From: an uncultured Thermoleophilia bacterium | Lineage (GTDB): Bacteria > Actinomycetota > Thermoleophilia > UBA2241 | Assembly: GCA_963793605.1 (NCBI GenBank) | Contig: CAWCAH010000003.1 | Coordinates: 95,534-159,533 of the forward strand | DNA: 64,000 nucleotides | Direction: 5' to 3' | Shown here: piece after piece, positions 1 to 64,000 of the stretch | Numbering within the stretch: the first letter of the stretch is position 1 | Layout of the letters: the number at the start of each line of letters is the position of its first letter | Position numbers and translations under genes: made by a program | The notes under the pieces: generated by a model | Database searches by the model: none | The model's input: only the letters and a program-made list of their open reading frames with translations | Told to the model about the DNA's origin: nothing

Positions 1-1951
1 GCGCGACGACCAGGGCGACACCCAGCGGGCGCAGAGCGTCCTCATCGTCGTCGCCCGGCGCAGCGAGCTCGCCCGCCGCCTCCATGCGCAGGATCTCGCG
101 GCCGTAGTACTCGAGAAAGTCGATCGCCTCGCCGACGTCGGCGTCGGCCTCGCGCCAGGTCTTGCCGGCCTCCAGGACCTCGAGGGCGGCGAGCTCGAAG
201 AGCTCAACGCGCATCAGCTCGGCGGCGCGGAAGAGCACGGCGGCGCGCTCGCTGGGGGACGCCGCGCCCCAGGCCGCGAACGCCGCGCGCGCGGCGGCCA
301 CCGCGAGCTCGGCCTCCTCCGGCCCGGCGTAGCAGGCGGTGCCCACCACCTGCGCCGGACGCGCCGGATCCACCGAGCTGATGGAGTCGGCGGTCTCCAC
401 CGCCTGGCCGCCGATCCACAGCGGCCAGTGCTTGCCGAGACCGGCCGCCGCCTCACCCGAGCGCACACGCTCGAGCGCGGCCGCGAAGGCTTCGCGGTTC
501 TCCGGCCGCGCGAAGTCGGCATGCGGCTGGTTGACGAACGGGCCCGGAGAGGCGACATCCGTCGGCGCCGTGCGCGGCAGCCGCTGCGGCGCCGCGTCGA
601 CGTCGGGTGAGGGCCGCGGCGCGCGGATGAGCCGGTCCCTGTCCTCGCCCTCGGCGAACGTCAGCCGCAGGAACGACTCGTTGGCCGTGTTCTCGAGGAG
701 CCGCCGGACGAAGTACGCCATGCCGGGGATCAGCTCGCCGACGGGCGCGTACTCGCGCAGCCGCAGACCCATCTTCCTGATCGCCGCCTTGATCGGCTCG
801 CCCATGCCGTGCAGGAGCTGCAGTTCGTAGGCGTCCTTGGGCAGGCCGAGCGCCTCCGCCGTGGCGATGGCGTTGGCGAGCGAGCGCACGTTGTGGCTGG
901 CGAAGGCCGGGCGGATCTGCCCCGGGTGCTCCAGCATGATGCGCGTGATGCGCTCGTACATCACGTCCGAGTCGGGCTTGTGCGTGAACACCGGCGGCGG
1001 CCAGCCCTCCTGCGCCGCCTGCACGGTCTCGTAGTCCCAGTAGGCGCCCTTGACGAGGCGCACGGTGACCACGCGCTCGCGCTCGCGTGCCCAGTCGATC
1101 AGGCCGCGGATGTCGTCCTCGGCGTCGCGCAGATACGCCTGCACCACCACGCCGGCCTCGTCGTAGCCGGCGAACTCGTCCTCCTCCAGGAGCTCCTTGA
1201 ACACGGCGAAGGTGAGTTCGCGGTAGCGGAACTGCTCGAGGTCCAGATTGACGAAGGCGCCGGTGTCGCGAGCCTTGCGGAACACAGGCCGCAGACGGTC
1301 CTTGACGGCGGCTACCGAGCCGCGGAAGTCGAGCGGGTCGATCTGCGAGTGCAGTGAGGTGATCTTGATGGAGATGTTGACGCGCGGTACCGGACCCCAG
1401 GCGGCGCGGTCGAGGACCGGGTCGGGTGCCCAGCCGGCCGCCTCGCGCCGCAGCCCGTCGAGCAGCTCGAGGTACCGCTGCAGGTAGGCCTCCGCCTCGG
1501 CTTCGCCCACGGAGGCCTCGCCGAGCACGTCCAGCGTGAAGCCAAGCCCGCGCGCGCGCAGCGCCTTGAGCTTGGGCAGAGCCGCCGCCGCGTCGCGGCC
1601 GAAGATGAAGCGGCCGGCGAAGGACAGCATCGCGCGCCGCACCACCTCGGCGGCGAGCGGCGCGGCCAGCCGGCGCCGGGACGCCGCGAGACCGAGCTGC
1701 ATGAGGCGCGGCGTCGTCAGGCCTGGCTGCTCGAAGTACTCGCGCAGGTGGCGGTCGATCTCGCCCGCCGTGCGCAGCGTGGGGAACACGTCGACGAAGC
1801 GGAAGAGCTCGACCTTGAGGCGCTCGTCGGCCATCGCCCAGTCCATGAGCTCGCCCTGCCAGCGCTCGCTCGAGAGGGGCGACGACTTCTGCTCCGCGAT
1901 CAGCGCGAAGAGCTCCCGGGCCTTCGCTTGCACGGCCTGCTCGGTCTCCAT
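1..1951 (-). CDS. putA: Bifunctional proline dehydrogenase / pyrroline-5-carboxylate dehydrogenase (PutA-type), N-terminal ~650 aa; the 3' end lies beyond the window start
   Basis: Absent from the ORF track because it runs off the edge. My minus-strand translation starts at the ATG complementary to 1949-1951, with AGGAGG 8 nt upstream, and reads METEQAVQAKARELF... PRODH motifs present: VRLVKGAYWDYE, ASHNVRS, LQLLHGMGE, YAPVGELIPGMAYFVRRLLENTANESF. These are followed by the start of an aldehyde dehydrogenase domain (WPLWIGG..., VLEAGKTWREADADVGEAIDFLEYY). Confidence 0.85.
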   Translation of the reverse strand, partial: METEQAVQAKARELFALIAEQKSSPLSSERWQGELMDWAMADERLKVELFRFVDVFPTLRTAGEIDRHLREYFEQPGLTTPRLMQLGLAASRRRLAAPLAAEVVRRAMLSFAGRFIFGRDAAAALPKLKALRARGLGFTLDVLGEASVGEAEAEAYLQRYLELLDGLRREAAGWAPDPVLDRAAWGPVPRVNISIKITSLHSQIDPLDFRGSVAAVKDRLRPVFRKARDTGAFVNLDLEQFRYRELTFAVFKELLEEDEFAGYDEAGVVVQAYLRDAEDDIRGLIDWARERERVVTVRLVKGAYWDYETVQAAQEGWPPPVFTHKPDSDVMYERITRIMLEHPGQIRPAFASHNVRSLANAIATAEALGLPKDAYELQLLHGMGEPIKAAIRKMGLRLREYAPVGELIPGMAYFVRRLLENTANESFLRLTFAEGEDRDRLIRAPRPSPDVDAAPQRLPRTAPTDVASPGPFVNQPHADFARPENREAFAAALERVRSGEAAAGLGKHWPLWIGGQAVETADSISSVDPARPAQVVGTACYAGPEEAELAVAAARAAFAAWGAASPSERAAVLFRAAELMRVELFELAALEVLEAGKTWREADADVGEAIDFLEYYGREILRMEAAGELAAPGDDDEDALRPLGVALVVA

Positions 1952-2026
1952 CACGGCTGCCTCCTGAAGGTCATCCGGCGACGCGTCGCCGAGGACCCGG
2001 TCACGACGGCTTCCTTTCCCCAGCCC

Positions 2027-3337
2027 TCACACGGCGCCACACCAGCGCAGCACGGTGAGCGCGATCGCGGCGCTGAAGTCGACGAGCCCGGCGACGGGGA
2101 CGCGCTCATCGACGGCGTGCGCCGTCTCGATGCCGGGCGGGCCGAAGCTGAAGGTCGGCGTGCCGGCGCGCGTGAACGTCGCCGCATCGTGCCAGCTGTC
2201 CAGACCGGCCGGCTTGCCCAGGTGGCCGAGCGCGCCGGCGCAGTCCAGCGCGCACTTCACCAGCGGGTGGTCGGCCGGCATCTCCGCCGGCACCACGTCG
2301 TCCGACCACGTGAACTCGAGCGGGTGCTCGGCGAACCAGGGGTCGTCCGCGACCGCCGCCGTGAGACGCGAGATGATCTCGGCCTCGACGGCCCGGCCCG
2401 AGCCGTCGCCGTCCACGTGTTGCGGCAGGTAGGTGACGTCGGCGGTGACGGCGCAGGAGGCCGGGATGGTGACCATCCAGGTCCCGCCCTTGACGATGGT
2501 CGGGACGATGTCGCCCGGCGCGAGCAGCGGGTGCCGGTGGTCGGGGCGCGCCCTCCACTCCTCCCGAAGCGCGCCCATGCCGTTCAGCACGGCGACCATC
2601 TTCTCGATGGCGTTGACCGCGCCGCCGTCGCGCCAGTCAGGCTGCGGCATCTCTGCGTGGCCGGCGCGGCCGGCGACGGTGATGGTGGGCGTCACCGTGC
2701 CCCGGCAGCTCACCCAGGCGTCGAACGCCGTGGCCTCGGCGGCGATGCCGGCGTCGGCCTTGACGCCGTGCTGTACGCAGCGGTAGCCGCCGGCGCCCGA
2801 CGACTCCTCGTCGGTGTTGGTGCAGAAGACGACGTCGCCGGCCAGGCGGACGCCCTGGCGGTGCAACGCCTCCAGGGCGATCACCAGGCCGGCGATCCCG
2901 CCCTTCATGTCGTTCGAGCCGCGTCCGAACAGGTAGCCGTCACGCTCGGCGAGCACGAACGGGTCGCTCGTCCACTTCTCGCGCGGCTCGACGTCCACGG
3001 CGTCGATGTGGCCGTTGAGCAGGATGCTGCGGCCCCCGCCGGAGCCGCGAAGGACGGCGGCGAGCTGGGGCCGGCCGACGAAGTCCAGGCCGGCCGGCAG
3101 GAACCTGCTGCCCTCGCCGGTCGCCTCCGGCTCCCAGAGGTCGGCCTCCGCGCCCAGCGCCTCGAGGCGCGCGGCGAGCAGGCGCTGCAGCTTCTCCTCG
3201 TCGCGCGCGGGGTCGCCGGGGAGTCGCGCCGTGGTGTCGCAGGCGACGAGCTCGGCCGTGAGGCCCACGAGATCGTCCTTCGCGTCGCGCACGGACTGGA
3301 CGATGCGCTCCTCGAGCGCGGACTGCAGTTGCACCAC
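2027..3337 (-). CDS. M20 family metallopeptidase (ArgE/DapE/ACY1-like deacylase)
   Basis: 436-aa track ORF. Motifs LLNGHIDAVD, GRGSNDMKGG and TNTDEESSGAGG are typical of M20 enzymes. TGA stop. Confidence 0.85.
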   Translation of the reverse strand: MVQLQSALEERIVQSVRDAKDDLVGLTAELVACDTTARLPGDPARDEEKLQRLLAARLEALGAEADLWEPEATGEGSRFLPAGLDFVGRPQLAAVLRGSGGGRSILLNGHIDAVDVEPREKWTSDPFVLAERDGYLFGRGSNDMKGGIAGLVIALEALHRQGVRLAGDVVFCTNTDEESSGAGGYRCVQHGVKADAGIAAEATAFDAWVSCRGTVTPTITVAGRAGHAEMPQPDWRDGGAVNAIEKMVAVLNGMGALREEWRARPDHRHPLLAPGDIVPTIVKGGTWMVTIPASCAVTADVTYLPQHVDGDGSGRAVEAEIISRLTAAVADDPWFAEHPLEFTWSDDVVPAEMPADHPLVKCALDCAGALGHLGKPAGLDSWHDAATFTRAGTPTFSFGPPGIETAHAVDERVPVAGLVDFSAAIALTVLRWCGAV

Positions 3338-3472
3338 CGGCCTCCTTCGTTGACGGTCTGCCGCGGCGCCGAGGTATACGATGACGGCGCCGGAGCGACG
3401 CCGCGATTCTACGCCGTCACCGTGGCCGCACGGCCACCCGCGTCACGGCGCCGCAAACGATCAGGAGGGGGC

Positions 3473-3871
3473 ATGGGCGACCTGAGCGACAGCAAGATCC
3501 GCGTGATCAAGGCCGACGAGATGATCTGGGAAGAGGCGATGACCAACCCGGAGGAGACCGACCCTCCCGGCCAGGAGTGCAACGCCGCCGTCTCGGTGGA
3601 CGACAGGTTCAGCTTCGGGCTCTGGAGGCGCGACGTGCAGCGGCGCCACTTCGAGCGGCCGTACCACGAGATCGCGTTCATCGTGGAGGGCGAGGTCGAA
3701 GTCACCGACGATGACGGCGACGTGCACGTGGCGGGTCCGGGGGACATCCTCATCACCCCCAAGGGCAGCAAGGGCTACTGGAAGAACCTCTCGCCGGTCA
3801 AGAAGGTGTGGGGCATCTACGAGGAGCCCGGCTCGGGCCTCAACGCGTACATCGGCCCCGGGGGGTTCTGA
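3473..3871 (+). CDS. Cupin domain protein (DUF861/EutQ-like)
   Basis: Corresponds to the last 132 aa of track ORF 1748..3871. ATG 3473 is preceded by AGGAGGGGG. The cupin barrel signature is HEIAFIVEGEVEVTDDDGDVHVAGPGDILITPKGSKGYW. Confidence 0.7.
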   Translation: MGDLSDSKIRVIKADEMIWEEAMTNPEETDPPGQECNAAVSVDDRFSFGLWRRDVQRRHFERPYHEIAFIVEGEVEVTDDDGDVHVAGPGDILITPKGSKGYWKNLSPVKKVWGIYEEPGSGLNAYIGPGGF

Positions 3872-3910
3872 ACCGGGGCGGCTGCGCGCAGCGTCCGTTA
3901 GCGCCCCCGA

Positions 3911-5477
3911 TCAGCGGACGGTGACGACGAAGCGGTCGAGACCGCGGCCGCCGTCGCCGTCCGTCACGCACAGCGTGACGGTGCAGCGGCGGCCGCGCGG
4001 CCCCGCGAAGCGGTGGGACAGCCGGAAGGTCTTGTCGGCGCGGAGCCGCAGCGCCCGCCGCGCCGTCCCGTCGCCGTAGCTCACCCAGCCCTTCCACACG
4101 TCGGCGCCGGGGTCGCGGAACGAGCAGGTCCGCGAGAACCTCGTTCCCGCGCGGACGCGGGCGTCCGCGCCGCCGGCGATCCTGGGCGCCACGTTGCGCA
4201 CGGTCACCCTGACACCGGCGGACGCAGCCCTGGCGACCTCGTTGGTCACCGTGACCCGCACGTCGCGCCGCCCGTCGTCGGGCCACGTGTGAGACAGCGC
4301 GAAGGCCCCGCTCTCACCCTCGCCGCCACCGGTCAGAGCCACCGGCTCGTCCCCTCCCTCTGCGTCGTAGTCCACGGTCGCCGTCCAGCTCGCGCCGGAG
4401 CCGTCGAAGAAGCTGCCGGAGCGCGTCCACGCCACTCCCTCACGAGCCGACGCCGTCGCCGGCAGGCTCACGTAGAACGCGCCGGGCAGCAAGGCGCGAG
4501 AGTCGACGACCTCGAAGTCGCCGCCGGTCACTCCCTCGAGCGAGTGCAGCGCCTCATCGTCCCAGCGCGCGTCCGGCGCGCCGCTCACGTACCAGTCGGC
4601 GCCGTTGTCGGCGACCATCATCCCGTACTTCTTGAGCCCCCGGAGGATGGTCTGCACCACCGGCGGGTACCCGCCGACGCCGAAGTCGGCGCGCAGCCGC
4701 ACGCGCAGCCCCATCGGCGGCAGATCGGCGTCGGTGGCGTCGCTCGCGAAGTGCGTGGCCGGATAGACGCAGGCGCGCTGCGACTCCCGAGACGGTGAAG
4801 CGCAGCGCGTGATCGAGCACACCCTCGCCCACGATCTCGTCGTACCGTGCGAGTCCCGGCAGGATCGGCAGACCGGCGGCGTCGGCCGACGTCCAACCGT
4901 CCGGCCGCAGTGCATTGGACGTGAGGTCGAACACGGCTCCCGAGTGCGCGTTCCAGGAGCCGTCCGCCTGCTTGTAGGCGTGGTAGAGCTCGTACAGGAC
5001 CCTGTTGTCCGCGTCGAGCACCAGCACGTGGCGATCGCCGTCCTCGTAGGACCCGCCGACGCCCTCCACCGGCGCGTCAGGCGGAACCGGGTAGGGCCCG
5101 GGGTCGCTCTCACCCCCGTAGGCGGTGAAGTGGATGGGGACCTTGGGCTGCGTGCCGGGGACCACCACGTACGGGATGCCGATACGCGCCCCCTCCCAGA
5201 CGGTCCCGAAGTCGGGGTGCAGCCCGGTCTCGGGGCTCATGTGGGCGATGTAGTCGGCGGAGTGCGGATCGAGGGGCAGGGCGTCGACCGGCGTGTTCCA
5301 GGGATTGTCCGCCGGGAGCAGCAGGAACGGGATGGCGGCGCCGTCGCCGTAGCTCGCCGCCCGCGCCGGCGCCGCTCCGGCCAGGAGCAGGACGGCCGCC
5401 GCGAGCACGCAGGCGAGCGCGGCGGCCCGCACCGCATACGGGAGGCCGCGCGGTGGCTGTCGGCGGACGGACTCCAT
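3911..5477 (-). CDS. Secreted protein of unknown function with a C-terminal PKD/Ig-like domain; reading frame broken once near 4788
   Basis: Track ORFs 4554..5645 and 3911..5113 overlap in different frames but carry one continuous protein. It has a signal peptide (MESVRRQPPRGLPYAVRAAALACVLAAAVLLLAGAAPARA). The conserved core reads ...DHALRFTVS, then in the other frame RESQRACVYPATHFASD...GMMVADNGADWYVSGAPD. A PKD-like tail follows. Confidence 0.6.
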
Positions 5478-5782
5478 GACGACAGTATCGGCGGAGGGCC
5501 GGGCCGGGTGAGCGACAGGCGTCGCCCGGCCCGGCCACGCCGCCGCTCCCCTTCCACCCGCCCGGCCCCGCCTGACCGGCTCGCCGCCCTTCGTCTCCCC
5601 GTCAGCGCTGTCGTCATCCTTGCGGAGAGGTATGCCTGCGAGCACGCTGTCTGTGTGGTCGCGCCGGGTGGGCGGAGTGTGGTCGCGATACCCCGCGGCA
5701 TCGAGCGATCAGGCTTCCGGCACGCCCCTCGGTCGCGCCGGAGGCGACTTGCGGTCACATCTCCCCAGAAAGTGAGGTCGCA

Positions 5783-6058
5783 ATGACGAGCATAGGTGTG
5801 CGGGACCTGAAGGCCCATCTGAGCGAGTACCTCCAGGCCGCGAGCCGAGGTGAGACGGTGGTGGTCACCAGGCACGGCGTCGACTTCGTGGTCATCCGAG
5901 CCGCGAACGGCGAGAACGAGGGCCTGCGCGCGCTGCTGGAGAGCCCCAGGGTCAAGTGGTCGGGACGGCGCCCGCCCGTCCCTACGGAGCCCTGGGTGAC
6001 GAAGAGGGGCCGCGCCCTGTCGAGCTCGCTGTCGCGGCTCGGTGAACGACAGCCGTGA
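5783..6058 (+). CDS. Phd/YefM-type antitoxin
   Basis: 91-aa ORF. The N-terminus MTSIGVRDLKAHLSEYLQAASRGETVVVTRHG is typical of Phd/YefM antitoxins. Its stop overlaps the next gene's start (GTGA). Confidence 0.75.
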   Translation: MTSIGVRDLKAHLSEYLQAASRGETVVVTRHGVDFVVIRAANGENEGLRALLESPRVKWSGRRPPVPTEPWVTKRGRALSSSLSRLGERQP

Positions 6059-6483
6059 TCCTCTACCTCGACGCCTCCAGCCTGCTCAAGCGGTACATCC
6101 GGGAAGAGGCATCGCGCGACGTTGACGACTGGATGGCTTGCGCCGACGCCGTTGCCACGGCGAGCGTGACGCTCCCCGAGTCCGCCGCCGTGCTCTCGCG
6201 TCTCCCACCGTGGGGAGGGTTGTCGCAGAGCGACCGTCGGTCTGCCCTGGAGGCCATCGAGCGGGACTGGCTCGACTACGCCGTGGTCGAGCCGGATGAG
6301 CGCGTCGCCACCCACCTGGGATGGCGGCTTCGCCTGCGCACCTGCGCCGCACTGCAACTCGCGGCTGCCCTCACGGTCGCCGGGCTCGCCGCCTCCGAGC
6401 CGCTGGTCTTCTCGTCGTTCGACCGTGATCTGAACAGTGCGGCGCGGGCGGAGGGCCTCAGCGTGATCGAGCCGGTGGCGTGA
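6055..6483 (+). CDS. vapC: PIN-domain ribonuclease toxin (VapC-like)
   Basis: 142 aa. The N-terminal ILYLDASSLLKRY carries the PIN acidic residue. GTG start overlaps the antitoxin stop by 4 nt. Confidence 0.7.
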   Translation: MILYLDASSLLKRYIREEASRDVDDWMACADAVATASVTLPESAAVLSRLPPWGGLSQSDRRSALEAIERDWLDYAVVEPDERVATHLGWRLRLRTCAALQLAAALTVAGLAASEPLVFSSFDRDLNSAARAEGLSVIEPVA

Positions 6484-6620
6484 GGAATGGAGCGGGCTGG
6501 GCGGGTGACGGGCTGGGCGAGCGGCGGCGCAGCCGGATGGGGCGGGAGGGCGCGGCGGCGCGGGCGGCGCGGCCCCGGCAACTCGCCCGTCGCGGCCACG
6601 GCCCGGGTAGTATCCGAGGC

Positions 6621-7898
6621 ATGGCCGCCGAGTACACCTCACCGCCGCCCCAGACCGGTCCAACGCTCCGGCACCCGTTCCGCTGGCTGAGCAGTCTGCG
6701 CACGCTGGACCCCGACGTGCGGAGGCTCGGCCTCGTCAGCATGCTCACCGACCTGAGCTCCGAGATCGCCTACCCCCTCTTCCCGCTCTTCGTGACCACC
6801 GTGCTCGGAGCTCCGGTCGCGCTGCTCGGGCTCATCGAAGGTATCGCGGAGGCGACGGCCAGCATCACCAAGTACCCCTTCGGCCAGGCCACGGACGCCA
6901 CCGGCCGCCGCAAGCCCTTCGTGCTCGGCGGCTACTCCCTCGGAGCCGTCAGCAAGCTGATCATCGCCGTCGCGCCGGGCTGGGGCACGGCGCTCGCGGG
7001 GCGGTTCACCGACCGGCTGGGCAAGGGCATGCGCACGGCGCCGCGCGACGACCTCATCGCGGCGACGACACGCCCCGGTCAGCAGGGACTGGCGTTCGGC
7101 TTGCACCGCGCCATGGACACGCTGGGCGCGGTGCTCGGTCCGCTCGTCGCGCTCGCGCTGGTGCAGGCCGACGTCCCGCTGCGCTGGATCTTCGCCATCG
7201 CCGTGATCCCCGGGCTGCTGAGCGTTGTCGCCATCGTCTTCCTGGTGAGAGAGCACCGCGAGCCGCCCCGCGCCGGCGCCTTCAAGCTCTCGCTGCCCGC
7301 CTCGCCGGCGTTCCGCTGGCTGCTCGCCGGTTCGCTCGTGTTCGCGGTAGGCAACTCGAGCGACGCGTTCATCCTGCTCAAGGCGCAGGACGCGGGCATG
7401 GGCACGGCGGCGGTCATCCTCCTGTACGTGCTCTACAACGTCGTCTACGCCGCCGGCTCCCTGCCGCTTGGAGGGCTGAGTGACCGCGTGGGGCAGTACC
7501 CGCTGGTGATCGGCGGCTACGTGGTGTTCGCGGCGGTGTACGCAGGCTTCGCCGCCGCCGGCTCCGGCTTGGCGCTCGCGGTGCTCTTCGCGGCCTACGG
7601 CCTCTACATCGCCGCGACCGAGGGCACCAGCAAGGCTCTCATCGGGCGTGCGATCCCCACGGGCGAGCGCGCCTCCGCCCTCGGCCTCTACTACACGGCC
7701 ACCGGCCTGGCGACCTTCGCCGCAAGCACCTTCGGCGGCCTCCTCTGGAGCGCGTACGGCGCCTGGGCGACGTTCGTCTTCGGCGCCGCAGCCGCTCTCG
7801 TGGCCGCCGCCCTGATGCTGGCAGGCAGGGGCCGCGTCCGCAGGGCGCTCGCGGCCCACGCATCCGCAGGCGCGGATCCGGCCGCCACCGGCGCCTGA
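6621..7898 (+). CDS. MFS transporter
   Basis: Internal ATG of track ORF 6480..7898. About 12 hydrophobic helices. The loop motif GRFTDRLGKGMRTAPRDD matches the MFS signature. Confidence 0.8.
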   Translation: MAAEYTSPPPQTGPTLRHPFRWLSSLRTLDPDVRRLGLVSMLTDLSSEIAYPLFPLFVTTVLGAPVALLGLIEGIAEATASITKYPFGQATDATGRRKPFVLGGYSLGAVSKLIIAVAPGWGTALAGRFTDRLGKGMRTAPRDDLIAATTRPGQQGLAFGLHRAMDTLGAVLGPLVALALVQADVPLRWIFAIAVIPGLLSVVAIVFLVREHREPPRAGAFKLSLPASPAFRWLLAGSLVFAVGNSSDAFILLKAQDAGMGTAAVILLYVLYNVVYAAGSLPLGGLSDRVGQYPLVIGGYVVFAAVYAGFAAAGSGLALAVLFAAYGLYIAATEGTSKALIGRAIPTGERASALGLYYTATGLATFAASTFGGLLWSAYGAWATFVFGAAAALVAAALMLAGRGRVRRALAAHASAGADPAATGA

Positions 7899-7990
7899 TC
7901 CACGCGGCCGACGGCAAGACCCCTGTCCGGCAGACCGCCGACCCGGTACCATGCCCGTTGACGATCAGGCCGACCATCCCGGAGGGGGGC

Positions 7991-9454
7991 ATGGCGCAGA
8001 CGTGCGCGGCCTGCGGGCGCGCCAACGACGAGGACGCGAGCTTCTGCCAGCGATGTGGCGCGCAGCTGGCCGCTCCGGTGACGCCGCCCGCTCCCATGAC
8101 GCCGCCTCCGGTGACGCCGGCCTCAGCGCCGCCCGCGCCCCAGCCAGGGCCGCCGCCCGGAGCCCCGCCCGGACCTCCTCCCGGCTCGCCGCCCACGGCC
8201 GCGGGCGGGCCGCCGCGCGAAGGCAAGCCTGCACCGCGCTGGCTGGTCGCGATCGTCGCCGTCGCGGTGCTCGCTCTCGTCGCAGTGATGGCGTTCGCCT
8301 TCTTCCCGCGCGGCGATGGCGACGGCGACGAGCCCCCCAGGCCGACGACGGGCGCGACCGTGGCGGCTTCGCCGTCGCCGGCGCTCGACCAGTACCTCGC
8401 CGGCGCCACCGGCCCCAAGGCCGACCGGCTGGCCGCCATCATGAGCGACGGCGCCGTCAAGCCCATCACCCGGTTCAGCGGGCAGCAGATCTGGCAGATC
8501 GCGTACTCGCCGGACGGCACGTGGCTGGCCTGCGTCGCCGGCACCTGGCGGCGCAGCGAGCTGTGGCTCTTCGACGCAGCCACCGGCGACGCGCGGCAGG
8601 CGACGGCGAACACGCCCAACATCGTCGCCGTCGACAGCATCGCCTGGCTCTCGTCACGCGACCTGCTCATGGCCGGCTACACGGAGACGCCCAAGGCCAC
8701 CGGCCAGAACGCCGACTTCCTCGTCTACGACACCGTCTCCGGGGAGTTCACGCCGCTCACCGGCAACGGCGGCGTCGCGCTCCGCGGAGTCTCCGTGAGC
8801 GCCTCGCGAGAGGGCGCCGAGGTCGCGTTCGTCACCTACACCGACCACAAGACCAACAGCTACGGCATGGCCACCGCGATCGAGCGGCTCCAGGTGCTCG
8901 ACAGGGCGTCCGGCCAGGTCGCCGAGCTCGGCCGCAACAGGGCCGACTTCGAGGTCAACGCGCGCGCGTTCGACGAGCCGCTCATCTCCCCGGAGGGGCA
9001 GGCGATCATCTACCGCCGCGCGGGCAGCGACGTCGGCACAAGCTACACGGTGGTCGGCGTCGACGGCACCGTCCTCATGCCGGAGAAGGAGACGACCATG
9101 CCGGCCGGCTACGCGTGGGACCCCGGCGGCACCAAGGTCGTGTTCACGGGCCAGCCCATCACCTCCGCGAGCGGAGACATGCCGGTCACGTTCTGGGAGT
9201 TCGACACCGAGGCGGGCGGAGCGCCGCGAGTGCTCGTGAAGTACGAGGACGCCGCCGTACAGGACCTCTCGTGGTCGCCCGACGGCTCGACGATCGCGTG
9301 GGCGGAGTACGACCGCAAGCTGGAGTGGCGTACGGGGATCGTCTACCTCATGCCGGCGAGCGGCGGCGACTCGACGCTGCTGGTCAAGCAGGCGCTCTCG
9401 CCGGTGTGGGCGCCCGGGGAGGCAGCGCCGCTGCAGACCTCGCCGAGTCCGTAG
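7991..9454 (+). CDS. Zinc-ribbon / proline-rich linker / single-TM / TolB-like beta-propeller protein
   Basis: ATG 7991 follows GGAGGGGGG. Domain order: CAACGRANDEDASFCQRCG zinc ribbon, PPAP-rich linker, TM helix WLVAIVAVAVLALVAVMAFAFF, then repeated YSPDG/WSPDG PD40-like motifs. TAG stop. Confidence 0.7.
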   Translation: MAQTCAACGRANDEDASFCQRCGAQLAAPVTPPAPMTPPPVTPASAPPAPQPGPPPGAPPGPPPGSPPTAAGGPPREGKPAPRWLVAIVAVAVLALVAVMAFAFFPRGDGDGDEPPRPTTGATVAASPSPALDQYLAGATGPKADRLAAIMSDGAVKPITRFSGQQIWQIAYSPDGTWLACVAGTWRRSELWLFDAATGDARQATANTPNIVAVDSIAWLSSRDLLMAGYTETPKATGQNADFLVYDTVSGEFTPLTGNGGVALRGVSVSASREGAEVAFVTYTDHKTNSYGMATAIERLQVLDRASGQVAELGRNRADFEVNARAFDEPLISPEGQAIIYRRAGSDVGTSYTVVGVDGTVLMPEKETTMPAGYAWDPGGTKVVFTGQPITSASGDMPVTFWEFDTEAGGAPRVLVKYEDAAVQDLSWSPDGSTIAWAEYDRKLEWRTGIVYLMPASGGDSTLLVKQALSPVWAPGEAAPLQTSPSP

Positions 9455-9515
9455 ACACAGCCGCGACCATTCCTTGTGCCGCGACACACAACAGGCTGTC
9501 CGTTTCGGCCTGATA

Positions 9516-9531
9516 CAAGTAGTACAACTTG
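9516..9531. promoter_or_regulatory. Imperfect 16-bp palindrome CAAGTAGTACAACTTG in an AT-rich patch upstream of hdrC
   Basis: Seen directly. Arms CAAGT/ACTTG surround a GTAC core, about 130 nt upstream of hdrC, in the lowest-GC patch of this spacer. Confidence 0.3.
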
Positions 9532-9663
9532 CCGCCGCGTCGAGTTGCCGCCCCCCGGGCGGCCCCCTACACTGAAGCTCGGGTCACTGTAGCCCCAAGA
9601 AGGCTGAAGGCAACTGGCGGAAAGGCGCACCCCTCCCGCCCGGTACGAAGGACACCCGCGCCT

Positions 9664-10206
9664 ATGACCACCACCACCACACGCACCCTGGCGGCCGAGA
9701 TCGAAGCGGCCACCGGGGTCAATCCCGCCACGTGTTACCAGTGTGGCAAGTGCTCGGCCGGATGCCCCATGGCCTCCGAGTCCGACCTGCGCCCCCACCA
9801 GGTGATGCGCAACGTGATGTACTCCTCGCGCGCCAAGACGCTGCGGGACGAGTCCATCTGGCTGTGCCTCACCTGCGAGACGTGCACCGCCCGCTGCCCC
9901 AACGCCTGCGATCCCGCACGCGTCATCGACGCCGTCCGCGAGATCGCCAACAACGAGGGCGTGGCCGTCAAGCCGCGCGCCATCGACGCCTTCCACAAGA
10001 CGTTCCTCGAGCAGGTGCGCGCCAACGGGCGCCTGTACGAGATGGGCCTGGTCATGGGCTTCAAGCTCCGCAGCCGCGCCTTCATGAGCGACGTCGAGAA
10101 CGCGCCCGGCATGTTGTCGCGCGGCAAGCTGGCGCTGCTGCCCCACCGCATCCAGGGCGTCGACGAGGTCAAGCGCATCTTCGACAAGTGCGGGGTGACG
10201 CCATGA
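9664..10206 (+). CDS. hdrC: Heterodisulfide reductase subunit C
   Basis: Two CxxCxxCxxxCP motifs (CYQCGKCSAGCP, CLTCETCTARCP). Position directly upstream of hdrB/hdrA. Confidence 0.85.
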   Translation: MTTTTTRTLAAEIEAATGVNPATCYQCGKCSAGCPMASESDLRPHQVMRNVMYSSRAKTLRDESIWLCLTCETCTARCPNACDPARVIDAVREIANNEGVAVKPRAIDAFHKTFLEQVRANGRLYEMGLVMGFKLRSRAFMSDVENAPGMLSRGKLALLPHRIQGVDEVKRIFDKCGVTP

Positions 10207-11306
10207 CCGCCGTCGCCGAGGCGCCCGCCGCCACGCAGAGCGCGCGCCAGACGTCCGCCATCGCCTACTACCCGGGTTGCTCCCTGCACGGCACCTCCCC
10301 GGAGTACGACGAGAGCCTGCGCGCCATCGCCCCCGCCATCGGCATCGCCCTGGCCGAGATCGCCGACTGGAGCTGCTGCGGAGCGAGCAGCGGCCACATC
10401 GTCAATCACGACCTGGCAGTGGCCCTGCCGGCGCGCAACCTCGCGCTCGCCGAGGCGCAGGGCTTCGACAAGGTCCTGGCGCCCTGCGCCGCCTGCTACA
10501 ACCGGCTGCTGGTCGCACACCAGACGCTGCAGGAGGACGCCGAGCTGGCCGGGCGCATGCCCGACATCCTCGGCCGCGACTTCGCCAACTCCGTCGACGT
10601 GCTCAGCGCGACGCAGTTGCTGCACGACGCGCGAGACGAGATCGCCGCGCGCGTCGCCGAGGGGCCCGTCGAGCGCAACCTGATGGGCGAGGTCAAGCTC
10701 GCCTCCTACTACGGCTGCCTGCTCGTGCGCCCGGCGTCGGTGGCCGGCGGCGACGACGTCGAGCAGCCGATGTTCATGGACGACGTGGTCGCCGCGTGCG
10801 GCGCCGATCCCGTCGACTGGAACATGAAGGTCGAGTGCTGCGGAGGCGCCTACGGCGTGAGCCGCACCTCCTCCGTCGTGCGGCTCGGCCGCGCGATCGT
10901 CGAGGACGCGCGCAGCAACGGCGCCGAGGCCATCGTCGTCGCCTGCCCGCTGTGCCAGACCAACCTGGACCTGCGGCAGAAGGCGATGGAGTCTCGCGGC
11001 GCCGCGCCGCTGCCCGTGCTCTTCATCACCGAGATCATCGGGCTGGCGCTGGGCGTCTCGCCCGACGAGCTCGGCATCAAGCGGCACTGGGTGGACGCGC
11101 AGCCGTGGCTGCGCGAGCTGCAGACGCGCGCGGACGAGCGTGCCGCCGCCGCGCGCAAGGCCGCCGAGGAGAAGGCCGCCAAGGCCGCCGCGCGGGCGGC
11201 CAAGGAGGCCGAGGCGGCCAAGAAGGCGGCCGCGCAAGGCCGAGCCCGAGGCAGCCGCCGCGGACGCAGGCTGCGACGCAAAAGCCGCGCCGGACGCCGG
11301 AGGTGA
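10203..11306 (+). CDS. hdrB: Heterodisulfide reductase subunit B (two CCG domains) with an Ala/Lys/Glu-rich C-terminal tail
   Basis: YYPGCSLHG...WSCCGAS and YYGCLLVRP...VECCGGA...ACPLCQTNLD are the duplicated CCG cysteine motifs. ATGA overlap with hdrC. The 3' end is uncertain (see finding at 11100-11313). Confidence 0.85.
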   Translation: MTAVAEAPAATQSARQTSAIAYYPGCSLHGTSPEYDESLRAIAPAIGIALAEIADWSCCGASSGHIVNHDLAVALPARNLALAEAQGFDKVLAPCAACYNRLLVAHQTLQEDAELAGRMPDILGRDFANSVDVLSATQLLHDARDEIAARVAEGPVERNLMGEVKLASYYGCLLVRPASVAGGDDVEQPMFMDDVVAACGADPVDWNMKVECCGGAYGVSRTSSVVRLGRAIVEDARSNGAEAIVVACPLCQTNLDLRQKAMESRGAAPLPVLFITEIIGLALGVSPDELGIKRHWVDAQPWLRELQTRADERAAAARKAAEEKAAKAAARAAKEAEAAKKAAAQGRARGSRRGRRLRRKSRAGRRR

Positions 11307-11309
11307 CGC

Positions 11310-13337
11310 ATGAGCCGCATCGGCGTCTTCGTCTGCCACTGCGGCGAGAACATCGCCCGCACCGTCGACTGCGCGGCCGTCGCCGAGGCCCTCAAGGACC
11401 ACCCCGGCGTCGCGCACTCCGAGGACTACAAGTACATGTGCTCGGACCCGGGTCAGGCCCTGGTCAAGAAGGCGATCGAGGAGAACAACCTCACCGGCGT
11501 CGTCATCGCCGCCTGCTCGCCGCACATGCACGAGAAGACCTTCCGCCGCGCGGTCGACCAGGCCGGCATGAACAAGTTCATGTGCGAGATGGCCAACATC
11601 CGCGAGCACTGCTCCTGGATCCACGAGGACAAGGAAGAGGCCACGGCCAAGGCCATCGACATCGGCCGCACGATCATCGAGAAGGTCAAGCACAACAAGC
11701 CGCTCGAGGTCATCAAGATCCCAGTGACCAAGCGCGCCATGGTCATCGGCGGCGGCATCGCCGGCATCCAGGCGGCGCTCGACATCGCCGACGGCGGTCA
11801 CGAGGTCGTGCTCATCGAGAAAGAGGCGTCCATCGGCGGCCACATGAGCCAGTTGAGCGAGACGTTCCCCACCCTCGACTGCTCGCAGTGCATCCTCACG
11901 CCGCGCATGGTCGAGGCGTACCAGCACCCCAACATCAAGCTCCACACCTGGAGCGAGGTCGAGAAGGTCGACGGCTACATCGGCAACTTCGAGGTCACCG
12001 TGCGCAAGAAGGCGCGCTCGGTGAACCAGGACCTCTGCAACGGCTGCGGCGACTGCATGGCCGTCTGCCCGTCCAAGAAGATCCCCAGCGAGTTCGACGC
12101 GGGGCTCAGCAACCGCACGGCGATCTACGTGCCGTTCCCGCAGGCGGTGCCCAACCAGCCGGTGCTCGACCGGCCCAACTGCAGCCTCTTCAAGGGCCGC
12201 GCCAAGGGCATCAAGAAGGACGCCTGCGGCAAGTGCAAAGAGGCCTGCCTCAAGGGCGCCATCGACTACGACACCGAGGACGAGTTCGTGAAGGAAGAGG
12301 TCGGGGCGATCGTCGTCGCCACCGGCTACAAGCTGTACGACATCGGCAAGGACCAGCCGGCCGGCCTCAAGGGCTACGGAGAGTACGGCTACGGCGAAGA
12401 CCCGGACATCATCGACGGCATGCAGTTCGAGCGCCTGGCATCGGCCAGCGGGCCGACGGCAGGCGCCATCCAGAGGCCGTCGGACGGCAAGGAGCCCAAG
12501 ACGGTGGTCTTCGTCCACTGCGTCGGCTCCCGCGACCCCGAGAAGGGCATGGCGTACTGCAGCAAGATCTGCTGCATGTACAACGCCAAGCACTCGATGC
12601 TGTACAAGCACAAGGTGCACGACGGGCGCGCGGTGGCCTTCTACATGGACATCCGCGCCAACGGCAAGGGCTACGACGAGTTCAGCCGCCGGGCGATCGA
12701 GGAGGACCGCGCCGAGTACATCCGCGGCCGCGTGAGCCGCATCTTCCGGGACGGCGACGTGCTCAAGGTGTGGGGCTTCGACACGCTGAGCGGCGAGCAG
12801 GTCGTCATCGACGCCGACATGGTGGTGCTGGCCACGGCCATCCGCCCCAACGACGGCGTCAAGGAGCTGGCACAGAAGCTCAGCTGCAGCGTCGACACCG
12901 ACGGGTTCATCAACGAGGCGCACCCCAAGCTGCGCCCCGTCGAGACCAACACCGCCGGCGTGTTCCTCGCCGGCGCCTGCCAGGCGCCGCGTGACATCCC
13001 GGACGCGGTGGCCATGGCCAGCGCCACCGGCGCCAAGGTCATGGCCCTGTTCAGCGCGGACGAGCTCGAGCGCGAGCCCGCCGTGGCCGTCGTCAACGAG
13101 CAGACCTGCATCGGTTGCATGCGCTGCGAGCTGGTGTGCCCCTACGGGGCCATCGAGCAGCGCGAGGTCTGCACCGTCGACGGCCAGGTCTGCGGCCACC
13201 TCGCCTACGTCAACCCGGGCGTGTGTCAGGGCTGCGGCACCTGCCAGGCCGTGTGTCTCAGCAAGAGCGTGGAGCTGCAGACGTTCACGGACGAGCAGAT
13301 CTTCAGTGAAATCCAAGCCCTCTGCGCGTGGGAGTGA
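11310..13337 (+). CDS. hdrA: Heterodisulfide reductase subunit A (FAD, Fe-S)
   Basis: 675 aa. N-terminal VFVCHCGENI cysteines, GGGIAGIQAALDIADGGHEVVLIEK dinucleotide fold, ferredoxin motifs CNGCGDCMAVCP and CIGCMRCELVCP, plus CQGCGTCQAVC. Confidence 0.93.
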   Translation: MSRIGVFVCHCGENIARTVDCAAVAEALKDHPGVAHSEDYKYMCSDPGQALVKKAIEENNLTGVVIAACSPHMHEKTFRRAVDQAGMNKFMCEMANIREHCSWIHEDKEEATAKAIDIGRTIIEKVKHNKPLEVIKIPVTKRAMVIGGGIAGIQAALDIADGGHEVVLIEKEASIGGHMSQLSETFPTLDCSQCILTPRMVEAYQHPNIKLHTWSEVEKVDGYIGNFEVTVRKKARSVNQDLCNGCGDCMAVCPSKKIPSEFDAGLSNRTAIYVPFPQAVPNQPVLDRPNCSLFKGRAKGIKKDACGKCKEACLKGAIDYDTEDEFVKEEVGAIVVATGYKLYDIGKDQPAGLKGYGEYGYGEDPDIIDGMQFERLASASGPTAGAIQRPSDGKEPKTVVFVHCVGSRDPEKGMAYCSKICCMYNAKHSMLYKHKVHDGRAVAFYMDIRANGKGYDEFSRRAIEEDRAEYIRGRVSRIFRDGDVLKVWGFDTLSGEQVVIDADMVVLATAIRPNDGVKELAQKLSCSVDTDGFINEAHPKLRPVETNTAGVFLAGACQAPRDIPDAVAMASATGAKVMALFSADELEREPAVAVVNEQTCIGCMRCELVCPYGAIEQREVCTVDGQVCGHLAYVNPGVCQGCGTCQAVCLSKSVELQTFTDEQIFSEIQALCAWE

Positions 13338-13339
13338 CG

Positions 13340-13846
13340 ATGACCGACTTCGAACCGCGCATCACCGCCTTCGTCTGCAACTGGTGCACCTACACCGGCG
13401 CCGACCTCGCCGGCACCAGCCGCCTGCACATGGCGAGCAACGTGCGCATCATCCGGCTGCCCTGCACGGGCCGCATCGACCCGCTGTTCATCGTCAAGGC
13501 GTTCGAGCGCGGCGCCGACGGCGTCATCGTCAGCGGCTGCCACCCGGCCGACTGCCACTACACGTCGGGCAACTACCACGCCCGGCGGCGGTTCGCCGTG
13601 TTCCACGACATCATGGAGTTCCTCGGCGTCGACCCGCGGCGCATGACCTTCAGCTGGGTCTCCGCCAGCGAGGGCGCCAAGTGGAAGGACGTCGTCAACG
13701 AGGCCGTGGCCAACGTCCGCGAGCTCGGGCCGTTCGAGGCGTACCGGGCGCTGGCGCCCGACGCCGTGGAGCCGTGGCCGGCCGCCACCGACGGCCTGGC
13801 GGCAGCCGGCGTCCCGGCTCCCGCCACCGAGGAGGTGGCGTCATGA
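13340..13846 (+). CDS. mvhD: MvhD/FlxD-like methyl-viologen-reducing hydrogenase delta subunit homolog
   Basis: ITAFVCNWCTY...IRLPCTGRIDPLFIVKAFERGADGVIVSGCHPADCHY is the MvhD signature. Lies immediately after hdrA. Confidence 0.88.
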   Translation: MTDFEPRITAFVCNWCTYTGADLAGTSRLHMASNVRIIRLPCTGRIDPLFIVKAFERGADGVIVSGCHPADCHYTSGNYHARRRFAVFHDIMEFLGVDPRRMTFSWVSASEGAKWKDVVNEAVANVRELGPFEAYRALAPDAVEPWPAATDGLAAAGVPAPATEEVAS

Positions 13847-14760
13847 CGGAAGTCGCCATCGCCCCGGCCTACGCCGGCGTCGAAGACCTCCGGCGCGTCG
13901 CCGCCGAGCTGCTCGAGAAGGGCGAGGTCCGCGTCATCGTCGGCTGGGAGGACGCCCGCAGGGGCGCCCGGCCGGTCTTCGTGACCGACCCGGCCCAGAC
14001 CGACAAGCTCATCTTCGACACGCGCTGTGTGCACAACCTCGTGACGTACCTGAACCCGCGCCGCGACCACGTCTCCGAGTTGGGCAAGATCGGGCTGGTC
14101 GTCAAGGGCTGTGACGTCAAGGCCGTCGCGGGGCTGCTGCGCGAGGCGCAGCTCGGCCGCGACCACGTGGTGCTCATCGGCGTGCGCTGCGGCGGCGTGC
14201 TCGAGGAGAACGAGCTCCCCGAGCCGCTGGCGCTCACGCCCGAGAACGTCGCGCCGCGCTGCTACGGCTGCGACAACCGCGAGCCGGCCCTGACGGACCA
14301 CCTCGTCGGCGAGTCGCAGCCGGAGCCCCCGCGGCCGGTCATGACCATCGACGAACGGGTCGCCGCCCTCGACGGTCAGTCGCTGGAGGAGCGCTGGGCG
14401 TTCTGGACCGACCAGTTCAGCAAGTGCGTGCGCTGCTACGCCTGCCGCCAGGTCTGCCCGCTGTGTATCTGCGAGCGCTGCATCGTCGAGAAGACGCAGC
14501 CGCAGTGGATCGACGCGTCCGCCCACCCGCGCGGCAACTTCAGCTGGAACCTCACGCGGGCCATCCACCTCGCCGGGCGCTGTGTGGACTGCGGCGAGTG
14601 CGAGCGCTTCTGCCCCGTCGGCATCCCGCTGAGCCTCCTCAACAAGAAGCTCCAGCACATCGTCAAGGAGCGCTACGACTACACCGTCTCCGATGACCCC
14701 GAGGTCCCGGCGCCGATCGGCGACTACCGCCTCGACGACCAGCAGGAGTTCATCAAGTGA
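13843..14760 (+). CDS. 4Fe-4S cluster protein, FlxC-like
   Basis: ATGA overlap with mvhD. Cysteine motifs CVRCYACRQVCPLCIC and CVDCGECERFCPVG. Confidence 0.7.
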   Translation: MTEVAIAPAYAGVEDLRRVAAELLEKGEVRVIVGWEDARRGARPVFVTDPAQTDKLIFDTRCVHNLVTYLNPRRDHVSELGKIGLVVKGCDVKAVAGLLREAQLGRDHVVLIGVRCGGVLEENELPEPLALTPENVAPRCYGCDNREPALTDHLVGESQPEPPRPVMTIDERVAALDGQSLEERWAFWTDQFSKCVRCYACRQVCPLCICERCIVEKTQPQWIDASAHPRGNFSWNLTRAIHLAGRCVDCGECERFCPVGIPLSLLNKKLQHIVKERYDYTVSDDPEVPAPIGDYRLDDQQEFIK

Positions 14761-15901
14761 GTACCTCCGCTCCTTCATCTCAGAGAGCGACCTGCGCGGG
14801 CTCGCCGCCGACCTGCTCGGCGCGGGCACCGGCGTCGTCGCGCCCGTCGCCACCGACATCTGCCAGTCGCCGGCGGCCGTCGCCGCCACGGCCTGCAGCC
14901 TCGACCACTCGCTGGTCACCATCGACTACAGCGCCATCACCTCGGCCGACGAGATGGACCTCTCGCGCGCTCTGCCGCAGCTCTCGCTCAAGCAGTTCTT
15001 CCTGCCCGAGCACGAGGCGCTGTGCCGCTGGAAGCAGAGGGGCACCACGTTCGAGGTCGAGGAAGTGCCGACCGAGTTCGCCCCGCGCGTCGTCCTGGGC
15101 GCCAAGCCCTGCGACGCGGCCGCGCTCGCGGTCGTCGACAAGGTCATGAACTGGGACTACGAGGACGAGCTGTGGAACGGCCGCCGCGCCGCCACGACGG
15201 TCATCAACCTCACCTGCCCCATGATCGACGACAGCTGCTTCTGCACGGCCGTCGGGGCGGCGCCGGACGACGTCAAGGGCGCCGACGGCCTGCTCACGCC
15301 GGTCGACGGCGGCTACGTGTACGAGCCGGCGACCGACAAGGGCAAGGCCCTGGTCGAAGGCCACAAGGCGCGCTTCACCGCCGACGTGCCGGCCGACACC
15401 CTCGGCCGCCAGGCCGACGACGAGCGGGCGGCGGCGCGCGAGCGCGTCGCCGGCAACCTGGAGATCGACGCGGCCAGCGTGCGCGACTGGATCGACACGC
15501 ACTTCGAGGACCCGCTCCTGACGCAGCTCGCCATGCGCTGCAACGGCTGCGGCGCCTGCACGGGCGTCTGCCCCACCTGCCACTGCTTCGACATCGTGGA
15601 CGAGGAGGAGGGCGTCGGCCGCGGCACCCGCCGGCGCTGCTGGGACACCTGCCAGTCGCCGGTGTTCACGCTGCACGCCAGCGGTCACAACCCGCGCGAC
15701 AACCAGCACGTGCGCTACCGCCAGCGCATCAACCACAAGTTCGCCGTGTACCCGCTCAAGTTCGGCGAAGTGCTCTGCACCGGCTGCGGCCGCTGCACCC
15801 GGGTGTGTCACGCGGGTCAGGACCTCGTCGAGATCCTGCAGGCCATCGACATCGCCGCCCGCCGACCCCGAGACGCCGAGCCCGCGGAGGCCGCCTCGTG
15901 A
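14693..15901 (+). CDS. AsrA/FlxB-like 4Fe-4S protein; start uncertain
   Basis: CNGCGACTGVCPTCHCFD and CTGCGRCTRVCHAG motifs. The conserved N-terminus seems to begin near 14762 (YLRSFISESDLRGL). The only in-frame ATG is 14693, which gives a 68-nt overlap. GTG 14757 would fit if one base were missing. Confidence 0.65.
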   Translation: MTPRSRRRSATTASTTSRSSSSEYLRSFISESDLRGLAADLLGAGTGVVAPVATDICQSPAAVAATACSLDHSLVTIDYSAITSADEMDLSRALPQLSLKQFFLPEHEALCRWKQRGTTFEVEEVPTEFAPRVVLGAKPCDAAALAVVDKVMNWDYEDELWNGRRAATTVINLTCPMIDDSCFCTAVGAAPDDVKGADGLLTPVDGGYVYEPATDKGKALVEGHKARFTADVPADTLGRQADDERAAARERVAGNLEIDAASVRDWIDTHFEDPLLTQLAMRCNGCGACTGVCPTCHCFDIVDEEEGVGRGTRRRCWDTCQSPVFTLHASGHNPRDNQHVRYRQRINHKFAVYPLKFGEVLCTGCGRCTRVCHAGQDLVEILQAIDIAARRPRDAEPAEAAS

Positions 15902-16729
15902 ACATCTACCAGCCACTGCTCACCACCGTCGCCGAGATGGTGGACGAGACCTCCGACACGCGCACGCTGAAGCTCGAGTTCCAGGACGACGCCGTGCGCG
16001 AGAGCTTCAACTTCAAGGCCGGCCAGTTCGGCGAGTACGGCGTGTTCGGCGCCGGCGAGAGCACGTTCTGCATCGCCAGCTCGCCGACGCGCGAGGGCTA
16101 CATCGAGTGCAGCTTCAAGAGCATCGGCAAGGTGACGAGCGCCCTGCGCGAGGTCAACGTCGGCGACACCGTCGGCTTCCGCGGCCCCTACGGCAACTGG
16201 TTCCCCGTGGACGACTGGAAGGGCAAGGACGTCGTGTTCGTCGCCGGCGGCATCGGCCTGGCGCCGGTCCGCTGCGTGATCTGGAACGTCCTGGACCGGC
16301 GCGACGAGTTCGGCGACGTCACTATCGTCTACGGCGCCCGCTCCGTCGACGACCTGGTGTACAAGCGCGAGCTGGAGGAGTGGGGCTCGCGCCCGGACGT
16401 CAAGATGGTCAGCACGGTCGACCCCGGCGGCGAGACCAAGGACTGGAAGGGCGAGGTCGGCTACGTCACGCCCATCGTGGAGAAGACGGCGCCGAAGGCC
16501 GACAACGCCGTCGCCGTGCTCTGCGGGCCGCCGATCGTCGATCAAGCTCACGATGCCGGTGCTGGAGAAGCTCGGGTTCGCCGACGACGCGATCTTCACC
16601 ACCCTCGAGAACCGCATGAAGTGCGGGCTCGGCAAGTGCGGCCGCTGCAACATCGGCCCCGTGTACGTCTGCAAGGACGGGCCCGTCTTCACCGCCGCCC
16701 AGATGAAGGAACTGCCGCCGGAGTTCTGA
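15898..16729 (+). CDS. FAD/NAD(P)-binding 2Fe-2S oxidoreductase (AsrB/FlxA/PyrK-like); one frame break near 16540
   Basis: GTGA overlap with the previous gene. FNFKAGQFGEY...GPYGNWF...VFVAGGIGLAPV is a ferredoxin-reductase fold. After ...AVLCGPPIV the frame changes. The protein continues IKLTMPVLEKLGF...RMKCGLGKCGRCNIGPVYVCKDGPVF (2Fe-2S motif) to the TGA at 16727-16729. Confidence 0.75.
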
Positions 16730-16767
16730 GCCGGACGCTCCGGCGCCTCGGCGCTGACCTCAAAACG

Positions 16768-16806
16768 GCGATGCGGCCGGCAGCCTCTCGGCGCCGGCCG
16801 CATCGC
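16768..16806 (+). terminator. GC-rich hairpin after the hdr/flx cluster
   Basis: GCGATGCGGCCGGC-(11 nt)-GCCGGCCGCATCGC forms a 14-bp perfect stem, 39 nt after the flxA-like stop. There is no clear T-tract. Confidence 0.5.
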
Positions 16807-16859
16807 GTTAGGTGAAGGCTATCGCCCGGCGCCTTCTCTGACGACCGCAAGGGCGTCCG

Positions 16860-17030
16860 TCACTGCAGCTCCTCCGGAGTCGCGTCAGGGAAGCGCCGAC
16901 TGATGCCGGCCCGGAGCAGCTCTCGGGGCTGCTCGGTGAGCTCGAACGCCTTGAGCAGTCGCTGCTCGGGGGTCATGCCGTGCAGCGCCGCCAGGTAGCG
17001 CTCGTGGTTCGGATGAGGCTTTGGGTCCAT
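16860..17030 (-). CDS. Small hypothetical protein (56 aa)
   Basis: Internal ATG of track ORF 16860..17138 (MDPKPHPNHERYLAALHGMTPEQRLLKAFELTEQPREL...). No recognisable family. Confidence 0.3.
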   Translation of the reverse strand: MDPKPHPNHERYLAALHGMTPEQRLLKAFELTEQPRELLRAGISRRFPDATPEELQ

Positions 17031-17140
17031 GCAGGCAGGATAGCACCCAGGTCGGACACCCGGGACGAGAGGCCGGCTTCTTCGCGCGCAGCATCGAGAA
17101 GCCGGCCTCCTCCTCGCCAGGGTGCCGGGAACCGCCACCG

Positions 17141-17551
17141 TCAGTGCGACTTGTGCACCCCGATGCGGTTGCCCTCCGTATCCTTGAAGAACCCGATCCA
17201 GCCGACCATCTCGCCCATGTCCTGCAACGGGCTGAGGACCTCGCCGCCGGCGTCGGCCGCCCGCTGGAGCATGCCCTCCGGGTCTTGGTCGGCGTTCAGG
17301 TAGATCTGGCAGCCGTCCATGCTCGGCCTCATGCTCTCGGTCTTCACGAGGTCGAACGCGACCGGCATGGGGCCATCGGGCGCCCCGCCCTCGGGCGCGC
17401 CCTCACCCGGCGGCTCGTCGGGGCCCGGCAGGGCGACTCCATCCATGCCGGGGATCGTGATGAACTCACGCTGCAGCACCGCGCCGTAGAACTTCATCGC
17501 GCGGTCGAGATCGGTCACCGGGATGTCGGCCCAGACGATCAGGTTGTCCAT
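17141..17551 (-). CDS. VOC/glyoxalase family protein
   Basis: MDNLIVWADIPVTDLDRAMKFYGAVL...GWIGFFKDTEGNRIGVH is a typical glyoxalase/bleomycin-resistance fold. Confidence 0.75.
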   Translation of the reverse strand: MDNLIVWADIPVTDLDRAMKFYGAVLQREFITIPGMDGVALPGPDEPPGEGAPEGGAPDGPMPVAFDLVKTESMRPSMDGCQIYLNADQDPEGMLQRAADAGGEVLSPLQDMGEMVGWIGFFKDTEGNRIGVHKSH

Positions 17552-17698
17552 CGTCGTCTCCTCACGTCGTCGGCGCCGCTGTGGGCGCGGCGCATGTGAG
17601 GGAGGTACCCGGAGAGGCCCGCTCCACACCCGTGAGGCGCCGACCGGGAGTTGACGCCCGTCAATGGTGTCTCGGCGTGGCGCTCCCATACTGTGCAG

Positions 17699-18112
17699 GT
17701 GACCCGCATCAAGCCGAGACTCCTCCTGGCCTGCGGCTGGGCCTCGCTCGGGCTCGGAGCCGCGGGCCTCGTGCTGCCGGTGCTGCCGACGGTGCCGTTC
17801 GTGCTGCTGGCGGCGGCGTGCTTCCTGCGTGGCTCGGAGAGGCACTACCGCTGGCTGGTCTCTCACCCCGTCTTCGGACCGCACATCAGCGACTACCTTG
17901 CCGGCAAGGGGCTCCGCCCGCGGGCGAAGGTCACCGCGCTCGTCACGCTCTGGGCGAGCGTGCTGCTGAGCGTCATCGTCTTCATCCCGCTCCTGGCGGC
18001 GGACGTAGTGGTGCTCGCCGTCGCGGCGGCGGTCAGCATCTACATCCTCCGGCTCCCGACCAACCGAAGCGGGCGCGGGGAGGCGACGGAAGACGACCGG
18101 CGCCGAGGCTGA
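17699..18112 (+). CDS. DUF454 (YbaN-like) inner membrane protein
   Basis: LGLGAAGLVLPVLPTVPFVLLAAACFLRGSERHYRWLVSHPVFGPHISDY matches the YbaN family. GTG 17699 chosen; ATG 17651 is an in-frame alternative. Confidence 0.7.
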   Translation: MTRIKPRLLLACGWASLGLGAAGLVLPVLPTVPFVLLAAACFLRGSERHYRWLVSHPVFGPHISDYLAGKGLRPRAKVTALVTLWASVLLSVIVFIPLLAADVVVLAVAAAVSIYILRLPTNRSGRGEATEDDRRRG

Positions 18113-18189
18113 CCGGACGGCGATCCGGCACGGACGCGAAGGCGCGGCCGCGCGAGCGCCGCACGTGGCGCTGCGATAGAGTCCGGCTC

Positions 18190-18651
18190 ATGAGAGGCTC
18201 GCCTCCCGATCGGACACGGACGCTCGTCCGCCTCGTCCTCGCGTCGCTCACGGCGGTGCTGGTGGCTGCCGCGATGCTCGGCATCGCGGCCTGCGGCTCG
18301 TCGGACGGCGACGCCGGGCAAGCCTCGCCGGCGCCGGTCAAGAGCGAGATCACCAGGTGGATGCCCAAGGACGCCTCGGCCGAGCCGCCCTGGAACGGCC
18401 GCTTCGTCCAGGTCAACGTGCGCGTTGCCAAGCCCGGCGCGATGGACCCCGCCGACTGGCGCGTGTTCGTCAACGGCAAGGAGCCGGAGCTGGAGAAGCC
18501 GCCGAGCATCCTGCCGTTCTCGCCCAGCGAGGCGACCGTCGCGTTCGTGTTCAGCGCTCCCTACGGCGACCTCGGCACCTACGAGTTCCGCGTGGTGTAC
18601 GCGCCCAAGGGCGGGCCGAAGGTCCAGCGGTCCTGGGAGTACAAGTGGTGA
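18190..18651 (+). CDS. Lipoprotein of unknown function
   Basis: Signal peptide with lipobox (LVAAAMLGIAACGSS). Confidence 0.6.
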   Translation: MRGSPPDRTRTLVRLVLASLTAVLVAAAMLGIAACGSSDGDAGQASPAPVKSEITRWMPKDASAEPPWNGRFVQVNVRVAKPGAMDPADWRVFVNGKEPELEKPPSILPFSPSEATVAFVFSAPYGDLGTYEFRVVYAPKGGPKVQRSWEYKW

Positions 18652-18688
18652 AGGCCGGCGCGCGGTCGTACCGCCGGCCCCAGCGGCT

Positions 18689-19561
18689 CTAGCTGCTCCG
18701 GCGGAGCGCCCGCCCGATGAACCTCGCCTCGGCGGGCGCCACCGTGTGGAAGAAGTCGTAGTCGTGGCCGCCGCCGCCGTAGTGGACGGACGCCGGCTCG
18801 GGCAGGGCGGCCTTCAGATAGGTCACGTAGCCGTAGAACGGGTCCTGCTTGCCGCAGTCGATGCGCACGGCACGCCGGCCAGTCGGTCGGCGTGCGCGAT
18901 GACGTCGTGCTCGGCGAAGTCGGCCGCGTCGTCGAAGGCGTCGCGCGGCCCCAGCATCATCGCGTCGTAGCTGGTCCACACCGCGGGCCCGCGGCGACCA
19001 CGGCGTCGAACAGCTTCGGCTGCGTCTCCGCCGCCAGCAGTGCGCCGTACCCGCCCATGGACCAGCCGATGATCGCGCGCCCGCGCCCGCCGCCGCCGAG
19101 CTTGTAAGCGGCGGGCGCACAGCGGGACCAGCTCCTCCAGCAGCATGCTGAGCCGGTCCTCGCCGGTCTTGCGCCGGTGCCAGTACGAGATGCCGCCGTC
19201 CACGCCGACCACGGCGTACGGCGGCGACTCGCCCTTCGCACCGCCGCCGCCACGAAGTCGGCGAAGCCCATCGGCGGGTCGCCGCCTCGGCCGGGCAGCG
19301 CGAAGCAGACGGGGAGCGGGTCGCCCGGCGCCGATCCCGGCGGCCAGGCGATGCTGTAGTCCACCGGCTCGTCGACGTACCGGGAGTCCAGCCGGAAGTC
19401 ACGCCGGGTGACGCGCGTCGCGCCGGGGACGTCCACGCCGACCGCGTCCCCGGCGGCGCCGAGCCAGTCCCTCCACGGCGCCGCCCGCCACGCGATGCCG
19501 CCGACCGACCAGCACCGCGGCGCGCGAGGCCGCCGCCGACAAGGAAGCCGCGGCGCGTCAT
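18689..19561 (-). pseudogene. Tat-signal alpha/beta-hydrolase (esterase D / mycolyltransferase-like), about 5 frame changes
   Basis: Conserved pieces are scattered over three minus frames: MTRRGFLVGGG; RDFRLDSRYVDEPVDYSIAWPPG...LPVCFALPGRGGD; VGVDGGISYWH...MLLEELVPL; AIIGWSMGGYGALLAAETQPKLF; WTSYDAMM...AEHDVIAHADRL; RIDCGKQDPFYGY...GGGHDYDFF. TAG stop. Confidence 0.6.
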
Positions 19562-19770
19562 GCCGGCTTGGCCGGCTCCGGCCGGCCAGCAGCCGGCCCG
19601 CCGGCCACACCTCGAGGTCGTGCCGCATGAGCTCGCGCGTGCCGTCCACGGGCCCCATCGTAGTCGCCGCCGCCGCGCGGCGGCGACCGTCGCGCGCCGG
19701 CTCGGGGCAGACTCCGGCGCCCGGCTGTCGTACCATCAGGCCACCGGCGCGCGAGCGAGAGGAGCCGAGA

Positions 19771-20749
19771 GTGAGCCGAGGCGGACGACGAACGCACGAA
19801 GGACCGGCCGCCGAGGTGACCCCGGCTCTGCGTGACCTCGGCGCGGCCATCGGCGCGCCCGACTTCATCCTCCCCTGGCTCGACAGGCTCTATGACGAGG
19901 ACGACGTCGACCTGGTCCTCGCCGCCGCGGCCGGCGGCGCTCTCCGGCCGAGGCGGCCGGGCCGCCGGCGAACGCGCGCGCCTGGACCGCGCCTACCGCC
20001 GCGCCATCCTCGACCGGGACGAGGCCGGCGAGTACACGCCGGCCGACCTGCACACGCGGCTCGAGTACTGGGCCATGTTCGAGGGCTGGAAGGACGTGCC
20101 GCTGGCCGTCCACCGGCGGCTCGCCGACTGGGACGTCGACCACTACGCCGGCACGATCCGCGCCGACGTCGAGAGCGCTGCGCGACGGGCGCCCGAACGA
20201 CTCCTACGCGGCCACCTACACCTACGTGCTGCTCCACGAGGCCGAGGCGATCCTCGGCGCCCAGGCCGCACATCTACCTGTGGCCGTGCAACTGCCGCGC
20301 CATCGTCGGCAAGTGCCGCAAGCCCAGGGACGTGTGCCTGCGCTTCGAGAACGACCGCGGCGTTGGCTGGGAGATCTCCGCGGAGCGAGCGTTAAGGTCC
20401 TCCGCACGACCGACAAGGCGGGCCTGATGCACACGGCCGACTACGCCGGACGATCCCGCGGCCGCGACCTCCATCTGCAACTGCTGCACCGACTGCTGCT
20501 ACCCCCACCTCGCCGGTGAGCGACTGGGGGTGAGCGACGTGTGGCCGGTGCGCCGGTACGTCGCCCGCATCGACATGGACCTCTGCAAGAGCTGCGGACG
20601 CTGCGGCCTGCGCTGCCCGTTCGAGGCCATCGTCGCCGCGCCGACGGACGGCCGGCGCTCGACGCCCGCGCCTGTGCCGCGGCTGCGGGCTGTGCCAGAC
20701 CGGCTGCAGCACCGACGCCATCGAGCTTCTCTCCATCGGTGAGGACTGA
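19771..20749 (+). pseudogene. Cys-rich protein with a C-terminal 2x[4Fe-4S] ferredoxin domain, about 6 frame changes
   Basis: GTG 19771 follows GAGAGGAG. Conserved segments alternate among three frames: APDFILPWLDRLYDEDDVDLVL; RLDRAYRRAILDRDEAGEYTPADLHTRLEYWAMFEGWKDVP; YTYVLLHEAEAILG; HIYLWPCNCRAIVGKCRKPRDVCLRFEND; KVLRTTDKAGLMHTADYA; ICNCCTDCCYPH...IDMDLCKSCGRCGLRCPFEAI; CRGCGLCQTGCSTDAIELL. Confidence 0.55.
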
Positions 20750-20755
20750 GCACCC

Positions 20756-22246
20756 ATGGATCACGATCCGCTGCACGACTTCCAGCTGCTCATCCGCTCG
20801 CGGTACGGGGCGCTGCTCGTCGAGACCGCCGAGGACGACCGCGCCGAGGATCTCGCCACGCGGGCGGCCTGGCAGCTCCAGCTGCCGCTGTTCGTGTGGA
20901 GGCGCGCCACCGGGCTGTCCAGGGTGGGCGCGCCCAACAGCGTCTACGGCACGGCGGACCCGCGCAGCGCGCTGAGCCACGTCATCAACTCGGAGAGCCC
21001 GGCCCTGTACGTGTTCCACGGCCTGGGGCCGGACCTCGAGAAGCCTGACGTGGCCGACCTGCTGCGCGAGGCGGCGCGCCGACTCGCCGGCCGCTCGGGC
21101 GCCCTCGTCCTCACCGGCGAGAGCGTCAAGCTGCCGGAGTCGCTGCGCGCGGAGGTCGGGCCGCTCCGTCTGCCGCTGCCGGCGACGGAGGAGTACCGCG
21201 CGCTGCTCCGCCGCGTCGTCAAGGAGCTCTCCGGGCGGGCGGGCGTGCGGGTGTCGCTGACGCCGTCCGACGAGGACCGCCTGCTGGCCAACCTGCAGGG
21301 GCTCACTCTGGCCGAGGCGGAGAAGCTCCTCACCCGTGTGATGGTCGAGGACGGCAGACTCGACGCCGGAGACATCGGCCACGTCATCGAGGCGAAGCGG
21401 GAGCTCGTCGAGCGCGACGGCCTGCTGGAGTACCAGCCTGCGACCCAGTCCCTGGACGAGATCGCCGACCTCGTGCGCCTCAAGGAGTGGCTCGACAAGC
21501 GCAAGCTCTTCATGGAGGACCCGCAGCGCGCAGTGGACTTCGGGCTCGAGTTCCCCCGAGGCATCCTCCTGGTGGGAGTCCCAGGCTGCGGCAAGAGCCT
21601 CTGCGCCAAGGCGGTCGCGGCGGCGTGGGGACTCCCCCTCGTCAGGCTCGACCCCGGGGCGCTCTACGACAAGTACATCGGCGAGACGGAGCAGAACTTC
21701 CGCAAGGCGGTGGCCGCCGCGGACCGCCTCGCACCGCTGGTGCTCTGGATCGACGAGCTCGAGAAGGCGTTCGCCGCCGGCGGCGGGGACGAGGACGGCG
21801 GGACGTCCCTGCGTGTCCTGGGCGCGTTCCTCTCCTGGCTGCAGGAGCGGAAGGGGGACGTCTTCGTGGTCGCCACCGCCAACGACGTCCAGCGGCTGCC
21901 GGCCGAGCTGCTGCGCAAGGGCCGGTTCGACGAGACGTTCTTCGTCGACCTGCCGGACGAGGCGGCGCGGGCGTCCATCCTGAGCATCCACCTGCGCCGC
22001 CGCAAGCAGGCGCCGGAGCAGTTCGACCTGCTCGCTCTCGCGCGCGAGAGCGAGGGGTACAGCGGGGCCGAGCTGGAGCAGGTGGTGATCTCGGCCCTCT
22101 ACACGGCGTTCTCCGCCAAGACTCCGCTCACCACTGCCTTGTTGCGCGACGAGCTCAAAGCCACGCCACCCATCGTCTCCACGGCGCGCGAGAGGATCGC
22201 CTTCGTGCGCCAGTGGGCCGACGGCCGGACGGTGCCCGCGAACTGA
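20756..22246 (+). CDS. AAA+ ATPase (single C-terminal AAA module, Ycf46/CDC48-like)
   Basis: 496 aa. Walker A GILLVGVPGCGKS, Walker B LVLWIDELEK, second region of homology ATANDVQRLPAELLRKGRFDETFFVDLP. Confidence 0.85.
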   Translation: MDHDPLHDFQLLIRSRYGALLVETAEDDRAEDLATRAAWQLQLPLFVWRRATGLSRVGAPNSVYGTADPRSALSHVINSESPALYVFHGLGPDLEKPDVADLLREAARRLAGRSGALVLTGESVKLPESLRAEVGPLRLPLPATEEYRALLRRVVKELSGRAGVRVSLTPSDEDRLLANLQGLTLAEAEKLLTRVMVEDGRLDAGDIGHVIEAKRELVERDGLLEYQPATQSLDEIADLVRLKEWLDKRKLFMEDPQRAVDFGLEFPRGILLVGVPGCGKSLCAKAVAAAWGLPLVRLDPGALYDKYIGETEQNFRKAVAAADRLAPLVLWIDELEKAFAAGGGDEDGGTSLRVLGAFLSWLQERKGDVFVVATANDVQRLPAELLRKGRFDETFFVDLPDEAARASILSIHLRRRKQAPEQFDLLALARESEGYSGAELEQVVISALYTAFSAKTPLTTALLRDELKATPPIVSTARERIAFVRQWADGRTVPAN

Positions 22247-22252
22247 CCGGCG

Positions 22253-23689
22253 TCAGGGCGCCGGCACCACCGCGTCGAGCTGCTCGACGATGCCCTCGGG
22301 CAGCGACGCGACCTCGTGCGTCGCCAGGAGCTCGAGCGCCCGCCGGCGCGCCTTCTCGGTCGCGTCCAGCGCGCCGCCCTCGGCCCAGCGGTCGTAGCTG
22401 GCGCGGTTCAGGATCTTGCCGCGCCACTGCTCCTCGCGCAGGTGCTTGCGCGTGTGCCGCTGGCCGAGATAGTCGCCGCCGGGGCCGACGGCCTTGAGCA
22501 CGTCGACGGCCAGCGTCTCGTCGTCGACCTCTATCGGCCTGAGCAGGTGCCGGTTGCGGCTGATGAACTCGGCCACCAGGACGACCTCGGCGAGGGAGCC
22601 GGAGAGGCCGAAGTCCATGTAGCCCACGTCATGGTTGAGGTTGGCGCCCAGCTGCATGGAGAGCTTGGTGATCTCGTCGGCCTCCATGCCCGCCTGGGCG
22701 TCCACCACCTGCGCGTCGGTGTGGCCGCTGAACCCCCAGTTGGGGATGTCCAGCCACTTGGCCATCTCGCACTCCAGCGCGTACGCGCGGATGAACTCCG
22801 GCGAGTTGTACGACGACTGCGACGTCGCCATGTCGAGCGTGTTGGGGCCCTGGCCGATGACGAACGGGGCCCCCGGCGCACGCAGCTGGTGCATCACCAG
22901 GCCGAACAGCGCCTCGGCGATACCGAGGGTGATCTGGCCGGGCGTTGTGATCGGCGCGGTGCCGCCGGCGACCGGCGACGGGCAGTACGTGGACGGCACG
23001 CCCTTGTCGGCGCAGAAGAGCAGCTTGTCGACCGTCTCGTAGGGGTGCTTGAGCGGCGTGACCGGCTGGTTGTACATGATGAAGTACGGCTTGTCGCGAA
23101 GCGCCTGCTCGCCGCCGCGGACGGCGCAGGCCATGCGCCACATGGGCTCTACGGTCTCGACGCCGCCGGCGGTCATCACGAGCGGCTTGGTGGTGGCCGG
23201 GATCATCGCGCGGAACTGCTTGGGGTAGGCCTCCTGCGCGTCCATGCCGTCCGGGTACGCGCCCGACATGACGAAGTCGAGCTCGGGCAGCGAGTCGCAG
23301 AGGCGGGCCGCCTCGGCCACGTCCGCCATCTTGCCGAGGCGGCGCTCCCCGGTCTCGAGGTCGTGCAGGTGCATGACGTCCGAGCCGTTGCCGAAGTAGC
23401 TGCGGCGACCACCGAGGTCCATGGCGGGCTCGCCGGCGCGGTCGTAGACCACGAAGCTCGCCGGCACGGACTCACGCGCCTGCTCGACGAGCGCGGCCGG
23501 CACGTGCACGAGGCCGTCCGCGTCCCTGGTACAGCCGCCGTCCAGCATCACCTGCTCGCCCTCTTCGTGGAGGACGATCATGCCCATCTCCGAGAGGATG
23601 CCGAGGGCCGCGTCGTAGATGCGCCGCTTCTGGTCCTCGTTGAGGAAGCTGACGCGCCCGGCGCCGATCTCCTTGCTGCTGTCTGCCAT
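22253..23689 (-). CDS. MttB-superfamily methyltransferase, non-pyrrolysine paralog (quaternary amine:corrinoid methyltransferase-like)
   Basis: ATG 23689 follows GGGAG. Collinear with the other MttB-family genes here. His occupies the position of the Pyl codon (NWGFSG-H-TDAQVVDAQAG). No internal stop. Confidence 0.85.
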   Translation of the reverse strand: MADSSKEIGAGRVSFLNEDQKRRIYDAALGILSEMGMIVLHEEGEQVMLDGGCTRDADGLVHVPAALVEQARESVPASFVVYDRAGEPAMDLGGRRSYFGNGSDVMHLHDLETGERRLGKMADVAEAARLCDSLPELDFVMSGAYPDGMDAQEAYPKQFRAMIPATTKPLVMTAGGVETVEPMWRMACAVRGGEQALRDKPYFIMYNQPVTPLKHPYETVDKLLFCADKGVPSTYCPSPVAGGTAPITTPGQITLGIAEALFGLVMHQLRAPGAPFVIGQGPNTLDMATSQSSYNSPEFIRAYALECEMAKWLDIPNWGFSGHTDAQVVDAQAGMEADEITKLSMQLGANLNHDVGYMDFGLSGSLAEVVLVAEFISRNRHLLRPIEVDDETLAVDVLKAVGPGGDYLGQRHTRKHLREEQWRGKILNRASYDRWAEGGALDATEKARRRALELLATHEVASLPEGIVEQLDAVVPAP

Positions 23690-23777
23690 GGTCACTCCCG
23701 GAGCGAGATTGCCGACGAGGCGGCCCCGGACTGCTGCGCCGGGGGCCGCCTCGCCGAACACTACACTGTTTGCGGAG

Positions 23778-25247
23778 CTACTTCACTCCGAGTTCGTTCT
23801 CCGCGGCAGCGATAATCGACTTAAGTTCTGCCGAGACGCCCTCCGGCAGCGGCTCCGGCTGGTGCGTCTCCAGGATCCGCCGGGCCTCGGCGAGCGAACG
23901 GTCGTACAGCGTGGTCGACCCGGCGGCGGTCCACTCCTCGCGGACCCGCCGGTCGATGAGCTTCGAGCTCGACTGCCCGCGCATACCGGCGTACGTGTCG
24001 TCGTGCGAGAGGAAGTCCTTGAAGGGACCGATCTCGGCGATGACGTCGACCGACAGCGTCGCGTCCGTGACCGGGATGCCCGGCACGGTGAACTTGACCA
24101 TGCGCGCGAACTCCGCGTCCATGACCAGCTGCGCGTAATCGATGGTGACGCCCGACTCCAGCATCCCCAGCCCGTAGATCAGGTTGGCCCCTGCCAACGC
24201 CGGCAGCAGGCTGGTGATCGTCTTCTCGTGACCGGATTGGGCGTCCGCCACTTTGGAGTCGCCCTACGCACCGGCCACCCAGCTGGGCAGCAGGTAGAAG
24301 CGCGCGAGGCAGGCGACCCCGGCCCCGATCATGCCGCACTCGGGGCTGCCGACCGAGGCGCTGGCGAAGCGCAGGTCCAGCGCGGTCGTCGATGAGCCGT
24401 AGATGACCGGCGCGCCCCTCTTCGTGAGCTGCGCCAGCGTGATGCCGCTGAGCACCTCGGCGTTGTGCGTGACGAGCGTGCCGGCGAGCGAGACGGGAGA
24501 GGAGCCGCCGGCCATCGCCATGCTGAGCACGTTGACGGGGATGCCGGCGCGAGCGCCCTCGATGATGATCTCGCAGGCGTCCTTGACCAGCTTGAGCGGG
24601 CTCACCGGGCAGGTGAGGAAGCTGAGGATCGGGCGGCGGCGCAGCTGCTCCCGCCCCCCGACGATGGCCGCGGCCATGTCGATCATCTTGCGCGCGCAGA
24701 AGCCGCTGAGCGGGCCGATGGTCGCGTGCTTGGTGGTGTTGCTGAAGATCGCCTCGGCGTTGTGCAGCGCGGCCGTCTCCGGCGGCGCGTCGTGGGCGCC
24801 GAGCGGCCGCTCGACCACGTCGATCTCCGGCAGTGCGTCGATGATCTTCGTACAGTCGGCGACGTCCTGCTTGCGGCTCTCGTGCAGCTCGCCGGTGTAC
24901 GGGTCGACGACCTGGATGCCCTCGCCGAAGTTGGTGAAGCCGACCCGGCCGTCCTCGAGCACGACGTCCCTGGCCGGGTCGCGACCGCACAGGACGACGG
25001 TGGAGGGCGCCGAGCGGAGGGCGTCCTCGACGAGGTGCGCCGGCAGGCGCACCACGTTCTGCTCGCCGTCGACCTCGGCGCCGGCCGCCGCGAAGATCTC
25101 ACGGGCCTCGTCGTCCTCGACGAAGACGCCCGTGCGCGACAGCACTTCGAGCGTCGCGCCGTGGATCTCCCGCAGCTCGTCCTCCGTGAACACCTCGAGC
25201 CTGAAACCGCCGCTCTTGCGCGCTCCCGCGCGCGGGTTCCTTCTCAT
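23778..25247 (-). CDS. mttB: Trimethylamine:corrinoid methyltransferase with an in-frame TAG (putative pyrrolysine) at codon 328
   Basis: Track ORFs 24264..25247 and 23778..24251 are in the same frame. They are separated by TAG (plus-strand cta, 24264-24266) plus 4 sense codons. Joined product is 489 aa: ...ARFYLLPSWVAGA-TAG-GDSKVADAQSGHEK.... GAGGAGG RBS before ATG 25247. Confidence 0.85.
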
Positions 25248-25469
25248 CTCGACCTCCTCACCAGTTTGCCGCCGGGCCGTCGGCCCGGCGGCCCATCCGA
25301 CCGCGGTGAGCGGTCAATGCCACCATCATGGGGCAGAAAGCCGCCGGCCGGCTCAGCAAAGGGCGCAGTCTCGCCGGCCGGCGGCCTCCTCATGGCGAGT
25401 GCGGCAGCGCCGCTCGCCGCCCGCCCGCGCTGGCCGGCGCGGACGGGATCTTCTGACGACTTCGGCCGC

Positions 25470-26096
25470 CTACCCCACCAGCTCCTTCGCCCGCTCCACC
25501 GCCATGCCGGCGTTGGCGCCGTAGCCGTCGGCGCCGATCTCCTCGGCCCAGGCGGCCGTGACCGGGGCGCCGCCGACCATCACCTTGACGCTCTCGCGCA
25601 GGCCGGACTCCTTGAGACGCGCGATCGTCTCGGCCATGTGCGGCAGGGTGGTCGTGAGCAGGGCGCTCATGCCGACGATCTGCGGCTGGTGCTCCCGCAC
25701 GGCGGCGACGAAGGCCTCGGCCGTGACCCCGGTGCCGAGGTTGACGACCGTGAAGCCGGCGCCCGAGAGCAGCATGCCGACGAGGTTCTTGCCGATGTCG
25801 TGCAGGTCGCCCTCGACGGTGCCGATGACGACGGTTCCGAAGCCCGAGCCCTCGCCCTCGGCCATCAGCGGGCGCAGCAGGTCGAGGCAGGCCTGCATCA
25901 CCCGCGCGCTGAGCAGCACCTCGGGGATGAAGCACTCGCCCTCGCGCATGCGCGCTCCGACGACGTCCATGCCCGGCAGGAGCGCCTCGTCGAGGATCTC
26001 GCGCGGCGCCGCGCCGCTCGCGACGAGCGCCTGCGTCATCGCCAGGGCGACGGCCTCGTTGCCGTCGATGATGGACTGCTTGAGCTGGTCTTTCAT
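25470..26096 (-). CDS. Corrinoid (B12-binding) protein of the methylamine methyltransferase system (MtbC/MttC-like)
   Basis: 208 aa. B12-binding-2 helical cap followed by the DxHxxG motif (GDLHDIGKN) and SALLTTT...VMVGGAPV. Sits between mtbB and mttB. TAG stop. Confidence 0.9.
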   Translation of the reverse strand: MKDQLKQSIIDGNEAVALAMTQALVASGAAPREILDEALLPGMDVVGARMREGECFIPEVLLSARVMQACLDLLRPLMAEGEGSGFGTVVIGTVEGDLHDIGKNLVGMLLSGAGFTVVNLGTGVTAEAFVAAVREHQPQIVGMSALLTTTLPHMAETIARLKESGLRESVKVMVGGAPVTAAWAEEIGADGYGANAGMAVERAKELVG

Positions 26097-26101
26097 GCCG
26101 A

Positions 26102-27496
26102 TCAGCCTCCCGCCGTGCGTTCCTTGAACTTCTCGACACTGTTGATCGGCACGTCCAGCACACGGGCGATGTTGAACTTCGCCTCGATCTGGTTGGCCTG
26201 CCACGGCTGGCTGATCGCGTAGCTGTGCACGCGACCGAACCCGTGCTCGTTGCGCACGTCGGTCATCACGACCGGGTCGGAGAGATCGAACGGTGTCACG
26301 CCGAGCTTGTCGGCGACGTACTGCTTGGCTTCCTTGAGGCGCATGCCCCGAGTCATCTGCATACGGGCAACCAGGTCTCCGGCTGCGCGAATACCGCCGA
26401 TGCTCGCGGCTTGTGCGTGGGCGTTGTGCATCCCGTGGGGATCGCCCGAGCCCACCTACAACCCGTCGACGTGCAGCAGTTCGACGAAGGACTTCGCCGC
26501 GCGGCAGACAGCGTCGGAAGGCAGATGGACGAACATCGGCACGCCGCCGACGCCCATACCGGCGTTGGGGTGCACGGGGATCGTCGCCACCTCCATGCAC
26601 GGCTTGATGAGAGCGATCGTGCGCGCCATGTTCCAGGCGAGCGACTTGCCCGTGTTGATGTTGACCACAGGGCCGAACATGGTGGCGCCGGCCTCCTGGG
26701 CCAGCAGCAGCTGGTCCTTGGGCCACAGGCCGGCGAGGCGCTTGCCGCCCCACTCGAGCTCACCGTGCATGCCGAGCACGAACTCGCCGGCCATGCCCAG
26801 CTCGACGCCCATGTCCGGGTACTTCTCGCGGATGATCTTGGTGGCGCGCAGGGCGGCGAGGAACTCCGGGTCGCCCGAGGCGCCGGTGGTGTCCCAGTCG
26901 AGCGCGTCGGCTCCGGCTTCCCACTGCGAGTCGGCGAGCTTGACCATGTCGACCACGGCCATCTCGATCGCTTCTTCCTCAGCCTCCCGGGCCTCGGCGA
27001 TCTTGCCGAGCGGGAGCAGCTCGTTCCAGTTGTCGCAGGGGCCGTCGGGCTTGGAGTAGAGGCCGAGGTTGGTCATGACGCCGTACTGCAGCGGCGCGAT
27101 GGTCGCGAGCTGGGCGTCGTGCATGTACTGCGCCTCATAGGCGAGGATCGTGCGTACGACCTTGAGTGAGTAGTCGCCGACGCAGAGCTCGAGCAGGTCG
27201 GCGCCCATCCACTGCTCGTAGCTCTGCAGGTCCTGGATGCGGGTCGCGTGCGTCTTCATGCCGGTGCCGTCGCAGCTGAGGACGATCTCCTCGCCGACGT
27301 CGACGCCGATGAAGCGCAGCGGCGACGCGTAGATCTCGAGCAGGTGGTCGATCTCGTCGTCGGTCAGCAGCGGCACCTTGGCGCGCTTGGCCGCCACCTC
27401 CGAGCCGGCGACGAGATCCGCCCGGATCTCACTGCGCGTCAGCTGCGTGAAGGTACCGTCGCCCATGCGGGTCGGTATCCTGGGCTCGTTCGTCAT
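26102..27496 (-). CDS. mtbB: Dimethylamine:corrinoid methyltransferase with an in-frame TAG (putative pyrrolysine) at codon 347
   Basis: Track ORFs 26456..27553 and 26102..26455 abut in the same frame, separated only by TAG (plus-strand cta, 26456-26458). Joined product is 464 aa: MTNEPRIPTRMGDG...NAGMGVGGVPMF...ELLHVDGL-TAG-VGSGDPHGMH...AAGDLVARMQMTRGMRLKEAKQYVADKLG. It is collinear with MtbB as I remember it. Confidence 0.88.
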
Positions 27497-27545
27497 GCGC
27501 TCCCTCCCAAAGCGTGCGCCGGCGCGCCGCAGGGCGCGCCGGTCA

Positions 27546-27565
27546 CTAATCAACCGGTCAATTAG
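27546..27565. promoter_or_regulatory. 20-bp palindromic operator CTAATCAACCGGTCAATTAG upstream of mtbB (candidate TetR site)
   Basis: 8/10 palindromic. 17/20 identical to the site at 44137-44156 next to the TetR gene. Lies 50 nt upstream of the mtbB ATG. Confidence 0.55.
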
Positions 27566-27605
27566 CTGCCACTACACCGCAGCGACGTGGCGAAGTCAAG
27601 CGCGG

Positions 27606-28562
27606 TCAGCAACTGCTCGTCTCGCCCGTCGCGCGCGGCATGGACTCGAGGTACTCCTCGAGAGTCTCGGGGAATCCCGGGGCTCGCAGGTCGGTGCCGC
27701 AAGCCTCCTCGAGGAGCTTCGCGACCATGGCGTACTCGGCCGCGCCGCCGTAGCGGGCGCGGCCGCGGATGAACAGCTGCTCGGCGGTGCCGGCGATGTC
27801 CAGCGGCACGTCGAGGTCGCGGCCGAGCATCATGGCCACGCCGAGGTCCTTGAGGCACAGGTCGAACGAGAAGCCGACATCGTAGCTGCCGCCGAGGATG
27901 GTCGTGCTCTCCGTCTCGAGGATGAAGCTGTCGCCGGAGCTCGCGCGCAGGATCTCCCACGCCAGTCGCAGGTCGATGCCGCTCCGCTTGCACAGCATGA
28001 GCGCCTCCGCCGACGCCGCGATGTGGATGAAGGCCAGCATGTTGGACACGACCTTGATGCTCGACGCCTTGCCCAGTGCGCCCACGTAGAAGACGCTGCC
28101 GCCGACGGCGCGGAACACGCCCTCGTAGGTCCGGAAGACGGCCTCGTCGCCGCCGACGAGCACGGTGATCGTCCCGGAGGCGGCATTGTGCACACCGCCC
28201 GTGACCGGCGCCTCGAGCGTGTGGACGCCGCGCTCGTCCAGCAAGCCGCTGAGACGCTGCAGCTCACGCGGGTCGTTGGTGCTCATCTCGATCCACGCGG
28301 CGCCCGGCGCGAACCCCTCGAGCAGGCCGTTCGCGCCGGTGACGACGTCGGCGACCGCGGCGACGGACGGCAGACAGGTGATGACGGCGTCCGAGGCGCG
28401 GGCGGTCGCGGCCGGCGACGAGGCCCACTCCGCGCCCGACTCCAGGAGCCCCCCGGCCGCCTCACGGTCGAGGTCGTGGACGGTGACGTCGAACCCGGCG
28501 GACAGCAGATTCGCGGCAAGGTGGTGCCCGATGTGCCCAAGGCCGATGCAGCCGATCCTCAT
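27606..28562 (-). CDS. NAD(P)-dependent 3-hydroxyacid dehydrogenase (HIBADH/6PGDH-like family)
   Basis: MRIGCIGLGHIGHHLAANL Rossmann N-terminus. ...LEAPVTGGVHNAASGTITVLVGG...GKASSIKVVSNML is typical of the family. Confidence 0.85.
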   Translation of the reverse strand: MRIGCIGLGHIGHHLAANLLSAGFDVTVHDLDREAAGGLLESGAEWASSPAATARASDAVITCLPSVAAVADVVTGANGLLEGFAPGAAWIEMSTNDPRELQRLSGLLDERGVHTLEAPVTGGVHNAASGTITVLVGGDEAVFRTYEGVFRAVGGSVFYVGALGKASSIKVVSNMLAFIHIAASAEALMLCKRSGIDLRLAWEILRASSGDSFILETESTTILGGSYDVGFSFDLCLKDLGVAMMLGRDLDVPLDIAGTAEQLFIRGRARYGGAAEYAMVAKLLEEACGTDLRAPGFPETLEEYLESMPRATGETSSC

Positions 28563-29077
28563 GGCGTCACGTCCTGAAGCGGCTCCACACCGACGTCCTC
28601 GCCCGCCCACTCGAAGTTGGTCGTGTCCGTGCGCAGGATGTGCCAGGTGTCTGTGTACGCGATGCCCTCGATCTGGTCGAGGTCCTCGTTGAGGAACCTG
28701 TAGAGAGCCTCGTTGTCGGGCAGGTGCACCTCGATGAGGATGTCGAAGGAGCCCGTGGTGTAGCCGATGTAGGCTATGTTCTTCATGGCCGCAAGGCGCT
28801 CGCCCACGCCCCTGCCGTACCCGCGGTTCACGCGGATGCCGACCATCGCGTCCACGGGCAGACCGATCGCCGCCGGGTTCACGCCGGTCCAGGGCAGCAC
28901 GGCTCCCCGCTTGATGAGACGGTCCACACGATTGCGGACCGTCGGCTCCGTGACGCCGATGGAGCGCGCGATGCTGGCGTAGGACCGGCGCGCATTGGGC
29001 CGCAGCAGCTTGAGGATGCGGCGGTCCAGGTCGTCCAGCCGGCTCGTTCCGAAGGGCGCCTGCCCCCATCTGATCAT
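28559..29077 (-). CDS. Lrp/AsnC family transcriptional regulator
   Basis: LDDLDRRILKLLRPNARRSYASIARSIGVTEPTVRNRVDRL HTH followed by an RAM-type domain. ATGA overlap with the downstream dehydrogenase. Confidence 0.85.
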   Translation of the reverse strand: MIRWGQAPFGTSRLDDLDRRILKLLRPNARRSYASIARSIGVTEPTVRNRVDRLIKRGAVLPWTGVNPAAIGLPVDAMVGIRVNRGYGRGVGERLAAMKNIAYIGYTTGSFDILIEVHLPDNEALYRFLNEDLDQIEGIAYTDTWHILRTDTTNFEWAGEDVGVEPLQDVTP

Positions 29078-29154
29078 CGGCCCTCCTGGTCTCGCGACGA
29101 TCGTCGTTGCGGTGATCGCGACGCGGTGAAGCGCCGTGCGACACTGTAGCATTT

Positions 29155-29180
29155 CAACGCATTATCCGGATTCTGCGTTG
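29155..29180. promoter_or_regulatory. 26-bp near-perfect palindrome CAACGCATTATCCGGATTCTGCGTTG in the lrp / MttB divergent spacer
   Basis: 11 of 13 positions pair. Located between the divergently transcribed Lrp gene (29077) and MttB paralog (29320). Confidence 0.45.
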
Positions 29181-29319
29181 AGAAGCAACGGTGTCTTGGC
29201 GATTCCGCCTTGCGAAACACTGCTTCACAGTCTACAGTGCCCCGGAAACGTGCGGCCGGGCGTCGGACTCCCCGCACGATACGCGCCCCACGAGGGCCCA
29301 CACGAACGGCGAGGGATCC

Positions 29320-30768
29320 ATGAGAGCGAAGACGGTGTGGCTGAGCGAGTCGGAGAAGAGTGCGATCGTCGACGAGGCTCTGGAGTTGCTCGCCGGCGTC
29401 GGCATCCGGCTCGCGGGGTCGTCGGTGCTGCCGCTGCTGTCGGAGCGCGGCGCCACGGTCGACACGGAGACCGGTATCGCGCGCCTGCCGCGCGAGCTCG
29501 TCGAGTGGGCGCTCTCACAATGCCCGCGCGCGGTCCGGCTGGCCGGCGCGACGCCCGACGACGACGTGCTGCTGGCGGAGGGCGAGCCCTTCCACTTCGC
29601 GAACAGCGGCTGCGTCGCCAAGACGCTCGACTTCCGCACCGGCGTCAGACGCGCCAGCACCCTGCAGGACCTGCGCGAGGGCACAGGCCTCCTCGACGAG
29701 CTGTCCGAGCTCGACGTGGTGTGGACCATCGTGAGCGCGTCCGACGTGCCCGTCGAGCAGCGCGAGCTCGTCGAGTACTTCGCGCTGCTCACCGAGACGA
29801 CCAAGCACGTCACCTTCGTGGACCCGCCGGACGACCCGGTCGCGGTCGGCCGCATCTGCGAGGTGCTCGGCGGCGACCTCGTCCGGTTCCGGGAGCGGCC
29901 GAGGATCTCGACCGTGCTCACGGCGGCGTCTCCCCTGCAGATCGACGGCCCCGCACTGGACATCCACATCGCCCTGGCCCGTCACGGTGTGCCCGTCCAC
30001 GCGTACTCCATGTCCATCGCCGGCGCCACCTCGCCGGTGACCCTGGCAGGGTCGGTCGTGCAGGGCGTGGCCGAGTTCCTGGGAGCCGCGACGGCGCTGC
30101 AGGTCGCGGCGCCCGGCGCCCGCCTCATCTTCTGTTTCGGCTCGGGTGTGCTGGACATGCTGCGCACGACGTTCTCCATGGGCAACATCGAGAGCGCGCA
30201 GATGGGCGCCATGGCCACCGAGGTCGGTCACTACCTCGGCGTGCCGACGCTCAACCCGGGGATGTCGACGGACGCAAAGCACGCCGGCCTGCAGGCGGGC
30301 TACGAGAAGGCCCTGAAGCTCGGCGCGGTCTGCACGGCGAGTCCGGACATCGTCACCGGGTGGGGGCTGATGGACTCGCACAACACCATGTTCCTGCCGC
30401 AGTCGGTGGTGGACAACGAGATGGCGGCCATGGTCCGGCGGCTCAACGCCGAGGTCGAGGTGTCTCACACCACGCTGGCGGCCGACTCTATCGGCAGGGT
30501 GGGTCCGGGCGGAGGGTTCCTCGGCGAGCGCGAGACCGCCAAGCGGATCCGGGCCGGGGAGCACTACCTGCCGACGGTGTCGAACCGCCTGTCCTTCGAG
30601 AAGTGGGCGGAGGAGGGCGCGACCGAGAACGACACCGCAGAGGCCCAGGTCGAGAGCCTTCTCGCCCGGCACCTGGAGCAGCCCTGTCTGGCTGCGGACC
30701 AGATCGACGACCTCGCCGCGGTCTGCGGCGTCGACGAGGCCAGCGTGCGCCGCGCCCGGCGCGACTGA
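29320..30768 (+). CDS. MttB-superfamily methyltransferase, non-pyrrolysine paralog
   Basis: 482 aa, collinear with the MttB family. Ser occupies the Pyl-equivalent position (NPGM-S-TDAKHAGLQAG). Confidence 0.85.
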   Translation: MRAKTVWLSESEKSAIVDEALELLAGVGIRLAGSSVLPLLSERGATVDTETGIARLPRELVEWALSQCPRAVRLAGATPDDDVLLAEGEPFHFANSGCVAKTLDFRTGVRRASTLQDLREGTGLLDELSELDVVWTIVSASDVPVEQRELVEYFALLTETTKHVTFVDPPDDPVAVGRICEVLGGDLVRFRERPRISTVLTAASPLQIDGPALDIHIALARHGVPVHAYSMSIAGATSPVTLAGSVVQGVAEFLGAATALQVAAPGARLIFCFGSGVLDMLRTTFSMGNIESAQMGAMATEVGHYLGVPTLNPGMSTDAKHAGLQAGYEKALKLGAVCTASPDIVTGWGLMDSHNTMFLPQSVVDNEMAAMVRRLNAEVEVSHTTLAADSIGRVGPGGGFLGERETAKRIRAGEHYLPTVSNRLSFEKWAEEGATENDTAEAQVESLLARHLEQPCLAADQIDDLAAVCGVDEASVRRARRD

Positions 30769-30822
30769 CGCGGCGCTCCGGCACACGCATCACAGCAGCA
30801 CATCCCTGGGAACGGAGGACAC

Positions 30823-31743
30823 ATGACGCTCAAGATCGGCTACATCGGGCTCGGCGCCCTCGGCAGGCACCTCGCGGGAAGCCTGCTCAAGGCCGGCTTC
30901 CCTGTGACCGTCTACGACATCGACAGGACATGCGCCATCGACCTGGAGAAGAACGGCGCCGTGTGCGCCGACTCCATCCTGGACGTGGCCCGGGCATCCG
31001 ACACCGTCATCACGTGCCTGCCGTCGCCCGAGGCGGTCGACGCCGTCGTGGGCGGCGCCGGCGGCGTGCTGGACGGCCTGGCCGCAGGCAGCACCTGGAT
31101 CGAGATGAGCACCAACGACGCGAGCAACATCCAGCGACTCGCGGCGCAGGGCGCCGAGAAGGGCATCGACACGCTCGAGTCGCCGGTCACGGGCGGCGTG
31201 CATCGCGCTGCCGCCGGCATGATCACCGTCCTCGTCGGCGGCAAGCCGGAGGTGTTCGAGAAGCACAAGCCGGCCTTCGACGCCATGGGCGGCAAGGTCT
31301 TCTACGTCGGCGAGCTTGGCAAGGCCTCGGTGATCAAGGTCATCACCAACATGCTCGCCTTCATCCACCTGGTGGCCGACGGCGAGGCGCTCATGCTGGC
31401 CAAGAAGGGCGGCGTCGACCTCGGGCTGGCCTGGGAGATCATCAAGGCCAGCTCCGGCAACAGCTTCGTGCACGAGACCGAGGGTCAGCTGATCCTCAAC
31501 GGCAGCTACAACATCAACTTCACCATGGACCTGGCCCGCAAGGACCTGCACTTCGCGCACATGATGGGTCGCGAGTGGGGCGTTCCTCTGGACCTCGCCG
31601 GCCTCACCGAGCAGACCTTCGTGCGCGGCCGTGCCACCTACGGCGGCGACGCGCAGTCGACGATGATCGTCAAGCTCCTCGAGGACGCCGTCGGTACCGA
31701 CCTCCGCGCCCCCGGGTTCCCCGACGAGCTCGAGCCCGAGTGA
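30823..31743 (+). CDS. NAD(P)-dependent 3-hydroxyacid dehydrogenase (HIBADH-like), paralog of 27606-28562
   Basis: 306 aa. About half of its residues are identical to the 27606-28562 product by eye (IGYIGLGALGRHLA..., ESPVTGGVHRAAAGMITVLVGG, GKASVIKVITNMLAFIH). Confidence 0.85.
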   Translation: MTLKIGYIGLGALGRHLAGSLLKAGFPVTVYDIDRTCAIDLEKNGAVCADSILDVARASDTVITCLPSPEAVDAVVGGAGGVLDGLAAGSTWIEMSTNDASNIQRLAAQGAEKGIDTLESPVTGGVHRAAAGMITVLVGGKPEVFEKHKPAFDAMGGKVFYVGELGKASVIKVITNMLAFIHLVADGEALMLAKKGGVDLGLAWEIIKASSGNSFVHETEGQLILNGSYNINFTMDLARKDLHFAHMMGREWGVPLDLAGLTEQTFVRGRATYGGDAQSTMIVKLLEDAVGTDLRAPGFPDELEPE

Positions 31744-31886
31744 GATAGCGTCGGCGCCCAGCGCGCCAGAAATACAGCGAGCGAGCCGCCCGGCGGTACA
31801 ATGTTCGCCGGGCGGCTTGACTTGACGAACAACCGGCCGAATACTGCGGGCCCGAAGGCCCGCGGACAGCACCAAAGGAGACACCC

Positions 31887-32667
31887 GTGACCGAGATCGG
31901 CGACTTCGCGCTGGACTACTTCTCCCTCAAGGGGACGCACTGCCATCGTCACCGGCGGCAACACGGGTCTCGGCCAGGCGTTCGCGGTGGCGCTCGCGGC
32001 CGCCGGGGCCAACCTCTTCGTGCCCAGCATCATGGACGACGACGGCACCACCGGCCCCCTGGTAGAGGAGCGCGGCGGCCGCTACGAGTTCGTCAAGGCC
32101 GACGTGACCGCGCCGGGCGCCCCGGCCGAGATCGTCGCCGCGTGCGTCGAGCGGCTCGGCTCGCTCGACATCCTCGTCAACAGCGCCGGCATCTGCCCGC
32201 TGGCGAGCGTGCTCGAGTTCGGCCGCGCGCAGTGGGACGCCACCGTGGCCGTGAACCTCACGGCCGCCTTCGAGATGGCCTACGAGTCCGCCAAGGTCAT
32301 GGTCCCGCAGGGCTCCGGCAAGATCATCAACATCTGCTCGCTGTTCTCGTTCCTGGGCGGCCGCTGGTCGTCCGCGTACGCGGCCACCAAGCATGGTCTG
32401 GCCGGCTTCACCAAGGCCTACGCCGACGAGCTGGCCGAGTCCGGCATCCAGGTCAACGGCATCGCGCCCGGCTACTACGCCACGGAGATCACGACGGCCA
32501 CACGCAGCGACCCGGTGACCAACCAGCGCGTGCTGGACCACATCCCGGCCGCGCGCTGGGGCGACCCCGCCGACCTCATGGGCGCCACCGTGTTCCTGGC
32601 GAGCAAGGCCTCCGACTACGTCAACGGCCACGTCCTGACCGTCGACGGCGGCTACCTCGTCCGCTAG
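31887..32667 (+). CDS. Short-chain dehydrogenase/reductase (KduD/FabG-like); one frame break near 31935
   Basis: GTG 31887 follows AAAGGAG. VTEIGDFALDYFSLKG is followed, after one extra base, by RTAIVTGGNTGLGQAFAVALAAAGA (TGxxxGxG), then NSAG, YAATKHGL (YxxxK) and PGYYATE. TAG stop. Confidence 0.8.
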
Positions 32668-32685
32668 GGCGGGGAGGATACGGAC

Positions 32686-34116
32686 ATGGCCGGCAAGTAC
32701 CTCATCGGCATCGACAACGGCACGCAGAGCACCAAGGTGGTCATCTACGACCTCGACGGCAACGTGGTCTGCGAGGCACGGCGCACGCTGCTCCCCATGG
32801 AGCACCCCCAGCCGGGGTACGCGGTCCACCCCGACGACGACCTCTGGGAGTCCATCGTCGCGGCCAGCCGCGAGGCGATGACGCAGTTCCCCGGCGACCC
32901 CGAGGACATCCTCGGCGTCGGACTGTGCACCATCCGCTGCTGCAAGACGTTCCTCAAGGCCGACGGCAGCCTGCTCGAGCCCGTCATGAGCTGGATGGAC
33001 ACGCGCGCCTACCAGCCCTGGCTCCCGGACGACCCCGAGCTCGCCTGGGCCACCACCTCGTCCGGCTACATCACCCACCGGTTCACCGGGGAGTTCCGCG
33101 ACAGCGCCGCCAACAACATCATCCTGCAGTGGCCCATCGACACCGACACGTGGCAGTGGGACCCGGCGCTGTTCCCGGAGTTCAACATGCGCCCGGAGCT
33201 GCTCGTGGAACTGCAGATGCCGGGCGACGTCGCCGGGTACGTCACGGCGGAGGCGGCGGCCGCGACCGGCATCCCGGAGGGCCTGCCGGTCGTCACCACC
33301 GCCAACGACAAGGCCGTCGAGGCGCTCGGCTCCGGCTCGCTCGACGAGCGCACGGCGCTCATCTCCCTGGGCACCTACATCGCCTCCATGGTGCACGGCC
33401 ACAAGAACCGTCAGGACGCGGTCGACTTCTGGACCAACTTCGCCTGCGTCCCGAGCCGCTACCTCTACGAGAGCGGCGGCGTGCGCCGCGGCATGTGGAC
33501 GCTCAGCTGGTTCCTCGACCTGCTCGGGCCGGAGCTCGCCGCGGCCGCGGCGAGCCAGGAGACCTCGCGCGAGGTGTACCTGGAGCGCGAGGCCGAGCTG
33601 GTCCCCGCAGGGAGTTGCGGCCTCATGACGGTGCTGGACTGGCTCGCCCCGACGGACAAGCCCTTCCGCAAGGGCGAGATCATCGGCTTCGACGCGCGCC
33701 ACACCCGGGGCCATGTCTACCGGTCCATCCTCGAGGCGATCGCCCTGACGATGAAGCAGAACGTGGACGCCATGTGCGCCGAGCTGGGCATCGACCTGCG
33801 CGAGATCGTCGTCTCCGGCGGCGGCGCCAACAGCCCGCTCTTCATGCACATCTTCGCCGACGTGTTCGGCGTGCCGGCCTCGCGCAACATCGGCAGCAGC
33901 GGCGCCAGCCTGGGCGCCGCCATCTGCGCCGCCGTCGCCACCGGCGTGTACCCGGACTTCGAGACCGCCTCGGCCGCCATGCGCAGCAGCCGCGAGTCGT
34001 TCGCCCCGGGGCTCGAGAACCACGACGTGTACCGGCGCATGAACGAGAGCGTGTACCGCGCCATCCACGACGCCACCGACCCCATTCTCGAGCAGTCCTT
34101 CACCATCTTCCACTGA
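32686..34116 (+). CDS. FGGY-family carbohydrate kinase (xylulokinase/glycerol kinase-like)
   Basis: 476 aa. YLIGIDNGTQSTKVVIYD N-terminal phosphate-1 motif and the C-terminal VSGGGANSPLFMHIFADVFG motif. Confidence 0.85.
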   Translation: MAGKYLIGIDNGTQSTKVVIYDLDGNVVCEARRTLLPMEHPQPGYAVHPDDDLWESIVAASREAMTQFPGDPEDILGVGLCTIRCCKTFLKADGSLLEPVMSWMDTRAYQPWLPDDPELAWATTSSGYITHRFTGEFRDSAANNIILQWPIDTDTWQWDPALFPEFNMRPELLVELQMPGDVAGYVTAEAAAATGIPEGLPVVTTANDKAVEALGSGSLDERTALISLGTYIASMVHGHKNRQDAVDFWTNFACVPSRYLYESGGVRRGMWTLSWFLDLLGPELAAAAASQETSREVYLEREAELVPAGSCGLMTVLDWLAPTDKPFRKGEIIGFDARHTRGHVYRSILEAIALTMKQNVDAMCAELGIDLREIVVSGGGANSPLFMHIFADVFGVPASRNIGSSGASLGAAICAAVATGVYPDFETASAAMRSSRESFAPGLENHDVYRRMNESVYRAIHDATDPILEQSFTIFH

Positions 34117-34153
34117 CTTCCAGACCCCCACGGACACGCAAAGGAAGCCCGCC

Positions 34154-35597
34154 ATGTCATTGAGCAGAGAAGCCATCGTCGAGGGCCTTGAGCGGCATCG
34201 TGGGTCCGGACGCAGTGGTCACCGACGAGCGCGTGCTCGTCGAGAGCAGCGTGGACAACTTCCGCAAGCTGCAGAACATCTTCGACGTGCACACCCTGCC
34301 GGTACCTGCGGCGGTGGCGATGCCCGAGAACGCCGAGCAGGTCGCCGCGGTCCTCACCTGGGCGAGCGGGAACGGCGTCAACGTCATCCCGAGGACGGGA
34401 GGCACGGCGACCGAGGGCGGGCTCGAGAGCGCCGTGCCCGACAGCGTCATCATCGACGGGTCGGCGATGAACAAGATCGTCAGCGTCGACGCGTACAACA
34501 TGCAGGCGACCGCCCAGTGCGGCGTGCCGCTGCAGGCGCTCGAGGACGCGGCTCGCGAGCACGGGCTCACGACCGGCCACTCGCCGCAGTCCAAGCCGGT
34601 CGCCCATATGGGCGGCCTCGTGGCCACGCGCAGCATCGGCCAGTTCTCGACGCTGTACGGCGGCATCGAGGACATGGTCGTCGGCCTCGAGGCCGTCTTC
34701 CCCAACGGCGAGATCTGCCGCATCAAGAACGTGCCGCGGCGCGCCGCCGGCCCCGACATCCGCCACATCGCCATCGGCAACGAGGGCGCGCTCTGCTTCA
34801 TCACCGAGGTGACGGTCAAGCTCTTCCCGTACTTCCCCGAGAGCAACAGGTTCCTGGGCTGGACCTTGAAGGACATGGGTCTCGGCTTCGAGGTGCTCCG
34901 CGAGGTCATGGTGGGCGGCTACAAGCCGTCGGTGGCGCGGGTCTACGACCCGGGCGACGCCGGCCTCCACTTCTCGCACTTCGCCGCGCCGGACGACTGC
35001 GTGCTGCTGTTCATGGCCGAGGGCGCCGAAGGCATCGCCAAGGCCACGGCCGAGGGCATCCAGGCGATCGTCGACAAGCACCCCGAGTGCACGCAGGTGC
35101 CGAGCGAGTACATCGAGACCTGGTTCAACGACCTCTGCTGGGACGCGAGCAAGATCATCGCCGAGGACGAGCGCATCCGCCAGACGCACAACGTCAACCG
35201 CACTACGGAGATCAGCGCCGACTGGAGCTCCATCAACGACATCTACCAGACGGCGAAGCAGCGCATCATCGACGAGATCCCCGACATCACGATGATGGGC
35301 GGCCACTCCTCCCACAGCTACATCAACGGCACCAACATGTACTTCAACTACTTCTTCAACGTGGTCGGCGTGGGGCCCGAGGAGGAGACCGAGAAGTACT
35401 ACCTGCCGATCATCAGCATCATCTGCGAGGAGACGCTCCGGCGCGGCGGCAGCATCGTCCACCACCATGGCATGGGCAAGGCGCGGGCGCCGTGGGTCAA
35501 GGACGAGTACGGCTCGAGCTACTACATGCTCGAGACGCTGAAGACCGCGTTCGACCCCGAGGGCGTCATGAACGTGGGGACGATCTTCCCGGTCTGA
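34154..35597 (+). CDS. FAD-linked oxidase (GlcD / alkyl-DHAP-synthase-like); one frame break near 34187
   Basis: MSLSREAIVEG in the ATG 34154 frame continues as LSGIVGPDAVVTDERVL in the track ORF 34188..35597 frame. FAD-binding PCMH motifs VIPRTGGTATEGG and GGLVATRSIGQFSTLYGGIEDMV. Confidence 0.8.
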
Positions 35598-35700
35598 CGC
35601 CGACGTAGGATGGAGCCGGGCCGGCCGACGGCCGGCCCGTGAGCACCGCCGGCGCGCTCATCGTCCACCGGCGGCCCATGCCCGCAAGCGAGGAGCGCGG

Positions 35701-36573
35701 ATGCGGATCGCCGTCGGCTTCAAGGTCACGCCCGACTTCGAGGCGCTGCGCGCCGCGGACTGGGCGCGCGTGGCCGCGGCCGAGGGCCCGGAGGGCCGCG
35801 CCGCGGCCACCCGCTACGTGCGCCGCGTTCTCGGCGTGTTCGACGAGGCCGCGCTGGAGCTCGCGCTGCGCCTGCGCGACGCGCGCGCGGAGCGCGGCGT
35901 GGAGACCAGCCTCGCGGCGTTCACCGTCGGCGGCCGCGAGGCCGACCCGTTCCTGACCACGCTGCAGGCGCTGGGGTTCGAGTGCGCGCGGGTGGATCCC
36001 GGCGAGCCGGAGCCGCTTGCGGGTCAACCTGCCGGCGCACCTGGCGGCAGCCTCGACTTCGCGCCCGCGGCGACGGCCGCGCTGGTCGCCGCCTGCGCGG
36101 CGCGTCTGGGCGCGGACGTCCTGCTTCTGGGCGCCCGCGGGGGCCCCGGCGGCGGCGGGACGGTCCCGTTCAGGGCCGCGGAGGCGCTCGGCCACCCCTG
36201 CGTGGCCGAGGTCACTTCGCTGGAGCCGGCCGGCGACCGGCTGCGCGTGACGTTCACGGACGACGACGGCCCGGTCCGCGCCGTCGCGGTCCCGCCGTGC
36301 GTGCTGGCCGTCGGCAACGCCGTCGTCTCCATGCTCCGCGTGCCGACGCTCAAGGACCGGCTGGCGGCGCGCGGCAGGCCGGTCGCCGAGCTCACTGCCG
36401 GCGACCTCGGCGTGGATCTCGAGGCTCTGCTGCGCGGTGCGTCGTCCGCAATGACGCGCCTCGAGACGGTCGACCGCGGGCGCGCCGGCGTCGTCGTGCC
36501 CGGCGCGACGCCGGCGGACAAGGCGCGCGCGCTGTACGACCAGCACCTGCGCGCGCGTCTGGAGCAGCTGTGA
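35701..36573 (+). CDS. etfB: Electron transfer flavoprotein beta-subunit-like protein (divergent)
   Basis: MRIAVGFKVTPDF...VFDEAALELALRL...LLLGARG and the position before an EtfA-like gene. Confidence 0.6.
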   Translation: MRIAVGFKVTPDFEALRAADWARVAAAEGPEGRAAATRYVRRVLGVFDEAALELALRLRDARAERGVETSLAAFTVGGREADPFLTTLQALGFECARVDPGEPEPLAGQPAGAPGGSLDFAPAATAALVAACAARLGADVLLLGARGGPGGGGTVPFRAAEALGHPCVAEVTSLEPAGDRLRVTFTDDDGPVRAVAVPPCVLAVGNAVVSMLRVPTLKDRLAARGRPVAELTAGDLGVDLEALLRGASSAMTRLETVDRGRAGVVVPGATPADKARALYDQHLRARLEQL

Positions 36574-37552
36574 CGGCCGCCGCCACTCTCCGCGTCGCGG
36601 TCGTCCTCGACGCCACCGGAGCCACCGCCGAGCGGCACGCGCGGGCGCTCGGCGGCTTCCTCCGCGACGGGCTGACGGTCGCCGACGGCGTCACACCCGC
36701 GGCCGTCACCCACCTCTTCTGCATCCACGGCGCGGGCACGGGGCACGTGCCGGCAGCGCCCTCCCGGGACGTGCGGCTCGTCCACGTGCCGCCGCACCGC
36801 CCGGACATCGTCACCGCCGCCCTCTCCGCCTTCCAGATCGGCGGCGGCGCCGACCTCTTCCTCTTCCCGCCGGGTCCGGGCGGCAGAGAGCTCGCCGCGC
36901 GCGTCGCCGCGCGCACCGGCGGGTCGATGCTCACGGACGTCCTCTCGGCCGCCGCCGTGGGTGGTGGCCTGCGCTGCCGCCGGACCGCGTATGCCGGGCA
37001 CCTCGCCGGCGAGTGGGAGCTGGGCCCGCGCCCCTGGTGCATCACGCTCGACGCGGGCTGGGCCGACAGTCGCCCGGAGCCGCCGGAAGAGCACGCCGTG
37101 CAGACGGAGGCGGAGCTCCTCGAGGACGACGTCTCCGTGCCGCCGCCGCTGCTCGAGGTCGAACGGCTGGAGCCGCCGCCGACCGGCGACCTGGAGGCGG
37201 CGGAGTTCCTCGTCGTCGCCGGCCGCGGCGCAGGCAGCCGCGACGGCGTGGGGCGCATCGCCGTCGCCGCCGCGCGCATGGGCGCCGCCTTCGGCGTCAC
37301 CCGGCCGGTGGTGATGAACGGCTGGGCCGGCGCCGACCGCCAGATCGGCGTCTCCGGCACGCGCGCCGCCCCGGCCGTCTGCATCGTCGCCGGGGCCTCC
37401 GGTGCGCCCGCGTTCGTGTGGGGCGTCGAGCGCGCCGGCTTCATCGCCGCCGTCGACACCGACGACCACGCGCCCGTCGCCGGCGAGTCCGACGCCTTCT
37501 CGTCGGCGACGCCGTCGCCGTCATCGAGGCGCTCGCCGACCTCCTGGACTAG
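36570..37552 (+). CDS. etfA: Electron transfer flavoprotein alpha-subunit-like protein (divergent); one frame break near 37499
   Basis: GTGA overlap with etfB. C-terminal FAD domain: FLVVAGRGAGSRDG...RPVVMNGWAGADRQIGVSGTRAAPAVCIVAGASGAPAFVWGV...AVDTDDHAPV. The last 18 aa (VGDAVAVIEALADLLD) are in another frame. TAG stop. Confidence 0.6.
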
Positions 37553-37733
37553 GTCTCCGATCAAGCCTATCTCCGTACGGACGGGCTCCCGTGCGCACAA
37601 TCCGAATCGTTTCGTGCCACTATGCGGCAGATTGTTCACTTCTGCGCTTGACTGAGCGAACATCAGACTGAATACTCCGGAGTCGATCGCCGCGACCAGC
37701 CGGCGGCGCACCACGGCTCCCGGAGGGGGAAGC

Positions 37734-38198
37734 GTGGACCAGCTCGACCGAGAAGTCCTCCTTGCGCTGCAGGAGGACGGACGCATGTCCAACCTCGCGC
37801 TCGCGCGCAAGCTCGGGCTCTCCCCGTCCGCCATGCTCGGCCGCGTCCGCCGCCTCGAGAAGAGCGGCGCCATCCGCGGCTACCGCGCCGTCATCGACCC
37901 GGCCGCCCTGGACATCACCGTGCGCGCGCTGGTCGTCGCCCGTCTGCGCGAGCACAGCGAGGAGTCCATCCAGAGGTTCGAGAAGGGCATCAAGGATGTG
38001 CCCGGCGTGCGCGCCTGCTACCACGTCACCGGGCAGTTCGACATGGTCGTGGAGCTCGCCCTGCGCGACCTCGACCACCTCGGGCAGCTCATCCGCGTGG
38101 ACATCGCCCGCATCCCGGGCGTCATGAATCTCGAGACCATGCTCATCATGGCCGAGTCCGTCGAAGACGACGGCTGGCCCGTCGTCACCAAAGAGTAG
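37734..38198 (+). CDS. Lrp/AsnC family transcriptional regulator
   Basis: 154 aa. LDREVLLALQEDGRMSNLALARKLGLSPSAMLGRVRRLEKSGAI HTH. TAG stop. Confidence 0.85.
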   Translation: MDQLDREVLLALQEDGRMSNLALARKLGLSPSAMLGRVRRLEKSGAIRGYRAVIDPAALDITVRALVVARLREHSEESIQRFEKGIKDVPGVRACYHVTGQFDMVVELALRDLDHLGQLIRVDIARIPGVMNLETMLIMAESVEDDGWPVVTKE

Positions 38199-38247
38199 CC
38201 CGCGGCGCAGTCGCCGCGACGTGATCCGTCCCCACAGGAGGTCCCCC

Positions 38248-39095
38248 ATGCCGAAGAAAGGTCTCTTCGACCTGCACGAGATGAAGCGCGCCGGTGAGCA
38301 GATCGCCTGGCTCACCGCCTACGACTACCCCACCGCCAGCTTCGAGGAGGCGGCCGGGATCGACATGATCCTCGTCGGCGACTCGCTCGGCATGTGCGTC
38401 TACGGCTACCCCGGCACCGTGCCGGTGACCATGGACCAGTGCATCGTCCACTCGCGAGGCCGTGCGCCGCGGCGCCCCCAACACGTTCATCGTCGGCGAC
38501 ATGCCGCTGGGCAGCTACCAGGCCTCCGACGAGGACGCCGTGACCAACGCCATCCGCTTCCTCAAGCAGGCCAACGTCGACGCCATCAAGCTCGAGGGCG
38601 GCGTGCGCACCGTGAGCCGCGTGCGCGCGATCCTCGACGCCGGCGTCGCCGTCTGCGGCCACATCGGCCTCACGCCGCAGAGCTCCGGCCAGCTCGGCGG
38701 CCACAAGGCCCAGGGCCGCACGCTCGAGAGCGCCAAGCTCGTGGTGGAGGACGCCCGCGCCCTCTACGAGGCGGGCGTCCAGCTCCTGCTCGTCGAGGCC
38801 GTGCCGCCGGAGGTCGCCGGCTTCATCCGCCGCGAGCTGCCGATCCCGGTGCTCGGCATCGGCGCCGGCGCCGACGTCGACGGCCAGCTGCTCATCGTGT
38901 CACGACGTGCTGGGCACCTTCGCCGCCTTCACGCCCAAGTTCGTGAAGAAGTACGCCGACCTCGCCGCGGTCTCGACCGCCGCGCTCACCGAGTACGTCG
39001 GTGACGTGCGCGGCGGCGCGTTCCCCGAGGAGGAGCACTGCTACCGCATGCTCGAGGGCGAGCAGGAGAGGTTCGCCGACTGGGCCAAGAGCTGA
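38248..39095 (+). CDS. panB: 3-methyl-2-oxobutanoate hydroxymethyltransferase (ketopantoate hydroxymethyltransferase); two frame breaks near 38458 and 38900
   Basis: AGGAGG precedes ATG 38248. Three consecutive frames carry WLTAYDYPTASF...ILVGDSLGM, then VRRGAPNTFIVGDMPLGSYQ...IKLEGG...VCGHIGLTPQS...LLLVEAVP...IPVLGIGAG, then HDVLG...TPKFVKKYADL. Confidence 0.8.
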
Positions 39096-39166
39096 GGGCT
39101 CGGCGCCGGAAGGACGTGTGATGCACTCGCTCTGCTGAAGACCTCACGCCGCCGCAGGGCGGCTTC

Positions 39167-40376
39167 GTGCCCGCCGACCGTGTCGCGCGGCTCGGCACCG
39201 AGACCGTGTTCGCGGTCTCGGCCGAGGCGGCCGCGCTCGCCGCGCAGGGACGGACGATCTACCCGTTCCACCTCGGCGACCTCAACATCCCGACGGCGGA
39301 GCCCATCGTCGAGGCGATGAACAGGGCCATCCGCGACGGCAAGACCACCTACTGCGCCAACGCCGGCGTCGCCCCGCTGCGCGAGGCGCTCGCCGCCGAC
39401 GTCGGCGCCGCCCGCGGCGTCACGTACACCGCCGACAACGTCTCGGTGCAGCCGGGCGGCAAGCCGGTGATCGGCAAGTGGCTCATGGCCGCCATGAACA
39501 TGGGCGACGAGGTCCTCTACCCCAACCCCGGCTTCCCCATCTACAGCTCGTTCATCGAGTTCGTGGGCGGCGTCGCCGTGCCCTACGGGTTCGTGGACGA
39601 GGGCGACCGCTACACGATCGACATCGACGCGATCGAGCGCAGCATCACGCCGCGCACGCGCCTGCTCATCCTCAACGACCTGCACAACCCCACGGCCGCG
39701 GAGTGCACCTCCGAGGAGCTCGACCGCATCGCCGAGATCGCTGTCCGGCACGACCTGCAGGTGCTCAGCGACGAGGCGTACTTCGACGTGCGCTTCCAGG
39801 GCGCGAGCGAGTCGATCGTCTCGCGCCCGGGCATGGCCGAGCGCACCGTCATCCTGTACACGTTCAGCAAGAAGTACGCGATGACGGGCTGGCGCCTCGG
39901 CGCCGCGGTCGGACCCAAGCCGATCATCGACATCATCACGCAGGATGAACGTCAACGTGGAGTCGTGCCCCAACCACTTCGCCCAGTACGGCGCCCTCGA
40001 GGCGCTCACCGGCGACCAGGCCGGGCCCCGCGAGATGATGGCCCGGCTCAAGGGCCGCCGCGACGCGGCGCTCCGCATCCTGAACGAGACGCCGGGCGTC
40101 CGCTGCCACACGCCGGAGAGCACGTTCTACCTGTACCCGGACGTCACGGACGCCGTCCGCCTGACCGGCTGCGCCGGCCACGAGGACTTCCGGCGCCTCC
40201 TCCTCGACAACACCGGCGTGTCGTTCTGCACCCGCCAGCACTTCGGGAAGGCGCTGCCGGACGAGACGCGGTACCATCTCCGCCTGGCCTATTCAGGCGT
40301 CACCACAGCACAGATCGAGGAGGGCCTCGGCGCGTTCAAGGCATTCCTCGAGACAACCGAGCCCGCAGGTTCCTGA
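39167..40376 (+). CDS. Class I/II pyridoxal-phosphate aminotransferase (aspartate/aromatic type); one frame break near 39944
   Basis: NPGFPIYSS, LILNDLHNPT, SDEAYFD and YTFSKKYAMTGWRLG (PLP lysine) are followed, in another frame, by NVNVESCPNHFAQYGALEAL... Confidence 0.8.
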
Positions 40377-40400
40377 GTCCCCCCTGAAGGAGTCGTCACC

Positions 40401-41855
40401 ATGAAAGACCTGCCCGTCGTCGGCATCGAGAGCCGCCTGCGCATGCTCTCAGACGAGAAGTGCCAGAAGATCTACGACGCCGCCCTCACGATCATCGCCG
40501 AGATCGGCATGACCGTCCCGCACGCCGAGGCGCGCGAGATGCTGGTCAGCGGCGCCGGCGCCACTGTCGAGGCCAACGACGTCGTCAAGATCCCGCGCGA
40601 CGCCGTCGCCGCCGCGCGCGACACGATCCCCGAGATGATCCACGTGTACGACCGCAACGGCGAGCTCGCCATGCAGCTCGGCGGCACCAACTCGTTCTTC
40701 GGCACCGGCTCGGACCTGATGAGCATCTACGACTTCGAGACCGGCGTGCGCCGTCCCAGCGTGCTCGCCGACACGGCTCGCATGGCGCACCTCTGCGACG
40801 GCCTCCCGAACATCGACTTCATCATGTCGGCCGCCCACCCGCACGACATCGAGGCCTACGCCTCGTACCTCGAGTGCTTCCGCGTGATGGTCAGCAACAC
40901 GACCAAGCCGATGGTGATGACCGCGGCCGGCGTCGAGGACCTCGAGGTCATGCAGAAGATCGCCGCCGCCTTCCGCGGCGGCGAGGACGAGCTTCGCGCG
41001 AAGCCGTACTTCATCCAGTACGGCGAGCCCGTGAGCCCGCTGCAGCACGCGCCCGAGGTGCTCGACAAGATGCTGCTCTGCGCCGACAAGGGCATCCCGC
41101 TCATCTACTCGCCGGCGCCGATCGCCGGCGCCACGGCGCCGATCACCATCGCCGGGCACATCGTGCAGGCGGTGGCCGAGTCGCTCTTCGGCGCCGTGAT
41201 CCACCAGCTGCGCGTCCCCGGCGCCCCGCTGCTCACCGGCATGGGCCCGGTCAAGCTCGACATGAACACGGTCCAGGCGCTCTACAACTCGGCCGAGTAC
41301 TACCCCACCATCATGGGCATCACCGAGATGGCCAAGTGGATGGACATCCCCAACTGGGGCTACGCGGGCACCAGCGACTCCCAGTGCGTGGACATCAACG
41401 CCGGCATCGACATCACCGAGCTCACCCTCATCTCCATGCAGGCCGGCTCCAACCTCAACCACGACATCGGCTACCTCGACTTCGGCCTCACCGGCGCCGG
41501 CGAGCTGGTCGTCATCGAGGATGAGGTCATCTCCATGAACCGGCGCGTGCTCGAGGGCATCGAGGTCACCGACGAGACGCTCGGCCTCGACGTCATCGAG
41601 GAGGCCGGCCACGGCGGCGACTTCCTGCGCGCCCGCCACACCAAGAAGTTCGTCCGCGGCCTGCAGTGGAAGCCCACCCTGCTCAACCGCGACACGCAGA
41701 AGAACTGGGAGGCCGCCGGCTCCAAGACGGCCACCGAGAAGGCGCACGAGAAGCTGCTCGACATCATGGCCAACCACACGCCCGAGCCGCTCACGGCCGA
41801 GCAGAAGCAGGTCATGGACGAGCTGGTCGACGCGTACGTCGCGGCCGGCAAGTAA
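40401..41855 (+). CDS. MttB-superfamily methyltransferase, non-pyrrolysine paralog
   Basis: 484 aa, closely parallel to the 22253-23689 product. Thr occupies the Pyl-equivalent position (NWGYAG-T-SDSQCVDINAG). TAA stop. Confidence 0.85.
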   Translation: MKDLPVVGIESRLRMLSDEKCQKIYDAALTIIAEIGMTVPHAEAREMLVSGAGATVEANDVVKIPRDAVAAARDTIPEMIHVYDRNGELAMQLGGTNSFFGTGSDLMSIYDFETGVRRPSVLADTARMAHLCDGLPNIDFIMSAAHPHDIEAYASYLECFRVMVSNTTKPMVMTAAGVEDLEVMQKIAAAFRGGEDELRAKPYFIQYGEPVSPLQHAPEVLDKMLLCADKGIPLIYSPAPIAGATAPITIAGHIVQAVAESLFGAVIHQLRVPGAPLLTGMGPVKLDMNTVQALYNSAEYYPTIMGITEMAKWMDIPNWGYAGTSDSQCVDINAGIDITELTLISMQAGSNLNHDIGYLDFGLTGAGELVVIEDEVISMNRRVLEGIEVTDETLGLDVIEEAGHGGDFLRARHTKKFVRGLQWKPTLLNRDTQKNWEAAGSKTATEKAHEKLLDIMANHTPEPLTAEQKQVMDELVDAYVAAGK

Positions 41856-41883
41856 GGACGCGCGGCAAGAGGGGATCACGACA

Positions 41884-41917
41884 GGGACGGCGGCCGGCAG
41901 GCCGCCGTCCCTTTCTC
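41884..41917 (+). terminator. Rho-independent-type terminator/attenuator hairpin
   Basis: GGGACGGCGGCC-GGCA-GGCCGCCGTCCC followed by TTTCTCC, 29 nt after the stop at 41855. The next MttB gene starts only 23 nt later. Confidence 0.6.
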
Positions 41918-41939
41918 CACAGCACTCCAAGGAGACGAC

Positions 41940-43346
41940 TTGACCGGACCAGCCCGCAGCGTGCTCGACGACCGCAGTTGTCGCAAGATCCACGAGGCGG
42001 CCCTCCAGCTCCTCGAGCGGGTCGGCTGCGCCGTGCTCGACCCCGAGGCGCTCGCGCTGTTCAAGCAGCACGGCGCGAGCGTGGACGACGACCGCGTCCG
42101 CTTCGGCGATGCCCTCGTCGAGCAGGCGCGGGCCACCGCGCCGGCTCGCTACGTGGTCGCCGGCCGGCGCCCGGAGCTCGACCTGCACGTCGGGCTCGGC
42201 GAGCCGGCCGTGCTGGCCAGCGCCTCCGGCCCGCCCTTCGTCCTCGCGGACGGCGCGCAGCGGCCGGGCACCCTGGCCGACCTCACCACCGCGGTGCGCC
42301 TCGCGCACCTCTCCCCCAACATCGACGTGCTGGGCTACAGCGTGGAGCCGAACGACGTGCCCGAGGACGGTCGCGCCCCAAGGTCGTCGCCCACCTCCAC
42401 GCGACCTCGAGCGACAAGAACGCGCGCTTCACCGTCACCTCGCTCGAAGAGCTCAAGGTGGCCACGGACGTGCTCGAGATCCTGTACGGCGCCGACTGGC
42501 ACACGCGGCGCGCGCCTCTGGTCGGTGATCAACACCACCTCGCCGCTGCAGTTCTCGGCGGAGGGAGCGCAGGTCGCGCTGCGCCTCGCGCGCCTGGGCC
42601 AGCCCGTCCTGGTCGCGGTCTGCGCCATGGGCGGGACCACCGCGCCCATCACGCTGGCCGGCCTCCTCGCCGTGCAGCACGCCGAGCTGCTGGTCGGCCT
42701 GGTGCTCACGCAGCTCGCCAATCCAGGGACGCCGTTCCTGTACGGCGGCACCTCGTCGCTCTCGTCCATGCAGAGCGGCGCGCTCATGATCGGCGCGCCC
42801 GCGTACTGGGCGCTCATGGAGGCCACCGTGCTGCTCGGCCACTGGCTGGGCGTCCCGGTGCGCGCCGGCGGCTCCGTGACCGACGCGCACGTGCCCGACG
42901 CCCAGGCCGGCATCGAGTCGGCGCTCGCCGTGGACACCGTCCTGCGCACCGGCGCCCAGTACGTGCTGCACTCCGCCGGCATCCTCTCGTCGTTCAACTG
43001 CTACTCGCCGGAGAAGTTCGTGATCGACGACGAGGTGCTGAGCGGCATCCGCGTCGCCCGACGGCCCATCGAGGTCGACGACGAGACGCTCGCGCTCGAC
43101 GTCGTCGAGGCGGCGGGACCGGGCGGCACGGTGCTCGGTCACGCGCATACGCGCAAGCACGCGCGGGACGGCGTGCGGCGGACGATCATGAACCGCGCGC
43201 CCTACGAGACCTGGCGGGCCCAGGGCGGCAGAGACCTGGCTGCCGCGGCGGCGGCGCGCGTGACGGAACTTCTGGGTTCGTACGAGCCGCCGGACGACCT
43301 GGACCCGGTGGTCCGGCGGCAGCTCGACGCCTACTGCCTCGGCTGA
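41940..43346 (+). CDS. MttB-superfamily methyltransferase, non-pyrrolysine paralog; two compensating frame breaks (about 42379 and 42524)
   Basis: TTG start follows AAGGAG. Between the breaks the sensible sequence KVVAHLHATSSDKNARFTVTSLEELKVATDVLEILYGADWHTRRAPLV is in another frame. Val occupies the Pyl-equivalent position (AGGS-V-TDAHVPDAQAG). Confidence 0.75.
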   Translation: MTGPARSVLDDRSCRKIHEAALQLLERVGCAVLDPEALALFKQHGASVDDDRVRFGDALVEQARATAPARYVVAGRRPELDLHVGLGEPAVLASASGPPFVLADGAQRPGTLADLTTAVRLAHLSPNIDVLGYSVEPNDVPEDGRAPRSSPTSTRPRATRTRASPSPRSKSSRWPRTCSRSCTAPTGTRGARLWSVINTTSPLQFSAEGAQVALRLARLGQPVLVAVCAMGGTTAPITLAGLLAVQHAELLVGLVLTQLANPGTPFLYGGTSSLSSMQSGALMIGAPAYWALMEATVLLGHWLGVPVRAGGSVTDAHVPDAQAGIESALAVDTVLRTGAQYVLHSAGILSSFNCYSPEKFVIDDEVLSGIRVARRPIEVDDETLALDVVEAAGPGGTVLGHAHTRKHARDGVRRTIMNRAPYETWRAQGGRDLAAAAAARVTELLGSYEPPDDLDPVVRRQLDAYCLG

Positions 43347-43380
43347 CGCCCGAGGCGGCGCGCCGACGCACGCCCGGGGG

Positions 43381-44061
43381 TCAGGTGTTCGCGCCTGCCC
43401 GGGTGACCTCGAAGCACTCCAGCATCTGCGCCAGCACGCGGTACGGGTTGGCCAGGTCGGTCTCCGGGTCGATGGCCGTCTGGATGGCGAGCCCGTCGAT
43501 CACGGCGCTGAGCAGTTGGGCCAGCCCGAGCAGGTCGGGGTCGGCAAGCCCCGCGGCGCCGTCCGGCACGCCCAGCCACTCGAGCTTCATCTTCCAGTAC
43601 CAGCGGTAGAGCATGGCCATCCGGCGACGAAGGGCCTCGTCCCGCAGCACGTGGGGCAGGAGCTCATAGAAGACCTGGAAGTCGTCGGCCCAGGCAGCCA
43701 TGCGCTGCATCTCCTCGACCAGGCGTGGAATGCGCTCTCCGGGAGCCACATCCTTCATCCGGTCGAGTGAGTCGAGATACTCGTCGTGGATGACGGAGTC
43801 GAGCGCGGCGGCGATGAGGCCAGCCTTGTTGTCGAAGTAGTAGGAGACCATGGCCTTGTTCTCGCCGGCGCGCTCGCTCACGAGCTTGAGCGTCAGCGCC
43901 TCGAACCCCTCGTCGGCGACGATCTCCTTGGCGGCGATGAGGAGATTGCGCGCGGTCTCGGGAAGCGAGGACAGAGGGTCTTCGAACGCAAAGGAGAGAT
44001 GATCGGTGAGGCGTACGTGACCATCGACGTCGACACTCCAGCCCCCCGGCGGTGGCGCCAT
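43381..44061 (-). CDS. TetR/AcrR family transcriptional regulator
   Basis: 226 aa. LIAAKEIVADEGFEALTLKLVSERAGENKAMVSYYFDNKAGL is the TetR HTH. Confidence 0.85.
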   Translation of the reverse strand: MAPPPGGWSVDVDGHVRLTDHLSFAFEDPLSSLPETARNLLIAAKEIVADEGFEALTLKLVSERAGENKAMVSYYFDNKAGLIAAALDSVIHDEYLDSLDRMKDVAPGERIPRLVEEMQRMAAWADDFQVFYELLPHVLRDEALRRRMAMLYRWYWKMKLEWLGVPDGAAGLADPDLLGLAQLLSAVIDGLAIQTAIDPETDLANPYRVLAQMLECFEVTRAGANT

Positions 44062-44136
44062 GTCCCCTCACCTCCCCTGATGCCGGCGCAGCGCATGCGA
44101 CCGGCTTGACATGCCGCTCCGGTCGCGATGCAATCA

Positions 44137-44156
44137 CTGATTGACCGGTCGATTAG
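44137..44156. promoter_or_regulatory. 20-bp palindromic operator CTGATTGACCGGTCGATTAG in the TetR / AOR divergent spacer
   Basis: 8/10 palindromic around ACCGGT. Lies between the TetR start (44061) and the AOR start (44226). 17/20 identical to 27546-27565. Confidence 0.6.
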
Positions 44157-44225
44157 CGACGCGACAGTCTAGCATGAGGCCCGGGCGAGCACCACGGTCC
44201 GGGCTCTGTCGTCTGAAGGAGGACC

Positions 44226-46002
44226 GTGGACTTCTACACAGGACGCGTGCTGCGACTCGACCTGACCGCCCTGGCGGCGACGGTCGAGCCGCTGCCCGAC
44301 GACTGGGCCCGCCTGTACGTCGGCGGCAAGGGCCTCCTGCTCCGCTATCTCTTCGAGGAGCTCGCGCCGGGCGCCGATGCGCTCGCGCCGGGCAATCCGC
44401 TCATCCTCGCCACCGGCCCGTTCGCCGGGACCGCGGTGGCGACGTGCTCGCGCCTCGCCGTCGGTTGCAAGAGCCCGGCCACCGGGACGCTGCTCGACTC
44501 CTACGTCGGCGGGTCGTTCGCCCCGGAGCTCAAGTTCGCCGGGTACGACCTGGTGATCGTCACCGGCAAGGCTCCGCACCCGGTGCTCGTGCTCGTCGAG
44601 GACGACCGGGTGGAGTTCCTGCCGGCGGAGGGCCGCTTCTGGGGTCTGGAGACGGCGGCCCTCGAGCAGAAGATCCGCGAGGAGATGGGCCCGTGGCACA
44701 AGGTCCTCTCCACGGGCCCCGCCGGCGAGCAGCTCATCCCCTTCGCCTGCCTCTCTACCGACCAGTACCACAAGGCCGGGCGCGGCGGCGCCGGAGCGGT
44801 GATGGGCAGCAAGAACCTCAAGGCGGTCGTCGTGCGCGGCACGGGCGCCGTCAGCGTCGGCGACCACAAGGCCTTCTCGCGCGACGTCCTGACCCTGCAG
44901 AACGAGCGCGTCCTCACCCCGGACAACGCCTGGACGTGGGAGGAGGGCACGCCGTACCTCGTCGAGCTCGTCAACACGGCCGGCGCCCTGCCCACGCACA
45001 ACTGGCGCTCAGGGCAGTTCGACCAGGCCCCTGGGCTCCAGTCCGCGGAACTGCAGCGTGTGCGTACCAAGATCCGCGCCTGCACGCAATGTCCGCTCGC
45101 CTGCCGGCAGGTGCATCAGTTCGGCGACCGCGTCTGCGAGGGCCCCGAGTTCGAGACCCTCGGTCTCTGCGGCGCCAACTGCGGCATCGGCGACCTCGCG
45201 ACCGTCGCCTCCTTCAACGAGGCGTGCGACGAGCTGGGGCTGGACACGATCTCCACCGGCGCCGTGGTCGGCCTCGCGATGGACCTGTGCGAGCGGGGCA
45301 TGGCCGACTACGGCCTCGCCTTCGGCGACGCCGAGGGCTACCTCGCCGCGCCGGGGATGATCGCGCGGCGAGAGGGCTGGGGCGCCGAGTTGGCGCTCGG
45401 CACCCGCGACCTCGCCGCGCTCAAGGGCCGGCCGGACCTCGCCCCCCACATCAAGGGGCTCGAACTGCCGGCCTACGACCCCCGCGGCACCTACGGCATG
45501 GGGCTCGGCTACGCCACCTCAGACCGCGGCGCCTGCCACATGCGCGCCTTCACCGCCGGCGACGACATCCTCGGCGGCGAGGCGCCGGCCGACTCTCTGG
45601 AGGGCAAGCCGGCGCTCACCGTCGAGCAGCAGGACTTCAGCGCGCTCGCGTGGACCGGCGTGATGTGCGCGAACATGTGCGATCGACACCGACTTCCTGA
45701 GCGTGCTGTTCGGGCACCTCTGGGGGCGGCAGACGGACCATGACGAGCTCATGACCGTGGGCGCCAGGATCTGGAACCTGGGCCGCCTCCTCAACCTCCG
45801 CGAGGGCCTCTCGCGCGCGGACGACCGGCTGCCGGACATCCTGGACGTCCCACATCCGGACGGCGCGGCGGCCGGCAAGGCGATCACGCGCGAGGAGTTC
45901 CGCGCCGCGCTCGACGAGTACTACCGTCTGCGCGGCTGGGACGCGGCCGGCGTCCCCGAGGAGAGCACGCTCGCGCGCCTCTCGGTCGACGTGCGGATCT
46001 AG
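44226..46002 (+). CDS. aor: Aldehyde:ferredoxin oxidoreductase (tungstopterin AOR family); one frame break near 45681
   Basis: GRVLRLDLT...YVGGKGL, GPFAGT, KSPATG, HKAGRGGAGAVMGSKNLKAVVV, CTQCPLACRQV and DRGACHMRAF are followed, in another frame, by IDTDFLSVLFG...GARIWNLGRLLNLREG...LRGWD. TAG stop. Confidence 0.85.
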
Positions 46003-46052
46003 GCCCGGCGCGCCCGGCTCTGCGCGGCGCACCGGACGGAGGAGGGGGAGCC

Positions 46053-47204
46053 ATGACGTCCGCCGACGAGGTCGTCCGGAGGCAGCCAGGGCGGGGCGCC
46101 GAGCGCTTCGAGATCGCGCCCGGTGCGGCGACGATGCTCGCCGTCGTGACCACCGGCAACGGCGGGCTGGACCGGCTCGACTGGCGAGAGGTCCCGCGGC
46201 CCCGGCCGGACGAGGGCGAGGCCCTCGTCCGGGTGCTGGCCGCGGGCGTCAACACCACCGAGATCAACACCCGCCTTGGCTGGTACTCGGCCGCCGTGGA
46301 GAACGGCACCGCACAGACTGCTGAGCTGCAGGAGGCCCGCGCGACCGAACGGCCGGACGGCGGCTGGGATGCCCCGACGCCGTTCCCGTTCATCCAGGGC
46401 ACCGACTGCTGCGGCCTGGTCGCCGAGGTCGGCGCCGGCTGCGACCCCGGCCTCGTGGGGCGCCGCGTCCTCGTCCGCCCCTGCATGCGGCCCCTGGGCT
46501 TCGCGTCGCCGGACACTGTGTGGATGGGCTCCGACTTCGACGGCGCCTTCGCCCAATTCGTGCGCGTCCCCGCATCCGAGGTCTTTCCGGTGATCAGCTC
46601 CCTGACCGACGCCGAGCTGGGCGCCGTCCCCTGCGCCTACGGGACCGCCGAGAACATGGTGGCCCGGGCCGGCGTCCGGCCCGGGCAGCACGTGGTGGTC
46701 ACCGGCGCCTCCGGCGGCGTCGGGTCCGCCGCCGTGCAGCTCGCGCGGCTGCGCGGCGCGGAGGTCACGGCGGTGGCGGGCGCGGGCAAGGCCGAGCGTG
46801 TGCTGGCGCTCGGCGCGACCCGGGTCGTCGACCGGGACGAGCGTCTGTCCGACGCCCTCGGGGAGGGAACGGTCGACGCGGTCGTCGACAACGTCTCCGG
46901 GCCCGGCCTCGACGACCTCCTCTCGACCCTGCGCCGGGGCGGCTGCTACGTCTCGTCCGGCGCGATCGCCGGCCCTGTGGTCAGCTTCGACAAGCGGGTG
47001 TTCTACCTCCACGACCTCAAGCTCATCGGCTGCACGGCGTGGGACGAGCCGGTGTTCCCCGCCCTGATAGCCCGCATCGAGGCGGGCGAGCTGCGCCCCG
47101 TGGTCGCGGCGACGTTCCCGCTGGAGCGGATCGCGGAGGCGCAGACGGAGTTCCTCGAGAAGCGGCACGTGGGCAAGTACGTGCTCGTCCCGCCCGCCGG
47201 CTGA
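46053..47204 (+). CDS. Medium-chain (zinc-type) alcohol dehydrogenase / quinone oxidoreductase family protein
   Basis: 383 aa. VLVRVLAAGVNTTE, VVVTGASGGVGSAAVQLARLRGAEV. ATG 46053 follows GGAGGGGGAG. ATG 46134 (MLAVVTTG) is an alternative start. Confidence 0.8.
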   Translation: MTSADEVVRRQPGRGAERFEIAPGAATMLAVVTTGNGGLDRLDWREVPRPRPDEGEALVRVLAAGVNTTEINTRLGWYSAAVENGTAQTAELQEARATERPDGGWDAPTPFPFIQGTDCCGLVAEVGAGCDPGLVGRRVLVRPCMRPLGFASPDTVWMGSDFDGAFAQFVRVPASEVFPVISSLTDAELGAVPCAYGTAENMVARAGVRPGQHVVVTGASGGVGSAAVQLARLRGAEVTAVAGAGKAERVLALGATRVVDRDERLSDALGEGTVDAVVDNVSGPGLDDLLSTLRRGGCYVSSGAIAGPVVSFDKRVFYLHDLKLIGCTAWDEPVFPALIARIEAGELRPVVAATFPLERIAEAQTEFLEKRHVGKYVLVPPAG

Positions 47205-47243
47205 GCCCGACCGCGAGCCGGGCGGCGGCCACCCGGCCGTGAG

Positions 47244-48998
47244 CTACCGGCCGCCGGCGCCGGGCAGGCGCTCGTGCTCGAGGCGCACGTCACGCACCGG
47301 GGCGCGCGCCGCGTCGGCCGCGGCGTCGTCCGCCGTCGCCTGCGCCGCAGACTCCGCGTCGAGCCGCGAGAGGTAATGCTCGACCTCGTGCGTCACCGTG
47401 GCCTCGTCCCAGTCGAGCGGCGCCGCCATGATCCGCGCCACATCCTCCACGGCGCGGCGCCCGCGGTCCGGGGCCTCGAAGGCGATGTGCGTGCGGCGCG
47501 TGAGGACGTCGTCCACGTGGAGCGCCGCCTCGTTCAGCACGGCGAAACGGACCTCGGCGCCGAGATACGTCTCCGACCCGGCCAGCGGCGCGCCGAGGGC
47601 CGGATCCTCGGCCACGAGGTCGAGCACGCGCAGGGCCAGTGTGCCGTACCGCCGCGCGAGGTGTTCCACCTGGCGCGGCGCCAGACCGGCCGCGCCCGGA
47701 TGCAGCTGCGCGCGCTGCGCCGCCTGAGCCGAGCCGACCGCTCCGAGCAGCGGGAGGTCCTCAGTACGGCTCGGAGGCACGGGGAACGGCAGGTCGCGCG
47801 CGGCGACATCCACGGCGTCGCGCGCCATGATGCGATAGGTCGTGTACTTGCCGCCGGCGATGCTGACGAGCCCCGGCTTGCCGCGATGCACGACGTGCTC
47901 GCGTGAGACGGCGGCGGTGTCCCTGGACTCCTCCGCCACCAGTGGCCGCAGCCCGACGAACACGGCGGTGATGTCGTCCTCCCCGAGCGGTTCGCGCAGC
48001 ACCGCATTGGCGTGCCCCAGCAGGTAGTCGATATCGGTGCGACTGGCGGCCGGGTGGTCCAACCCGAACTCCCACGGCGTGTCCGTGGTCCCGATGATCC
48101 AGTGGGAGCCCCACGGAAGCACGAACAGCACGCTCTTCTCGGTGGGCAGGATCAGCGCCAGGCGCGAGTCGATGCGGTCGCGCGGGACGACGATGTGAAC
48201 GCCTTTGGAGGGACGAACGGGCAGGGGCGTCTCCACGCCGGCGAGCCGCTCCATCTCGGTGGTCCACACCCCGGTGGCGTTGACGGTGACGCGCGCCCTG
48301 ATGTCGAAGTCCAGCTCGCCCTCGAGGTCGCGCGCGCTGACTCCGGTGATCGAGGAGCCGTCCTGAAGGAAGTCCGTGACCTCGACGGCCGGCACGCAGC
48401 AGGCCCCTTGAGCCGAGGCCGTCCCCGCCAGGGTGACCGCGAAGCGCGCGTCGTCGACCTGCGCGTCGTAGTAGCTGATGCCCCCGGTGACGACCTCCGG
48501 CCTCAGTGAAGGCACGTCGCGCATGCAGGCCGCGTGTGAGAGGTGCTTGTGCCGCGGCACGTGGGGGTGCAGGCCGGCCAGGGCGTCGTACAGCGTGAGG
48601 CCGGCGCCGAAGTACGCGTGGTCCCTGAGCCCGTGCTGCAGGGGCAGCAGGAAGGGGGTGGGGTGGACGAGGTGGGGCGCCAGTCGCTGCGCCAGCAGAG
48701 CGCGCTCGTGCAGCGCTTCGCGGACGAGACCGAGGTCGAAGCGCTCCAGGTAGCGCAGGCCGCCGTGGATCAGCTTGCTGGAGCGGCTGGAGGTGCCGGC
48801 GGCGAAGTCGCGCTTCTCGATGAGCGCCACGGAGAGGCCGCGACTGGCGGCGTCGAGCGCGATGCCGCAGCCTGTGACGCCGCCGCCGACCACGAGTACG
48901 TCGAACACCTCGGCGGCGAGCCGCTCGATCTGGCGGCCGCGGGCGTCCCACGGCGACCTGCAGGTCGTCCCGGTCCGCTCGGACCTCGTCGTCGTCAT
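47244..48998 (-). CDS. glpD: FAD-dependent glycerol-3-phosphate dehydrogenase
   Basis: C-terminal 584 aa of the 1037-aa track ORF. DVLVVGGGVTGCGIALDAASRGLSVALIEKRDFAAGTSSRSSKLIHGGLRYLE... plus the C-terminal alpha-helical GlpD domain. TAG stop. Confidence 0.88.
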   Translation of the reverse strand: MTTTRSERTGTTCRSPWDARGRQIERLAAEVFDVLVVGGGVTGCGIALDAASRGLSVALIEKRDFAAGTSSRSSKLIHGGLRYLERFDLGLVREALHERALLAQRLAPHLVHPTPFLLPLQHGLRDHAYFGAGLTLYDALAGLHPHVPRHKHLSHAACMRDVPSLRPEVVTGGISYYDAQVDDARFAVTLAGTASAQGACCVPAVEVTDFLQDGSSITGVSARDLEGELDFDIRARVTVNATGVWTTEMERLAGVETPLPVRPSKGVHIVVPRDRIDSRLALILPTEKSVLFVLPWGSHWIIGTTDTPWEFGLDHPAASRTDIDYLLGHANAVLREPLGEDDITAVFVGLRPLVAEESRDTAAVSREHVVHRGKPGLVSIAGGKYTTYRIMARDAVDVAARDLPFPVPPSRTEDLPLLGAVGSAQAAQRAQLHPGAAGLAPRQVEHLARRYGTLALRVLDLVAEDPALGAPLAGSETYLGAEVRFAVLNEAALHVDDVLTRRTHIAFEAPDRGRRAVEDVARIMAAPLDWDEATVTHEVEHYLSRLDAESAAQATADDAAADAARAPVRDVRLEHERLPGAGGR

Positions 48999-49021
48999 AC
49001 GCCCGCGCTCCTCGTCCAAAG

Positions 49022-49051
49022 TGGTATGTACCAGTCGTCTGGTATGTACCA
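49022..49051. promoter_or_regulatory. Tandem pair of the 12-bp palindrome TGGTATGTACCA (49022-49033 and 49040-49051) in the glpD / FAD-oxidoreductase divergent spacer
   Basis: Exact direct duplication separated by 6 nt. The reverse complement TGGTACATACCA recurs at 51405-51416, upstream of the HutC-type GntR gene. Confidence 0.6.
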
Positions 49052-49151
49052 TGAACCCTGTGCCATACTCTGTCAAGGCAGCGTCGGGCGCGCGCCGCAG
49101 CGCGCCCGTCAGGAACACGGCACGGCGCCCCGCGCGCCACAGGAGAGCTTG

Positions 49152-50510
49152 ATGAGGCACATCGCGGAGCCGGCCAGGACGACTCCGGTCTTCCACGAGA
49201 CCGAGGTGCTGGTCGTGGGCGGCGGGCCGGGTGGCCTCGCCGCCGCCGTCGCCGCCGCCCGCGCGGGCGCGAGGACCACTCTCGTCGACAGGTACGGCTG
49301 CTACGGAGGCGTCATCACCCAGGTGGGCGTGGACACCATCGCCTGGTACCGGCACGCGGAGACGGTGGACCTGGAGGGCATCGGTCGCGAGTTCGAGCGG
49401 CGCGCCGGCGAGTTCGGCGCCGCCACACCAGACGTGCAGTCGGACAGCCTGGCGCTCGACTCCGAGCTGTTCAAGGTCGTTGCCGACCGGCTCGTCCTCG
49501 AGGCCGGCGTGGAGCCCCTCCTGCACTGCCTCGTCACGGAGCCCATCGTCGCGGACGGCCTGGTCAAGGGCGTCGTCACCGAGAGCAAGTCGGGGCGGCA
49601 GGCGATCGTCGCACAGCGCGTGATCGACGCGACCGGCGACGCCGACGTCGCGTTCCGCGCCGGGGCCCCCTGCCACATCCGCCCCCGAGGCTCGGCCATG
49701 GGCGTCACCGTGATGTTCTCCTGCTCCGGGGTCGACAAGGAGCGCTTCCTCGACCATGTCGCGGAGAGCGCGCCCACCTTCGGCGACTGGGGCAAGTGCT
49801 GGCACGTCAAGACGGACGGCAAGGAGGACGACCTCTTCAGCCCGTACCTGCAGGAGCCGTTCGACCGTGCCCGCGCCGACGGCCTGATCCCCGAGGGGAT
49901 CCGCAGCATCGGCGGCACCTGGGGCCGCCTCACCGACGCCGGTGAGGCGACGGCGCTGAACCTGGTCGTCATGGCCGGCTACGACTGCACGGACGTGCGC
50001 CAGCTCACGGCCGCCGAGATCGAGGGTCGCCGTCAGGCCCTGATGGCGATCGAGGCGCTCCGCCGGTACACGCCCGGGTTCGAGCGGGCGATGCTCCGCG
50101 ACTTCGGCTCCACGCTCGGCACCCGCGACTCGCGGAAGATCGTGGGCCGGTACGACCTCACCGGCGACGACGTGCGCGGCGAGGCCCGGTTCCCCGACTC
50201 GGTCGGCATCTTCCCCGAGTTCATCGACGGCTTCGGGGTCCTGGTGCTGCCCACGACCGGCCGGTACTTCCAGGTGCCCTACGGGATCCTCGTCCCGCAG
50301 GACGTCGACAACCTGCTGGTCGCCGGCCGCTGCGTCGCGGGAGACAAGATCTCGCACGCCGCGACGCGCAACCAGATGTGCTGCGCGGTGACGGGGCAGG
50401 CGGCCGGCGCTGCGGCGGCCGTTTCACTGCGAGACGGCCGCACCACGGGCGCGCTCGACGTCGCAAGCCTGCAGGATGAGTTGCGCCGCCAGGGGGTCCG
50501 GCTGGACTGA
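49152..50510 (+). CDS. FAD-dependent oxidoreductase (FAD_oxidored/GIDA-like fold), function unknown
   Basis: ATG 49152 follows AGGAGAG. VLVVGGGPGGLAAAVAAARAGARTTLVDR dinucleotide motif. C-terminal LLVAGRCVAGDKISHAATRNQMCCAVTGQAAG. Confidence 0.75.
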   Translation: MRHIAEPARTTPVFHETEVLVVGGGPGGLAAAVAAARAGARTTLVDRYGCYGGVITQVGVDTIAWYRHAETVDLEGIGREFERRAGEFGAATPDVQSDSLALDSELFKVVADRLVLEAGVEPLLHCLVTEPIVADGLVKGVVTESKSGRQAIVAQRVIDATGDADVAFRAGAPCHIRPRGSAMGVTVMFSCSGVDKERFLDHVAESAPTFGDWGKCWHVKTDGKEDDLFSPYLQEPFDRARADGLIPEGIRSIGGTWGRLTDAGEATALNLVVMAGYDCTDVRQLTAAEIEGRRQALMAIEALRRYTPGFERAMLRDFGSTLGTRDSRKIVGRYDLTGDDVRGEARFPDSVGIFPEFIDGFGVLVLPTTGRYFQVPYGILVPQDVDNLLVAGRCVAGDKISHAATRNQMCCAVTGQAAGAAAAVSLRDGRTTGALDVASLQDELRRQGVRLD

Positions 50511-50574
50511 CGAGACGGAGCGCGAGCGACGGATTCCCTCCCGCGAGGGCGCCGGCTGCGCTCCGCCGGCCGGC

Positions 50575-51315
50575 TCAGGCCTCCTTGCCCTCCACCGGCG
50601 CGGTGACCTCGAACTCGGTGCGGTCGCCGCGGTACACGTCACGCGCGAGCTCCACCACGCCGCCGGCGCCGTCATACACGGTCCGTGTGAGCACGAGCGC
50701 GGGGCTCCCGGTCTTGACGCCCAGCGCCTCCGCCTCGAACCGGTCCAGCGTCACGGCCACCACGCGCGCGTCGGCCTTGGCGGGGCGAACGCCGTAGCGC
50801 TCCCGCAGCAGCACCCAGAGCGAGCCGGCGAGGTCGTGCTCGAGCAGGTCCGGGAACCGCTCCGCGGAGAGCTGGATGTGCTCGATCGCCACCGGCTCGC
50901 CCATCGCCGAGCGCAGACGCTGCAGCACATGCACGCGCCCGCCGGCCGGCACGCCGAGCTGCTCGGCGACCACGGGATCCGCGTCCACGGTCGCCGCCGA
51001 GAGGATCTCGGCGCCCGGCGCCCGGGCGGCGTCGGTCATGTTGCGCGTGAAGCTCCCGACGCTGAAGCGCAGCCGCGGCTCTGCGACGTAGGTGCCGCGG
51101 CGCGGATGACGATAGAGGTAACCTTCGAGCGTCAACGTCTCGAGCGCGTGACGAGCGGTCATGCGGCTGACGTCGTACCGCTCGCCCAGAACGCGCTCCG
51201 ACGGCACGGGGTTGTGGGCGCCGAGCTGCCCGGCCTCGATCTGCTCGCGGAGGAGCTGAGCCAGCCACAGATACAGCGGGCTCGTCCGCTCCGGCGTGCG
51301 CCGCGTGCTGCCCAC
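50575..51315 (-). CDS. GntR family regulator, HutC subfamily (UTRA effector domain)
   Basis: SPLYLWLAQLLREQIEAGQLG...VPSERVLGERYDVSRMTARHALETLTLEGYLY winged HTH followed by a UTRA-like C-terminus. GTG 51315 chosen as start. Confidence 0.8.
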   Translation of the reverse strand: MGSTRRTPERTSPLYLWLAQLLREQIEAGQLGAHNPVPSERVLGERYDVSRMTARHALETLTLEGYLYRHPRRGTYVAEPRLRFSVGSFTRNMTDAARAPGAEILSAATVDADPVVAEQLGVPAGGRVHVLQRLRSAMGEPVAIEHIQLSAERFPDLLEHDLAGSLWVLLRERYGVRPAKADARVVAVTLDRFEAEALGVKTGSPALVLTRTVYDGAGGVVELARDVYRGDRTEFEVTAPVEGKEA

Positions 51316-51404
51316 CTCACCCCCCGAGACGATCGAACGGGACCAGACCGAGCGGCCCACTGGCGTTGCCGCGCGGCCCGGGGAGAGCGTACCACAGGCT
51401 CTCT

Positions 51405-51416
51405 TGGTACATACCA
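51405..51416. promoter_or_regulatory. TGGTACATACCA palindrome upstream of the HutC-type GntR gene
   Basis: Exact reverse complement of the 49022/49040 repeat, 90 nt upstream of GTG 51315. Confidence 0.55.
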
Positions 51417-51583
51417 CGGACTCCGGCGAACCTGCATATCGCATTGCTACTGTGGGGGACGGAACGCACATCTAGTGTTCTCTCGCGGCAGAGCGACGCA
51501 GAAAATGCCGTCCTTGCGCGTCTTGAGAGAATATATGCGAACCCAAACGGGTGCCCGCAACTAACTGAGCGGTCAATTCGCTC

Positions 51584-51612
51584 TTGCCAACCGCTGCCGC
51601 CGTGTGTATTGT
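51584..51612 (+). promoter_or_regulatory. Candidate sigma-70-type promoter TTGCCA-N17-TATTGT for the ABC transporter operon
   Basis: Hexamers at 51584-51589 and 51607-51612 with a 17-nt spacer, about 90 nt upstream of ATG 51702 in a low-GC spacer. Pattern match only. Confidence 0.35.
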
Positions 51613-51701
51613 GACGCGGAGTATCGCGGGCAGTCCCGGCAGCGGGGGCACCGCCTGCATCCGCGGTTTCCACTCAAGTCTCAGCTAGGGGGAAGATCGA
51701 T

Positions 51702-53405
51702 ATGGCATCTGCGAAGTTCGAGCGAGAGTACGGCCAGAACCTGGTAGAGCAGGTCCTCAAGGGCAAGATGACCAGGCGCCAGATGCTGGTGCGCGCGTCG
51801 GTGTTCGGCTTCTCGCTGACCGCCGCCGGCCAGCTGCTCGCAGCCTGCGGCAGCGACGAGACCGACACCTCTGCCTCTCCGAGCGCGTCCGGCGCGCCCG
51901 AGCCCGTCATCGGCGGCAACCTCAAGTGGATCGGCCCCGCGCCGATCACCGATCCCGACCCGGTCACCATCTACGACCAGGGCGGCATCGTCCTCGTCTA
52001 CCAGTTCCTCGAGTACCTCATCGACCTCAACAACGACAACTCGCTGCGGCCCAAGCTCGCGGAGAGCTGGACTCCGAACGACAGCGTCGACGTCTGGACC
52101 TTCAAGCTCCGCTCCGGCGTCACGTTCAACGACGGCAGCCCCTTCGGCGCCGAGGACGTCGTGACGAGCATGGAGCGCGTCCTGGATCCGGACAACGGCT
52201 CCGGCGCCCTCTCGCAGCTCAGCGGTGTGCTGTCCCCCGGCGGCGCCAAGGCCGTCGACGACCTCACCGTCGAGTTCAACCTCGACAAGCCGTACGCCGA
52301 CTTCCCGTACATGGTGTCCTCCGGCAACTACAACACCGCCATCCTGCCGCGCACCTACAAGGGCGACATCATCAAGAACCCGGTCGGCACCGGTCCGTTC
52401 ATGCTCGACCAGTACACGACCAAGCAGAAGGCCACCTTCAAGAAGAACCCCACCTACTGGGGCAAGGACGAGCAGGGTCGCCAGCTGCCGTACCTGGATA
52501 CCACCGAGTACACGATGGTCGAGGACAATGCGGCCCAGAACCTGCAGCTGCAGTCCGGCGCGCAGGACCTCCAGCCGCAGACCGTGTTCCAGGGCGCCCA
52601 GGCGCTGTTCCAGGATCCGAACCTGCGCGTGGACATCTACCCCGGCACGGGCATCCGCGAAGTCGCCTTCAACACCAAGGTCGAGCCGTGGAACGGCGCC
52701 AACGGCAAGCAGCTCCGCCAGGCCGTCGCCTACTGCCTCGACCGCGTCGCCATCAACCAGGCTCTGTACGACGGCCGCAGCAACCTCGGCTTCGACACCT
52801 TCTGGGATCCGACGGTGTTCGCCGGCAGCCCGTCGCTGCCCGAGGAGCGTGCTCAGGACTACGAGAAGGCCAAGGCGCTGCTCACCGAGGCCGGCATGGC
52901 CGACGGCATGAAGATCAAGCTCACCTTCGCCAAGTACCTCGAGAACCCCCAGCTCGCTCAGCTCATCCAGGAGCAGTGCAAGCCGGCCGGCATCACCGTC
53001 GAGCTCGACCAGCTCAGCTACGACGCGTACTACGCCGGCGACGACGCCGACTATTACGGCACCACGCCGTGGCTCAACGCCGCCATGACGATCACCGAGT
53101 GGGGCAGCCGTCCCGCGCCGGGCATCTACGCCGCCGCCATGCTGCTGCCGGACGCCGTCTGGAGCTCCTCGCACTGGAACAACCCGGAGTTCGTCTCCGC
53201 CTTCGACGAGTATCAGGCCACCGTCGATGAGGCGACGCGCATGCCGCTCGCGGAGAAGCTGTCGCAGGTCCAGCAGGACGACACGCCGATCATGGTGCCG
53301 TTCTTCATCACCCAGCTGCGCACGCAGAAGAAGAACGTGTACGGCGTCCAGGGCCCCGGCTCGTTCTACTGCGACCTGAGCGCGGCCTTCATGGCCACGG
53401 CATAA
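51702..53405 (+). CDS. ABC transporter substrate-binding lipoprotein, family 5 (peptide/opine/nickel type), Tat signal
   Basis: 567 aa. MTRRQMLVRASVFGFSLTAAGQLLAACGS (Tat motif plus lipobox) is preceded by a 22-aa N-terminal extension. SBP_bac_5-like core. TAA stop. Confidence 0.85.
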   Translation: MASAKFEREYGQNLVEQVLKGKMTRRQMLVRASVFGFSLTAAGQLLAACGSDETDTSASPSASGAPEPVIGGNLKWIGPAPITDPDPVTIYDQGGIVLVYQFLEYLIDLNNDNSLRPKLAESWTPNDSVDVWTFKLRSGVTFNDGSPFGAEDVVTSMERVLDPDNGSGALSQLSGVLSPGGAKAVDDLTVEFNLDKPYADFPYMVSSGNYNTAILPRTYKGDIIKNPVGTGPFMLDQYTTKQKATFKKNPTYWGKDEQGRQLPYLDTTEYTMVEDNAAQNLQLQSGAQDLQPQTVFQGAQALFQDPNLRVDIYPGTGIREVAFNTKVEPWNGANGKQLRQAVAYCLDRVAINQALYDGRSNLGFDTFWDPTVFAGSPSLPEERAQDYEKAKALLTEAGMADGMKIKLTFAKYLENPQLAQLIQEQCKPAGITVELDQLSYDAYYAGDDADYYGTTPWLNAAMTITEWGSRPAPGIYAAAMLLPDAVWSSSHWNNPEFVSAFDEYQATVDEATRMPLAEKLSQVQQDDTPIMVPFFITQLRTQKKNVYGVQGPGSFYCDLSAAFMATA

Positions 53406-53452
53406 GGTAGGAACGGTACCGAGATAGACAGGCTGACGTAGGGACTCCCGGG

Positions 53453-54403
53453 ATGCTCCGCCTCATAGGACGCCGGCTTCTGCTGATGATCCCGACACTG
53501 ATCCTGGTGTCGATCCTCATCTTCGCGCTCGCGGAAGTGTTTGTGCCGGGCAGTGTGGGACGGTCCATCCTGGGGCCCTACGCCACCGAAGAACAGGTCC
53601 AACTGCTCAACGAGCGGCTGGGAGCGGACCGACCGATCGTCGTCCGCTACACCTCCTGGGCGGGCGGCTTCGTCACGGGGGACTGGGGCGAGTCCGCCCT
53701 GCTGAAGGTCCCGGTCCGCCCGCTGGTCATGGACGCCTTCTGGCACTCACTGCTCCTCGCCGGCTTCGCCCTCGTGCTCATCGTGCCCATCTCCATCGCG
53801 CTCGGGGTCTTTGCGGGGTTACGAAGAGACAGCGTCCTGGACCGCACCATCACCGTCTCGTCGTTGTCGATGACGGTGATCCCCGAGTTCGTCAGCGGCG
53901 TGGTGCTGCTCTATGTGTTCGCCGTGTGGCTCAAGTGGCTGCCCGTCTCGGCGCTGCCGCCGGACGGCGCACCCTTCTACGAGCGTCTCTACTACCTCAT
54001 CCTGCCGGCCATCCCGCTGATGTTCCTTGAGCTCGGCTACATCGCCAGAATGGCTCGCGTGGGCACCGTGCAGGTGCTCAGCATGCCCTACGTCCGCACC
54101 GCGGTCCTCAAGGGCGTGCCGCGCAGCAGGATCGTCTTCGGTCACGTGCTGCGCAACGCCCTGGTCCCCACGGTGACCGTCATCGGCAGCCAGGTCGGTT
54201 GGCTGCTCGGCGGCCTCGTCGTGGTCGAGAAGCTGTTCAACTACCCAGGCATCGGCCGGCTCATGGTCGAGGCGGCCCTGGCGCACGACATCCCGCTGCT
54301 CGAGGCGTCGGTCCTCCTGGTGGCCGTCGTCTACATGCTGGCCAACCTCATCGCAGACATCGTCGTAGCGCTGCTCAACCCGCGTATCCGTATGGGCGGC
54401 TGA
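53453..54403 (+). CDS. ABC transporter permease (DppB/OppB-like)
   Basis: 316 aa. MLRLIGRRLLLMIPTLILVS N-terminus. Contains the EAA-type loop YVRTAVLKGVPRSRIVFGHVLRNALVP. Confidence 0.88.
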   Translation: MLRLIGRRLLLMIPTLILVSILIFALAEVFVPGSVGRSILGPYATEEQVQLLNERLGADRPIVVRYTSWAGGFVTGDWGESALLKVPVRPLVMDAFWHSLLLAGFALVLIVPISIALGVFAGLRRDSVLDRTITVSSLSMTVIPEFVSGVVLLYVFAVWLKWLPVSALPPDGAPFYERLYYLILPAIPLMFLELGYIARMARVGTVQVLSMPYVRTAVLKGVPRSRIVFGHVLRNALVPTVTVIGSQVGWLLGGLVVVEKLFNYPGIGRLMVEAALAHDIPLLEASVLLVAVVYMLANLIADIVVALLNPRIRMGG

Positions 54404-54404
54404 C

Positions 54405-55424
54405 ATGGACGAGAGGCGCGACACCCCGTTCGGCCCCGAGCCCGACCTCCGCGAGGAGGCCATGGAGCTGGGCGCCGACCCCGAGATGATCGAGCTCCGC
54501 GCCGACGCTGCCGCGAAGGCGCGCGAGGCGGAGCTCCCCAAAGATTCCGGCAGCCGGACTGACGAGCTGCAGGCGGACGCGGCGGCTGCGGCCGAGCAGA
54601 AGCGCCAGCGCCGCTACCTCGTCAAGGCGCTGCTGCGCAGCCCGACGTTCATGGTCGGCCTCGTCATCCTGCTGTTCTGGGTGTTCATGGCCGCCTTCTC
54701 CACGTCCATCACCCAGAGCTTCACGGCGCAGGACGCCATGAACTCGCTCAAGCCGCCGACCGCGGCTCACTGGTTCGGCACGGACGACCTCGGGCGCGAC
54801 GTGTTCGCCCGCACCATGGCCGGCGCCCGGACGGTGCTCATCATCGCGCCCCTCGCCACCGTGCTGGCGCTGCTGTGGGGCAGCATCATCGGCCTCATCG
54901 CGGGCTTCTGGCGCGGCCTCACGGACGACATCATCATGCGCGGCATCGACGTCCTGCTGGCACTGCCGATCATCATCACCGCGATCCTCATCCTTTCGCT
55001 GTTCGGCAAGGGCACGGCGATCATCATCCTCACCATCGCCGTGCTGTTCACGCCGGTGGTGAGCCGCACCGTGCGCGCGGCCGTCATCGGTGAGCGCGAG
55101 CGGGAGTACGTTCTCGCGGCGCGCCTGCGCGGTGAGCGCTCCGCCTTCGTCATGGCGCGCGAGATCCTCCCCAACATCACACAGCCGATCATCGTCGAGG
55201 GCACCGTGCGCCTCGGGTACGCGGTGTTCACCGCCGCGACCCTCGCCTTCCTCGGATTCGGCCTGGCTCCGCCATCGCCCGACTGGGGTCTGACCATCTC
55301 CACACAGCGCGTGTTCCTGCAGATCGCCCCGTGGACGGTGATGTTCCCAGCGGCCGCCCTGGCGTCGCTCGTCGTGGCCATCAACCTCATCACCGACGGA
55401 CTGGGGAGGACGTTCTCCAAATGA
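54405..55424 (+). CDS. ABC transporter permease (DppC/OppC-like) with a ~70-aa charged N-terminal extension
   Basis: 339 aa. HWFGTDDLGRDVFAR motif and EAA loop YVLAARLRGERSAFVMAREILPN. Confidence 0.88.
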   Translation: MDERRDTPFGPEPDLREEAMELGADPEMIELRADAAAKAREAELPKDSGSRTDELQADAAAAAEQKRQRRYLVKALLRSPTFMVGLVILLFWVFMAAFSTSITQSFTAQDAMNSLKPPTAAHWFGTDDLGRDVFARTMAGARTVLIIAPLATVLALLWGSIIGLIAGFWRGLTDDIIMRGIDVLLALPIIITAILILSLFGKGTAIIILTIAVLFTPVVSRTVRAAVIGEREREYVLAARLRGERSAFVMAREILPNITQPIIVEGTVRLGYAVFTAATLAFLGFGLAPPSPDWGLTISTQRVFLQIAPWTVMFPAAALASLVVAINLITDGLGRTFSK

Positions 55425-57594
55425 GCACCGCGGAGAAGACACCGATGTCCGGGGATTCCGCCGCCCTCGACGTACAGATCTCGAGGTCACCTTCCACCGC
55501 CGCGGCCGCCGGCTCCCGGTGCTCAAGGGAGTCACGCTCGCCATCGAGCCGGGTCAGGCGTACGGACTCGTAGGCGAGTCCGGTTGTGGCAAGACCACGC
55601 TCGCGATGGCGGCGATGCGCTACCTCGCCTCCAACGGCACGCTCGACAACGGCCGCGTGCTCGTGGACGGTCAGGACGTGAGCGAGCTGAGCGAAGAGGC
55701 GCTCCGCAAGTGGCGCGGCGGCAAAGTGGCCATGGTCTACCAGGACCCGACCCAGGCGCTCAGTCCCGCGATGCGCATCGGCGCCCAGCTCGCCGAGGTC
55801 TACCACTACCACGAGGGGCTGGACAAGAAGGCAGCCCTGGAGAAGGCGCGCGAGGCCCTGCGCCGCGTCGCCATCCCGGACCCGGATGCGACGCTCAAGC
55901 GCTACCCGTTCGAGCTCTCCGGCGGCCAGCAGCAGCGTGTGGTCATCGCCATGGCGCTGGCCGTGAATCCGCAGCTGCTCATCCTCGACGAGCCCACCAC
56001 CGGCCTCGACGCGACGGTCGAGGCCGAGATCCTCGACCTCATCGAGGAGCTGCGCGGGCGCATCAACGCCTCCATCCTGCTCATCACACACAATCTCGGC
56101 CTGGTCGTGCGCCTCTGCGAGAAGGTCGGCGTGCTGTACGCGGGCCGGCTCGTCGAGGAGGGGCCGGCCAAGCAGGTCTTCACCGATCCTCGGCATCCGT
56201 ACACCATGGGCCTGTTGCGCTGCGTCCCGCGCTTCGGCATGAACAAGACGGATGCCGCCCTGCAGACCATCCCGGGCACGCTGCCGGCGCTGGGCGAACC
56301 GCTCGAAGGCTGCGTGTACTCGGCCCGATGCCCGATGGCGCAGCCGATCTGCAAGATGCGCGAGCCGGACTTCTACGCCTGGCCGGGCGACGCCCCCGAG
56401 CTGGGGCGCGCCGAGGCTGAGGCGTTGCCGCCCGACCCGGCGGCGTACTCGCCCCACCACGCCCAGCCCGTGGGAGTCAGCGACAGACACGTGCGCTGCT
56501 ACTTCTGCGCCGACACGCCGGCGATGCCCGACATGACCCCCGTGCTGGCGACCAGCCTGGAGGACCGCGGCGCCGACGACGGTGACGTCCTCGGCATCGA
56601 TCACGTGGTCCGCACGTTCAAGGACGGACGCAAGAAGCTCACGGCGGTCGCAGACGTGTCTCTCAGCCTGCGCAAGGGCGAGACGTTCGGGCTGGTCGGC
56701 GAGTCGGGCAGCGGCAAGACCACGCTCGCCAAGTGCATCACCGGGCTCATCCCGGCGGACTCGGGCACCATCACCTTCGAGGGTGGCGTGCTCAAGCCCA
56801 CGGCCGGCAGGCGCTCTCAGGACGCGCTACGGGCGATCCAGATGGTCTTCCAGAACCCGGACTCCACGCTCAACCCGGCCTGGAGCACGCGGGCGATCCT
56901 CACGCGCGCGGTCCGCAAGCTGGGCGGCGCCAAGACCGGCTCCGTCCGCGCGAAGGTCGACAAGCTCTCGGCAGACGTGCGCGTGGAGCCGCGCTTCCTC
57001 TTCCAGAGGCCCACTGAGCTCTCTGGCGGGCAGAAGCAGCGTGTCGCCATCGCGCGCGCCTTCGCCGGCGACCCGACGCTGGTCATCTGCGACGAGCCGG
57101 CATCGGCGCTCGACGTCTCCGTGCAGGCCAGCATCCTCAACCTGCTCGTCGAACTGCAGACCAAGGAGCAGGCGTCGTACGTCTTCATCAGCCACGACCT
57201 CGCGGTGGTGCGCTACATCTCCGACCGCATCGGGGTCATGTACCTCGCGGAGCTCATCGAAGTCGGTGCGGCTGCCGACGTGTTCAGCCCGCCGCACCAC
57301 CCCTACACGGAGGCGCTGTTCAGCTCCATCCCGCGCCTGGACTTCGAGGAGCAGAAGGACCGGATCCCGCTGCGCGGCAACATGCCCAGCCTCAGCGACC
57401 CGCCGTCAGGCTGTCGCTTCCACACACGCTGTCACCGGGTCCTGGGCGAGATCTGCGCCAACGAGATACCGCCGGATCAGGACGCCGGCGACGGGCACAC
57501 CTACAAGTGCCACATCCCGCCGGACGAGCTGCGCGCACTGCAGGCCAAGGGTCATGCGGCGGCCGAAGCTGCGCCGGCGGCCTCGTCCGACTGA
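55421..57594 (+). CDS. Fused double ATP-binding protein of the ABC transporter (DppD-DppF-like); one frame break near 55477
   Basis: ATGA overlap with the permease. MSTAEKTPMSGDSAALDVQ is followed, after one missing base, by DLEVTFHRRGRRLPVLKGVTL. Two Walker A motifs (GESGCGKTT, GESGSGKTT), two LSGGQ motifs and two oligopeptide C-terminal domains. Confidence 0.85.
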
Positions 57595-57730
57595 CACGCG
57601 GTCGGTCGGAGCGCGCCGCGGCTGTAGCGCTGGCGCTGGCGACCGGCACCGGTTATCGCCTTCTTCCATCGCGACAAGACCCATTGACCGCGATTCGACA
57701 GGCGTGATATCCCTTAACGGGCTTATCCGG

Positions 57731-57745
57731 GGTCCATTTATGACC
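57731..57745. promoter_or_regulatory. GGTCCATTTATGACC inverted repeat upstream of the enolase-superfamily gene (candidate FadR-type GntR site)
   Basis: GGTC-N7-GACC. The 13-mer GGTCCATTTATGA recurs at 61016-61028. Confidence 0.5.
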
Positions 57746-57851
57746 TAGGGGTGGCGACTCGTCTGGTGCCGGCGCCGCAAGAGGTCCCGATGCGGACGGC
57801 CACGAGCACCAGAAGAGCCCGACTTAGACCCGGCGTTGAGGAGGACGACTC

Positions 57852-58970
57852 TTGAACATCACCGACATCGCCATGACTCCTCTCTGGCTGCCGTTCAAGG
57901 AGCCGTACCACTGGGCTGGGCGGGTCGACCTCGGCGCGGCGGTCGTGCTCGTCGAGGTCTTCACCGACGAGGGCCTGGTCGGAGTCGGGGAGTCGACTGC
58001 GGGGATCCCCGCGGACAGCACGGTAGCCGCGCTGAAGAGCGTGGCCCCCCTGCTGATCGGCGAACCCGTGTTCGACATCGAGAGACTGGTGACCAAGGCG
58101 CGCTTCCTGGGGAGCTTCAACCACGCGCCTCGAGCGGCCAACCTTGCTCTTGCCGGGTTCGAGATGGCGCTCTGGGACGTGCTCGGTAAGGCCGCCGGCT
58201 GGCCCGTGTTCCGGCTGCTGGGGGGCGCGGTGCGCGATGACGTCGACTACTTCGGGTTCGTCCAGGGCGACACCACGGAGGAACTCGTGGAAGATGCCCG
58301 TGACTTGGCGGAGGCGGGGTACTCCGTGATCTACCTCAAGGTCGGCCGCGGCTCGGAGGCCGACCTGCGCAACACGGCGGCGGTGCGCGAGGCCATCGGC
58401 GATCGCCGCCTCCGCCTGGATGCCAACGGGGCATGGGGGGTGACCGAGGCGATCCACATGATCGGGCGCCTCGCGCCCTTCGGGCCCGAGTGGATCGAGC
58501 AGCCGACGCCGCCCACGAGCATCGCCGCGATGCGCCAGGTGAAGGACGGTGTGGCCGTCCCCATCGCCGCCGACCAGGCGGCGTTCACTCCCTCCGACGT
58601 CTACGAGATCTGCCGCCAGCGCGCCGCCGACGCCATCGTGCTCTCGACGCACGAGGCGGGCGGCCTGCACGCCTTCGCAAAAGCCGCGGCTATCGCTGAG
58701 GCCGCCGGCGTGCCGATCTGCCTGCACGGCCAGAACGTCTCGAGCATCACTGACGCGGCCCAGCACCACCTCGGCTTGAGCACCGCCAACCTCAGCGACG
58801 GGAACCAGATCATGCACCAACTCATCGCCGAGGACCTCGTGGTCTCTCCTGATCTGAGTCCCGCCGGTGGAAAAATAGGAATGCTTGAGTCTCCCGGCCT
58901 GGGCGTGGAACTGGACCGCGACGCCGTCGCCCGGGCCGCTGAAAGGCATGCGAAGGAGAAGGGACTATGA
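57852..58970 (+). CDS. Mandelate racemase / muconate lactonizing enzyme family protein (enolase superfamily)
   Basis: 372 aa. TTG start follows GAGGAGG. LVGVGES, FEMALWDVLGK, YLKVG, LRLDANGAW, WIEQP, PIAADQ barrel motifs. Confidence 0.85.
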   Translation: MNITDIAMTPLWLPFKEPYHWAGRVDLGAAVVLVEVFTDEGLVGVGESTAGIPADSTVAALKSVAPLLIGEPVFDIERLVTKARFLGSFNHAPRAANLALAGFEMALWDVLGKAAGWPVFRLLGGAVRDDVDYFGFVQGDTTEELVEDARDLAEAGYSVIYLKVGRGSEADLRNTAAVREAIGDRRLRLDANGAWGVTEAIHMIGRLAPFGPEWIEQPTPPTSIAAMRQVKDGVAVPIAADQAAFTPSDVYEICRQRAADAIVLSTHEAGGLHAFAKAAAIAEAAGVPICLHGQNVSSITDAAQHHLGLSTANLSDGNQIMHQLIAEDLVVSPDLSPAGGKIGMLESPGLGVELDRDAVARAAERHAKEKGL

Positions 58971-59974
58971 GCGTGCTCATCGCAGACCAGGACCTCGTCA
59001 CCGAACTCCTGCCCATGGAGGACGCCATCGGCGTGATGAGGCGCGCCTTGACCCTGCTCGCAGAGGGCGATGTGATGATGCCGCTGCGCTCGATGCTCCA
59101 CCTGCCGAAGGGCGGCGCCGTCATGGGCCTCATGCCGTCGTACCTCGGTGGCCTCGAAGCCGTCGGCGTCAAAGTCATAGCCGAGTTCCCGACCAACTTC
59201 GGCAGCGAGTACGACACCCACCAGGGAGTCGTACTGTTCTTCGATACAGAGAGGGGCTTGCTGCGTGCCATGGTGGATGCGACGGCCGTCACCGCCATCC
59301 GCACGGCGGCCGTGAGCGGCCTGGTCACCGATCTGCTCGCGAATCCCGACGCCGGGGATCTGGCGATCATCGGCGCAGGCACTCAGGCGCACACGCATCT
59401 GCAGGCGATGACGGCGGTGCGTCCCGTCCGCAGAGTGCGCGTGTATTCCGTGCCCGGCGAGAGCGCGGCGACGTTCGCGGACCGCGAGTCTCGGCGCACG
59501 GGACTCAAGATCGAAGTCGCCGCCAGCGCCGAGCAGGCAATCGAAGGCGCCGACCTCATCTGCACGGTCACGACCTCCCACGAACCCGTCGTGCATGGCG
59601 CCTGGGTCAGCCCGGGCGCTCACATCAACGCCGTCGGCGCCTACAACCCGGCGACGCGCGAGCTGGATTCGGCACTCGTGGCGAAGTCGCGCCTCTACGC
59701 CGACCGGCGCGAGTCGCTGCTCAACGAAGCCGGTGAGTTCCTCATCCCCAAGGGCGAGGGGCTCTTCGGCGACGAGCACATCGTCGGGGAGATCGGCGAG
59801 GTCCTCACCGGCAAGGCCCGCGCGCGCACGTCACCACAGGAGATCACGTTGTTCAAGTCGCTCGGGATCGCCATCGAGGACCTGGCGGCCGCCCACTACG
59901 TGTACGAGGCGGCCAAGGCCAGGGGCCTCGGCCAGTGGGTCGAGATCGGCGGCAGGCACTTCGGGGCGGGGTGA
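58967..59974 (+). CDS. Ornithine cyclodeaminase / mu-crystallin family protein (ketimine or pyrroline-2-carboxylate reductase-like)
   Basis: 335 aa. ATGA overlap with the upstream gene. ...TAIRTAAVSGLVTDLLA...LAIIGAGTQAHTHLQAM...INAVGAY... family motifs. Confidence 0.85.
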   Translation: MSVLIADQDLVTELLPMEDAIGVMRRALTLLAEGDVMMPLRSMLHLPKGGAVMGLMPSYLGGLEAVGVKVIAEFPTNFGSEYDTHQGVVLFFDTERGLLRAMVDATAVTAIRTAAVSGLVTDLLANPDAGDLAIIGAGTQAHTHLQAMTAVRPVRRVRVYSVPGESAATFADRESRRTGLKIEVAASAEQAIEGADLICTVTTSHEPVVHGAWVSPGAHINAVGAYNPATRELDSALVAKSRLYADRRESLLNEAGEFLIPKGEGLFGDEHIVGEIGEVLTGKARARTSPQEITLFKSLGIAIEDLAAAHYVYEAAKARGLGQWVEIGGRHFGAG

Positions 59975-59990
59975 GCGTCGCTCGGGGGCC

Positions 59991-60857
59991 TCAGACGTCC
60001 CCGTCAGCGACGCGTCGAGTGTCTCGCGCTGCCGGGGCAGCCCGATCCGCAGGGTCTGGTTCCATGATTGGCGAGGCGTTCTCGCGGCTTGCGTTCGCGT
60101 GGGCCACCACGCCGTCGAGCAGGTCCTCGAGGTCCTGCTCCGACCACTCGAGCGCCTCTCTCATGAGCAGGCCGGCCCGCTCTGGATCGCTGTCTGCGAT
60201 CGCCTCGGCGATGGGCCGGTGGAAGTAGGCGAAATCCCGGTCCTGGATCGGCAGGGAGTCCCACGGCAGGCGAGAGTAGATCGCGTCGTACCAGGCGAAG
60301 AAGGCCGTCCGGGTGCGCTGGACGGCGTCGAGCATGAGCCAGTTGCCCGACGCCGCGGCAACGGCGGCATGGAACCGCGAATCGATGCTGCGCCAGGAGC
60401 GGAAGCTCCAAGCCTGCTCGTCCGCGATGGCGGTGATCATCGCGACGTCCTCGGCGGTCGCCCGCCGGGCAGCCAAGGACGCCGCGGCGGGCTCGATGGC
60501 GAGACGGAACTCATAGCTTGCCCTGATCTCGCGATGGCTTGCCAGGATCTCCTCCGACATGCGCTTCGGCTGGACCGGCCTGTCCGAGACGACGGTTCCG
60601 CCGCTGCGTCCGAGTCGCGTCTCCACGAGCCCCTCATCGTTCAGGGTCCGCATCGCCTGACGGATCGAGTCGCGACCGACGCGCAGCGTCTCGGCCAGCT
60701 CCCTCTCCGAGGGAAGACGCTCCCCCGGCGAGAGGGCCCCCAGTGCGATAAGCCTGCGCAGCGAGTCCGCCACGAGCATCGACGACGAGCGAGGCCGCAG
60801 CGGTCCAAGGTCGAGTGCCGGATTCACGCCGGCGACGCTCTCCCCTTCACCTCTCAT
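59991..60857 (-). CDS. GntR family regulator, FadR subfamily (FCD domain)
   Basis: LPSERELAETLRVGRDSIRQAMRTLNDEGLVE HTH followed by an all-helical FCD-like domain. An alternative start is the internal ATG at 60779. Confidence 0.8.
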   Translation of the reverse strand: MRGEGESVAGVNPALDLGPLRPRSSSMLVADSLRRLIALGALSPGERLPSERELAETLRVGRDSIRQAMRTLNDEGLVETRLGRSGGTVVSDRPVQPKRMSEEILASHREIRASYEFRLAIEPAAASLAARRATAEDVAMITAIADEQAWSFRSWRSIDSRFHAAVAAASGNWLMLDAVQRTRTAFFAWYDAIYSRLPWDSLPIQDRDFAYFHRPIAEAIADSDPERAGLLMREALEWSEQDLEDLLDGVVAHANASRENASPIMEPDPADRAAPAARDTRRVADGDV

Positions 60858-61015
60858 CCACGCTCCTGACCTTCAAGCTGCCGGTGCATCCACCGGTGCA
60901 GCTTCGCACGTCTTCCTTCGCCAAGTAAACACCCGTGCCTCCGCGACAACGACCGCCGTGCAGCTTCTTGACGGTCCGCGTCGCCTGTGTGAGACTCCAG
61001 ATAGGACCCGGTAGA

Positions 61016-61028
61016 GGTCCATTTATGA
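61016..61028. promoter_or_regulatory. Second copy of GGTCCATTTATGA in the FadR-type GntR / MttB divergent spacer
   Basis: Exact 13-mer match to 57731-57743. Preceded by GGACC (61004-61008), which forms GGACC-N7-GGTCC. Lies 63 nt upstream of GTG 61091. Confidence 0.5.
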
Positions 61029-61090
61029 TGAGGGTGCGCGACGGTGACCCGTGAGCAGTCCTCGATGATCATGACAGGTGGAGGTAGACG

Positions 61091-62485
61091 GTGGGCAAGC
61101 CGGCCATCCGGGTGTGGGACACGGAGGAGTGCGAGCTCGTACACGAAGCGACCTTGCGTGTCCTCTCGGAGTGCGGGGTCGAAGTGATGTGGGGACCGGC
61201 GCTCCGACGCTTCGCGGAGGCGGGCGCGAAGATCGACGGCAACCGGGTCAGGCTGAGCGCGGAGCTCGTGAACGAGGCCCTTGCGTCCGCCCCTCGCACG
61301 TGGTCTGTGAGATCGAGGGGCCGTGACGAAGTGCTGGAGCTCAAGGACGGCCCCACGTACTTCGGCTCGGGATCCGACTGCCTGTACATCACCGACCCGG
61401 ACACGGGCCGACGGCGCAGAGCCGTCGTGGACGACATCGAGGCCCTGGCGAGCCTGTGCGAGAAGCTCGAGAACATCGACTTCGTCATGTCGATGGGATT
61501 CCCCGAGAACGTGCCGCCCGAGTCGGAGGTGCTTCACCAGCAGGTCGCCCTGCTCAAAGGCACGCGCAAGCCACTTCTCATCGTGCCCCGGGACGGTCAC
61601 ACCCTGGCTACGATGAAGGCGATGGCCGAGGCCTGCGGCGGCGGTGACAGCCTCATCGTCTACGGCATGCCGTCGCCGCCGCTGATGCACGACGAGTTCG
61701 CCCTCTCCAAGATCGAGACGTGCGCCGAACTGATGATCCCGCTCGTCTACGCGCCCGCGCCGACGGCGGGCTCCACCGCACCCGCCTCCATCGCCGCCGT
61801 CGTGGTCACCGGGAACGCGGAGGTGCTGAGCGGCCTCGTCCTGCATCAACTCGTGAACCCCGGAGCTCCGTTCGTCTACGGAGCCGGGTGCGACACGCTG
61901 GACATGCGGACGATGGTCAATCCCTACGTCTCGCCGGAATGGTCCATGGGCTGCCAGGCGGGCTGTGATCTGGCTCGCTTCTACTCGCTGCCGAGCTTCT
62001 CCTACGGCGGGTATTCCGATGCCAAGATGCTGGACGAACAGTGGTCGGCCGAGACCGCGATGACCGCCGTCATGGGCGCCCTCTCGCGGGGTACGCTCCT
62101 GCACGACGTCGGCTATCTCGAGATGGGGATGCAGACGTCCTTCGAGTCCATCGTGCTCGGCGATGAGCTCGCCGGCTTCGCCAAGGCGTGCCTGCGCGAT
62201 ATCGCCGTGGACGACGAGGCTCTCGCCGTCGACGAGATCATCGCGGTCGGGCCCGGCGGCAACCACCTGCCTCGTCGCTACACCCGCAAGCACTATCGTG
62301 AGTTCTGGACGCCCAGGCTGCTCGACAAGGCCCCGCACGATCGCTGGCAGAGCAACGGCGCGACATCGCTGAAGCAGCGCGTCCAGCAACGCGTCGCCGA
62401 GCTACGGGCGGAGCCGCCTCGCTTCGTCCTCGACGACCACGCCCTCGGGGATATTCAAAGCCTGCTGCGAAGCGCCGCTGTGTGA
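61091..62485 (+). CDS. MttB-superfamily methyltransferase, non-pyrrolysine paralog
   Basis: 464 aa. GTG start follows GGTGGAGG. Collinear with the MttB family. Tyr occupies the Pyl-equivalent position (SYGG-Y-SDAKMLDEQWS). Confidence 0.85.
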   Translation: MGKPAIRVWDTEECELVHEATLRVLSECGVEVMWGPALRRFAEAGAKIDGNRVRLSAELVNEALASAPRTWSVRSRGRDEVLELKDGPTYFGSGSDCLYITDPDTGRRRRAVVDDIEALASLCEKLENIDFVMSMGFPENVPPESEVLHQQVALLKGTRKPLLIVPRDGHTLATMKAMAEACGGGDSLIVYGMPSPPLMHDEFALSKIETCAELMIPLVYAPAPTAGSTAPASIAAVVVTGNAEVLSGLVLHQLVNPGAPFVYGAGCDTLDMRTMVNPYVSPEWSMGCQAGCDLARFYSLPSFSYGGYSDAKMLDEQWSAETAMTAVMGALSRGTLLHDVGYLEMGMQTSFESIVLGDELAGFAKACLRDIAVDDEALAVDEIIAVGPGGNHLPRRYTRKHYREFWTPRLLDKAPHDRWQSNGATSLKQRVQQRVAELRAEPPRFVLDDHALGDIQSLLRSAAV

Positions 62486-62518
62486 TCCGGCGTCCAGCAC
62501 GGGCACAGCCGCCGATTC

Positions 62519-62547
62519 TTGCACAACGTTGGATATGGGCCTATAGT
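62519..62547 (+). promoter_or_regulatory. Candidate promoter TTGCAC-N17-TATAGT upstream of the second SBP gene
   Basis: Hexamers at 62519-62524 and 62542-62547 in a low-GC spacer. Pattern match only. Confidence 0.35.
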
Positions 62548-62623
62548 GCGCCCAAATAGCGCCCACAGGGGAGGCTTGCCTTCGGCAGCCATGAGGCGCT
62601 GACCGTACGGGGGAGGTTGCTCC

Positions 62624-64000
62624 ATGCAAGACGATCGGCATGCCAAAGAGTACGCAGACCACTTGATCCAGCAGGTCCAGGGGGGGCGGATGACGCGTCG
62701 CCAGTTGCTCATCCGGGCGTCGGTGTTCGGCTTCTCGCTGACCGCAGCCGGGAGTCTTCTCGCGGCATGCGGCGGTGACTCCACGACGACCTCCGAAGGG
62801 TCGCCTTCCGCTTCGGCGGCGCCACAGAGGGGCGGGTCCATCAAGGTGACCGCCCTCACTCCGCTCAGCGCGCTCGACCCGGTCACCATGTACCAGACCG
62901 GCGACATCGCGACGGTGGAGCAGATCTGCGAGTACCTGATCTGGATCAACAACGATCTCACCCTGCGTCCGGTCCTTGCCGAGAGCTGGTCACCGGATCC
63001 CACCGGCGCGGTCTGGACGTTCAAGCTGCGCCAAGGCGTCAGCTTCAACGATGGGTCACCCCTGGCCGCCGAGGATGTGGTGGCCACGTTCGATCGCCTT
63101 GTCGACCCCGACAGCGGATCCGGCGCCCTGTCGGCTCTCAAGGGGATCCTCTCGCCGGGCGGCACGCAGAAGATCGATGACTACACGGTACAGTTCAACC
63201 TCGATGCCGCGTTCGCCGACTTCCCGTACCTGGTCTCGTCGGGCAACTACAACTCGGTCATCCTCCACCGCTCCTTCGCCGGTGACTTCCTCAAGAAGCC
63301 GATCGGCACCGGTCCGTTCATGCTGACCGACTTCAAGGCCAAGCAGAGCGCGACGCTCAAGCGCAACCCGAACTACTGGCAGAAGGGTCTGCCCTACCTC
63401 GATGAGGTCGGCTTCGTCTACATCGACGACGCACAGGCCCAGGCGGTGCAGCTCCAGTCGGGCGCCGTCGATGTTCAGGCCCAGACCGCCTTCCAGGGGT
63501 CCCAGGCGCTGTTCGCCAACCCCAACCTCAACGTGATCACGACGCACTCGACCGCCATCCGTGAAGTGGCTATGCGGGTGGACCAGGAGCCGTACAGCGA
63601 CAAGAACGTCCGCCAAGCTGTGGCGTACTGCCTCGACCGGCAGGCCATCATGGCGAGTCTCTACGATGGTAAGGGCACCCAGGGCAGCGACCAGATCTTC
63701 TCGCCGCTCTACCCGGCATCGCCGTCGTTCCCGGATCGGGCGCAGGACTACGAGAAGGCCAAGCAGCTCCTCAGCGACGCCGGCTACGCCGACGGCGTCA
63801 AGCTCACTCTCACCACCGCCTCCTCCTATCTCGATCTTGCGCAGTACGCTCAGATCATCGCGGAGCAGTGCAAGCCCGCGGGCATCGACATGAAGCTGAA
63901 CACCATGTCCGCCACCGAGTTCTACGGCGGTGACTCGAGCACCACACCTTGGCTCAACGCGAACATGACCATCGTGGAGTGGTCGCCGCGTCCGGTGGCG
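62624..64000 (+). CDS. ABC transporter substrate-binding lipoprotein, family 5 (paralog of 51702-53405); 3' end beyond the window
   Basis: Not in the ORF track (no stop inside the window). My translation from ATG 62624 (GGGGGAGG upstream) reads MQDDRHAKEYADHLIQQVQGGRMTRRQLLIRASVFGFSLTAAGSLLAACGG.... It stays open to 64000 and is roughly 55% identical by eye to the first SBP. Confidence 0.8.
   Translation, partial: MQDDRHAKEYADHLIQQVQGGRMTRRQLLIRASVFGFSLTAAGSLLAACGGDSTTTSEGSPSASAAPQRGGSIKVTALTPLSALDPVTMYQTGDIATVEQICEYLIWINNDLTLRPVLAESWSPDPTGAVWTFKLRQGVSFNDGSPLAAEDVVATFDRLVDPDSGSGALSALKGILSPGGTQKIDDYTVQFNLDAAFADFPYLVSSGNYNSVILHRSFAGDFLKKPIGTGPFMLTDFKAKQSATLKRNPNYWQKGLPYLDEVGFVYIDDAQAQAVQLQSGAVDVQAQTAFQGSQALFANPNLNVITTHSTAIREVAMRVDQEPYSDKNVRQAVAYCLDRQAIMASLYDGKGTQGSDQIFSPLYPASPSFPDRAQDYEKAKQLLSDAGYADGVKLTLTTASSYLDLAQYAQIIAEQCKPAGIDMKLNTMSATEFYGGDSSTTPWLNANMTIVEWSPRPVA

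Follow-up and report, generated by a model that had tools for sequence, protein, structure and literature searches.

Results

Genes at the locus

The window (the whole 64-kb stretch of DNA analyzed) comes from a freshwater-sediment population of uncultured soil and sediment Thermoleophilia (Actinomycetota). It was compared with about 90 related loci, nearly all from uncultured Thermoleophilia MAGs; a set of 80 loci, again nearly all from Thermoleophilia MAGs, reaches 97-98% identity at best. Four genes on the minus strand, in the order mtbB, corrinoid gene, mttB and non-Pyl MttB paralog, form its center, and Pfam and NCBIfam matches uphold this arrangement, which an earlier note on this DNA had proposed. 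The features are as follows.

19837-20728, plus strand: lineage-specific Cys-rich Fe-S protein with a C-terminal 2x[4Fe-4S] domain (tblastn pieces in three reading frames)
20756-22246, plus strand: AAA+ ATPase (PF00004 and PF17862), convergent with the operon end
22253-23689, minus strand: non-Pyl MttB-superfamily paralog (PF06253, 260 bits), with His (CAC, 22721-22723) at the Pyl-equivalent position
23690-23777, minus strand: 88-nt spacer between mttB and the paralog, with a G+C-rich hairpin of ~16-19 bp and no U-tract
23778-25247, minus strand: mttB, trimethylamine:corrinoid methyltransferase, one in-frame UAG read through (PF06253, 297 bits)
24264-24266, minus strand: Pyl codon (TAG) of mttB, first bases of the Rfam PYLIS_3 match
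25248-25469, minus strand: 222-nt spacer between the corrinoid gene and mttB, strongly structured, with AGGAGG 6 nt before the mttB ATG
25470-26096, minus strand: corrinoid (B12-binding) protein (PF02607 and PF02310, motif GDLHDIG), ending in TAG
26102-27496, minus strand: mtbB, dimethylamine:corrinoid methyltransferase, one in-frame UAG read through (PF09505, 543 bits)
26456-26458, minus strand: Pyl codon (TAG) of mtbB, first bases of the Rfam PYLIS_2 match
27606-28571, minus strand: 3-hydroxyisobutyrate-dehydrogenase-like NAD-binding dehydrogenase (PF03446 and PF14833), between regulator and mtbB
28559-29152, minus strand: Lrp/AsnC-family regulator (PF13404 and PF01037)
29191-30768, plus strand: divergent non-Pyl MttB-family gene (PF06253, 238 bits)

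MtbB and the Pyl-containing MttB pass the NCBIfam equivalog cut-offs (TIGR02368, 404.8 bits for a cut-off of 369.1; TIGR02369, 739.5 for a cut-off of 525), and homology at this level suggests dimethylamine (DMA) and trimethylamine (TMA) as their respective substrates. MtbB is 97-98% identical to its counterparts in two Thermoleophilia MAGs (L001 and L047), and its gene likely starts at the ATG at 27496, instead of at 27553-27565. The terminator codon of mttB is itself a TAG (23778-23780), and the distance from there to the ATG of the paralog at 23689 is exactly the 88 nt reported before.

Upstream of mtbB, the Lrp/AsnC regulator is the first gene of the minus-strand series, transcribed away from the MttB-family gene at 29191, and is kept in this place in most related loci. 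The dehydrogenase is optional, since it occupies this position only in the window and in five other loci (L010, L020, L021, L023 and L077). These two genes (27606-29152), directly upstream of mtbB and on the same strand, add to the earlier note. At the opposite end, the AAA+ ATPase is a variable neighbor, shared by roughly half the syntenic loci, and the Fe-S gene always flanks the operon end among the compared loci. In the window the Fe-S gene is broken by assembly indels (short-read contigs differ by 7-8 single-base indels); its orthologs are intact in L017 and L030. Pfam Fer4 families match the Fe-S protein at residues 255-312 only.

The paralog scores 318.5 bits against TIGR02369, under the cut-off of 525, and CAC is found at its Pyl-equivalent position in 23 related loci. 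The window holds four more non-Pyl MttB-family genes that had not been listed earlier (29191-30768, 40407-41852, 41982-43343 and 61091-62485), and all five encode full-length MTTB-family proteins without Pyl. The first of the four, with dehydrogenase, SDR, FGGY kinase and FAD oxidase genes after it, belongs to a conserved syntenic block.

Two translated UAG codons

Both UAG codons are genuine, conserved and translated. They coincide with matches to Rfam models of the PYLIS element (PYLIS_2 at 26359-26458, 67 bits, E 5.6e-14; PYLIS_3 at 24167-24266, 71.9 bits, E 1e-12). The homologous position is TAG in 83 of the 87 homologous matches of mtbB and in 46 mttB orthologs, and homologs that keep TAG exactly at the Pyl position have diverged to less than 60% identity. 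Downstream of both TAGs the reading frame is maintained and the sequence evolves like a coding one, with shares of substitutions at codon position 3 of 74% downstream and 69% upstream of the TAG in mtbB, and of 61% and 67%, respectively, in mttB. Independent short-read contigs of the source study reproduce both codons at 99-100% identity and with no net indels, one contig spanning the TAG of mttB. TAG is also the ordinary stop of 8 of the 50 window genes (16%), the corrinoid gene and mttB among them, and the decoding of pyrrolysine must therefore be conditional or context-dependent.

An optional corrinoid gene

The corrinoid gene begins 5 nt past the mtbB stop. As previously claimed, the window encodes one corrinoid protein with a DxHxxG motif (here DLHDIG), the query matching a single place in the 64 kb. 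Its best NCBIfam matches are all below cut-off: MtgC_2 (219.7 for 370), pyl_corrinoid (194.6 for 215.3) and MtbC (191.3 for 350). The gene is an optional insert, dispensable in the operon. Just 8 of the ~45 syntenic loci have it, and in most orthologous Thermoleophilia operons mttB follows 5-60 nt after mtbB, with no corrinoid gene in between. A strain without the gene also co-occurs in the source metagenome, where short-read contigs (X1) carry a DNA joint from 25241 to 26102. Relatives encode several divergent corrinoid proteins at other loci, 36-46% identical to that of the window, which is itself 55% identical to a corrinoid protein encoded beside mttB in the Desulfobulbaceae locus L076. 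It had been proposed that one corrinoid protein would have to serve all three methyltransferases. This finds no support: other corrinoid proteins exist in relatives, and the in-operon gene, being missing from most orthologous operons, cannot encode an obligatory shared carrier.

Partners at other loci

The window lacks mtmB, a second corrinoid protein, MT2, RamA and pyl genes within its 64 kb, in agreement with the earlier note. Among all window ORFs with coding potential, Pfam scans detected neither MtmB nor any Pterin_bind, URO-D, MtrH, RACo or Pyl protein; ARAGORN found no tRNA in the 64-kb window, hence no tRNA-Pyl; and tblastn of the window with PylSc, PylB, PylSn, PylC, PylD, RACo, URO-D and MtmB seeds returned nothing. 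The related loci are similar. No Thermoleophilia mtbB has a pyl or RACo match less than 10 kb away, and no RamA/RACo activase was found in the window or in any of the Thermoleophilia loci compared. In ~90 loci, no second methyltransferase was found within 10 kb of mtbB, except for a single URO-D-family gene in L041, which immediately precedes a corrinoid gene and is 8 kb away from mtbB. This URO-D-family protein scores 86.7, far below the MtaA/CmuA cut-off of 235.4, and is a candidate for the MT2 of the lineage.

A complete pyl cassette does occur in the lineage, at a separate locus in relatives. There is a high-GC clade of PylSc, named Thermoleophilia by NCBI. The PylSc protein P0377 is encoded on contig CAVPCT010000003.1 of MAG MFD00032.bin.2.59, and the syntenic operon of this MAG (L054) is on another contig, CAVPCT010000004.1. 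Locus L085 (71% GC) contains pylSc, pylSn, pylB, pylC and pylD, all over equivalog cut-offs, together with a tRNA-Pyl(CUA) gene (pylT) and a corrinoid protein, unlinked to the MT1 operon. We infer that the window's own genome also has pyl genes. The lineage does not cluster the partners but has a dispersed gene organization, which explains why the window lacks them.

Discussion

Our results make it quite probable that this region is a functional Pyl-dependent operon for methylamine demethylation, with partners at other loci, in uncultured Thermoleophilia from freshwater sediment. Dimethylamine would be demethylated by MtbB and trimethylamine by MttB, and the reading of one UAG as pyrrolysine, the rare 22nd amino acid, would yield the full length of each enzyme. 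The methyl group would pass to small His-on corrinoid proteins in the Co(I) form, among them the one encoded in the operon, and a second methyltransferase encoded elsewhere would hand it on, by analogy with bacterial systems most likely to tetrahydrofolate. Oxidized corrinoid would be re-reduced by a presumed activase, also encoded elsewhere. The likely substrate of the His paralog is another amine, whose methyl group would go to the same corrinoid protein or to a different one. The genes for pyrrolysine synthesis and decoding, and for further corrinoid proteins, would lie at other loci. The system thus appears to be of an ordinary kind whose parts are scattered, rather than a reduced one, with at least some of its partners encoded at other places in related genomes.

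The four genes might not be one unit. Instead, mtbB with the corrinoid gene, mttB, and the His paralog could be separately expressed modules, each using a different corrinoid protein encoded elsewhere, which we regard as unlikely. The spacers invite this thought, because they fold far more strongly than shuffled controls (-145 kcal/mol, z = -4.6, for the 222-nt spacer; -53.4 kcal/mol, z = -4.9, for the 88-nt one), and in the former UUUCU comes after one hairpin. No RNA contig was found to bridge the 88-nt spacer, and the lineage has several divergent corrinoid paralogs. Yet, no canonical terminator or promoter-like site was called inside the operon on the minus strand, the order mtbB-mttB-(His)mttB is kept in more than 20 loci, the core being conserved among related loci, and the short gap from mtbB to mttB in most relatives is bridged by contigs from RNA libraries. 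Such contigs cover all four genes in relatives, with the caveat that metatranscriptome contigs may include contaminating DNA. The RNA bridging covers mtbB-mttB in relatives, and a single transcript of all four genes is putative.

A scattered system also has to be weighed against a minimal, self-contained one, in which the in-operon corrinoid protein would serve MtbB, MttB and the His paralog, the Fe-S protein would act as activator instead of RamA, possibly with the AAA+ ATPase, and the acceptor or second methyltransferase would belong to an unrecognized family. The absence of RamA/RACo from the window and related loci fits this idea, as does the persistence of the Fe-S gene beside the mtbB operon end in loci that differ in mttB, the paralog and the AAA gene (L028, L029, L030, L011, L017, L089). 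Like archaeal RamA, the Fe-S protein ends in a 2x[4Fe-4S] ferredoxin domain; it matches TIGR04270 weakly and locally, in the ferredoxin domain only (21 bits for a cut-off of 500), and for its N-terminal 250 residues Pfam gives no match. However, the protein is too short for an ASKHA ATPase domain, and its gene is equally constant beside an esterase gene and an Hdr/Flx-like cluster; as the compared loci are all of one lineage, its adjacency to the operon may be simply inherited gene order. Furthermore, the AAA+ gene is missing from about half of the loci and the corrinoid gene from most orthologous operons, while the lineage has other corrinoid proteins and a URO-D-family gene. The earlier picture of a compact, self-contained system is thus unsupported, given the pyl cassette and corrinoid proteins at other loci in relatives, and we hold it to be improbable.

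Finally, that the TAGs are true stops, leaving mtbB and mttB as truncated relics or split genes devoid of Pyl-dependent chemistry, would suit the use of TAG to end 16% of window genes, two of them in the operon, and the lack of pyl genes in the window, but this reading is largely refuted, and has only the slightest probability, given the TAG kept at the Pyl position across mtbB and mttB homologs, the in-frame, coding-like evolution past it, the pyl cassette and tRNA-Pyl of the lineage, the pylSc in a MAG with the syntenic operon, and the detection of transcripts.

The Pyl-dependent operon with dispersed partners can be compared with known systems. The DMA and TMA systems of Methanosarcina barkeri (MtbB/MtbC, MttB/MttC, MtbA, RamA) have MT1 enzymes orthologous to those of the window at the NCBIfam equivalog level, and share with it a single in-frame UAG at the homologous position, with PYLIS-model matches, and a small DxHxxG corrinoid protein encoded beside the MT1 genes. 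Each methanogen MT1 has its own cognate corrinoid carrier, whereas the window has one corrinoid gene between two MT1 genes, and most relatives have none there. Unlike in M. barkeri, there is no MtbA, RamA or permease near the window operon. Since the host is a 70% G+C actinobacterium, CoM would be an unlikely acceptor.

Bacterial Pyl clusters are known from Acetohalobium arabaticum, Bilophila wadsworthia and Desulfitobacterium hafniense. Such clusters resemble the window in combining Pyl-mttB and Pyl-mtbB in a bacterium, and the Thermoleophilia lineage shares with them a PylS divided into PylSn and PylSc. In the Desulfobulbaceae locus L076, one 15-kb cluster comprises mttB, a corrinoid gene, pylT, a corrinoid gene, pylSc, pylB, pylSn, pylC, pylD and mtbB, with RACo further on; in Thermoleophilia, by contrast, the pyl cassette is unlinked to the MT1 operon and RACo was not found.

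The paralog aligns end to end with the glycine betaine methyltransferase MtgB (D. hafniense DSY3156, PDB 2QNE, 9YCE), and, together with the four further window genes, it resembles the non-Pyl quaternary-amine methyltransferases of the MttB superfamily in being of the MTTB family without Pyl. It is nevertheless distant from MtgB (163 bits), no closer than to the archaeal MttB of M. barkeri (156 bits), and carries His at the position of Leu in MtgB and of Pyl in MttB. It also lies inside a Pyl operon, not beside an MtgA/MtgC pair.

Actinobacteriota MAGs from Stordalen Mire have already been reported to express Pyl-type mttB and mtbB (Ellenbogen et al., mSystems 2023, PMC10805028); they have the same kind of gene pair as the window and belong to the same phylum. 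That study screened bacteria for MT1 marker genes only, and describes neither how the operon is built nor the optional corrinoid gene, the His paralog or where the pyl genes lie. Two Stordalen Mire loci, L031 (palsa_645) and L032 (isolate bog_752), have the syntenic block, with MtbB identities of 81-84%.

Organization, conservation and expression of the methylamine operon

The window has a G+C content of about 70%, and coding potential, called from third-position G+C, places six genes in a row on the minus strand, from 29152 to 22253.

Genes of the minus-strand array
28559-29152, minus strand: Lrp/AsnC regulator (coding potential and Pfam/NCBIfam)
27606-28571, minus strand: 3-hydroxyisobutyrate-dehydrogenase-like gene (coding potential and Pfam/NCBIfam)
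26102-27496, minus strand: mtbB (PF09505, 543 bits; TIGR02368, 404.8 bits)
25470-26096, minus strand: corrinoid protein gene (PF02607 and PF02310; motif GDLHDIG)
23778-25247, minus strand: mttB (PF06253, 297 bits; TIGR02369, 739.5 bits)
22253-23689, minus strand: non-Pyl MttB paralogue (PF06253, 260 bits)

By homology, MtbB and MttB are ordinary members of their families: both are full-length and exceed the equivalog cut-offs (369.1 bits for TIGR02368 and 525 for TIGR02369), and the match of MtbB to PF09505 covers profile positions 4-462 of 463. A gap of 5 nt separates the mtbB stop from the corrinoid gene, whose ribosome-binding site is inside mtbB; mttB comes 222 nt later and lies exactly 88 nt from the non-Pyl paralogue. 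The gene content, order and 88-nt gap described in the earlier note are thus borne out by coding potential, Pfam/NCBIfam and spacer lengths.

Searches with MtbB recovered 80 loci among species-representative genomes, the best of them 97-98% identical; nearly all belong to MAGs of uncultured Thermoleophilia or 'Actinomycetota' obtained from soil, peat, lake-sediment and digester samples. About 45 of these loci keep a syntenic block, in which genes for a FAD oxidase, an FGGY kinase, an SDR, a dehydrogenase and an MttB-family protein occupy one strand, and Lrp, an optional dehydrogenase, mtbB, an optional corrinoid gene, Pyl-mttB and non-Pyl mttB the other. The block ends with an optional AAA+ ATPase gene and then an Fe-S protein gene convergent with the operon end. 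A second mtbB paralogue (56-60% identity) occurs in many other MAGs, usually downstream of a gene for a DAO-type FAD oxidoreductase, which is the commonest neighbour family (13 loci), and one Actinomycetes/Thermoleophilia MAG (L039, CAVRZA010000002.1) has four mtbB-family copies within 21 kb.

Contigs of four sediment and soil metatranscriptomes match all four methylamine genes with 85-99% identity. Two of these metatranscriptomes include a single contig that runs from the 3' end of mtbB straight into the start of mttB, in a form without the corrinoid gene, which supports co-transcription of the two genes in relatives. No RNA contig crosses the 88-nt spacer between mttB and the paralogue, probably because this spacer diverges between strains. 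Both window spacers fold far more stably than shuffled controls (z = -4.6 and -4.9), and promoter and terminator prediction gave no canonical site on the minus strand. Some Actinobacteriota MAGs of Stordalen Mire express Pyl-encoding mttB and mtbB (Ellenbogen et al., PMC10805028); two of our loci, palsa_645 and bog_752, come from this site.

Recoding of the in-frame TAG codons

Each of the two genes has a single in-frame TAG, at the conserved Pyl position of mtbB (26456-26458) and at the Pyl position of mttB (24264-24266), and four independent lines of evidence show that both are real recoding sites. The codons are the first bases of Rfam matches to PYLIS_2 in mtbB (67 bits, E 5.6e-14) and to PYLIS_3 in mttB (71.9 bits, E 1e-12). 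Across the 80 related loci the Pyl-aligned codon is TAG in 83 of 87 mtbB matches and in 46 mttB orthologues, and this conservation extends to paralogues of less than 60% identity. Substitutions downstream of the TAG concentrate at codon position 3 (74%, versus 69% upstream, in mtbB; 61% versus 67% in mttB), and the 3' parts of both genes are therefore translated in frame. Finally, short-read contigs from metagenomes holding the strain are 99-100% identical to the operon and show no net indels; some of them cover both TAGs.

The same codon is an ordinary terminator in 8 of 50 window genes, including the corrinoid gene (25470-25472, minus strand) and Pyl-mttB itself (23778-23780, minus strand), and orthologues swap TAG and TGA freely at these normal stops. 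Pyl decoding must therefore be conditional or context-dependent. Read-through would reach the next in-frame stop 101 codons on in mttB and 38 codons on in the corrinoid gene. A lineage that decodes TAG as Pyl thus shows no avoidance of TAG. Another in-frame TAG, lying between the genes for the SDR (31891-32667) and the FGGY kinase, was considered as a third recoding site and rejected: the SDR gene ends normally and the two are adjacent genes.

Pyrrolysine genes in related genomes

Decoding requires a pyl cassette that the operon does not carry: no tRNA-Pyl, pyl gene or RACo lies within 10 kb of any Thermoleophilia mtbB locus. The best 120 matches to the PylSc of a Desulfobulbaceae Pyl cluster were all deltaproteobacterial-like, and the highest-GC candidate for a Thermoleophilia PylSc (P0024) was rejected, as the mtbB next to it shares 79% identity with that of the Desulfobulbaceae. 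An exhaustive search of representatives with a bacterial PylSc gave a distinct high-G+C clade, to which a follow-up search assigned hundreds of members, two of them with the NCBI names Thermoleophilia or Actinobacteria PylS. One member of this clade (P0377) lies on a 1,137,818-bp contig (CAVPCT010000003.1) of the MAG MFD00032.bin.2.59, which has the syntenic operon on another contig (L054). Another member is in L085, a locus of 71% G+C that holds pyl genes above their cut-offs, a tRNA-Pyl(CUA) and a further corrinoid protein, all within 10 kb, the other pyl genes being 3-9 kb from pylSc.

Pyl cassette of locus L085 (bit scores against cut-offs)
pylSc: 312 bits, cut-off 178
13881-14207: pylSn, 123 bits, cut-off 51
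15237-15309: pylT
16412-19535: pylD (208 bits, cut-off 150), pylC (338 bits, cut-off 248) and pylB (444 bits, cut-off 348)

The upstream synteny of L085 is that of L084, a Thermoleophilia MAG locus. In both (8919-10858 in L084; 8513-10455 in L085), an N-acetylmuramoyl-L-alanine amidase gene precedes pylSc and its end shares 4 nt with it, amid the conserved housekeeping genes TldD/PmbA, OsmC and Orn/Lys/Arg decarboxylase. Where L085 has its remaining pyl genes, L084 has another mtbB and transport genes.

A facultative corrinoid carrier

The window's carrier belongs to the general class, with a PF02607 cap (73 bits) and a PF02310 B12-binding domain (99.8 bits) containing the DxHxxG motif. Its scores are below every specific NCBIfam cut-off, namely TIGR02370 pyl_corrinoid (194.6 versus 215.3), MtbC NF041607 (191.3 versus 350) and MtgC_2 (219.7 versus 370), and it is therefore a generic B12-binding carrier, not assignable to MtbC, MttC or MtgC.

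Among the approximately 45 syntenic loci, the corrinoid gene is present in the window and only seven others; in the rest a gap of 5-60 nt, with no corrinoid gene, separates mtbB from mttB. DNA of the source metagenome (run X1) also holds mtbB fused straight to mttB at a 25241/26102 junction, which recurs in two RNA runs (X31 and X35). The carrier gene therefore shows presence/absence polymorphism inside the population as well, where a co-occurring strain variant is devoid of an 860-bp segment comprising the corrinoid gene and its spacer. The junction of this variant is an exact 8 letters (GATCATGG), so the insert has precise boundaries.

These observations bear on the suggestion that one carrier would serve all the amine:corrinoid methyltransferases (MT1s). 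The carrier is indeed single, as the corrinoid query matches only its own gene within the 64 kb, but it is not an obligatory shared one: because most orthologous operons have no carrier gene, the operon's carrier is one possible methyl acceptor and cannot be the obligatory one. Corrinoid paralogues near mtbB paralogues of relatives are 36-46% identical to it.

MttB-family paralogues in the window

The paralogue at 22253-23689 has a full-length MTTB fold and no in-frame stop, and reaches only 318.5 bits on the trimethylamine equivalog TIGR02369. Its Pyl-equivalent residue is His (CAC) in the window and 23 loci, and the corresponding residue is Leu in the sequence of the MtgB structure. Its best solved relatives are equally distant (MtgB 163 bits, MttB 156 bits). 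In the most likely mechanism, this His paralogue is a third MT1. The earlier note did not list four more non-Pyl genes of the family.

Further non-Pyl MttB-family genes
29191-30768, plus strand: non-Pyl MttB-family gene
40407-41852, plus strand: non-Pyl MttB-family gene
41982-43343, plus strand: non-Pyl MttB-family gene
61091-62485, plus strand: non-Pyl MttB-family gene

With the two in the operon, they bring the family to six in the window, and the operon therefore lies in a region rich in this superfamily. Each has its own neighbours, drawn from three sets: dehydrogenase, SDR, FGGY kinase and FAD oxidase; Lrp, PanB-like and aminotransferase; or GntR, enolase-superfamily, ornithine-cyclodeaminase and peptide ABC transporter.

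The second methyltransferase and the activase

A complete one-cluster system would comprise MT1, carrier, a second methyltransferase (MT2) passing the methyl group to an acceptor, and a reductive activase, and neither MT2 nor RamA/RACo is in the neighbourhood. Pfam searches of every window ORF with coding potential gave no MtmB, pterin-binding, URO-D, MtrH, RACo or Pyl-biosynthesis domain, with zero matches to PF00809, PF01208 and PF02007. ARAGORN found no tRNA whatsoever in the window, hence no pylT. The window likewise had no tblastn match to seeds from the Desulfobulbaceae cluster (PylSc, PylB, PylSn, PylC, PylD and RACo) or from relatives among the Thermoleophilia (an MtmB-family protein and the URO-D-family protein of L041). 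The absence of mtmB, a second carrier, MT2, RamA and pyl genes from the 64 kb, remarked on from the sequence, accordingly stands. The PanB-like gene (38263-39092), which adjoins two MttB paralogues, was examined as a potential folate-linked partner and set aside, being a homologue of ketopantoate hydroxymethyltransferase (336 bits) and no methylcorrinoid methyltransferase.

The search of relatives extends this picture. RamA/RACo was absent from every locus searched, the RACo seed of the Desulfobulbaceae cluster (L076) had no tblastn match in any Thermoleophilia locus, and Pfam analysis of 23 recurrent neighbour families of mtbB paralogues returned no MT2 and no activase, all being unrelated to methyl transfer. 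In a Thermoleophilia UBA2241 locus (L041), a URO-D-family gene immediately precedes a corrinoid gene at a distance of 8 kb from mtbB; its product scores 134 bits on PF01208 but falls well short of the MtaA/CmuA cut-off, and is therefore only a candidate MT2. In another Thermoleophilia MAG (L049), a corrinoid gene (11278-11913, minus strand) is directly beside a gene for an MtmB-family protein (9857-11230, minus strand; PF05369, 279 bits), which has no in-frame stop and is thus a non-Pyl homologue.

By equivalog-level homology, the Pyl residues of MtbB and MttB would activate dimethylamine and trimethylamine and methylate a Co(I) corrinoid carrier. An MT2 encoded outside the window would hand the methyl group on, and an activase, also encoded elsewhere, would keep the carrier reduced. 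By analogy with other bacterial systems, tetrahydrofolate is the expected methyl acceptor in a bacterium. What sets this system apart from those of methanogens and Desulfobulbaceae is its organization, with MT1 operon, pyl cassette and the other components unlinked.

The absences could also be taken at face value, with di- and trimethylamine demethylation in Thermoleophilia running on a non-canonical back end that has no RamA-type activase and no recognizable MT2. The three-motif Fe-S protein abutting the operon, alone or together with the AAA+ ATPase, may in that case reductively activate the corrinoid, and the His paralogue may take the next amine of the pathway, e.g., monomethylamine, which is proposed because no Pyl-type mtmB was seen. 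We think this scheme as a whole very improbable. The Fe-S protein and the ATPase were rejected as a hidden activase, since their linkage to the operon is inseparable from inherited synteny within one lineage.

The Fe-S protein and assembly errors

The Cys-rich Fe-S protein (about 320 aa) is lineage-restricted: only about 606 homologues were found, the best 120 at least 58% identical. Its C-terminus is a 2x[4Fe-4S] domain, and its N-terminal ~250 aa match no Pfam family and carry the motifs CxCRxxxGxCRKPxxVCL and CNCCTxCC. The gene is always flanked by an esterase plus Hdr/Flx-like cluster on one side and by the mtbB operon end on the other, with intact orthologues in two related loci (L030, 12982-14133, minus strand; L017, 14534-16003, minus strand). 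The window copy (19837-20728, plus strand) is broken by frameshifts. These are long-read assembly errors and the gene is no pseudogene, because short-read contigs from that population show 7-8 single-base indels relative to it, exactly at the frame changes. Apparent frameshifts, seen as split or out-of-frame translations only, also affect the genes for PanB (38263-39092), the aminotransferase (39140-40274), the aldehyde:ferredoxin oxidoreductase (44256-45999), an NAD-binding protein (15889-16726) and one MttB-family protein (41982-43343). The genes mtbB, mttB, the corrinoid gene and the His paralogue are free of such errors.

Breadth of the trait and lifestyle

Pyl use is commonly regarded as a trait of methanogens and of a few Firmicutes and Deltaproteobacteria. 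Its occurrence in Actinobacteria is already known from brief mentions, of genomes with PylRS in a 2022 survey that found only two (PMC9630628) and of expression (PMC10805028); our literature search for pyrrolysine and Thermoleophilia gave nothing relevant. The recovered loci show that mtbB and mttB bearing the conserved UAG, along with a complete pyl cassette, are common among uncultured members of this widespread actinobacterial class of soil and sediment, in soils, peat, lake sediment and digesters. Thermoleophilia could rival methylotrophic methanogens as consumers of di- and trimethylamine and thereby affect wetland methane output. The interest lies in this breadth, and the activase and methyl acceptor are targets for whole-genome search. 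There are also lessons for annotation: gene callers split Pyl genes, partner genes may be unclustered, and frameshift artefacts of long-read MAGs can adjoin genuine recoding sites.

The window also contains an HdrC-, HdrB-, HdrA- and MvhD-like cluster, after which come genes for two Fe-S proteins and a FAD/NAD-binding protein (9523-16729, plus strand), a Flx/Hdr-type electron-bifurcation module that is syntenic in two related loci (L088 and L089). Together with the aldehyde:ferredoxin oxidoreductase and ETF genes (35695-37520), this cluster suggests an anaerobic or facultative lifestyle.

Follow-up and report, generated by a model that had tools for sequence, protein, structure and literature searches.

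A putative methylated-amine utilisation island combining a pyrrolysine-type operon with five non-pyrrolysine MttB paralogs in an uncultured Thermoleophilia bacterium

The DNA analysed here is a stretch of 64,000 nucleotides (the window) from an uncultured soil actinobacterium of the class Thermoleophilia, a placement supported by orthologs of 74-95% identity in some 45 MAGs of Thermoleophilia or Actinomycetota. Six genes of the MttB superfamily lie within 40 kb of it, as the first-pass annotation had proposed: all six ORFs are matched from end to end by the Pfam profile PF06253 (MTTB; 237-345 bits), which is matched by 16,036 clusters (50% identity) across the superfamily. One of the six carries an in-frame TAG codon at the position of pyrrolysine (Pyl), and the other five are free of TAG.

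The TAG-containing gene (23778-25247, minus strand) scores 741.8 bits against the model TIGR02369 for trimethylamine:corrinoid methyltransferase, the cut-off being 525, and its product shares about 48% identity with MttB of M. barkeri (PDB 7XCL/7XCM) along the whole length. The gene contains a single in-frame stop, a TAG at 24264-24266 that falls precisely on the 'X' (Pyl334) of the 7xcl sequence (E 5e-124) and is kept in 27 of 27 orthologs. Equivalents of M. barkeri Gly110 and Tyr364 are also retained, and a corrinoid protein and a Pyl-type mtbB are adjacent. By sequence it is thus a genuine pyrrolysine-type mttB, although its host is a bacterium and that of MttB a methanogen. The MttC/MtbC/MtgC-like corrinoid protein (25470-26096, minus strand; PF02310 and PF02607), the only one in the window, has MtgC_2 and MtbC as its top NCBIfam models, each under its cut-off. 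The dimethylamine methyltransferase gene mtbB (26102-27490, minus strand; PF09505, 546 bits) is a second TAG gene of the window, absent from the earlier annotation; its TAG at 26456-26458, in the context DGL-TAG-VGSGDP, is kept in 22 of 22 orthologs. The operon begins with an Lrp/AsnC regulator (28559-29152, minus strand; PF13404 and PF01037), whose position is kept across related loci, and a 3-hydroxyisobutyrate-dehydrogenase-like (HIBDH-like) gene between it and mtbB (27606-28520, minus strand; PF03446 and PF14833) occupies the same position in only some of them. Conservation of the TAG codons suggests that both are decoded as pyrrolysine; neither the window nor 52 related loci yielded a pyl cassette or a tRNA-Pyl. 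Pyl-encoding mttB and mtbB have been found to be expressed in Actinobacteriota MAGs of the genera Bog-752 and RBG-16-64-13 (PMC10805028). Neither an MT2 (methylcobamide:THF or CoM methyltransferase) nor a RamA-type activase was found among the Pfam-scanned ORFs or the gene calls of sibling contigs.

The five other genes were aligned by MAFFT together with the TAG gene, M. barkeri MttB, MtgB (the glycine betaine:corrinoid methyltransferase of D. hafniense; PDB 2QNE/9YCE) and 4YYC, a putative trimethylamine methyltransferase of S. meliloti. The alignment places the Pyl column where it had been placed before, and the residues reported there are borne out: His323 (CAC, 22721-22723) in the gene at 22253-23689 (minus strand), Ser316 (TCG, 30265-30267) in 29320-30768, Thr324 (ACC, 41370-41372) in 40401-41855, Val313 (GTG, 42876-42878) in 41940-43346 and Tyr308 (TAT, 62012-62014) in 61091-62485, the last four on the plus strand. 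The D(S/A)(K/Q) motif said to follow the column is present as (T/S/G)D(A/S)(K/Q) but gives way to TDAH in the Val gene. Like MttB, then, the five paralogs belong to the PF06253 fold family and carry the motif (S/T)D(S/A)K next to the column, but they lack TAG, and Tyr364 is replaced by His or Thr. Their pairwise identities are 24-49%, and the five do not group together with any one characterised enzyme, identities to MtgB, MttB and 4YYC being 25-34%; all five fall below the TIGR02369 cut-off (258-349 bits). On this evidence from sequence, the five genes represent four or five old, divergent subfamilies, new members within the already known MttB superfamily.

The His-type gene (PF06253, 259.7 bits) follows the Pyl mttB at a distance of 88 bp and is the last gene of the Lrp-led mtbB-mttC-mttB operon. 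About 25 Thermoleophilia MAG loci conserve the arrangement MtbB-MttB(Pyl)-MttB(His), and His occupies the column in 44 of 45 orthologs; orthologs at 74-78% identity sit outside any Pyl operon, beside an enzyme of the MR/MLE enolase superfamily. The Ser-type gene (237 bits) is divergent from the same Lrp gene and is followed co-directionally, at 30823-37655 (plus strand), by genes for a 3-HIBDH-like protein, an SDR, an FGGY kinase, a FAD-linked (GlcD-like) oxidase, ETF beta and ETF alpha (Pfam). The order Ser-HIBDH-SDR-FGGY-GlcD-EtfB recurs in about 25 MAG loci. Ser is found at the column in 23 of 23 orthologs, encoded by three synonymous codons, and recurs in a paralog of 52% identity from a related locus (L002).

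The Thr-type (252.7 bits) and Val-type (345 bits) genes adjoin, with a gap of 85 bp. Upstream of them lie a second Lrp gene (37734-38198, plus strand) and genes for a PanB-like hydroxymethyltransferase and an aminotransferase, the three together spanning 37734-40387 (Pfam). A TetR regulator with a BetI-type C-terminal domain (43381-44061, minus strand; PF00440 and PF13977) is convergent with the Val gene and divergent from genes for an aldehyde:ferredoxin oxidoreductase (AFOR) and a Zn alcohol dehydrogenase (44226-47204, plus strand; Pfam). In a related locus (L065) the order is Thr-corrinoid-Val, with a divergent TetR and with the Zn-ADH after Val, and in Desulfobacterales loci AFOR precedes Thr-like genes. 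Among 113 homologs of the Thr family, down to 57% identity, the column holds Thr in 106 and Ser in 7. The Tyr-type gene (262.7 bits) has an SBP_bac_5 gene behind it, from 62624, and is divergent from a FadR-type GntR regulator with an FCD domain (59991-60857, minus strand; PF00392 and PF07729), an arrangement repeated in a related locus (L066). Close by, at 57852-59974 (plus strand; Pfam), are an MR/MLE enzyme and an OCD/mu-crystallin enzyme whose top PDB match is delta1-pyrroline-2-carboxylate (Pyr2C) reductase (6t3e, E 6.5e-68). MR/MLE orthologs lie directly upstream of the Tyr-type gene in L066 and, elsewhere, of His-type MttB genes.

The regulators named earlier (Lrp, Lrp, TetR and FadR-type GntR) are all recognised by Pfam, but the claim that each MttB gene has its own regulator was overstated: the six genes make up four modules with four regulators, because the His gene belongs to the Pyl operon, the Ser gene is divergent from the same Lrp gene and the Thr and Val genes are adjacent. 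Module A would consist of the His type as terminal gene of the Pyl operon. In module B the Ser type would be grouped with two dehydrogenases, the FGGY kinase and a GlcD/ETF dehydrogenase; module C would bring together the Thr type, the MtgB-like Val type, the BetI-like TetR, AFOR and Zn-ADH; and in module D the Tyr type would go with GntR-FCD and the solute-binding protein, the MR/MLE and Pyr2C-reductase-like enzymes being nearby. The modules of the non-Pyl paralogs are conserved across dozens of Thermoleophilia MAGs.

What does the residue at the Pyl column mean? It had been taken as the substrate-contact position. However, the contacts identified in MtgB by mutagenesis and a substrate-bound structure are Y97, R312, H348 and F356, not residue 317, the equivalent of the column (PMC13080624). 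Positions 97 and 348 of MtgB correspond to Gly110 and Tyr364 of MttB, whose side chain at the Pyl position faces the active-site cavity (PMC9842639). In MtgB numbering, the residues at 97, 312, 317, 348 and 356 are S, W, H, H and G in the His type; G, L, S, T and H in the Ser type; S, W, T, H and G in the Thr type; S, R, V, H and F in the Val type; and S, F, Y, H and G in the Tyr type. Since the His and Thr types have the other four positions in common and are 49% identical, they may be functionally related and could share a substrate class. Of the five, only the Val type has Arg312, which is retained by every characterised quaternary-amine enzyme; the His, Thr, Tyr and Ser types lack it. Its absence from these four is more telling than the residue at the column. 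Among the best 147 of the 16,036 clusters position 312 is F, W or Y in 118 and R in 6. MR/MLE enzymes act on carboxylates, and their pairing with the His and Tyr types argues against reading the loss of Arg312 as a sign of a non-acidic substrate.

The Val type is closest to MtgB (34% identity, which does not amount to orthology): R312, H348 and F356 are all present, the residue at the position of Leu317 is aliphatic (V, with L or I in orthologs), and the neighbouring BetI-type TetR and alcohol/aldehyde oxidoreductase pair fit choline or betaine metabolism. Y97, required in MtgB for low Km, is by contrast Ser in 103 of 113 Val-family members, and the His, Thr, Tyr and Ser types lack both R312 and F356. 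4YYC, likewise non-Pyl and of putative function only, has Leu at the Pyl column, keeps R312 and H348 and is 32% identical to the Val type, but at most 27% to the other paralogs. In E. limosum, with 42 MttB-superfamily copies in its genome, MtpB (proline betaine), MtcB (carnitine), MtyB (gamma-butyrobetaine) and MthB (choline demethylation pathway) are also non-Pyl paralogs, many per genome and each with its own substrate; the MR/MLE and Pyr2C-reductase-like enzymes and PutA associated with the Tyr type recall proline-type betaine catabolism. By published description all four keep R312 (PMC13080624), which sets them apart from four of the five paralogs here. Most of the paralogs here also lack an adjoining dedicated corrinoid protein, MT2 or activase.

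We favour, with a probability of roughly 0.65, a methylated-amine utilisation island in which a Pyl operon is joined by five non-Pyl paralogs, probably acting on different methylated amines, the Pyl column being one of several pocket differences. Different substrates are plausible because old subfamilies sit in separately conserved gene modules; the part of the original proposal that derived five substrates from the column does not stand as well. The column is variable superfamily-wide (C in 58, A in 20, S in 12, G in 9, T and L in 7 each, and others, over the same best 147 of 16,036 clusters), and five members drawn at random from these 147 representatives of 50%-identity clusters all differ there in 17% of draws, so that five different residues in five paralogs are not beyond chance expectation. 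The residue alone is weak evidence for a substrate difference. The stronger proposal, that it acts as a substrate-contact switch whose five states mark five quaternary-amine substrates, is unlikely, even though the residue is family-specific in the His, Ser, Thr and Tyr families and lies in a part of MttB that faces the cavity. Tyr-family members of 70% identity or more have Y there, those at 60-70% Y or F, and those at 50-60% M, D, V, C, H, N or T. In that family the column is among the most variable (rank 13 of 466) and lies inside an invariant motif, and clusters of at least 80% identity each conserve their residue (M, Y, D/N, H, C, F), as would be expected of a site that determines specificity. 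The Val-family column, however, drifts (L in 53, V in 36, I in 24) while R312, H348 and F356 are invariant, the study of MtgB makes no mention of residue 317, and the differences at 97, 312, 348 and 356 confound the column with the rest of the pocket.

Some non-Pyl paralogs might not be substrate-demethylating MT1 enzymes at all, and might instead unload the methyl-corrinoid to an acceptor or act without Pyl on tertiary, secondary or simple amines, which we consider improbable. The His type could then carry the TMA/DMA cascade further, to tetramethylammonium, choline or monomethylamine, as its operon with MtbB(Pyl) and MttB(Pyl) occurs in about 25 genomes without mtmB, and Thr and Val could pair around one corrinoid protein, as the order in L065 suggests. 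A Ser-type gene within a second Pyl operon (L002), the lack of any classical MT2 among the genes found in the window and the His, Thr and Tyr pockets, nearer Pyl-MttB than MtgB at 312 (aromatic) and 356 (Gly), would also fit. Context is nevertheless the whole basis of this idea; the His-type orthologs beside MR/MLE enzymes point to a chiral carboxylate substrate, and MT2 activity is not known from any MttB-family member.

The Val ORF is disturbed in the window, where three extra G (42366, 42373 and 42512) shift and then restore the frame, scrambling about 47 barrel residues (roughly 42366-42512) away from the Pyl column; without them, as in the sibling contigs L005 and L006, the protein has 467 residues, 463 of them identical to P0001. 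The PanB-like and aminotransferase genes (Pfam matches over two frames) and AFOR are likewise frameshifted, and are intact in L005 (281, 417 and 591 aa). That the Val paralog and these neighbours are pseudogenes, so that six genes overstate the functional repertoire, is very unlikely: the window looks like an assembly from long reads carrying indel errors, because sibling contigs from one and the same population, at 99.0-99.7% identity, differ in their indels and in where these lie, L005 being intact and L006 truncated, because the records are long contigs of the long-read MAG type with 11-48 gap openings per 15-20 kb relative to the window, and because the unshifted frame is preserved in orthologs that were assembled independently.

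In the favoured reading of a methylated-amine utilisation island, the dimethylamine and trimethylamine methyltransferases encoded by the Lrp-(HIBDH)-mtbB-mttC-mttB operon would be true pyrrolysine enzymes. Each non-Pyl paralog would be a putative MT1-type TIM-barrel enzyme that accommodates a methylated amine of its own in the cavity filled by Pyl in MttB and passes one N-methyl group to Co(I) of a corrinoid protein, and the residue at the Pyl column would be a family-specific trait of the cavity lining rather than a demonstrated specificity switch. The Val type probably acts on an acidic betaine, because the carboxylate-binding Arg312 of MtgB is kept together with His348 and Phe356; the BetI-like TetR, ADH and AFOR would be in keeping with glycine betaine or a betaine derived from choline. 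The pocket of the His, Thr and Tyr types (Ser97, aromatic 312, His348, Gly356) and the third pocket of the Ser type suggest that these four paralogs may bind their substrates in ways unlike every characterised member of the superfamily.

All six MttB-superfamily genes that a first-pass annotation had recognized in the window (G+C about 70%) match the Pfam profile PF06253 (MTTB) over their full length, roughly from position 30 to 490 of 500, with 237–345 bits against a gathering score of 25 bits. One of them, at 23778–25247 on the minus strand, contains a single in-frame stop, a TAG at 24264–24266, downstream of which coding continues; in a phmmer comparison with M. barkeri MttB (7xcl, E 5e-124) this TAG lands exactly on the "X" of Pyl334, the surrounding sequence being WVAGA-TAG-GDSKVADAQSGHEKT in the window and YVAGS-O-SDAKVPDDQAGHEKT in M. 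barkeri. This Pyl gene scores 741.8 bits with TIGR02369, above the equivalog cut-off of 525 bits. The other five, named here after the residue at the Pyl column (Pyl334 in M. barkeri MttB, position 317 in MtgB), stay below it (His type, 318.5; Ser type, 311.5; Thr type, 348.5; Val type, 257.9; Tyr type, 321.0 bits) and are thus not members of this equivalog; when NCBIfam subfamily models for non-Pyl MttB were sought, TIGR02369 was the only match. When aligned in MAFFT with M. barkeri MttB, S. meliloti 4yyc and D. hafniense MtgB (2qne/9yce), the six genes have the Pyl column where the first-pass annotation had put it, with Leu in MtgB and 4yyc and sense codons in the five non-Pyl genes: CAC at 22721–22723 in the His type (22253–23689, minus strand) and, on the plus strand, TCG at 30265–30267 in the Ser type (29320–30768), ACC at 41370–41372 in the Thr type (40401–41855), GTG at 42876–42878 in the Val type (41940–43346) and TAT at 62012–62014 in the Tyr type (61091–62485). 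After this column comes the motif (T/S/G)D(A/S)(K/Q), with the exception of the Val gene, which has TDAH.

The paralogs are 24–49% identical to one another, His and Thr types being the closest pair (49%), and 21–34% identical to MtgB, MttB and 4yyc, the Val type sharing 34% with D. hafniense MtgB. Therefore, tight clustering with one characterized enzyme, which the first-pass annotation had named as an observation that would speak against its view, is not seen for the enzymes compared. Could the non-Pyl genes be recent TAG-to-sense derivatives? The TCG and TAT codons of the Ser and Tyr types are one step away from TAG, but the paralogs are only 25–32% identical to the Pyl gene, so that a recent origin is rejected and their codon-level history is beyond recovery. 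An exact-sequence look-up with the window Thr paralog gave no match; the stored product, P0241, differs from it by one residue (99% identical).

The Val ORF is partly out of frame in the record: its GC3 phase changes abruptly in the interval from about 42360 to 42480, and the alternative frame reads KVVAHLHATSSDKNARFTVTSLEELKVATDVLEILYGADWH, a good MttB sequence. In ENA metagenome assemblies, two sibling contigs, looked up with the window TetR gene as query in place of the Thr paralog, are 99.0–99.7% identical to the window, with 11–48 gap openings per 15–20 kb. They lack three G residues that the window has in the Val gene, at 42366, 42373 and 42512, without which the gene encodes a 467-amino acid protein identical to P0001 at 463 of 467 positions. 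Genes for a PanB-like protein, an aminotransferase and AFOR (38221–39004, 39122–40387 and 44226–46002) are also split in the window and intact in the sibling contig L005. A programmed double frameshift or pseudogenization of the Val gene is rejected, since genes broken in the window are intact or broken at other sites in the sibling contigs and Val orthologs in independent assemblies keep the unshifted frame. The indels in these four genes look like long-read assembly errors. The Pyl-column Val codon lies outside the scrambled stretch.

Does the residue at the Pyl column tell the substrate, as was supposed when five substrates were predicted from five residues? Different families give different answers. 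The best 120 matches of the homolog searches were all close environmental orthologs with generic names, and MtpB, MtcB, MtyB and MthB, for which the PDB has no entries, were not among them. His occupies the column in 44 of 45 orthologs of the His family, and Ser in all 23 of the Ser family, encoded by three codons, as well as in a 52%-identical paralog at the related locus L002. Among the 113 homologs listed for the Thr family, down to 57% identity, 106 have Thr and seven have Ser, and among the 113 listed for the Val family (66–100% identity), 53 have Leu, 36 Val and 24 Ile. Positions R312, H348 and F356 (D. hafniense MtgB numbering) are invariant in the latter, and the Val residue is therefore a conservative variant of MtgB Leu317. 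The 114 homologs listed for the Tyr family (54–100% identity) have Tyr at 70% identity or more, Tyr or Phe at 60–70% and M, D, V, C, H, N or T at 50–60%; in entropy the column takes 13th place among 466, the rest of its motif is invariant, and inside clusters of at least 80% identity its residue is mostly fixed. In some lineages the Pyl column is characteristic of the family, and in another it is an aliphatic site that drifts. Searching with a profile of the five paralogs gives 16,036 matching clusters at 50% identity, and in the best 147 of these 16,036 representatives (P0033 and P0361–P0509) Cys (58) is much more frequent at the column than any other residue, followed by A (20), S (12), G (9), T (7), L (7), I (5), Y (5), N (5), H (4), V (4), M (4) and others. 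Five members drawn at random from these best 147 all differ at the column in 17% of draws. The five differing residues, though real, are therefore within expectation for five deeply diverged members. Differing substrates remain a reasonable proposal in view of sequence divergence, pocket composition and conserved gene context, but the Pyl column alone is insufficient for it.

More can be drawn from the residues that contact the substrate. A study of MtgB in 2026, combining docking, a substrate-bound structure and mutagenesis, has revealed that glycine betaine is bound by Y97 and F356 through cation-pi interactions and by R312 and H348 through its carboxylate, and that R312 is conserved in MtcB, MtpB, MthB and MtyB; residue 317 is not mentioned in it (PMC13080624). 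MtgB residues 97 and 348 are homologs of the Pyl-activating residues Gly110 and Tyr364 of MttB (PMC9842639), so MtgB and MttB use the same cavity. The Pyl gene of the window has G and Y at these two columns, and the non-Pyl paralogs have S or G and H or T, respectively. Read at positions 97, 312, 317, 348 and 356, the pocket is Y, R, L, H, F in D. hafniense MtgB; G, Y, Pyl, Y, G in M. barkeri MttB; G, W, Pyl, Y, G in the window Pyl gene; S, W, H, H, G in the His type; S, W, T, H, G in the Thr type; S, F, Y, H, G in the Tyr type; G, L, S, T, H in the Ser type; and S, R, V, H, F in the Val type. The Val type thus keeps three of the four MtgB contacts (R312, H348 and F356) and has lost the aromatic residue at 97, and this pattern of three kept contacts and one lost aromatic is invariant in the 113 listed family members. 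In contrast, the His, Ser, Thr and Tyr types do not present the four-contact set of Y97, R312, H348 and F356. The Arg at 312 that MtpB, MtcB, MtyB and MthB share is present only in the Val type among the five paralogs, and at this position the other four differ from all characterized quaternary-amine enzymes.

At position 312, Trp is invariant in the 113 listed Thr-family sequences and Phe in the 114 listed Tyr-family sequences, and in the best 147 of the 16,036 representatives the residue is Phe, Trp or Tyr in 118 and Arg in six, the combination of an aromatic residue at 312 with His348 and Gly356 being dominant among them. These patterns would fit a reading in which one very large, uncharacterized MttB pocket class (Ser97, aromatic 312, His348 and Gly356), making up about 118 of the 147 representatives, takes in the His, Thr and Tyr types, lacks the carboxylate-binding Arg and acts on a type of substrate new to corrinoid methyltransferases. 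We give this reading a probability of only about 15%. Its candidate substrates would be tertiary N-methyl amino acids, cations of the tetramethylammonium or choline type and D/L stereoisomers of betaines.

How are these genes arranged? The assignment of a separate regulator to each gene was overstated, as the six genes form four modules rather than six regulator–gene pairs. Module A, on the minus strand, has the order Lrp-[HIBDH]-mtbB(Pyl)-[corrinoid]-mttB(Pyl)-mttB(His), which is kept in about 25 species-level MAG loci, the corrinoid gene being absent from most. Convergent with its His paralog is a gene for a single-domain, CDC48/FtsH-like AAA ATPase of 496 amino acids (20756–22246, plus strand). 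It holds this place in 15 or more related MAG loci, an arrangement suggesting that the ATPase and the methyltransferase operon are functionally linked. Module B, mttB(Ser)-HIBDH-SDR-FGGY kinase-GlcD-like oxidase-EtfB-EtfA, diverges from the Lrp gene of module A and is conserved in the same MAG loci. Module C consists of Lrp-PanB-like-aminotransferase-mttB(Thr)-mttB(Val), a convergent BetI-type TetR gene and then AFOR and Zn-ADH genes. At L065, a locus with a 73%-identical Thr ortholog, a TetR gene borders the order Thr-corrinoid protein-Val-ZnADH-ABC transporter, with a Pyl mttB adjoining, and in Desulfobacterales loci AFOR lies upstream of a Thr-like gene. A Thr-family member of 57% identity (L067:8001–15654) is accompanied by a ferredoxin gene, an aromatic amino-acid ammonia-lyase-family gene, a PLP decarboxylase gene and a second MttB gene, a setting that might point to a substrate of the histidine-betaine type for this sublineage. 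Module D has the order MR/MLE-OCD, GntR-FCD and mttB(Tyr)-SBP5, which becomes GntR-FCD followed by MR/MLE-mttB(Tyr)-SBP5 at L066. The MR/MLE enzyme (57852–58970), the best PDB match of which (2pgw) has no assigned function, recurs immediately 5′ of His- or Tyr-type MttB genes at L030, L031, L033, L034, L036, L038, L045 and L066; seven loci besides L066 have it, at 74–77% identity, next to a His-type gene. This pairing hints at racemization or epimerization of a chiral carboxylate such as an amino-acid betaine. The OCD gene has delta1-pyrroline-2-carboxylate reductase as its top PDB match (E 6.5e-68), and a PutA gene stands at the start of the window, together with M20 peptidase and MFS transporter genes (2–7898). 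From these gene contexts we infer that module C would have a role with choline or an acidic betaine, and module D one with a betaine of the proline type.

The single corrinoid protein gene of the window (25470–26096) lies within the Pyl operon, and no MT2 or RamA-type activase was found in the Pfam-scanned window ORFs or the sibling-contig gene calls. The region 5′ of the island (9732–16734, plus strand) encodes HdrD/CCG-like, HdrA-like (FAD and Fe-S) and Fer4_22 proteins and a protein with FAD_binding_6, NAD_binding_1 and DHODB_Fe-S domains; this redox run and the AFOR gene point to an anaerobic or facultative lifestyle.

Module A includes a second recoded gene, mtbB, for dimethylamine methyltransferase (26102–27490, minus strand; PF09505, 546 bits), with an in-frame TAG at 26456–26458 in DGL-TAG-VGSGDP. 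TAG is kept in all 22 mtbB orthologs and in all 27 Pyl mttB orthologs whose alignments cross the site. Two genes with a conserved TAG argue that Pyl decoding would exist in the organism. ARAGORN found no tRNA within the 64-kb window; in 52 related loci with 10-kb flanks it found no tRNA-Pyl, and no pyl cassette lies beside the operon in the same window or loci. A second mtbB paralog, 49% identical to that of the window, occurs downstream of a His-type gene at L013:12409–13782 and L023:3810–5189, and its Pyl site is likewise occupied by an in-frame stop (DGL*VGTGD). At L002 and L003 there is a second methylamine locus in the order MtbB-corrinoid-MttB(Ser type)-MttB(Pyl), whose corrinoid gene (10000–10628 in both) is 99.5–99.8% identical in DNA to window 25469–26097, the neighboring mttB being 76% identical; gene conversion, recent transfer or chimeric assembly is possible.

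About 45 MAGs with the label Thermoleophilia, Actinomycetes or Actinomycetota have orthologs of the His paralog at 74–95% identity; many of these MAGs have long contigs, and bog_752 and palsa_645 are among them. Relatives of 43–46% identity are found in Desulfobacterales. Two loci with the Thermoleophilia-type operon and His orthologs about 88% identical to the window's (L011 and L059) come from MAGs labelled Deltaproteobacteria and Alphaproteobacteria, for which a mistake in binning or labelling is more probable than a transfer. Expression of mttB and mtbB genes that encode Pyl has been described for Actinobacteriota MAGs of the genera Bog-752 and RBG-16-64-13 (Ellenbogen et al., 2023; PMC10805028), PylRS has been reported in two Actinobacteria (Guo et al., 2022) and E. 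limosum has 42 non-Pyl MttB paralogs (PMC12155760); thus, Pyl use in the phylum and many paralogs per genome were already known. The presence of many paralogs per genome, Pyl-free variants and Pyl mttB and mtbB in Actinobacteriota is published, and the five paralogs are new, uncharacterized members of a known superfamily, not a new kind of system.

To our knowledge, pyrrolysine-free MttB homologs number in the thousands, most of them without a known substrate. Each of the few solved ones revealed a new anaerobic route by which precursors of trimethylamine are removed and no trimethylamine is set free. The island adds five candidates from Thermoleophilia that are abundant in soil and peat, each with a conserved neighborhood that narrows the substrate search, and a concrete feature, the loss of Arg312 together with the aromatic-312/His348/Gly356 pocket. 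Thermoleophilia genes of that pocket class lie within Pyl-dependent methylamine operons or are paired with the MR/MLE enzyme; the Arg312-less class and this conserved wiring are the most useful lead. If the reading of the class is true, its Pyl-independent chemistry would complement the Pyl enzymes in the same operon.

Follow-up and report, generated by a model that had tools for sequence, protein, structure and literature searches.

The question raised by this locus is how an in-frame TAG is to be read within a gene of the trimethylamine methyltransferase (MttB) family, located on the minus strand of the 64-kb stretch of DNA analysed here (the window): as a pyrrolysine (Pyl) codon, as a codon for an ordinary amino acid, as a true stop, or as the mark of a broken gene. 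The gene very probably represents a Pyl-type MttB (EC 2.1.1.250) of a soil Thermoleophilia bacterium, as judged from comparison of its sequence with those of its relatives and of known enzymes. The N-terminal open reading frame (25247..24264, minus strand) starts with ATG, encodes 327 aa and has the TAG at 24264-24266 as its stop; the TAG is followed by GGC GAC TCC AAA (GDSK) and then, in the same frame, by the listed open reading frame 24251..23778 of 157 aa. Read through, the frame contains 489 sense positions and is interrupted once, by the TAG at codon 328; around this codon the joined product reads ARFYLLPSWVAGA on the N-terminal side and GDSKVADAQSGHEK on the C-terminal side. The earlier note, made from the letters alone, had claimed that the ORFs 24264..25247 and 23778..24251 share a frame with TAG and GDSK between them, which was seen on the minus strand, and that the joined product has 489 aa with TAG as codon 328, which matches the sequence exactly. 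The GC content at third codon positions (GC3) was 0.95 before the TAG and 0.91 after it, so both halves look coding in one register. Gene callers split mttB into 327-aa and 157-aa ORFs. The same 327-aa ORF and its 157-aa continuation were found, identical, in two independent ENA assemblies (ERZ25039462 contig_30352 and ERZ25039596 contig_2619), and by coordinate arithmetic the window corresponds to about 76667-140666 of ERZ25039462 contig_30352 (178,639 bp). The features of the locus are collected in Table 1.

Table 1. Positions of mttB, its in-frame TAG, the surrounding genes, the MttB-family paralogues and the candidate RNA elements in the window.
Feature	Position	Strand	Remarks
AsnC/Lrp-type regulator	29077..28559	minus	gene calls and Pfam on locus L081, identical to the window
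NAD_binding_2 (HIBADH-like) dehydrogenase	28562..27606	minus	gene calls and Pfam on locus L081, identical to the window
mtbB, Pyl-type dimethylamine:corrinoid methyltransferase	26102..27496	minus	in-frame TAG at 26456-26458
corrinoid (B12-binding) protein, presumed methyl acceptor MttC/MtbC	25470..26096	minus	208 aa; PF02607 and PF02310
mttB, very probably Pyl-type trimethylamine:corrinoid methyltransferase	23778..25247	minus	489 codons and its own terminal TAG at 23778-23780
in-frame TAG, codon 328, presumed pyrrolysine codon	24264..24266	minus	aligned with X334 of 7XCL; TAG in 80/80 related loci
candidate conserved mRNA hairpin G-UUGGC-AGGG-GCCAA-C	24183..24198	minus	66 nt downstream of the UAG; codons ALAGAN
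inverted repeat in the 88-nt spacer separating mttB from the paralogue downstream	23713..23756	minus	15-nt arms, 93% complementary, 14-nt loop
non-Pyl MttB-superfamily paralogue directly downstream of mttB	22253..23689	minus	His at the Pyl column; TIGR02369 318.5 bits, below 525
MttB-family paralogue	29182..30768	plus	below TIGR02369 cut-off
MttB-family paralogue	40377..41855	plus	below TIGR02369 cut-off
MttB-family paralogue	41856..43346	plus	below TIGR02369 cut-off
MttB-family paralogue	61088..62485	plus	below TIGR02369 cut-off

The joined product of mttB matched the Pfam family MTTB (PF06253) with E = 1.7e-88, which settles the family check that had been proposed for it, and it scored 739.5 bits against the NCBIfam equivalog TIGR02369 'trimeth_pyl' (curated cut-off 525), covering profile positions 1-469 of 469. 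The best match in the PDB was the MttB of Methanosarcina barkeri (7XCL/7XCM, E = 5e-124), and an X placed at the TAG (328) aligned with X334 of 7XCL, in agreement with the codon number 334 that the earlier note gave for the UAG of M. barkeri mttB. Residue 334 of the M. barkeri structure is Pyl334, with Gly110, Tyr364 and Met249 among the residues around it (PMC9842639). In the alignment these three residues correspond to G108, Y358 and M243 of the window protein, and all three are conserved. The five other MttB-family genes of the window reached 258-349 bits on TIGR02369, all under the cut-off of 525; where mttB has its TAG they exhibit H, S, T, V and Y, with His or Thr at the position of Tyr364. 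The claim that these five genes carry an ordinary residue at the site was thus borne out, as was the claim that mttB is the sole Pyl-type MttB member in the window, being the only gene that passes TIGR02369. The non-Pyl MttB superfamily (the glycine betaine methyltransferase MtgB, PDB 2QNE/9YCE, together with MtcB, MtpB and MtyB) belongs to the same TIM-barrel family PF06253, but its members use a sense codon where the Pyl enzymes have UAG, and the substrates that they demethylate are quaternary amines; mttB is kept out of this group because its codon at the Pyl column is TAG, unlike those of the five paralogues.

A scan of one genome per GTDB species recovered 80 related loci with 55-96% identity to mttB. 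Nearly all of them derive from MAGs assigned to Thermoleophilia, Actinomycetota or 'Actinomycetes' (soil, peat and lake sediment), including the Stordalen Mire MAGs bog_752, palsa_645, palsa_647 and fen_672, plus a few Desulfobacterales. At the site matching codon 328 of mttB, every one of the 80 loci has TAG. A search of 5.8 billion proteins further returned more than 70 relatives (69-95% identical) cut at 326-329 aa by gene callers, lengths which imply that they end at the same TAG.

The machinery for pyrrolysine was searched for in the window, around the related loci and in the wider lineage. Within the 64-kb window ARAGORN detected no tRNA gene, and tblastn with PylSn, PylSc, PylB, PylC and PylD queries from the Desulfobacteraceae locus L044 gave no match either in the window itself or in the 10 kb flanking each of the other 79 loci. 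Among the 60 loci scanned with ARAGORN, tRNA-Pyl was observed only in L044, where pylT-Sc-B-C-D-Sn lies about 5 kb from mttB. The Desulfobacteraceae PylSc query returned only lower-GC relatives, and the contigs L083 and L084 (64.5% GC; MtbB 44% identical) were rejected as representatives of the window's lineage. A PylSc profile search of cluster representatives led to a high-GC representative (P0248), whose relatives are named by NCBI 'pyrrolysine--tRNA(Pyl) ligase large subunit [Thermoleophilia bacterium]' and '[Actinobacteria bacterium]'. The Thermoleophilia-type contigs L086 and L087 (70-72% GC) contain pylSc, pylSn, tRNA-Pyl(CUA), pylD, pylC and pylB within about 8 kb, with pylSc (285-286 aa) directly behind an amidase gene and pylSn (109 aa) on the opposite strand. 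A third contig (L085, contig_76141 of MAG MFD00032.bin.1.63) carries pylSc, pylSn, pylT and pylC together with a TAG-containing mttB paralogue (L042), and another contig of the same MAG carries an 85% orthologue of the window mttB (L026). From the pyl genes on these three contigs, a full set for decoding and biosynthesis of Pyl is present in the lineage, located on related Thermoleophilia contigs and not in the window. The search for a pyl cassette that the earlier note had suggested was therefore negative for the window and positive for related Thermoleophilia MAGs.

The UAG might be read with a standard amino acid, through a near-cognate or other suppressor tRNA, to give a non-Pyl enzyme acting on a different methylated amine. 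Close homologues (52-59% identity) have Leu, Ala, Trp or Val at the Pyl column, which indicates that the fold tolerates ordinary residues there, and two of these homologues use TTG or CTG, one or two steps from TAG. Against such a reading, a sense codon would be expected to replace a costly UAG, and yet the UAG is invariant across 80 genes; the cognate tRNA-Pyl(CUA) and PylS occur in the lineage, and Tyr364, the partner of Pyl, is conserved. Insertion of a standard residue is thus regarded as very improbable.

Equally improbable is termination at the UAG followed by assembly of two polypeptides, one of 327 aa and one of about 157 aa restarted at the GTG at 24251, into a Pyl-free enzyme. The GTG lies four codons past the TAG, TAG is a functional stop in the lineage, where the terminal stops of orthologues switch between TGA and TAG, and the pyl genes were seen in related MAGs and none in the window. 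However, a break at this point would hit the catalytic residue itself and eliminate it, the GDSK segment between the TAG and the GTG is conserved as protein in all relatives and in M. barkeri (SDAK), and the pyl set of the lineage is complete. Decoding of the UAG as Pyl is preferred over both of these readings. A genome-wide reassignment of TAG was considered separately and ruled out, as TAG ends 3 of the 35 confident window genes, mttB among them, and mttB orthologues end in TGA in some cases and in TAG in others. Because TAG serves here also as an ordinary stop, UAG decoding must, on this analysis, be ambiguous, or else conditional or regulated, and in this it would resemble the decoding described for other Pyl users.

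Constraint was also observed on the frame downstream of the TAG. Over the 160 codons past it, the window gene differs by 28 synonymous and 13 non-synonymous changes from one orthologue (L001) and by 35 synonymous and 20 non-synonymous changes from another (L014), and the frame ends 160-164 codons past the TAG in all 25 compared orthologues. A pseudogene, in which a random nonsense mutation or a sequencing error had broken a formerly ordinary MttB-family gene, would account for the 327-aa and 157-aa ORFs given by gene callers, and indel-type defects are present in other genes of the assembly, but these defects are frameshifts and not substitutions, the sequence is identical in two assemblies, the TAG stands at the exact Pyl334 column and is kept in 80/80 relatives, and the downstream frame is under purifying selection, so that with the TAG held throughout and mostly synonymous changes behind it this reading is effectively refuted. 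The earlier judgement that a random nonsense mutation is unlikely is upheld by the same two observations, the TAG in 80/80 loci and the mostly synonymous downstream changes in close orthologues.

The order of genes on the minus strand is AsnC/Lrp regulator, HIBADH-like dehydrogenase, mtbB, corrinoid protein, mttB and non-Pyl paralogue, separated by short gaps, and the order mtbB(TAG)-corrinoid-mttB(TAG) is conserved. The joined product of mtbB passes TIGR02368 'dimeth_PyL' with 404.8 bits (cut-off 369.1), PF09505 matches both of its halves, and every homologue that the fetched loci yielded (62/62) has a TAG at that same column; no solved structure of MtbB exists on which this second TAG could be placed. 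The argument against a random mutation had also invoked a second, independent TAG at the homologous position in the same operon: the shared operon was found, while the position is not homologous since mtbB belongs to a different family (PF09505/TIGR02368) with its own Pyl column. The argument itself still stands, because two independent conserved UAGs, in mttB and in mtbB, lie in one operon. The corrinoid protein contains B12-binding_2 and B12-binding domains and the motif GDLHDIGKN (DxHxxG), and its best NCBIfam matches, MtgC, pyl_corrinoid and MtbC, are all under their curated cut-offs (pyl_corrinoid 194.6 against 215.3), so that none of these subtypes is given to it. The inverted repeat at 23713..23756 has no T-run after it, and it may act as a terminator, an attenuator or an mRNA-stabilising stem. 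No methylcorrinoid:tetrahydrofolate methyltransferase and no RamA-type activase was detected among the Pfam-annotated window genes, in a scan that covered the window except for a few ORFs on its right-hand side. Elsewhere the window harbors an HdrA/MvhD/ferredoxin cluster, ETF genes, an aldehyde:ferredoxin oxidoreductase and ABC transporter genes.

On the preferred reading, the UAG at codon 328 of the mttB mRNA would be decoded in this organism as pyrrolysine by Pyl-tRNA(CUA), which would be charged by a split PylSn/PylSc synthetase with Pyl supplied by PylBCD from genes in another part of the genome. Pyl328, aided by Tyr358 and the backbone of Gly108 (corresponding to Tyr364 and Gly110 of M. 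barkeri), would then bind and activate the presumed substrate trimethylamine, and one of its methyl groups would be passed to Co(I) in the corrinoid protein encoded by the adjacent gene. The product of mtbB, a neighbouring gene that also contains a UAG, would do likewise for dimethylamine, and the methyl-corrinoid would presumably be demethylated to tetrahydrofolate by a methyltransferase encoded outside the window. The mechanism followed here is the one proposed from the M. barkeri MttB structures (PMC9842639).

A candidate RNA element was observed within the coding sequence behind the UAG. The codons for ALAGAN in the window mttB are GCG TTG GCA GGG GCC AAC, and they can form the hairpin listed in Table 1. 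Its Ala codon is GCA in 73 of 73 distinct UAG-type mttB genes and its Leu codon is TTG in 63 of 73, whereas each of these two codons makes up a rare 5.5% of its own codon family in the same genes; the third base of the hairpin Gly codon, a loop position, varies freely (G-UUGGC-AGGN-GCCAA-C). Among the 196 columns conserved at the amino acid level, 5 have a dominant codon ending in A or T or a dominant TTG, and all five fall between -2 and +42 codons relative to the UAG. For the six predicted pairs, 97.5% of cells are paired, against 17-53% for slid controls. Compensatory variants (CUGGC...GCCAG; an A-U closing pair) occur in 8 cells, a level reached by 0 of 500 shuffles, and since these 8 cells probably represent only about three independent events, the evidence from covariation is moderate. 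Eight distinct near homologues of the non-Pyl kind code for the same peptide; in six of them ordinary GC-rich codons break the stem, and in the other two, where the stem is preserved, the Pyl column has TTG or CTG, which lie one or two changes away from TAG. Across the whole 64 kb the motif is found a single time, and the hairpin is kept by such rare codons in all 83 UAG-type mttB genes examined, those of Thermoleophilia and of Desulfobacterales alike. A similar case is seen in mtbB, where the Gly codon at +26 codons is the rare GGA in 58/58 distinct sequences.

A PYLIS-like structure (Rfam RF01982, described for mtmB) was rejected for the mttB UAG, as the folding of the 141 nt surrounding it is not more stable than that of shuffled sequences (z = -0.9). 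The alignment fold contained no conserved element adjoining the UAG (covariation term -0.56), and the sole conserved structure is the small hairpin at +66 nt. In previous surveys, neither the Pyl genes of bacteria nor mttB showed a shared structure (PMC1976440, PMC3639795). Collections of plasmids and viruses were also searched for archaeal mttB DNA on which to examine the hairpin; the plasmids gave only non-Pyl homologues of less than 31% identity, and the viruses gave no homologue. A functional role in cis for the hairpin in UAG-containing mttB mRNAs, linked to how the UAG is decoded or to mRNA fate, is put forward tentatively and is rather unlikely on present data; such an element could, for instance, shift the ratio of Pyl insertion to termination, or affect ribosome traffic or mRNA stability. 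A conserved hairpin downstream of the UAG may be new to the literature.

Comparison with known systems places the window gene among enzymes already described. With M. barkeri MttB (7XCL/7XCM/7XCN; Li et al. 2023, PMC9842639) it shares 48% identity over the full length, UAG/Pyl at the same column (334 there, 328 here) and an adjacent cognate corrinoid protein with the DxHxxG motif. It differs in its bacterial host of 70% GC, in the presumed transfer of the methyl group to tetrahydrofolate and not to coenzyme M, in Glu109 at the position of Thr111 of M. barkeri, and in its lineage's split synthetase (PylSn and PylSc), which is fused in M. barkeri. Bacterial Pyl-MttB has been known since Desulfitobacterium hafniense and the Olavius symbiont (PMC1976440). 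The Pyl-MttB of Desulfobacterales and of the Olavius delta-1 symbiont (Zhang & Gladyshev 2007, PMC1976440) is 58-60% identical, with the TAG at the same column, and also shares the clustering of mttB with mtbB and the split pylSn/pylSc. The arrangement of the pyl genes is different: they lie about 5 kb from mttB in Desulfobacteraceae L044 but were not found within 10 kb of the Thermoleophilia mttB loci examined, and on the Thermoleophilia contigs an amidase gene precedes pylSc, pylSn runs on the opposite strand and pylT adjoins pylDCB.

A precedent from the same phylum comes from Stordalen Mire, where, according to Ellenbogen et al. 2023 (mSystems, PMC10805028), Actinobacteriota express Pyl-encoding mttB and mtbB, genes that are cut by an amber codon, and the genus Bog-752 is among the most active. 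These Actinobacteriota mttB genes belong to the same clade as the window mttB and have the TAG at the same column. Two of them (L022 and L025) are 86-88% identical to it and two others (L064 and L077) 58-60%; L022, from MAG bog_752, is 88% identical, with the TAG conserved. Unlike these copies, the window mttB comes from the ENA ERZ25039462/ERZ25039596 metagenome, and its closest MAGs are of the MFD series. A pyl cassette or an mRNA element is not described in the accessible text of that study (PMC10805028). PylRS has been counted in two Actinobacteria (Guo et al., JBC 2022, PMC9630628), and a literature search on pyrrolysine in Thermoleophilia returned no paper. As Pyl-encoding mttB and mtbB of Actinobacteriota have been published (PMC10805028), the kind of gene is not new and the window gene is a further case. 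The breadth of its distribution, at least 80 species-level genomes and often two or three UAG-containing mttB copies per MAG, may so far have gone undescribed.

The mttB gene is a textbook case of natural genetic-code expansion, and it illustrates how gene callers split such genes. Should the hairpin prove functional, the old question of whether bacteria possess a cis-signal to separate a Pyl-UAG from a stop-UAG would be raised again. At least 80 species-level genomes, mostly of soil and peat Thermoleophilia, carry UAG-type mttB, often in multiple copies and together with mtbB, and high-GC Actinomycetota may therefore, as users of Pyl, remove substantial amounts of tri- and dimethylamine from soils, as rivals of methylotrophic methanogens.

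The UAG-type mttB genes of the fetched loci exhibit a conserved hairpin 66 nt 3' of the Pyl-UAG, which rare TTG and GCA codons preserve in all examined genes of this type (GCA in 73/73), with a few compensatory variants observed among them, and the hairpin is missing from six of the eight non-Pyl near homologues. Rare codons were likewise observed around the UAG of the neighbouring dimethylamine methyltransferase gene, mtbB, where among homologues in the fetched loci the Gly codon at UAG +26 codons is GGA in all 58 distinct sequences and the Leu codon immediately 5' of the UAG is TTG in 47 of 52, both codons being rare for 70%-GC genomes. Downstream of mttB lies an inverted repeat, at which a T-run is absent.

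Coordinates of the features in the window and in the fetched pyl contigs (L085-L087)
Feature	Position	Strand	Remark
mttB hairpin, G-UUGGC-AGGN-GCCAA-C	window 24183-24198	minus	same column in L001-L080 (loci with mttB relatives)
mtbB	window 26102-27496	minus	
Terminal TAG of mttB	window 23778-23780	minus	
Inverted repeat	window 23713-23756		between mttB and downstream non-Pyl paralogue; 15-nt arms, 93% complementary
Short-chain dehydrogenase and FGGY kinase genes	window 31891-34116	+	same frame
Stop of short-chain dehydrogenase gene	window 32665-32667		TAG
HdrA-like/MvhD/ferredoxin/FAD-NAD oxidoreductase cluster; ETF alpha and beta genes; aldehyde:ferredoxin oxidoreductase	window 9523-16800; 35572-37600; 44217-45743		
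Fourth MttB paralogue	window 41856-43346	+	
panB-like and aminotransferase genes	window 38429-39004; 39122-40387		
pyl regions covered	L086 8001-15441; L087 8001-16173; L085 8001-11656		
~30%-GC DNA	L085 ~12000-16858		MAG MFD00032.bin.1.63

In the alignment column of M. barkeri Pyl334, full-length homologues with 52-59% identity to the window MttB carry Leu, Ala, Trp or Val, and they retain Tyr364 (M. barkeri numbering); the set comprises proteins P0008, P0030, P0051, P0076, P0084, P0094 and P0110, and loci L037, L038, L071 and L088-L093. The non-Pyl homologue shares its fetched stretch with a UAG-type mttB in L037, L038, L071, L088 and L090-L092, and immediately adjoins it in L088, L090/L091 and L092. 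Two of the homologues have a TTG or CTG codon at the Pyl column, apparently the result of a recent Pyl-to-Leu exchange.

The pyl genes of Thermoleophilia are dispersed: an amidase_3/PG_binding gene overlaps at its end with pylSc, and pylSn lies on the opposite strand; pylSc/pylSn are followed by a Germane/Gmad2 gene and then by pylT adjoining pylD-pylC-pylB, with a B12-binding protein gene and a second radical-SAM gene interposed in L086 and L087. At least 5 kb of ~30%-GC DNA borders the 70%-GC pyl region of L085; it encodes a reverse-transcriptase, neither pylB nor pylD was detected in it, and it represents a mobile element, or else the contig is a chimera of the assembly.

Frame defects were observed for other window genes. 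About 45 codons of the fourth MttB paralogue read as Arg/Ser/Pro-rich nonsense while the adjacent frame is protein-like, indicating two compensating frameshifts, and the panB-like and aminotransferase genes appear truncated or split. These defects are likely indel errors of long-read assembly, or else the genes are pseudogenes.

The HdrA-like cluster, ETF and aldehyde:ferredoxin oxidoreductase genes suggest an anaerobic host metabolism with flavin-based electron transfer. Terminal TAG codons also occur in the window. Since no further stop separates the short-chain dehydrogenase gene from the in-frame FGGY kinase gene, UAG read-through would join their two products. The terminator of mttB itself is TAG, the orthologues mostly having TGA, and if Pyl-tRNA reads this codon, a 101-residue extension would be added up to the next stop.

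Follow-up and report, generated by a model that had tools for sequence, protein, structure and literature searches.

On the minus strand of the 64-kb window, the whole stretch of DNA analysed here, lies a cluster of genes that reads, in order, Lrp-type regulator, dehydrogenase, mtbB, corrinoid protein, mttB and an mttB paralogue that is not of the pyrrolysine (Pyl) type (Table 1). The host is an uncultured actinobacterium of about 70% GC, with relatives that carry Actinobacteria, Actinomycetota or Thermoleophilia in their titles. The gene of main concern, mtbB, spans two open reading frames (26456..27553 and 26102..26455) that abut in the same frame, with TAG as their sole separator (cta at 26456-26458 on the plus strand); gene callers list its halves as two separate ORFs. 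Read from the ATG at 27496, the frame runs through 346 sense codons to the TAG, which is codon 347, and then through 117 further codons to a TGA at 26102-26104. An earlier note, made from the letters alone, had described both the abutting frames and a joined protein of 464 residues (the TAG counted as X); the coordinates confirm the first and translation from this ATG confirms the second.

Table 1. Features of the gene cluster and of its two amber codons, in window coordinates
Feature	Position	Strand	Evidence
Lrp/AsnC-type regulator, upstream of mtbB	28559..29152	-	NCBIfam Lrp/AsnC; Pfam HTH_AsnC-type and AsnC_trans_reg (in the related locus L001)
HIBADH-type NAD-binding dehydrogenase, between regulator and mtbB	27606..28562	-	NCBIfam 170-200 bits, below cut-offs
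Shine-Dalgarno-like GGGAGGGA	27501..27508	-	read from sequence
mtbB, putative dimethylamine:corrinoid methyltransferase, 464 codons including one in-frame UAG	26102..27496	-	PF09505, TIGR02368
UAG codon 347 of mtbB, predicted pyrrolysine codon	26456..26458	-	Rfam PYLIS_2 positions 1-3; conservation
100 nt from the mtbB UAG matching Rfam PYLIS_2	26359..26458	-	67 bits (gathering score 36)
Corrinoid (B12-binding) protein gene, 208 aa, TAG stop	25470..26096	-	Pfam B12-binding_2 and B12-binding
mttB, trimethylamine:corrinoid methyltransferase, 489 codons including an in-frame UAG, TAG terminator	23778..25247	-	TIGR02369
UAG codon 328 of mttB, predicted pyrrolysine codon	24264..24266	-	7xcm residue 334; Rfam PYLIS_3 positions 1-3
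100 nt from the mttB UAG matching Rfam PYLIS_3	24167..24266	-	71.9 bits (gathering score 38)
Non-Pyl MttB-superfamily paralogue, last gene of the cluster	22253..23761	-	TIGR02369 318 bits, below cut-off 525

The joined product matches the Pfam family PF09505 (Dimeth_Pyl) in a single stretch, residues 8-459 lying on model positions 4-462/463, with a score of 543 bits (E = 6.7e-163) where the cut-off is 25 bits, and it reaches 404.8 bits against the NCBIfam equivalog TIGR02368, whose cut-off is 369.1. The MtbB identity proposed at the outset therefore stands, over nearly the full Pfam model and above the equivalog threshold. The start codon is also supported, since the Shine-Dalgarno-like GGGAGGGA ends 4 nt upstream of the ATG (its GGGAGG core is spaced 5 nt from it) and a length of 346 aa is shared by most homologues. 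The in-frame TAG arrangement of mtbB cannot be due to chance, and 26102..27496 is a genuine gene of the MtbB family of dimethylamine:corrinoid methyltransferases with a TAG at the pyrrolysine position.

The neighbouring genes make up the rest of a methylamine context. The corrinoid gene begins 5 nt past mtbB, and its product stays below all the NCBIfam cut-offs (MtbC, 191 against 350 bits; pyl_corrinoid, 195 against 215; MtgC, 220 against 370). The mttB product scores 739.5 bits against TIGR02369, for an equivalog cut-off of 525, and the paralogue that closes the cluster is without an in-frame stop. The Lrp/AsnC gene may possibly regulate the whole set. The window showed no recognisable methyltransferase of the methylcorrinoid:tetrahydrofolate or coenzyme M kind, nor an activase of the RamA type. 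A third pair of ORFs that abut in frame over a TAG, at 31891-34116, was considered as a further amber gene and rejected: what lies there is an intact SDR gene, for which TAG is the terminator, and an FGGY kinase gene with its own ribosome-binding site and ATG.

The amber codons and the pyrrolysine column

Two matches above gathering score were found with Rfam in the whole window, and they belong to the PYLIS_2 (mtbB) and PYLIS_3 (mttB) cis-element families (RF02509 and RF02510), which model 100 nt beginning at the UAG (PMC3639795). In both alignments the TAG of the window falls on model positions 1-3, the UAG itself, and the next 33 codons are aligned without a gap; the PYLIS_2 consensus reads O-I-G-V-G-D-P-M-G-M...G-I-R-A-A-G-D-L-V-A-R-M and mtbB reads O-V-G-S-G-D-P-H-G-M...G-I-R-A-A-G-D-L-V-A-R-M. 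The earlier placing of the mtbB TAG at the canonical Pyl position is borne out in this way, the column being set via the Rfam model; there is no solved structure of MtbB for residue-level comparison. MttB of Methanosarcina barkeri is represented by the entries 7xcl, 7xcm and 7xcn of the PDB, and it matches the mttB that neighbours mtbB in the window (418 bits against 7xcm, over residues 3-483). Counted on the printed alignment, the TAG at 24264-24266 pairs with residue 334 of 7xcm, which we take to be the pyrrolysine site of that enzyme.

A functional hairpin was considered for these matches; folding left it unsupported, both stretches being no stabler than their dinucleotide shuffles (z = -1.3 for PYLIS_2 and -1.6 for PYLIS_3). 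Because of this, the PYLIS scores are best understood as reflecting mostly homology of the coding sequence. The Rfam alignments contain several non-canonical pairs, and the PYLIS element is dispensable for Pyl insertion (PMC3639795).

Decoding machinery and the probable double use of TAG

Reading these codons as pyrrolysine demands a dedicated tRNA and its synthetase. None of pylT, pylS, pylB, pylC and pylD was found in the window by ARAGORN, by Rfam, by NCBIfam on the approximately 50 called genes, by tblastn with PylSc of M. mazei or by nhmmer with an actinobacterial pylT, and the window holds no tRNA of any kind. The pyl genes are likewise absent within 10 kb of mtbB in the relatives with long contigs (L005 and L009), and at the loci seen the pyl cassette adjoins neither mtbB nor mttB. 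The seven PylSc sequences that were looked up all come from samples other than ERZ25039462 and ERZ25039596, which hold the contigs nearest to the window.

The machinery is present in the lineage. A scan of species-representative genomes for a GC-rich encoding of the PylS motif LRPMLAPNLY yielded 83 loci, all 83 with a PylSc homologue (34-47% identical to PylSc of M. mazei). About 56 of them have a GC content of at least 0.67, nearly all with Thermoleophilia, Actinomycetota or Actinomycetes in their titles; a few are Desulfovibrio or Deltaproteobacteria. One Thermoleophilia metagenome-assembled genome (MAG), MFD02416.bin.2.102 (L094), has the complete pylT-Sc-Sn-B-C-D set, its proteins all scoring above the NCBIfam cut-offs (PylSc, 323 bits; PylSn, 127; PylB, 447; PylC, 349; PylD, 184) and its tRNA-Pyl(CUA) being recognised by ARAGORN; two further loci (L018 and L053) agree with it on the cassette. 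The synthetase of the lineage is split, with a PylSc of about 286 aa and a PylSn of 109 aa. The cassette runs in the order pylSc, corrinoid protein, radical-SAM gene, usually a methyltransferase gene, pylSn and another gene, pylT being placed downstream of pylBCD. The sequence of this pylT, GGGGGGTCGATCGGAAGGATCAGCGTGGGCTCTAAACCCACGTAGGCGGGTGTGACTCCCGCACTCCCCGCCA, is nearly invariant in nine loci of the lineage, with compensatory stem changes in L077. A closer link to the window comes from a MAG (GCA_012719015.1, isolate AS06rmzACSIP_249) that carries on JAAYBE010000160.1 an MtbB, P0025, 86% identical to that of the window, with the TAG at the same place and an Hdr-type synteny common to both, while a PylSc (313 bits) is encoded on JAAYBE010000239.1.

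We can therefore understand the cluster, with a probability of roughly 0.88, as a methylamine-demethylation operon in which the UAGs of mtbB and mttB are translated as pyrrolysine by a Pyl system of the bacterial type encoded elsewhere in the genome. The tRNA gene pylT (anticodon CUA), the two parts PylSc and PylSn of a split synthetase, and PylBCD would be encoded outside the window; tRNA-Pyl charged by PylSc/PylSn would insert pyrrolysine at codon 347 of MtbB and at codon 328 of MttB; the full-length enzymes would then use dimethylamine or trimethylamine, a specificity presumed from the families, to methylate the Co(I) corrinoid protein, from which the methyl group would probably go to tetrahydrofolate through a methyltransferase encoded outside the window. 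The genetic-code expansion that the earlier note had read into this gene is backed by the amber mttB of the same operon and by the pyl cassette of the lineage, as well as by purifying selection past the TAG, to be described below.

TAG has by no means ceased to be a stop codon in this setting. It ends five of the 38 genes of the window, among them the corrinoid gene and mttB, for which the next in-frame stop comes 38 and 101 codons further on, respectively, and it makes up about 20% of the stops of 381 genes roughly called in the surroundings of pyl cassettes. Because TAG also terminates other genes here, decoding of the amber codon must be partial or conditional. Partial or conditional amber suppression is described in other Pyl-using bacteria. 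Ambiguous amber use is also reported for methanogens (PMC12626013). Where TAG is a normal terminator, as here, reading through it has a cost, which weighs against the pyrrolysine reading.

That TAG is undepleted as a stop, and that the pyl cassette was found in the lineage, with none of its genes in the window, might suggest another state of affairs, in which the Pyl pathway is absent and a near-cognate or other suppressor tRNA reads the UAG as a standard amino acid, giving a weakly or differently active enzyme. We regard this as quite improbable. The cassette of the lineage is complete and conserved, down to its tRNA; the MAG with the 86%-identical, syntenic mtbB has pylSc; and a UAG at two catalytic sites is only sensible if a special residue is inserted there.

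Conservation across the amber codon

Two metagenome contigs of the ENA (ERZ25039462:contig_30352 and ERZ25039596:contig_2619) match the window at 99.0-99.7% identity, and in an independent metagenome contig (L004) mtbB is 100% identical. The TAG and the open frame downstream of it are kept in L001 and L004-L009, with proteins 77-100% identical to that of the window, and both are likewise kept in an mtbB paralogue of 55% identity (L002). Indeed, all relatives examined keep it. The databases hold 1018 relatives of MtbB, and nearly all of the best 120 are 344-347 aa long; nearly all of these entries therefore stop at the TAG codon. Beyond that codon, the ratio dN/dS (Nei-Gojobori) is 0.13-0.22, against 0.21-0.32 upstream of it. 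Because the 117 codons that follow the TAG are under purifying selection, mtbB must be read through rather than dead, and its C-terminal part is, on this comparative evidence, translated in frame.

Elsewhere in the window, the AOR gene shows a frame break near 45678, and panB and an aminotransferase gene are found as partial matches. An advocate of decay could cite these broken genes, together with the absence of pyl genes from the window, and hold that mtbB is a nonsense-mutated pseudogene, recently inactivated by the TAG and yielding a product of 346 residues or nothing. We find this very unlikely, as such a mutation would have had to fall exactly on the Pyl column, to be shared by proteins of 55-100% identity, and to leave the frame open to the normal end of the family under the constraint just described, while the mttB of the same operon has likewise its UAG at the counterpart of Pyl334.

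It might also be imagined that the enzyme is split and needs no pyrrolysine: translation would stop at the TAG and restart at the next GTG, the two polypeptides then assembling. A GTG does directly follow the TAG in the window, and the two parts are what gene callers propose, but this codon has no ribosome-binding site before it, and in L005-L008 it is replaced by a codon for alanine, so that a start codon is not kept. A split MtbB would also lack what in this family is the catalytic residue. We give this arrangement very little credence.

That the real codon is a sense codon, altered by an assembly or consensus error, is barely credible: the source does look as if assembled from long reads, with indels of single bases (11 of them in 15.8 kb when set against L004), but the errors observed are indels, not substitutions, and they spare mtbB and mttB; moreover, the mtbB TAG is no consensus error because the L004 copy is identical and the codon stands in L001 and L004-L009, recurring across other samples and projects, short-read assemblies included (L005-L009 and L098-L103).

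Pyrrolysine in the Actinomycetota

Translation of the mtbB and mttB UAGs as pyrrolysine would place this locus beside several known systems. With MtbB1/MtbC of M. barkeri, it shares the family (PF09505/TIGR02368), the length class, a single in-frame UAG in the same column, the motif GDP..G(I/M)(R/K)AAGDLVARM after the UAG and an adjoining corrinoid gene. It differs in that its host is a bacterium of 70% GC, that the window is without MtbA or another coenzyme M methyltransferase, that the methyl acceptor of the organism is presumably other than coenzyme M, and that its corrinoid protein falls under every NCBIfam equivalog cut-off. Among bacteria, Desulfitobacterium hafniense, Acetohalobium arabaticum and deltaproteobacterial symbionts use pyrrolysine, with split pylSc/pylSn, pylTBCD and Pyl-type mttB or mtbB. 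The actinobacterial lineage has in common with them the split synthetase and the use of TAG as an ordinary stop, whereas it belongs to another phylum, the Actinomycetota, and has its own order of the cassette, which at the loci seen lies apart from mtbB and mttB.

The basic phenomenon, Pyl-type expansion of the genetic code in Actinobacteria, is already published. PylS is split in all the bacterial systems surveyed by Guo et al. (2022), who found PylRS in two Actinobacteria among 81 bacterial genomes (PMC9630628). From Stordalen Mire, Ellenbogen et al. (2023) reported Actinobacteriota MAGs that express Pyl-encoding mttB and mtbB; the Pyl genes were called by truncation only, and the pyl cassette is apparently left undescribed (PMC10805028). 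The MAGs share with the window the phylum and the two amber-interrupted genes, and three MAGs of that site, bog_752 (L076), palsa_647 (L019) and palsa_645 (L084), are among our PylSc-positive loci; the window comes, in contrast, from another habitat and another set of assemblies, its nearest contigs being in ERZ25039462 and ERZ25039596. Titles such as 'pyrrolysine--tRNA(Pyl) ligase large subunit [Thermoleophilia bacterium]' and 'Dimethylamine methyltransferase (Dimeth_PyL) [Actinobacteria bacterium ADurb.BinA094]' are in use at NCBI. The breadth of the trait in the Thermoleophilia nevertheless seems under-described in the searchable literature. It is in this sense that a Pyl-type dimethylamine methyltransferase gene in a very GC-rich bacterial genome can be called uncommon, as it was in the earlier note: the word fits the literature, but it does not fit the data, in which MtbB has 1018 relatives and PylSc is carried by about 56 high-GC MAG loci.

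Of greater interest are how large the Pyl radiation of the actinobacteria is and that TAG terminators stand in the same operon. A tentative view, which we hold to be somewhat less probable than its contrary, is that soils, sediments and digesters harbour, among the high-GC Actinomycetota, an extensive radiation of Pyl-decoding bacteria that has hardly been described and that has kept TAG as a frequent terminator. Such organisms would need tightly conditional expression of the pyl genes, or a means of discriminating between Pyl and stop that is as yet unknown, and they could constitute a sizeable non-methanogenic sink for trimethylamine and dimethylamine.

With the mtbB gene of the window, pyrrolysine encoded by an amber codon gains a further well-supported example beyond the methanogens and the Firmicutes, and public genomes show that the trait is far commoner among high-GC Actinomycetota than one would gather from the 'two Actinobacteria' counted in 2022. 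Because gene callers split amber genes into two ORFs, the use of methylamines by abundant bacteria of soils and digesters is easily missed, and such Actinomycetota may compete with methylotrophic methanogens for these substrates. With TAG terminators standing within an amber operon, the lineage is a useful natural case of bacterial life with an ambiguous amber codon.

Amber codons within and at the ends of genes

The operon that carries the interrupted mtbB holds a second amber gene, mttB, whose internal TAG aligns with residue 334 of M. barkeri MttB, the pyrrolysine site, and Rfam PYLIS_3, a model of mttB that starts at the UAG, matched there as well. TAG also serves as an ordinary terminator in this same operon, which requires UAG read-through, and the next in-frame stop lies 38 codons beyond that of the corrinoid gene and 101 codons beyond that of mttB. 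Amber has not been purged, since TAG is the stop codon of five of 38 genes in the window and, around pyl cassettes, of about 20% of roughly called genes. A candidate third amber gene was rejected, as it resolves into a complete SDR gene ending in TAG, followed by an FGGY kinase gene with its own RBS and ATG. Five MttB-superfamily paralogues lack any interruption, score 258-349 bits with TIGR02369 (the NCBIfam MttB model, cut-off 525) and are presumably quaternary-amine methyltransferases; ABC transporters and dehydrogenases adjoin several of them.

Features of the window (nt)
Feature	Position	Strand	Remark
Hdr-type cluster (HdrC/B-like, HdrA-like, MvhD-like, Fer4 + HydB/HydG-like)	9732-16800	+	
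MttB paralogue	22253-23761	-	below cut-off
mttB	23778-25247	-	amber-interrupted; mtbB operon
mttB TAG terminator	23778-23780	-	
mttB in-frame TAG	24264-24266	-	Pyl334
Corrinoid gene TAG terminator	25470-25472	-	
MttB paralogue	29191-30768	+	below cut-off
Same-frame ORFs abutting across TAG	31987-32667, 32686-34116	+	rejected
panB	38462-39004	+	partial model match
Aminotransferase	39167-40387	+	partial model match
MttB paralogue	40401-41855	+	below cut-off
MttB paralogue	41940-43346	+	below cut-off
AOR	44226-45999	+	frame change near 45678
MttB paralogue	61091-62485	+	below cut-off

The actinobacterial pyl cassette

In related metagenomic loci (L094 10001-20861, L093, L097, L018 and L053), the cassette runs from pylSc through a gene for a corrinoid protein and one of B12/radical-SAM type to what is usually a SAM-methyltransferase gene, a slot taken by an abhydrolase gene in L095 and empty in L104. 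There follow pylSn and a Germane/Gmad2 gene, with pylT downstream of pylBCD, then nitroreductase, ThiS, Fer4 and AOR genes; a similar AOR-ThiS set lies at 44.2-46.0 kb of the window and adjoins mtbB in the related locus L009. The 73-nt tRNA-Pyl gene, its CCA end encoded, is near-identical in L018, L019, L045, L053, L077, L089, L093, L094 and L097; in L077 the anticodon stem and the T stem each carry paired changes.

A paralogous cluster and broken frames

The samples that yielded the window's nearest contigs contain a second, paralogous mtbB-corrinoid-mttB cluster (L002 8466-13609, ERZ25039596:contig_742; L003, ERZ25039462:contig_13376), its mtbB frame-broken in both assemblies. Compared with those of the window, the corrinoid protein encoded there shows 100% identity (DNA 99.8%), MtbB only 55% and MttB 66%; judging from these identities, the corrinoid gene alone looks to have been recently gene-converted or transferred. 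Eleven single-base indels over 15.8 kb separate the window from L004, an independent contig; these, the AOR frame change and the partial panB and aminotransferase matches may be either long-read consensus indels or real pseudogenes.

The Hdr-type cluster

Synteny of the Hdr-type cluster with mtbB in relatives (L005, L098-L101) hints that it may be an electron-bifurcating partner of methyl-group oxidation.
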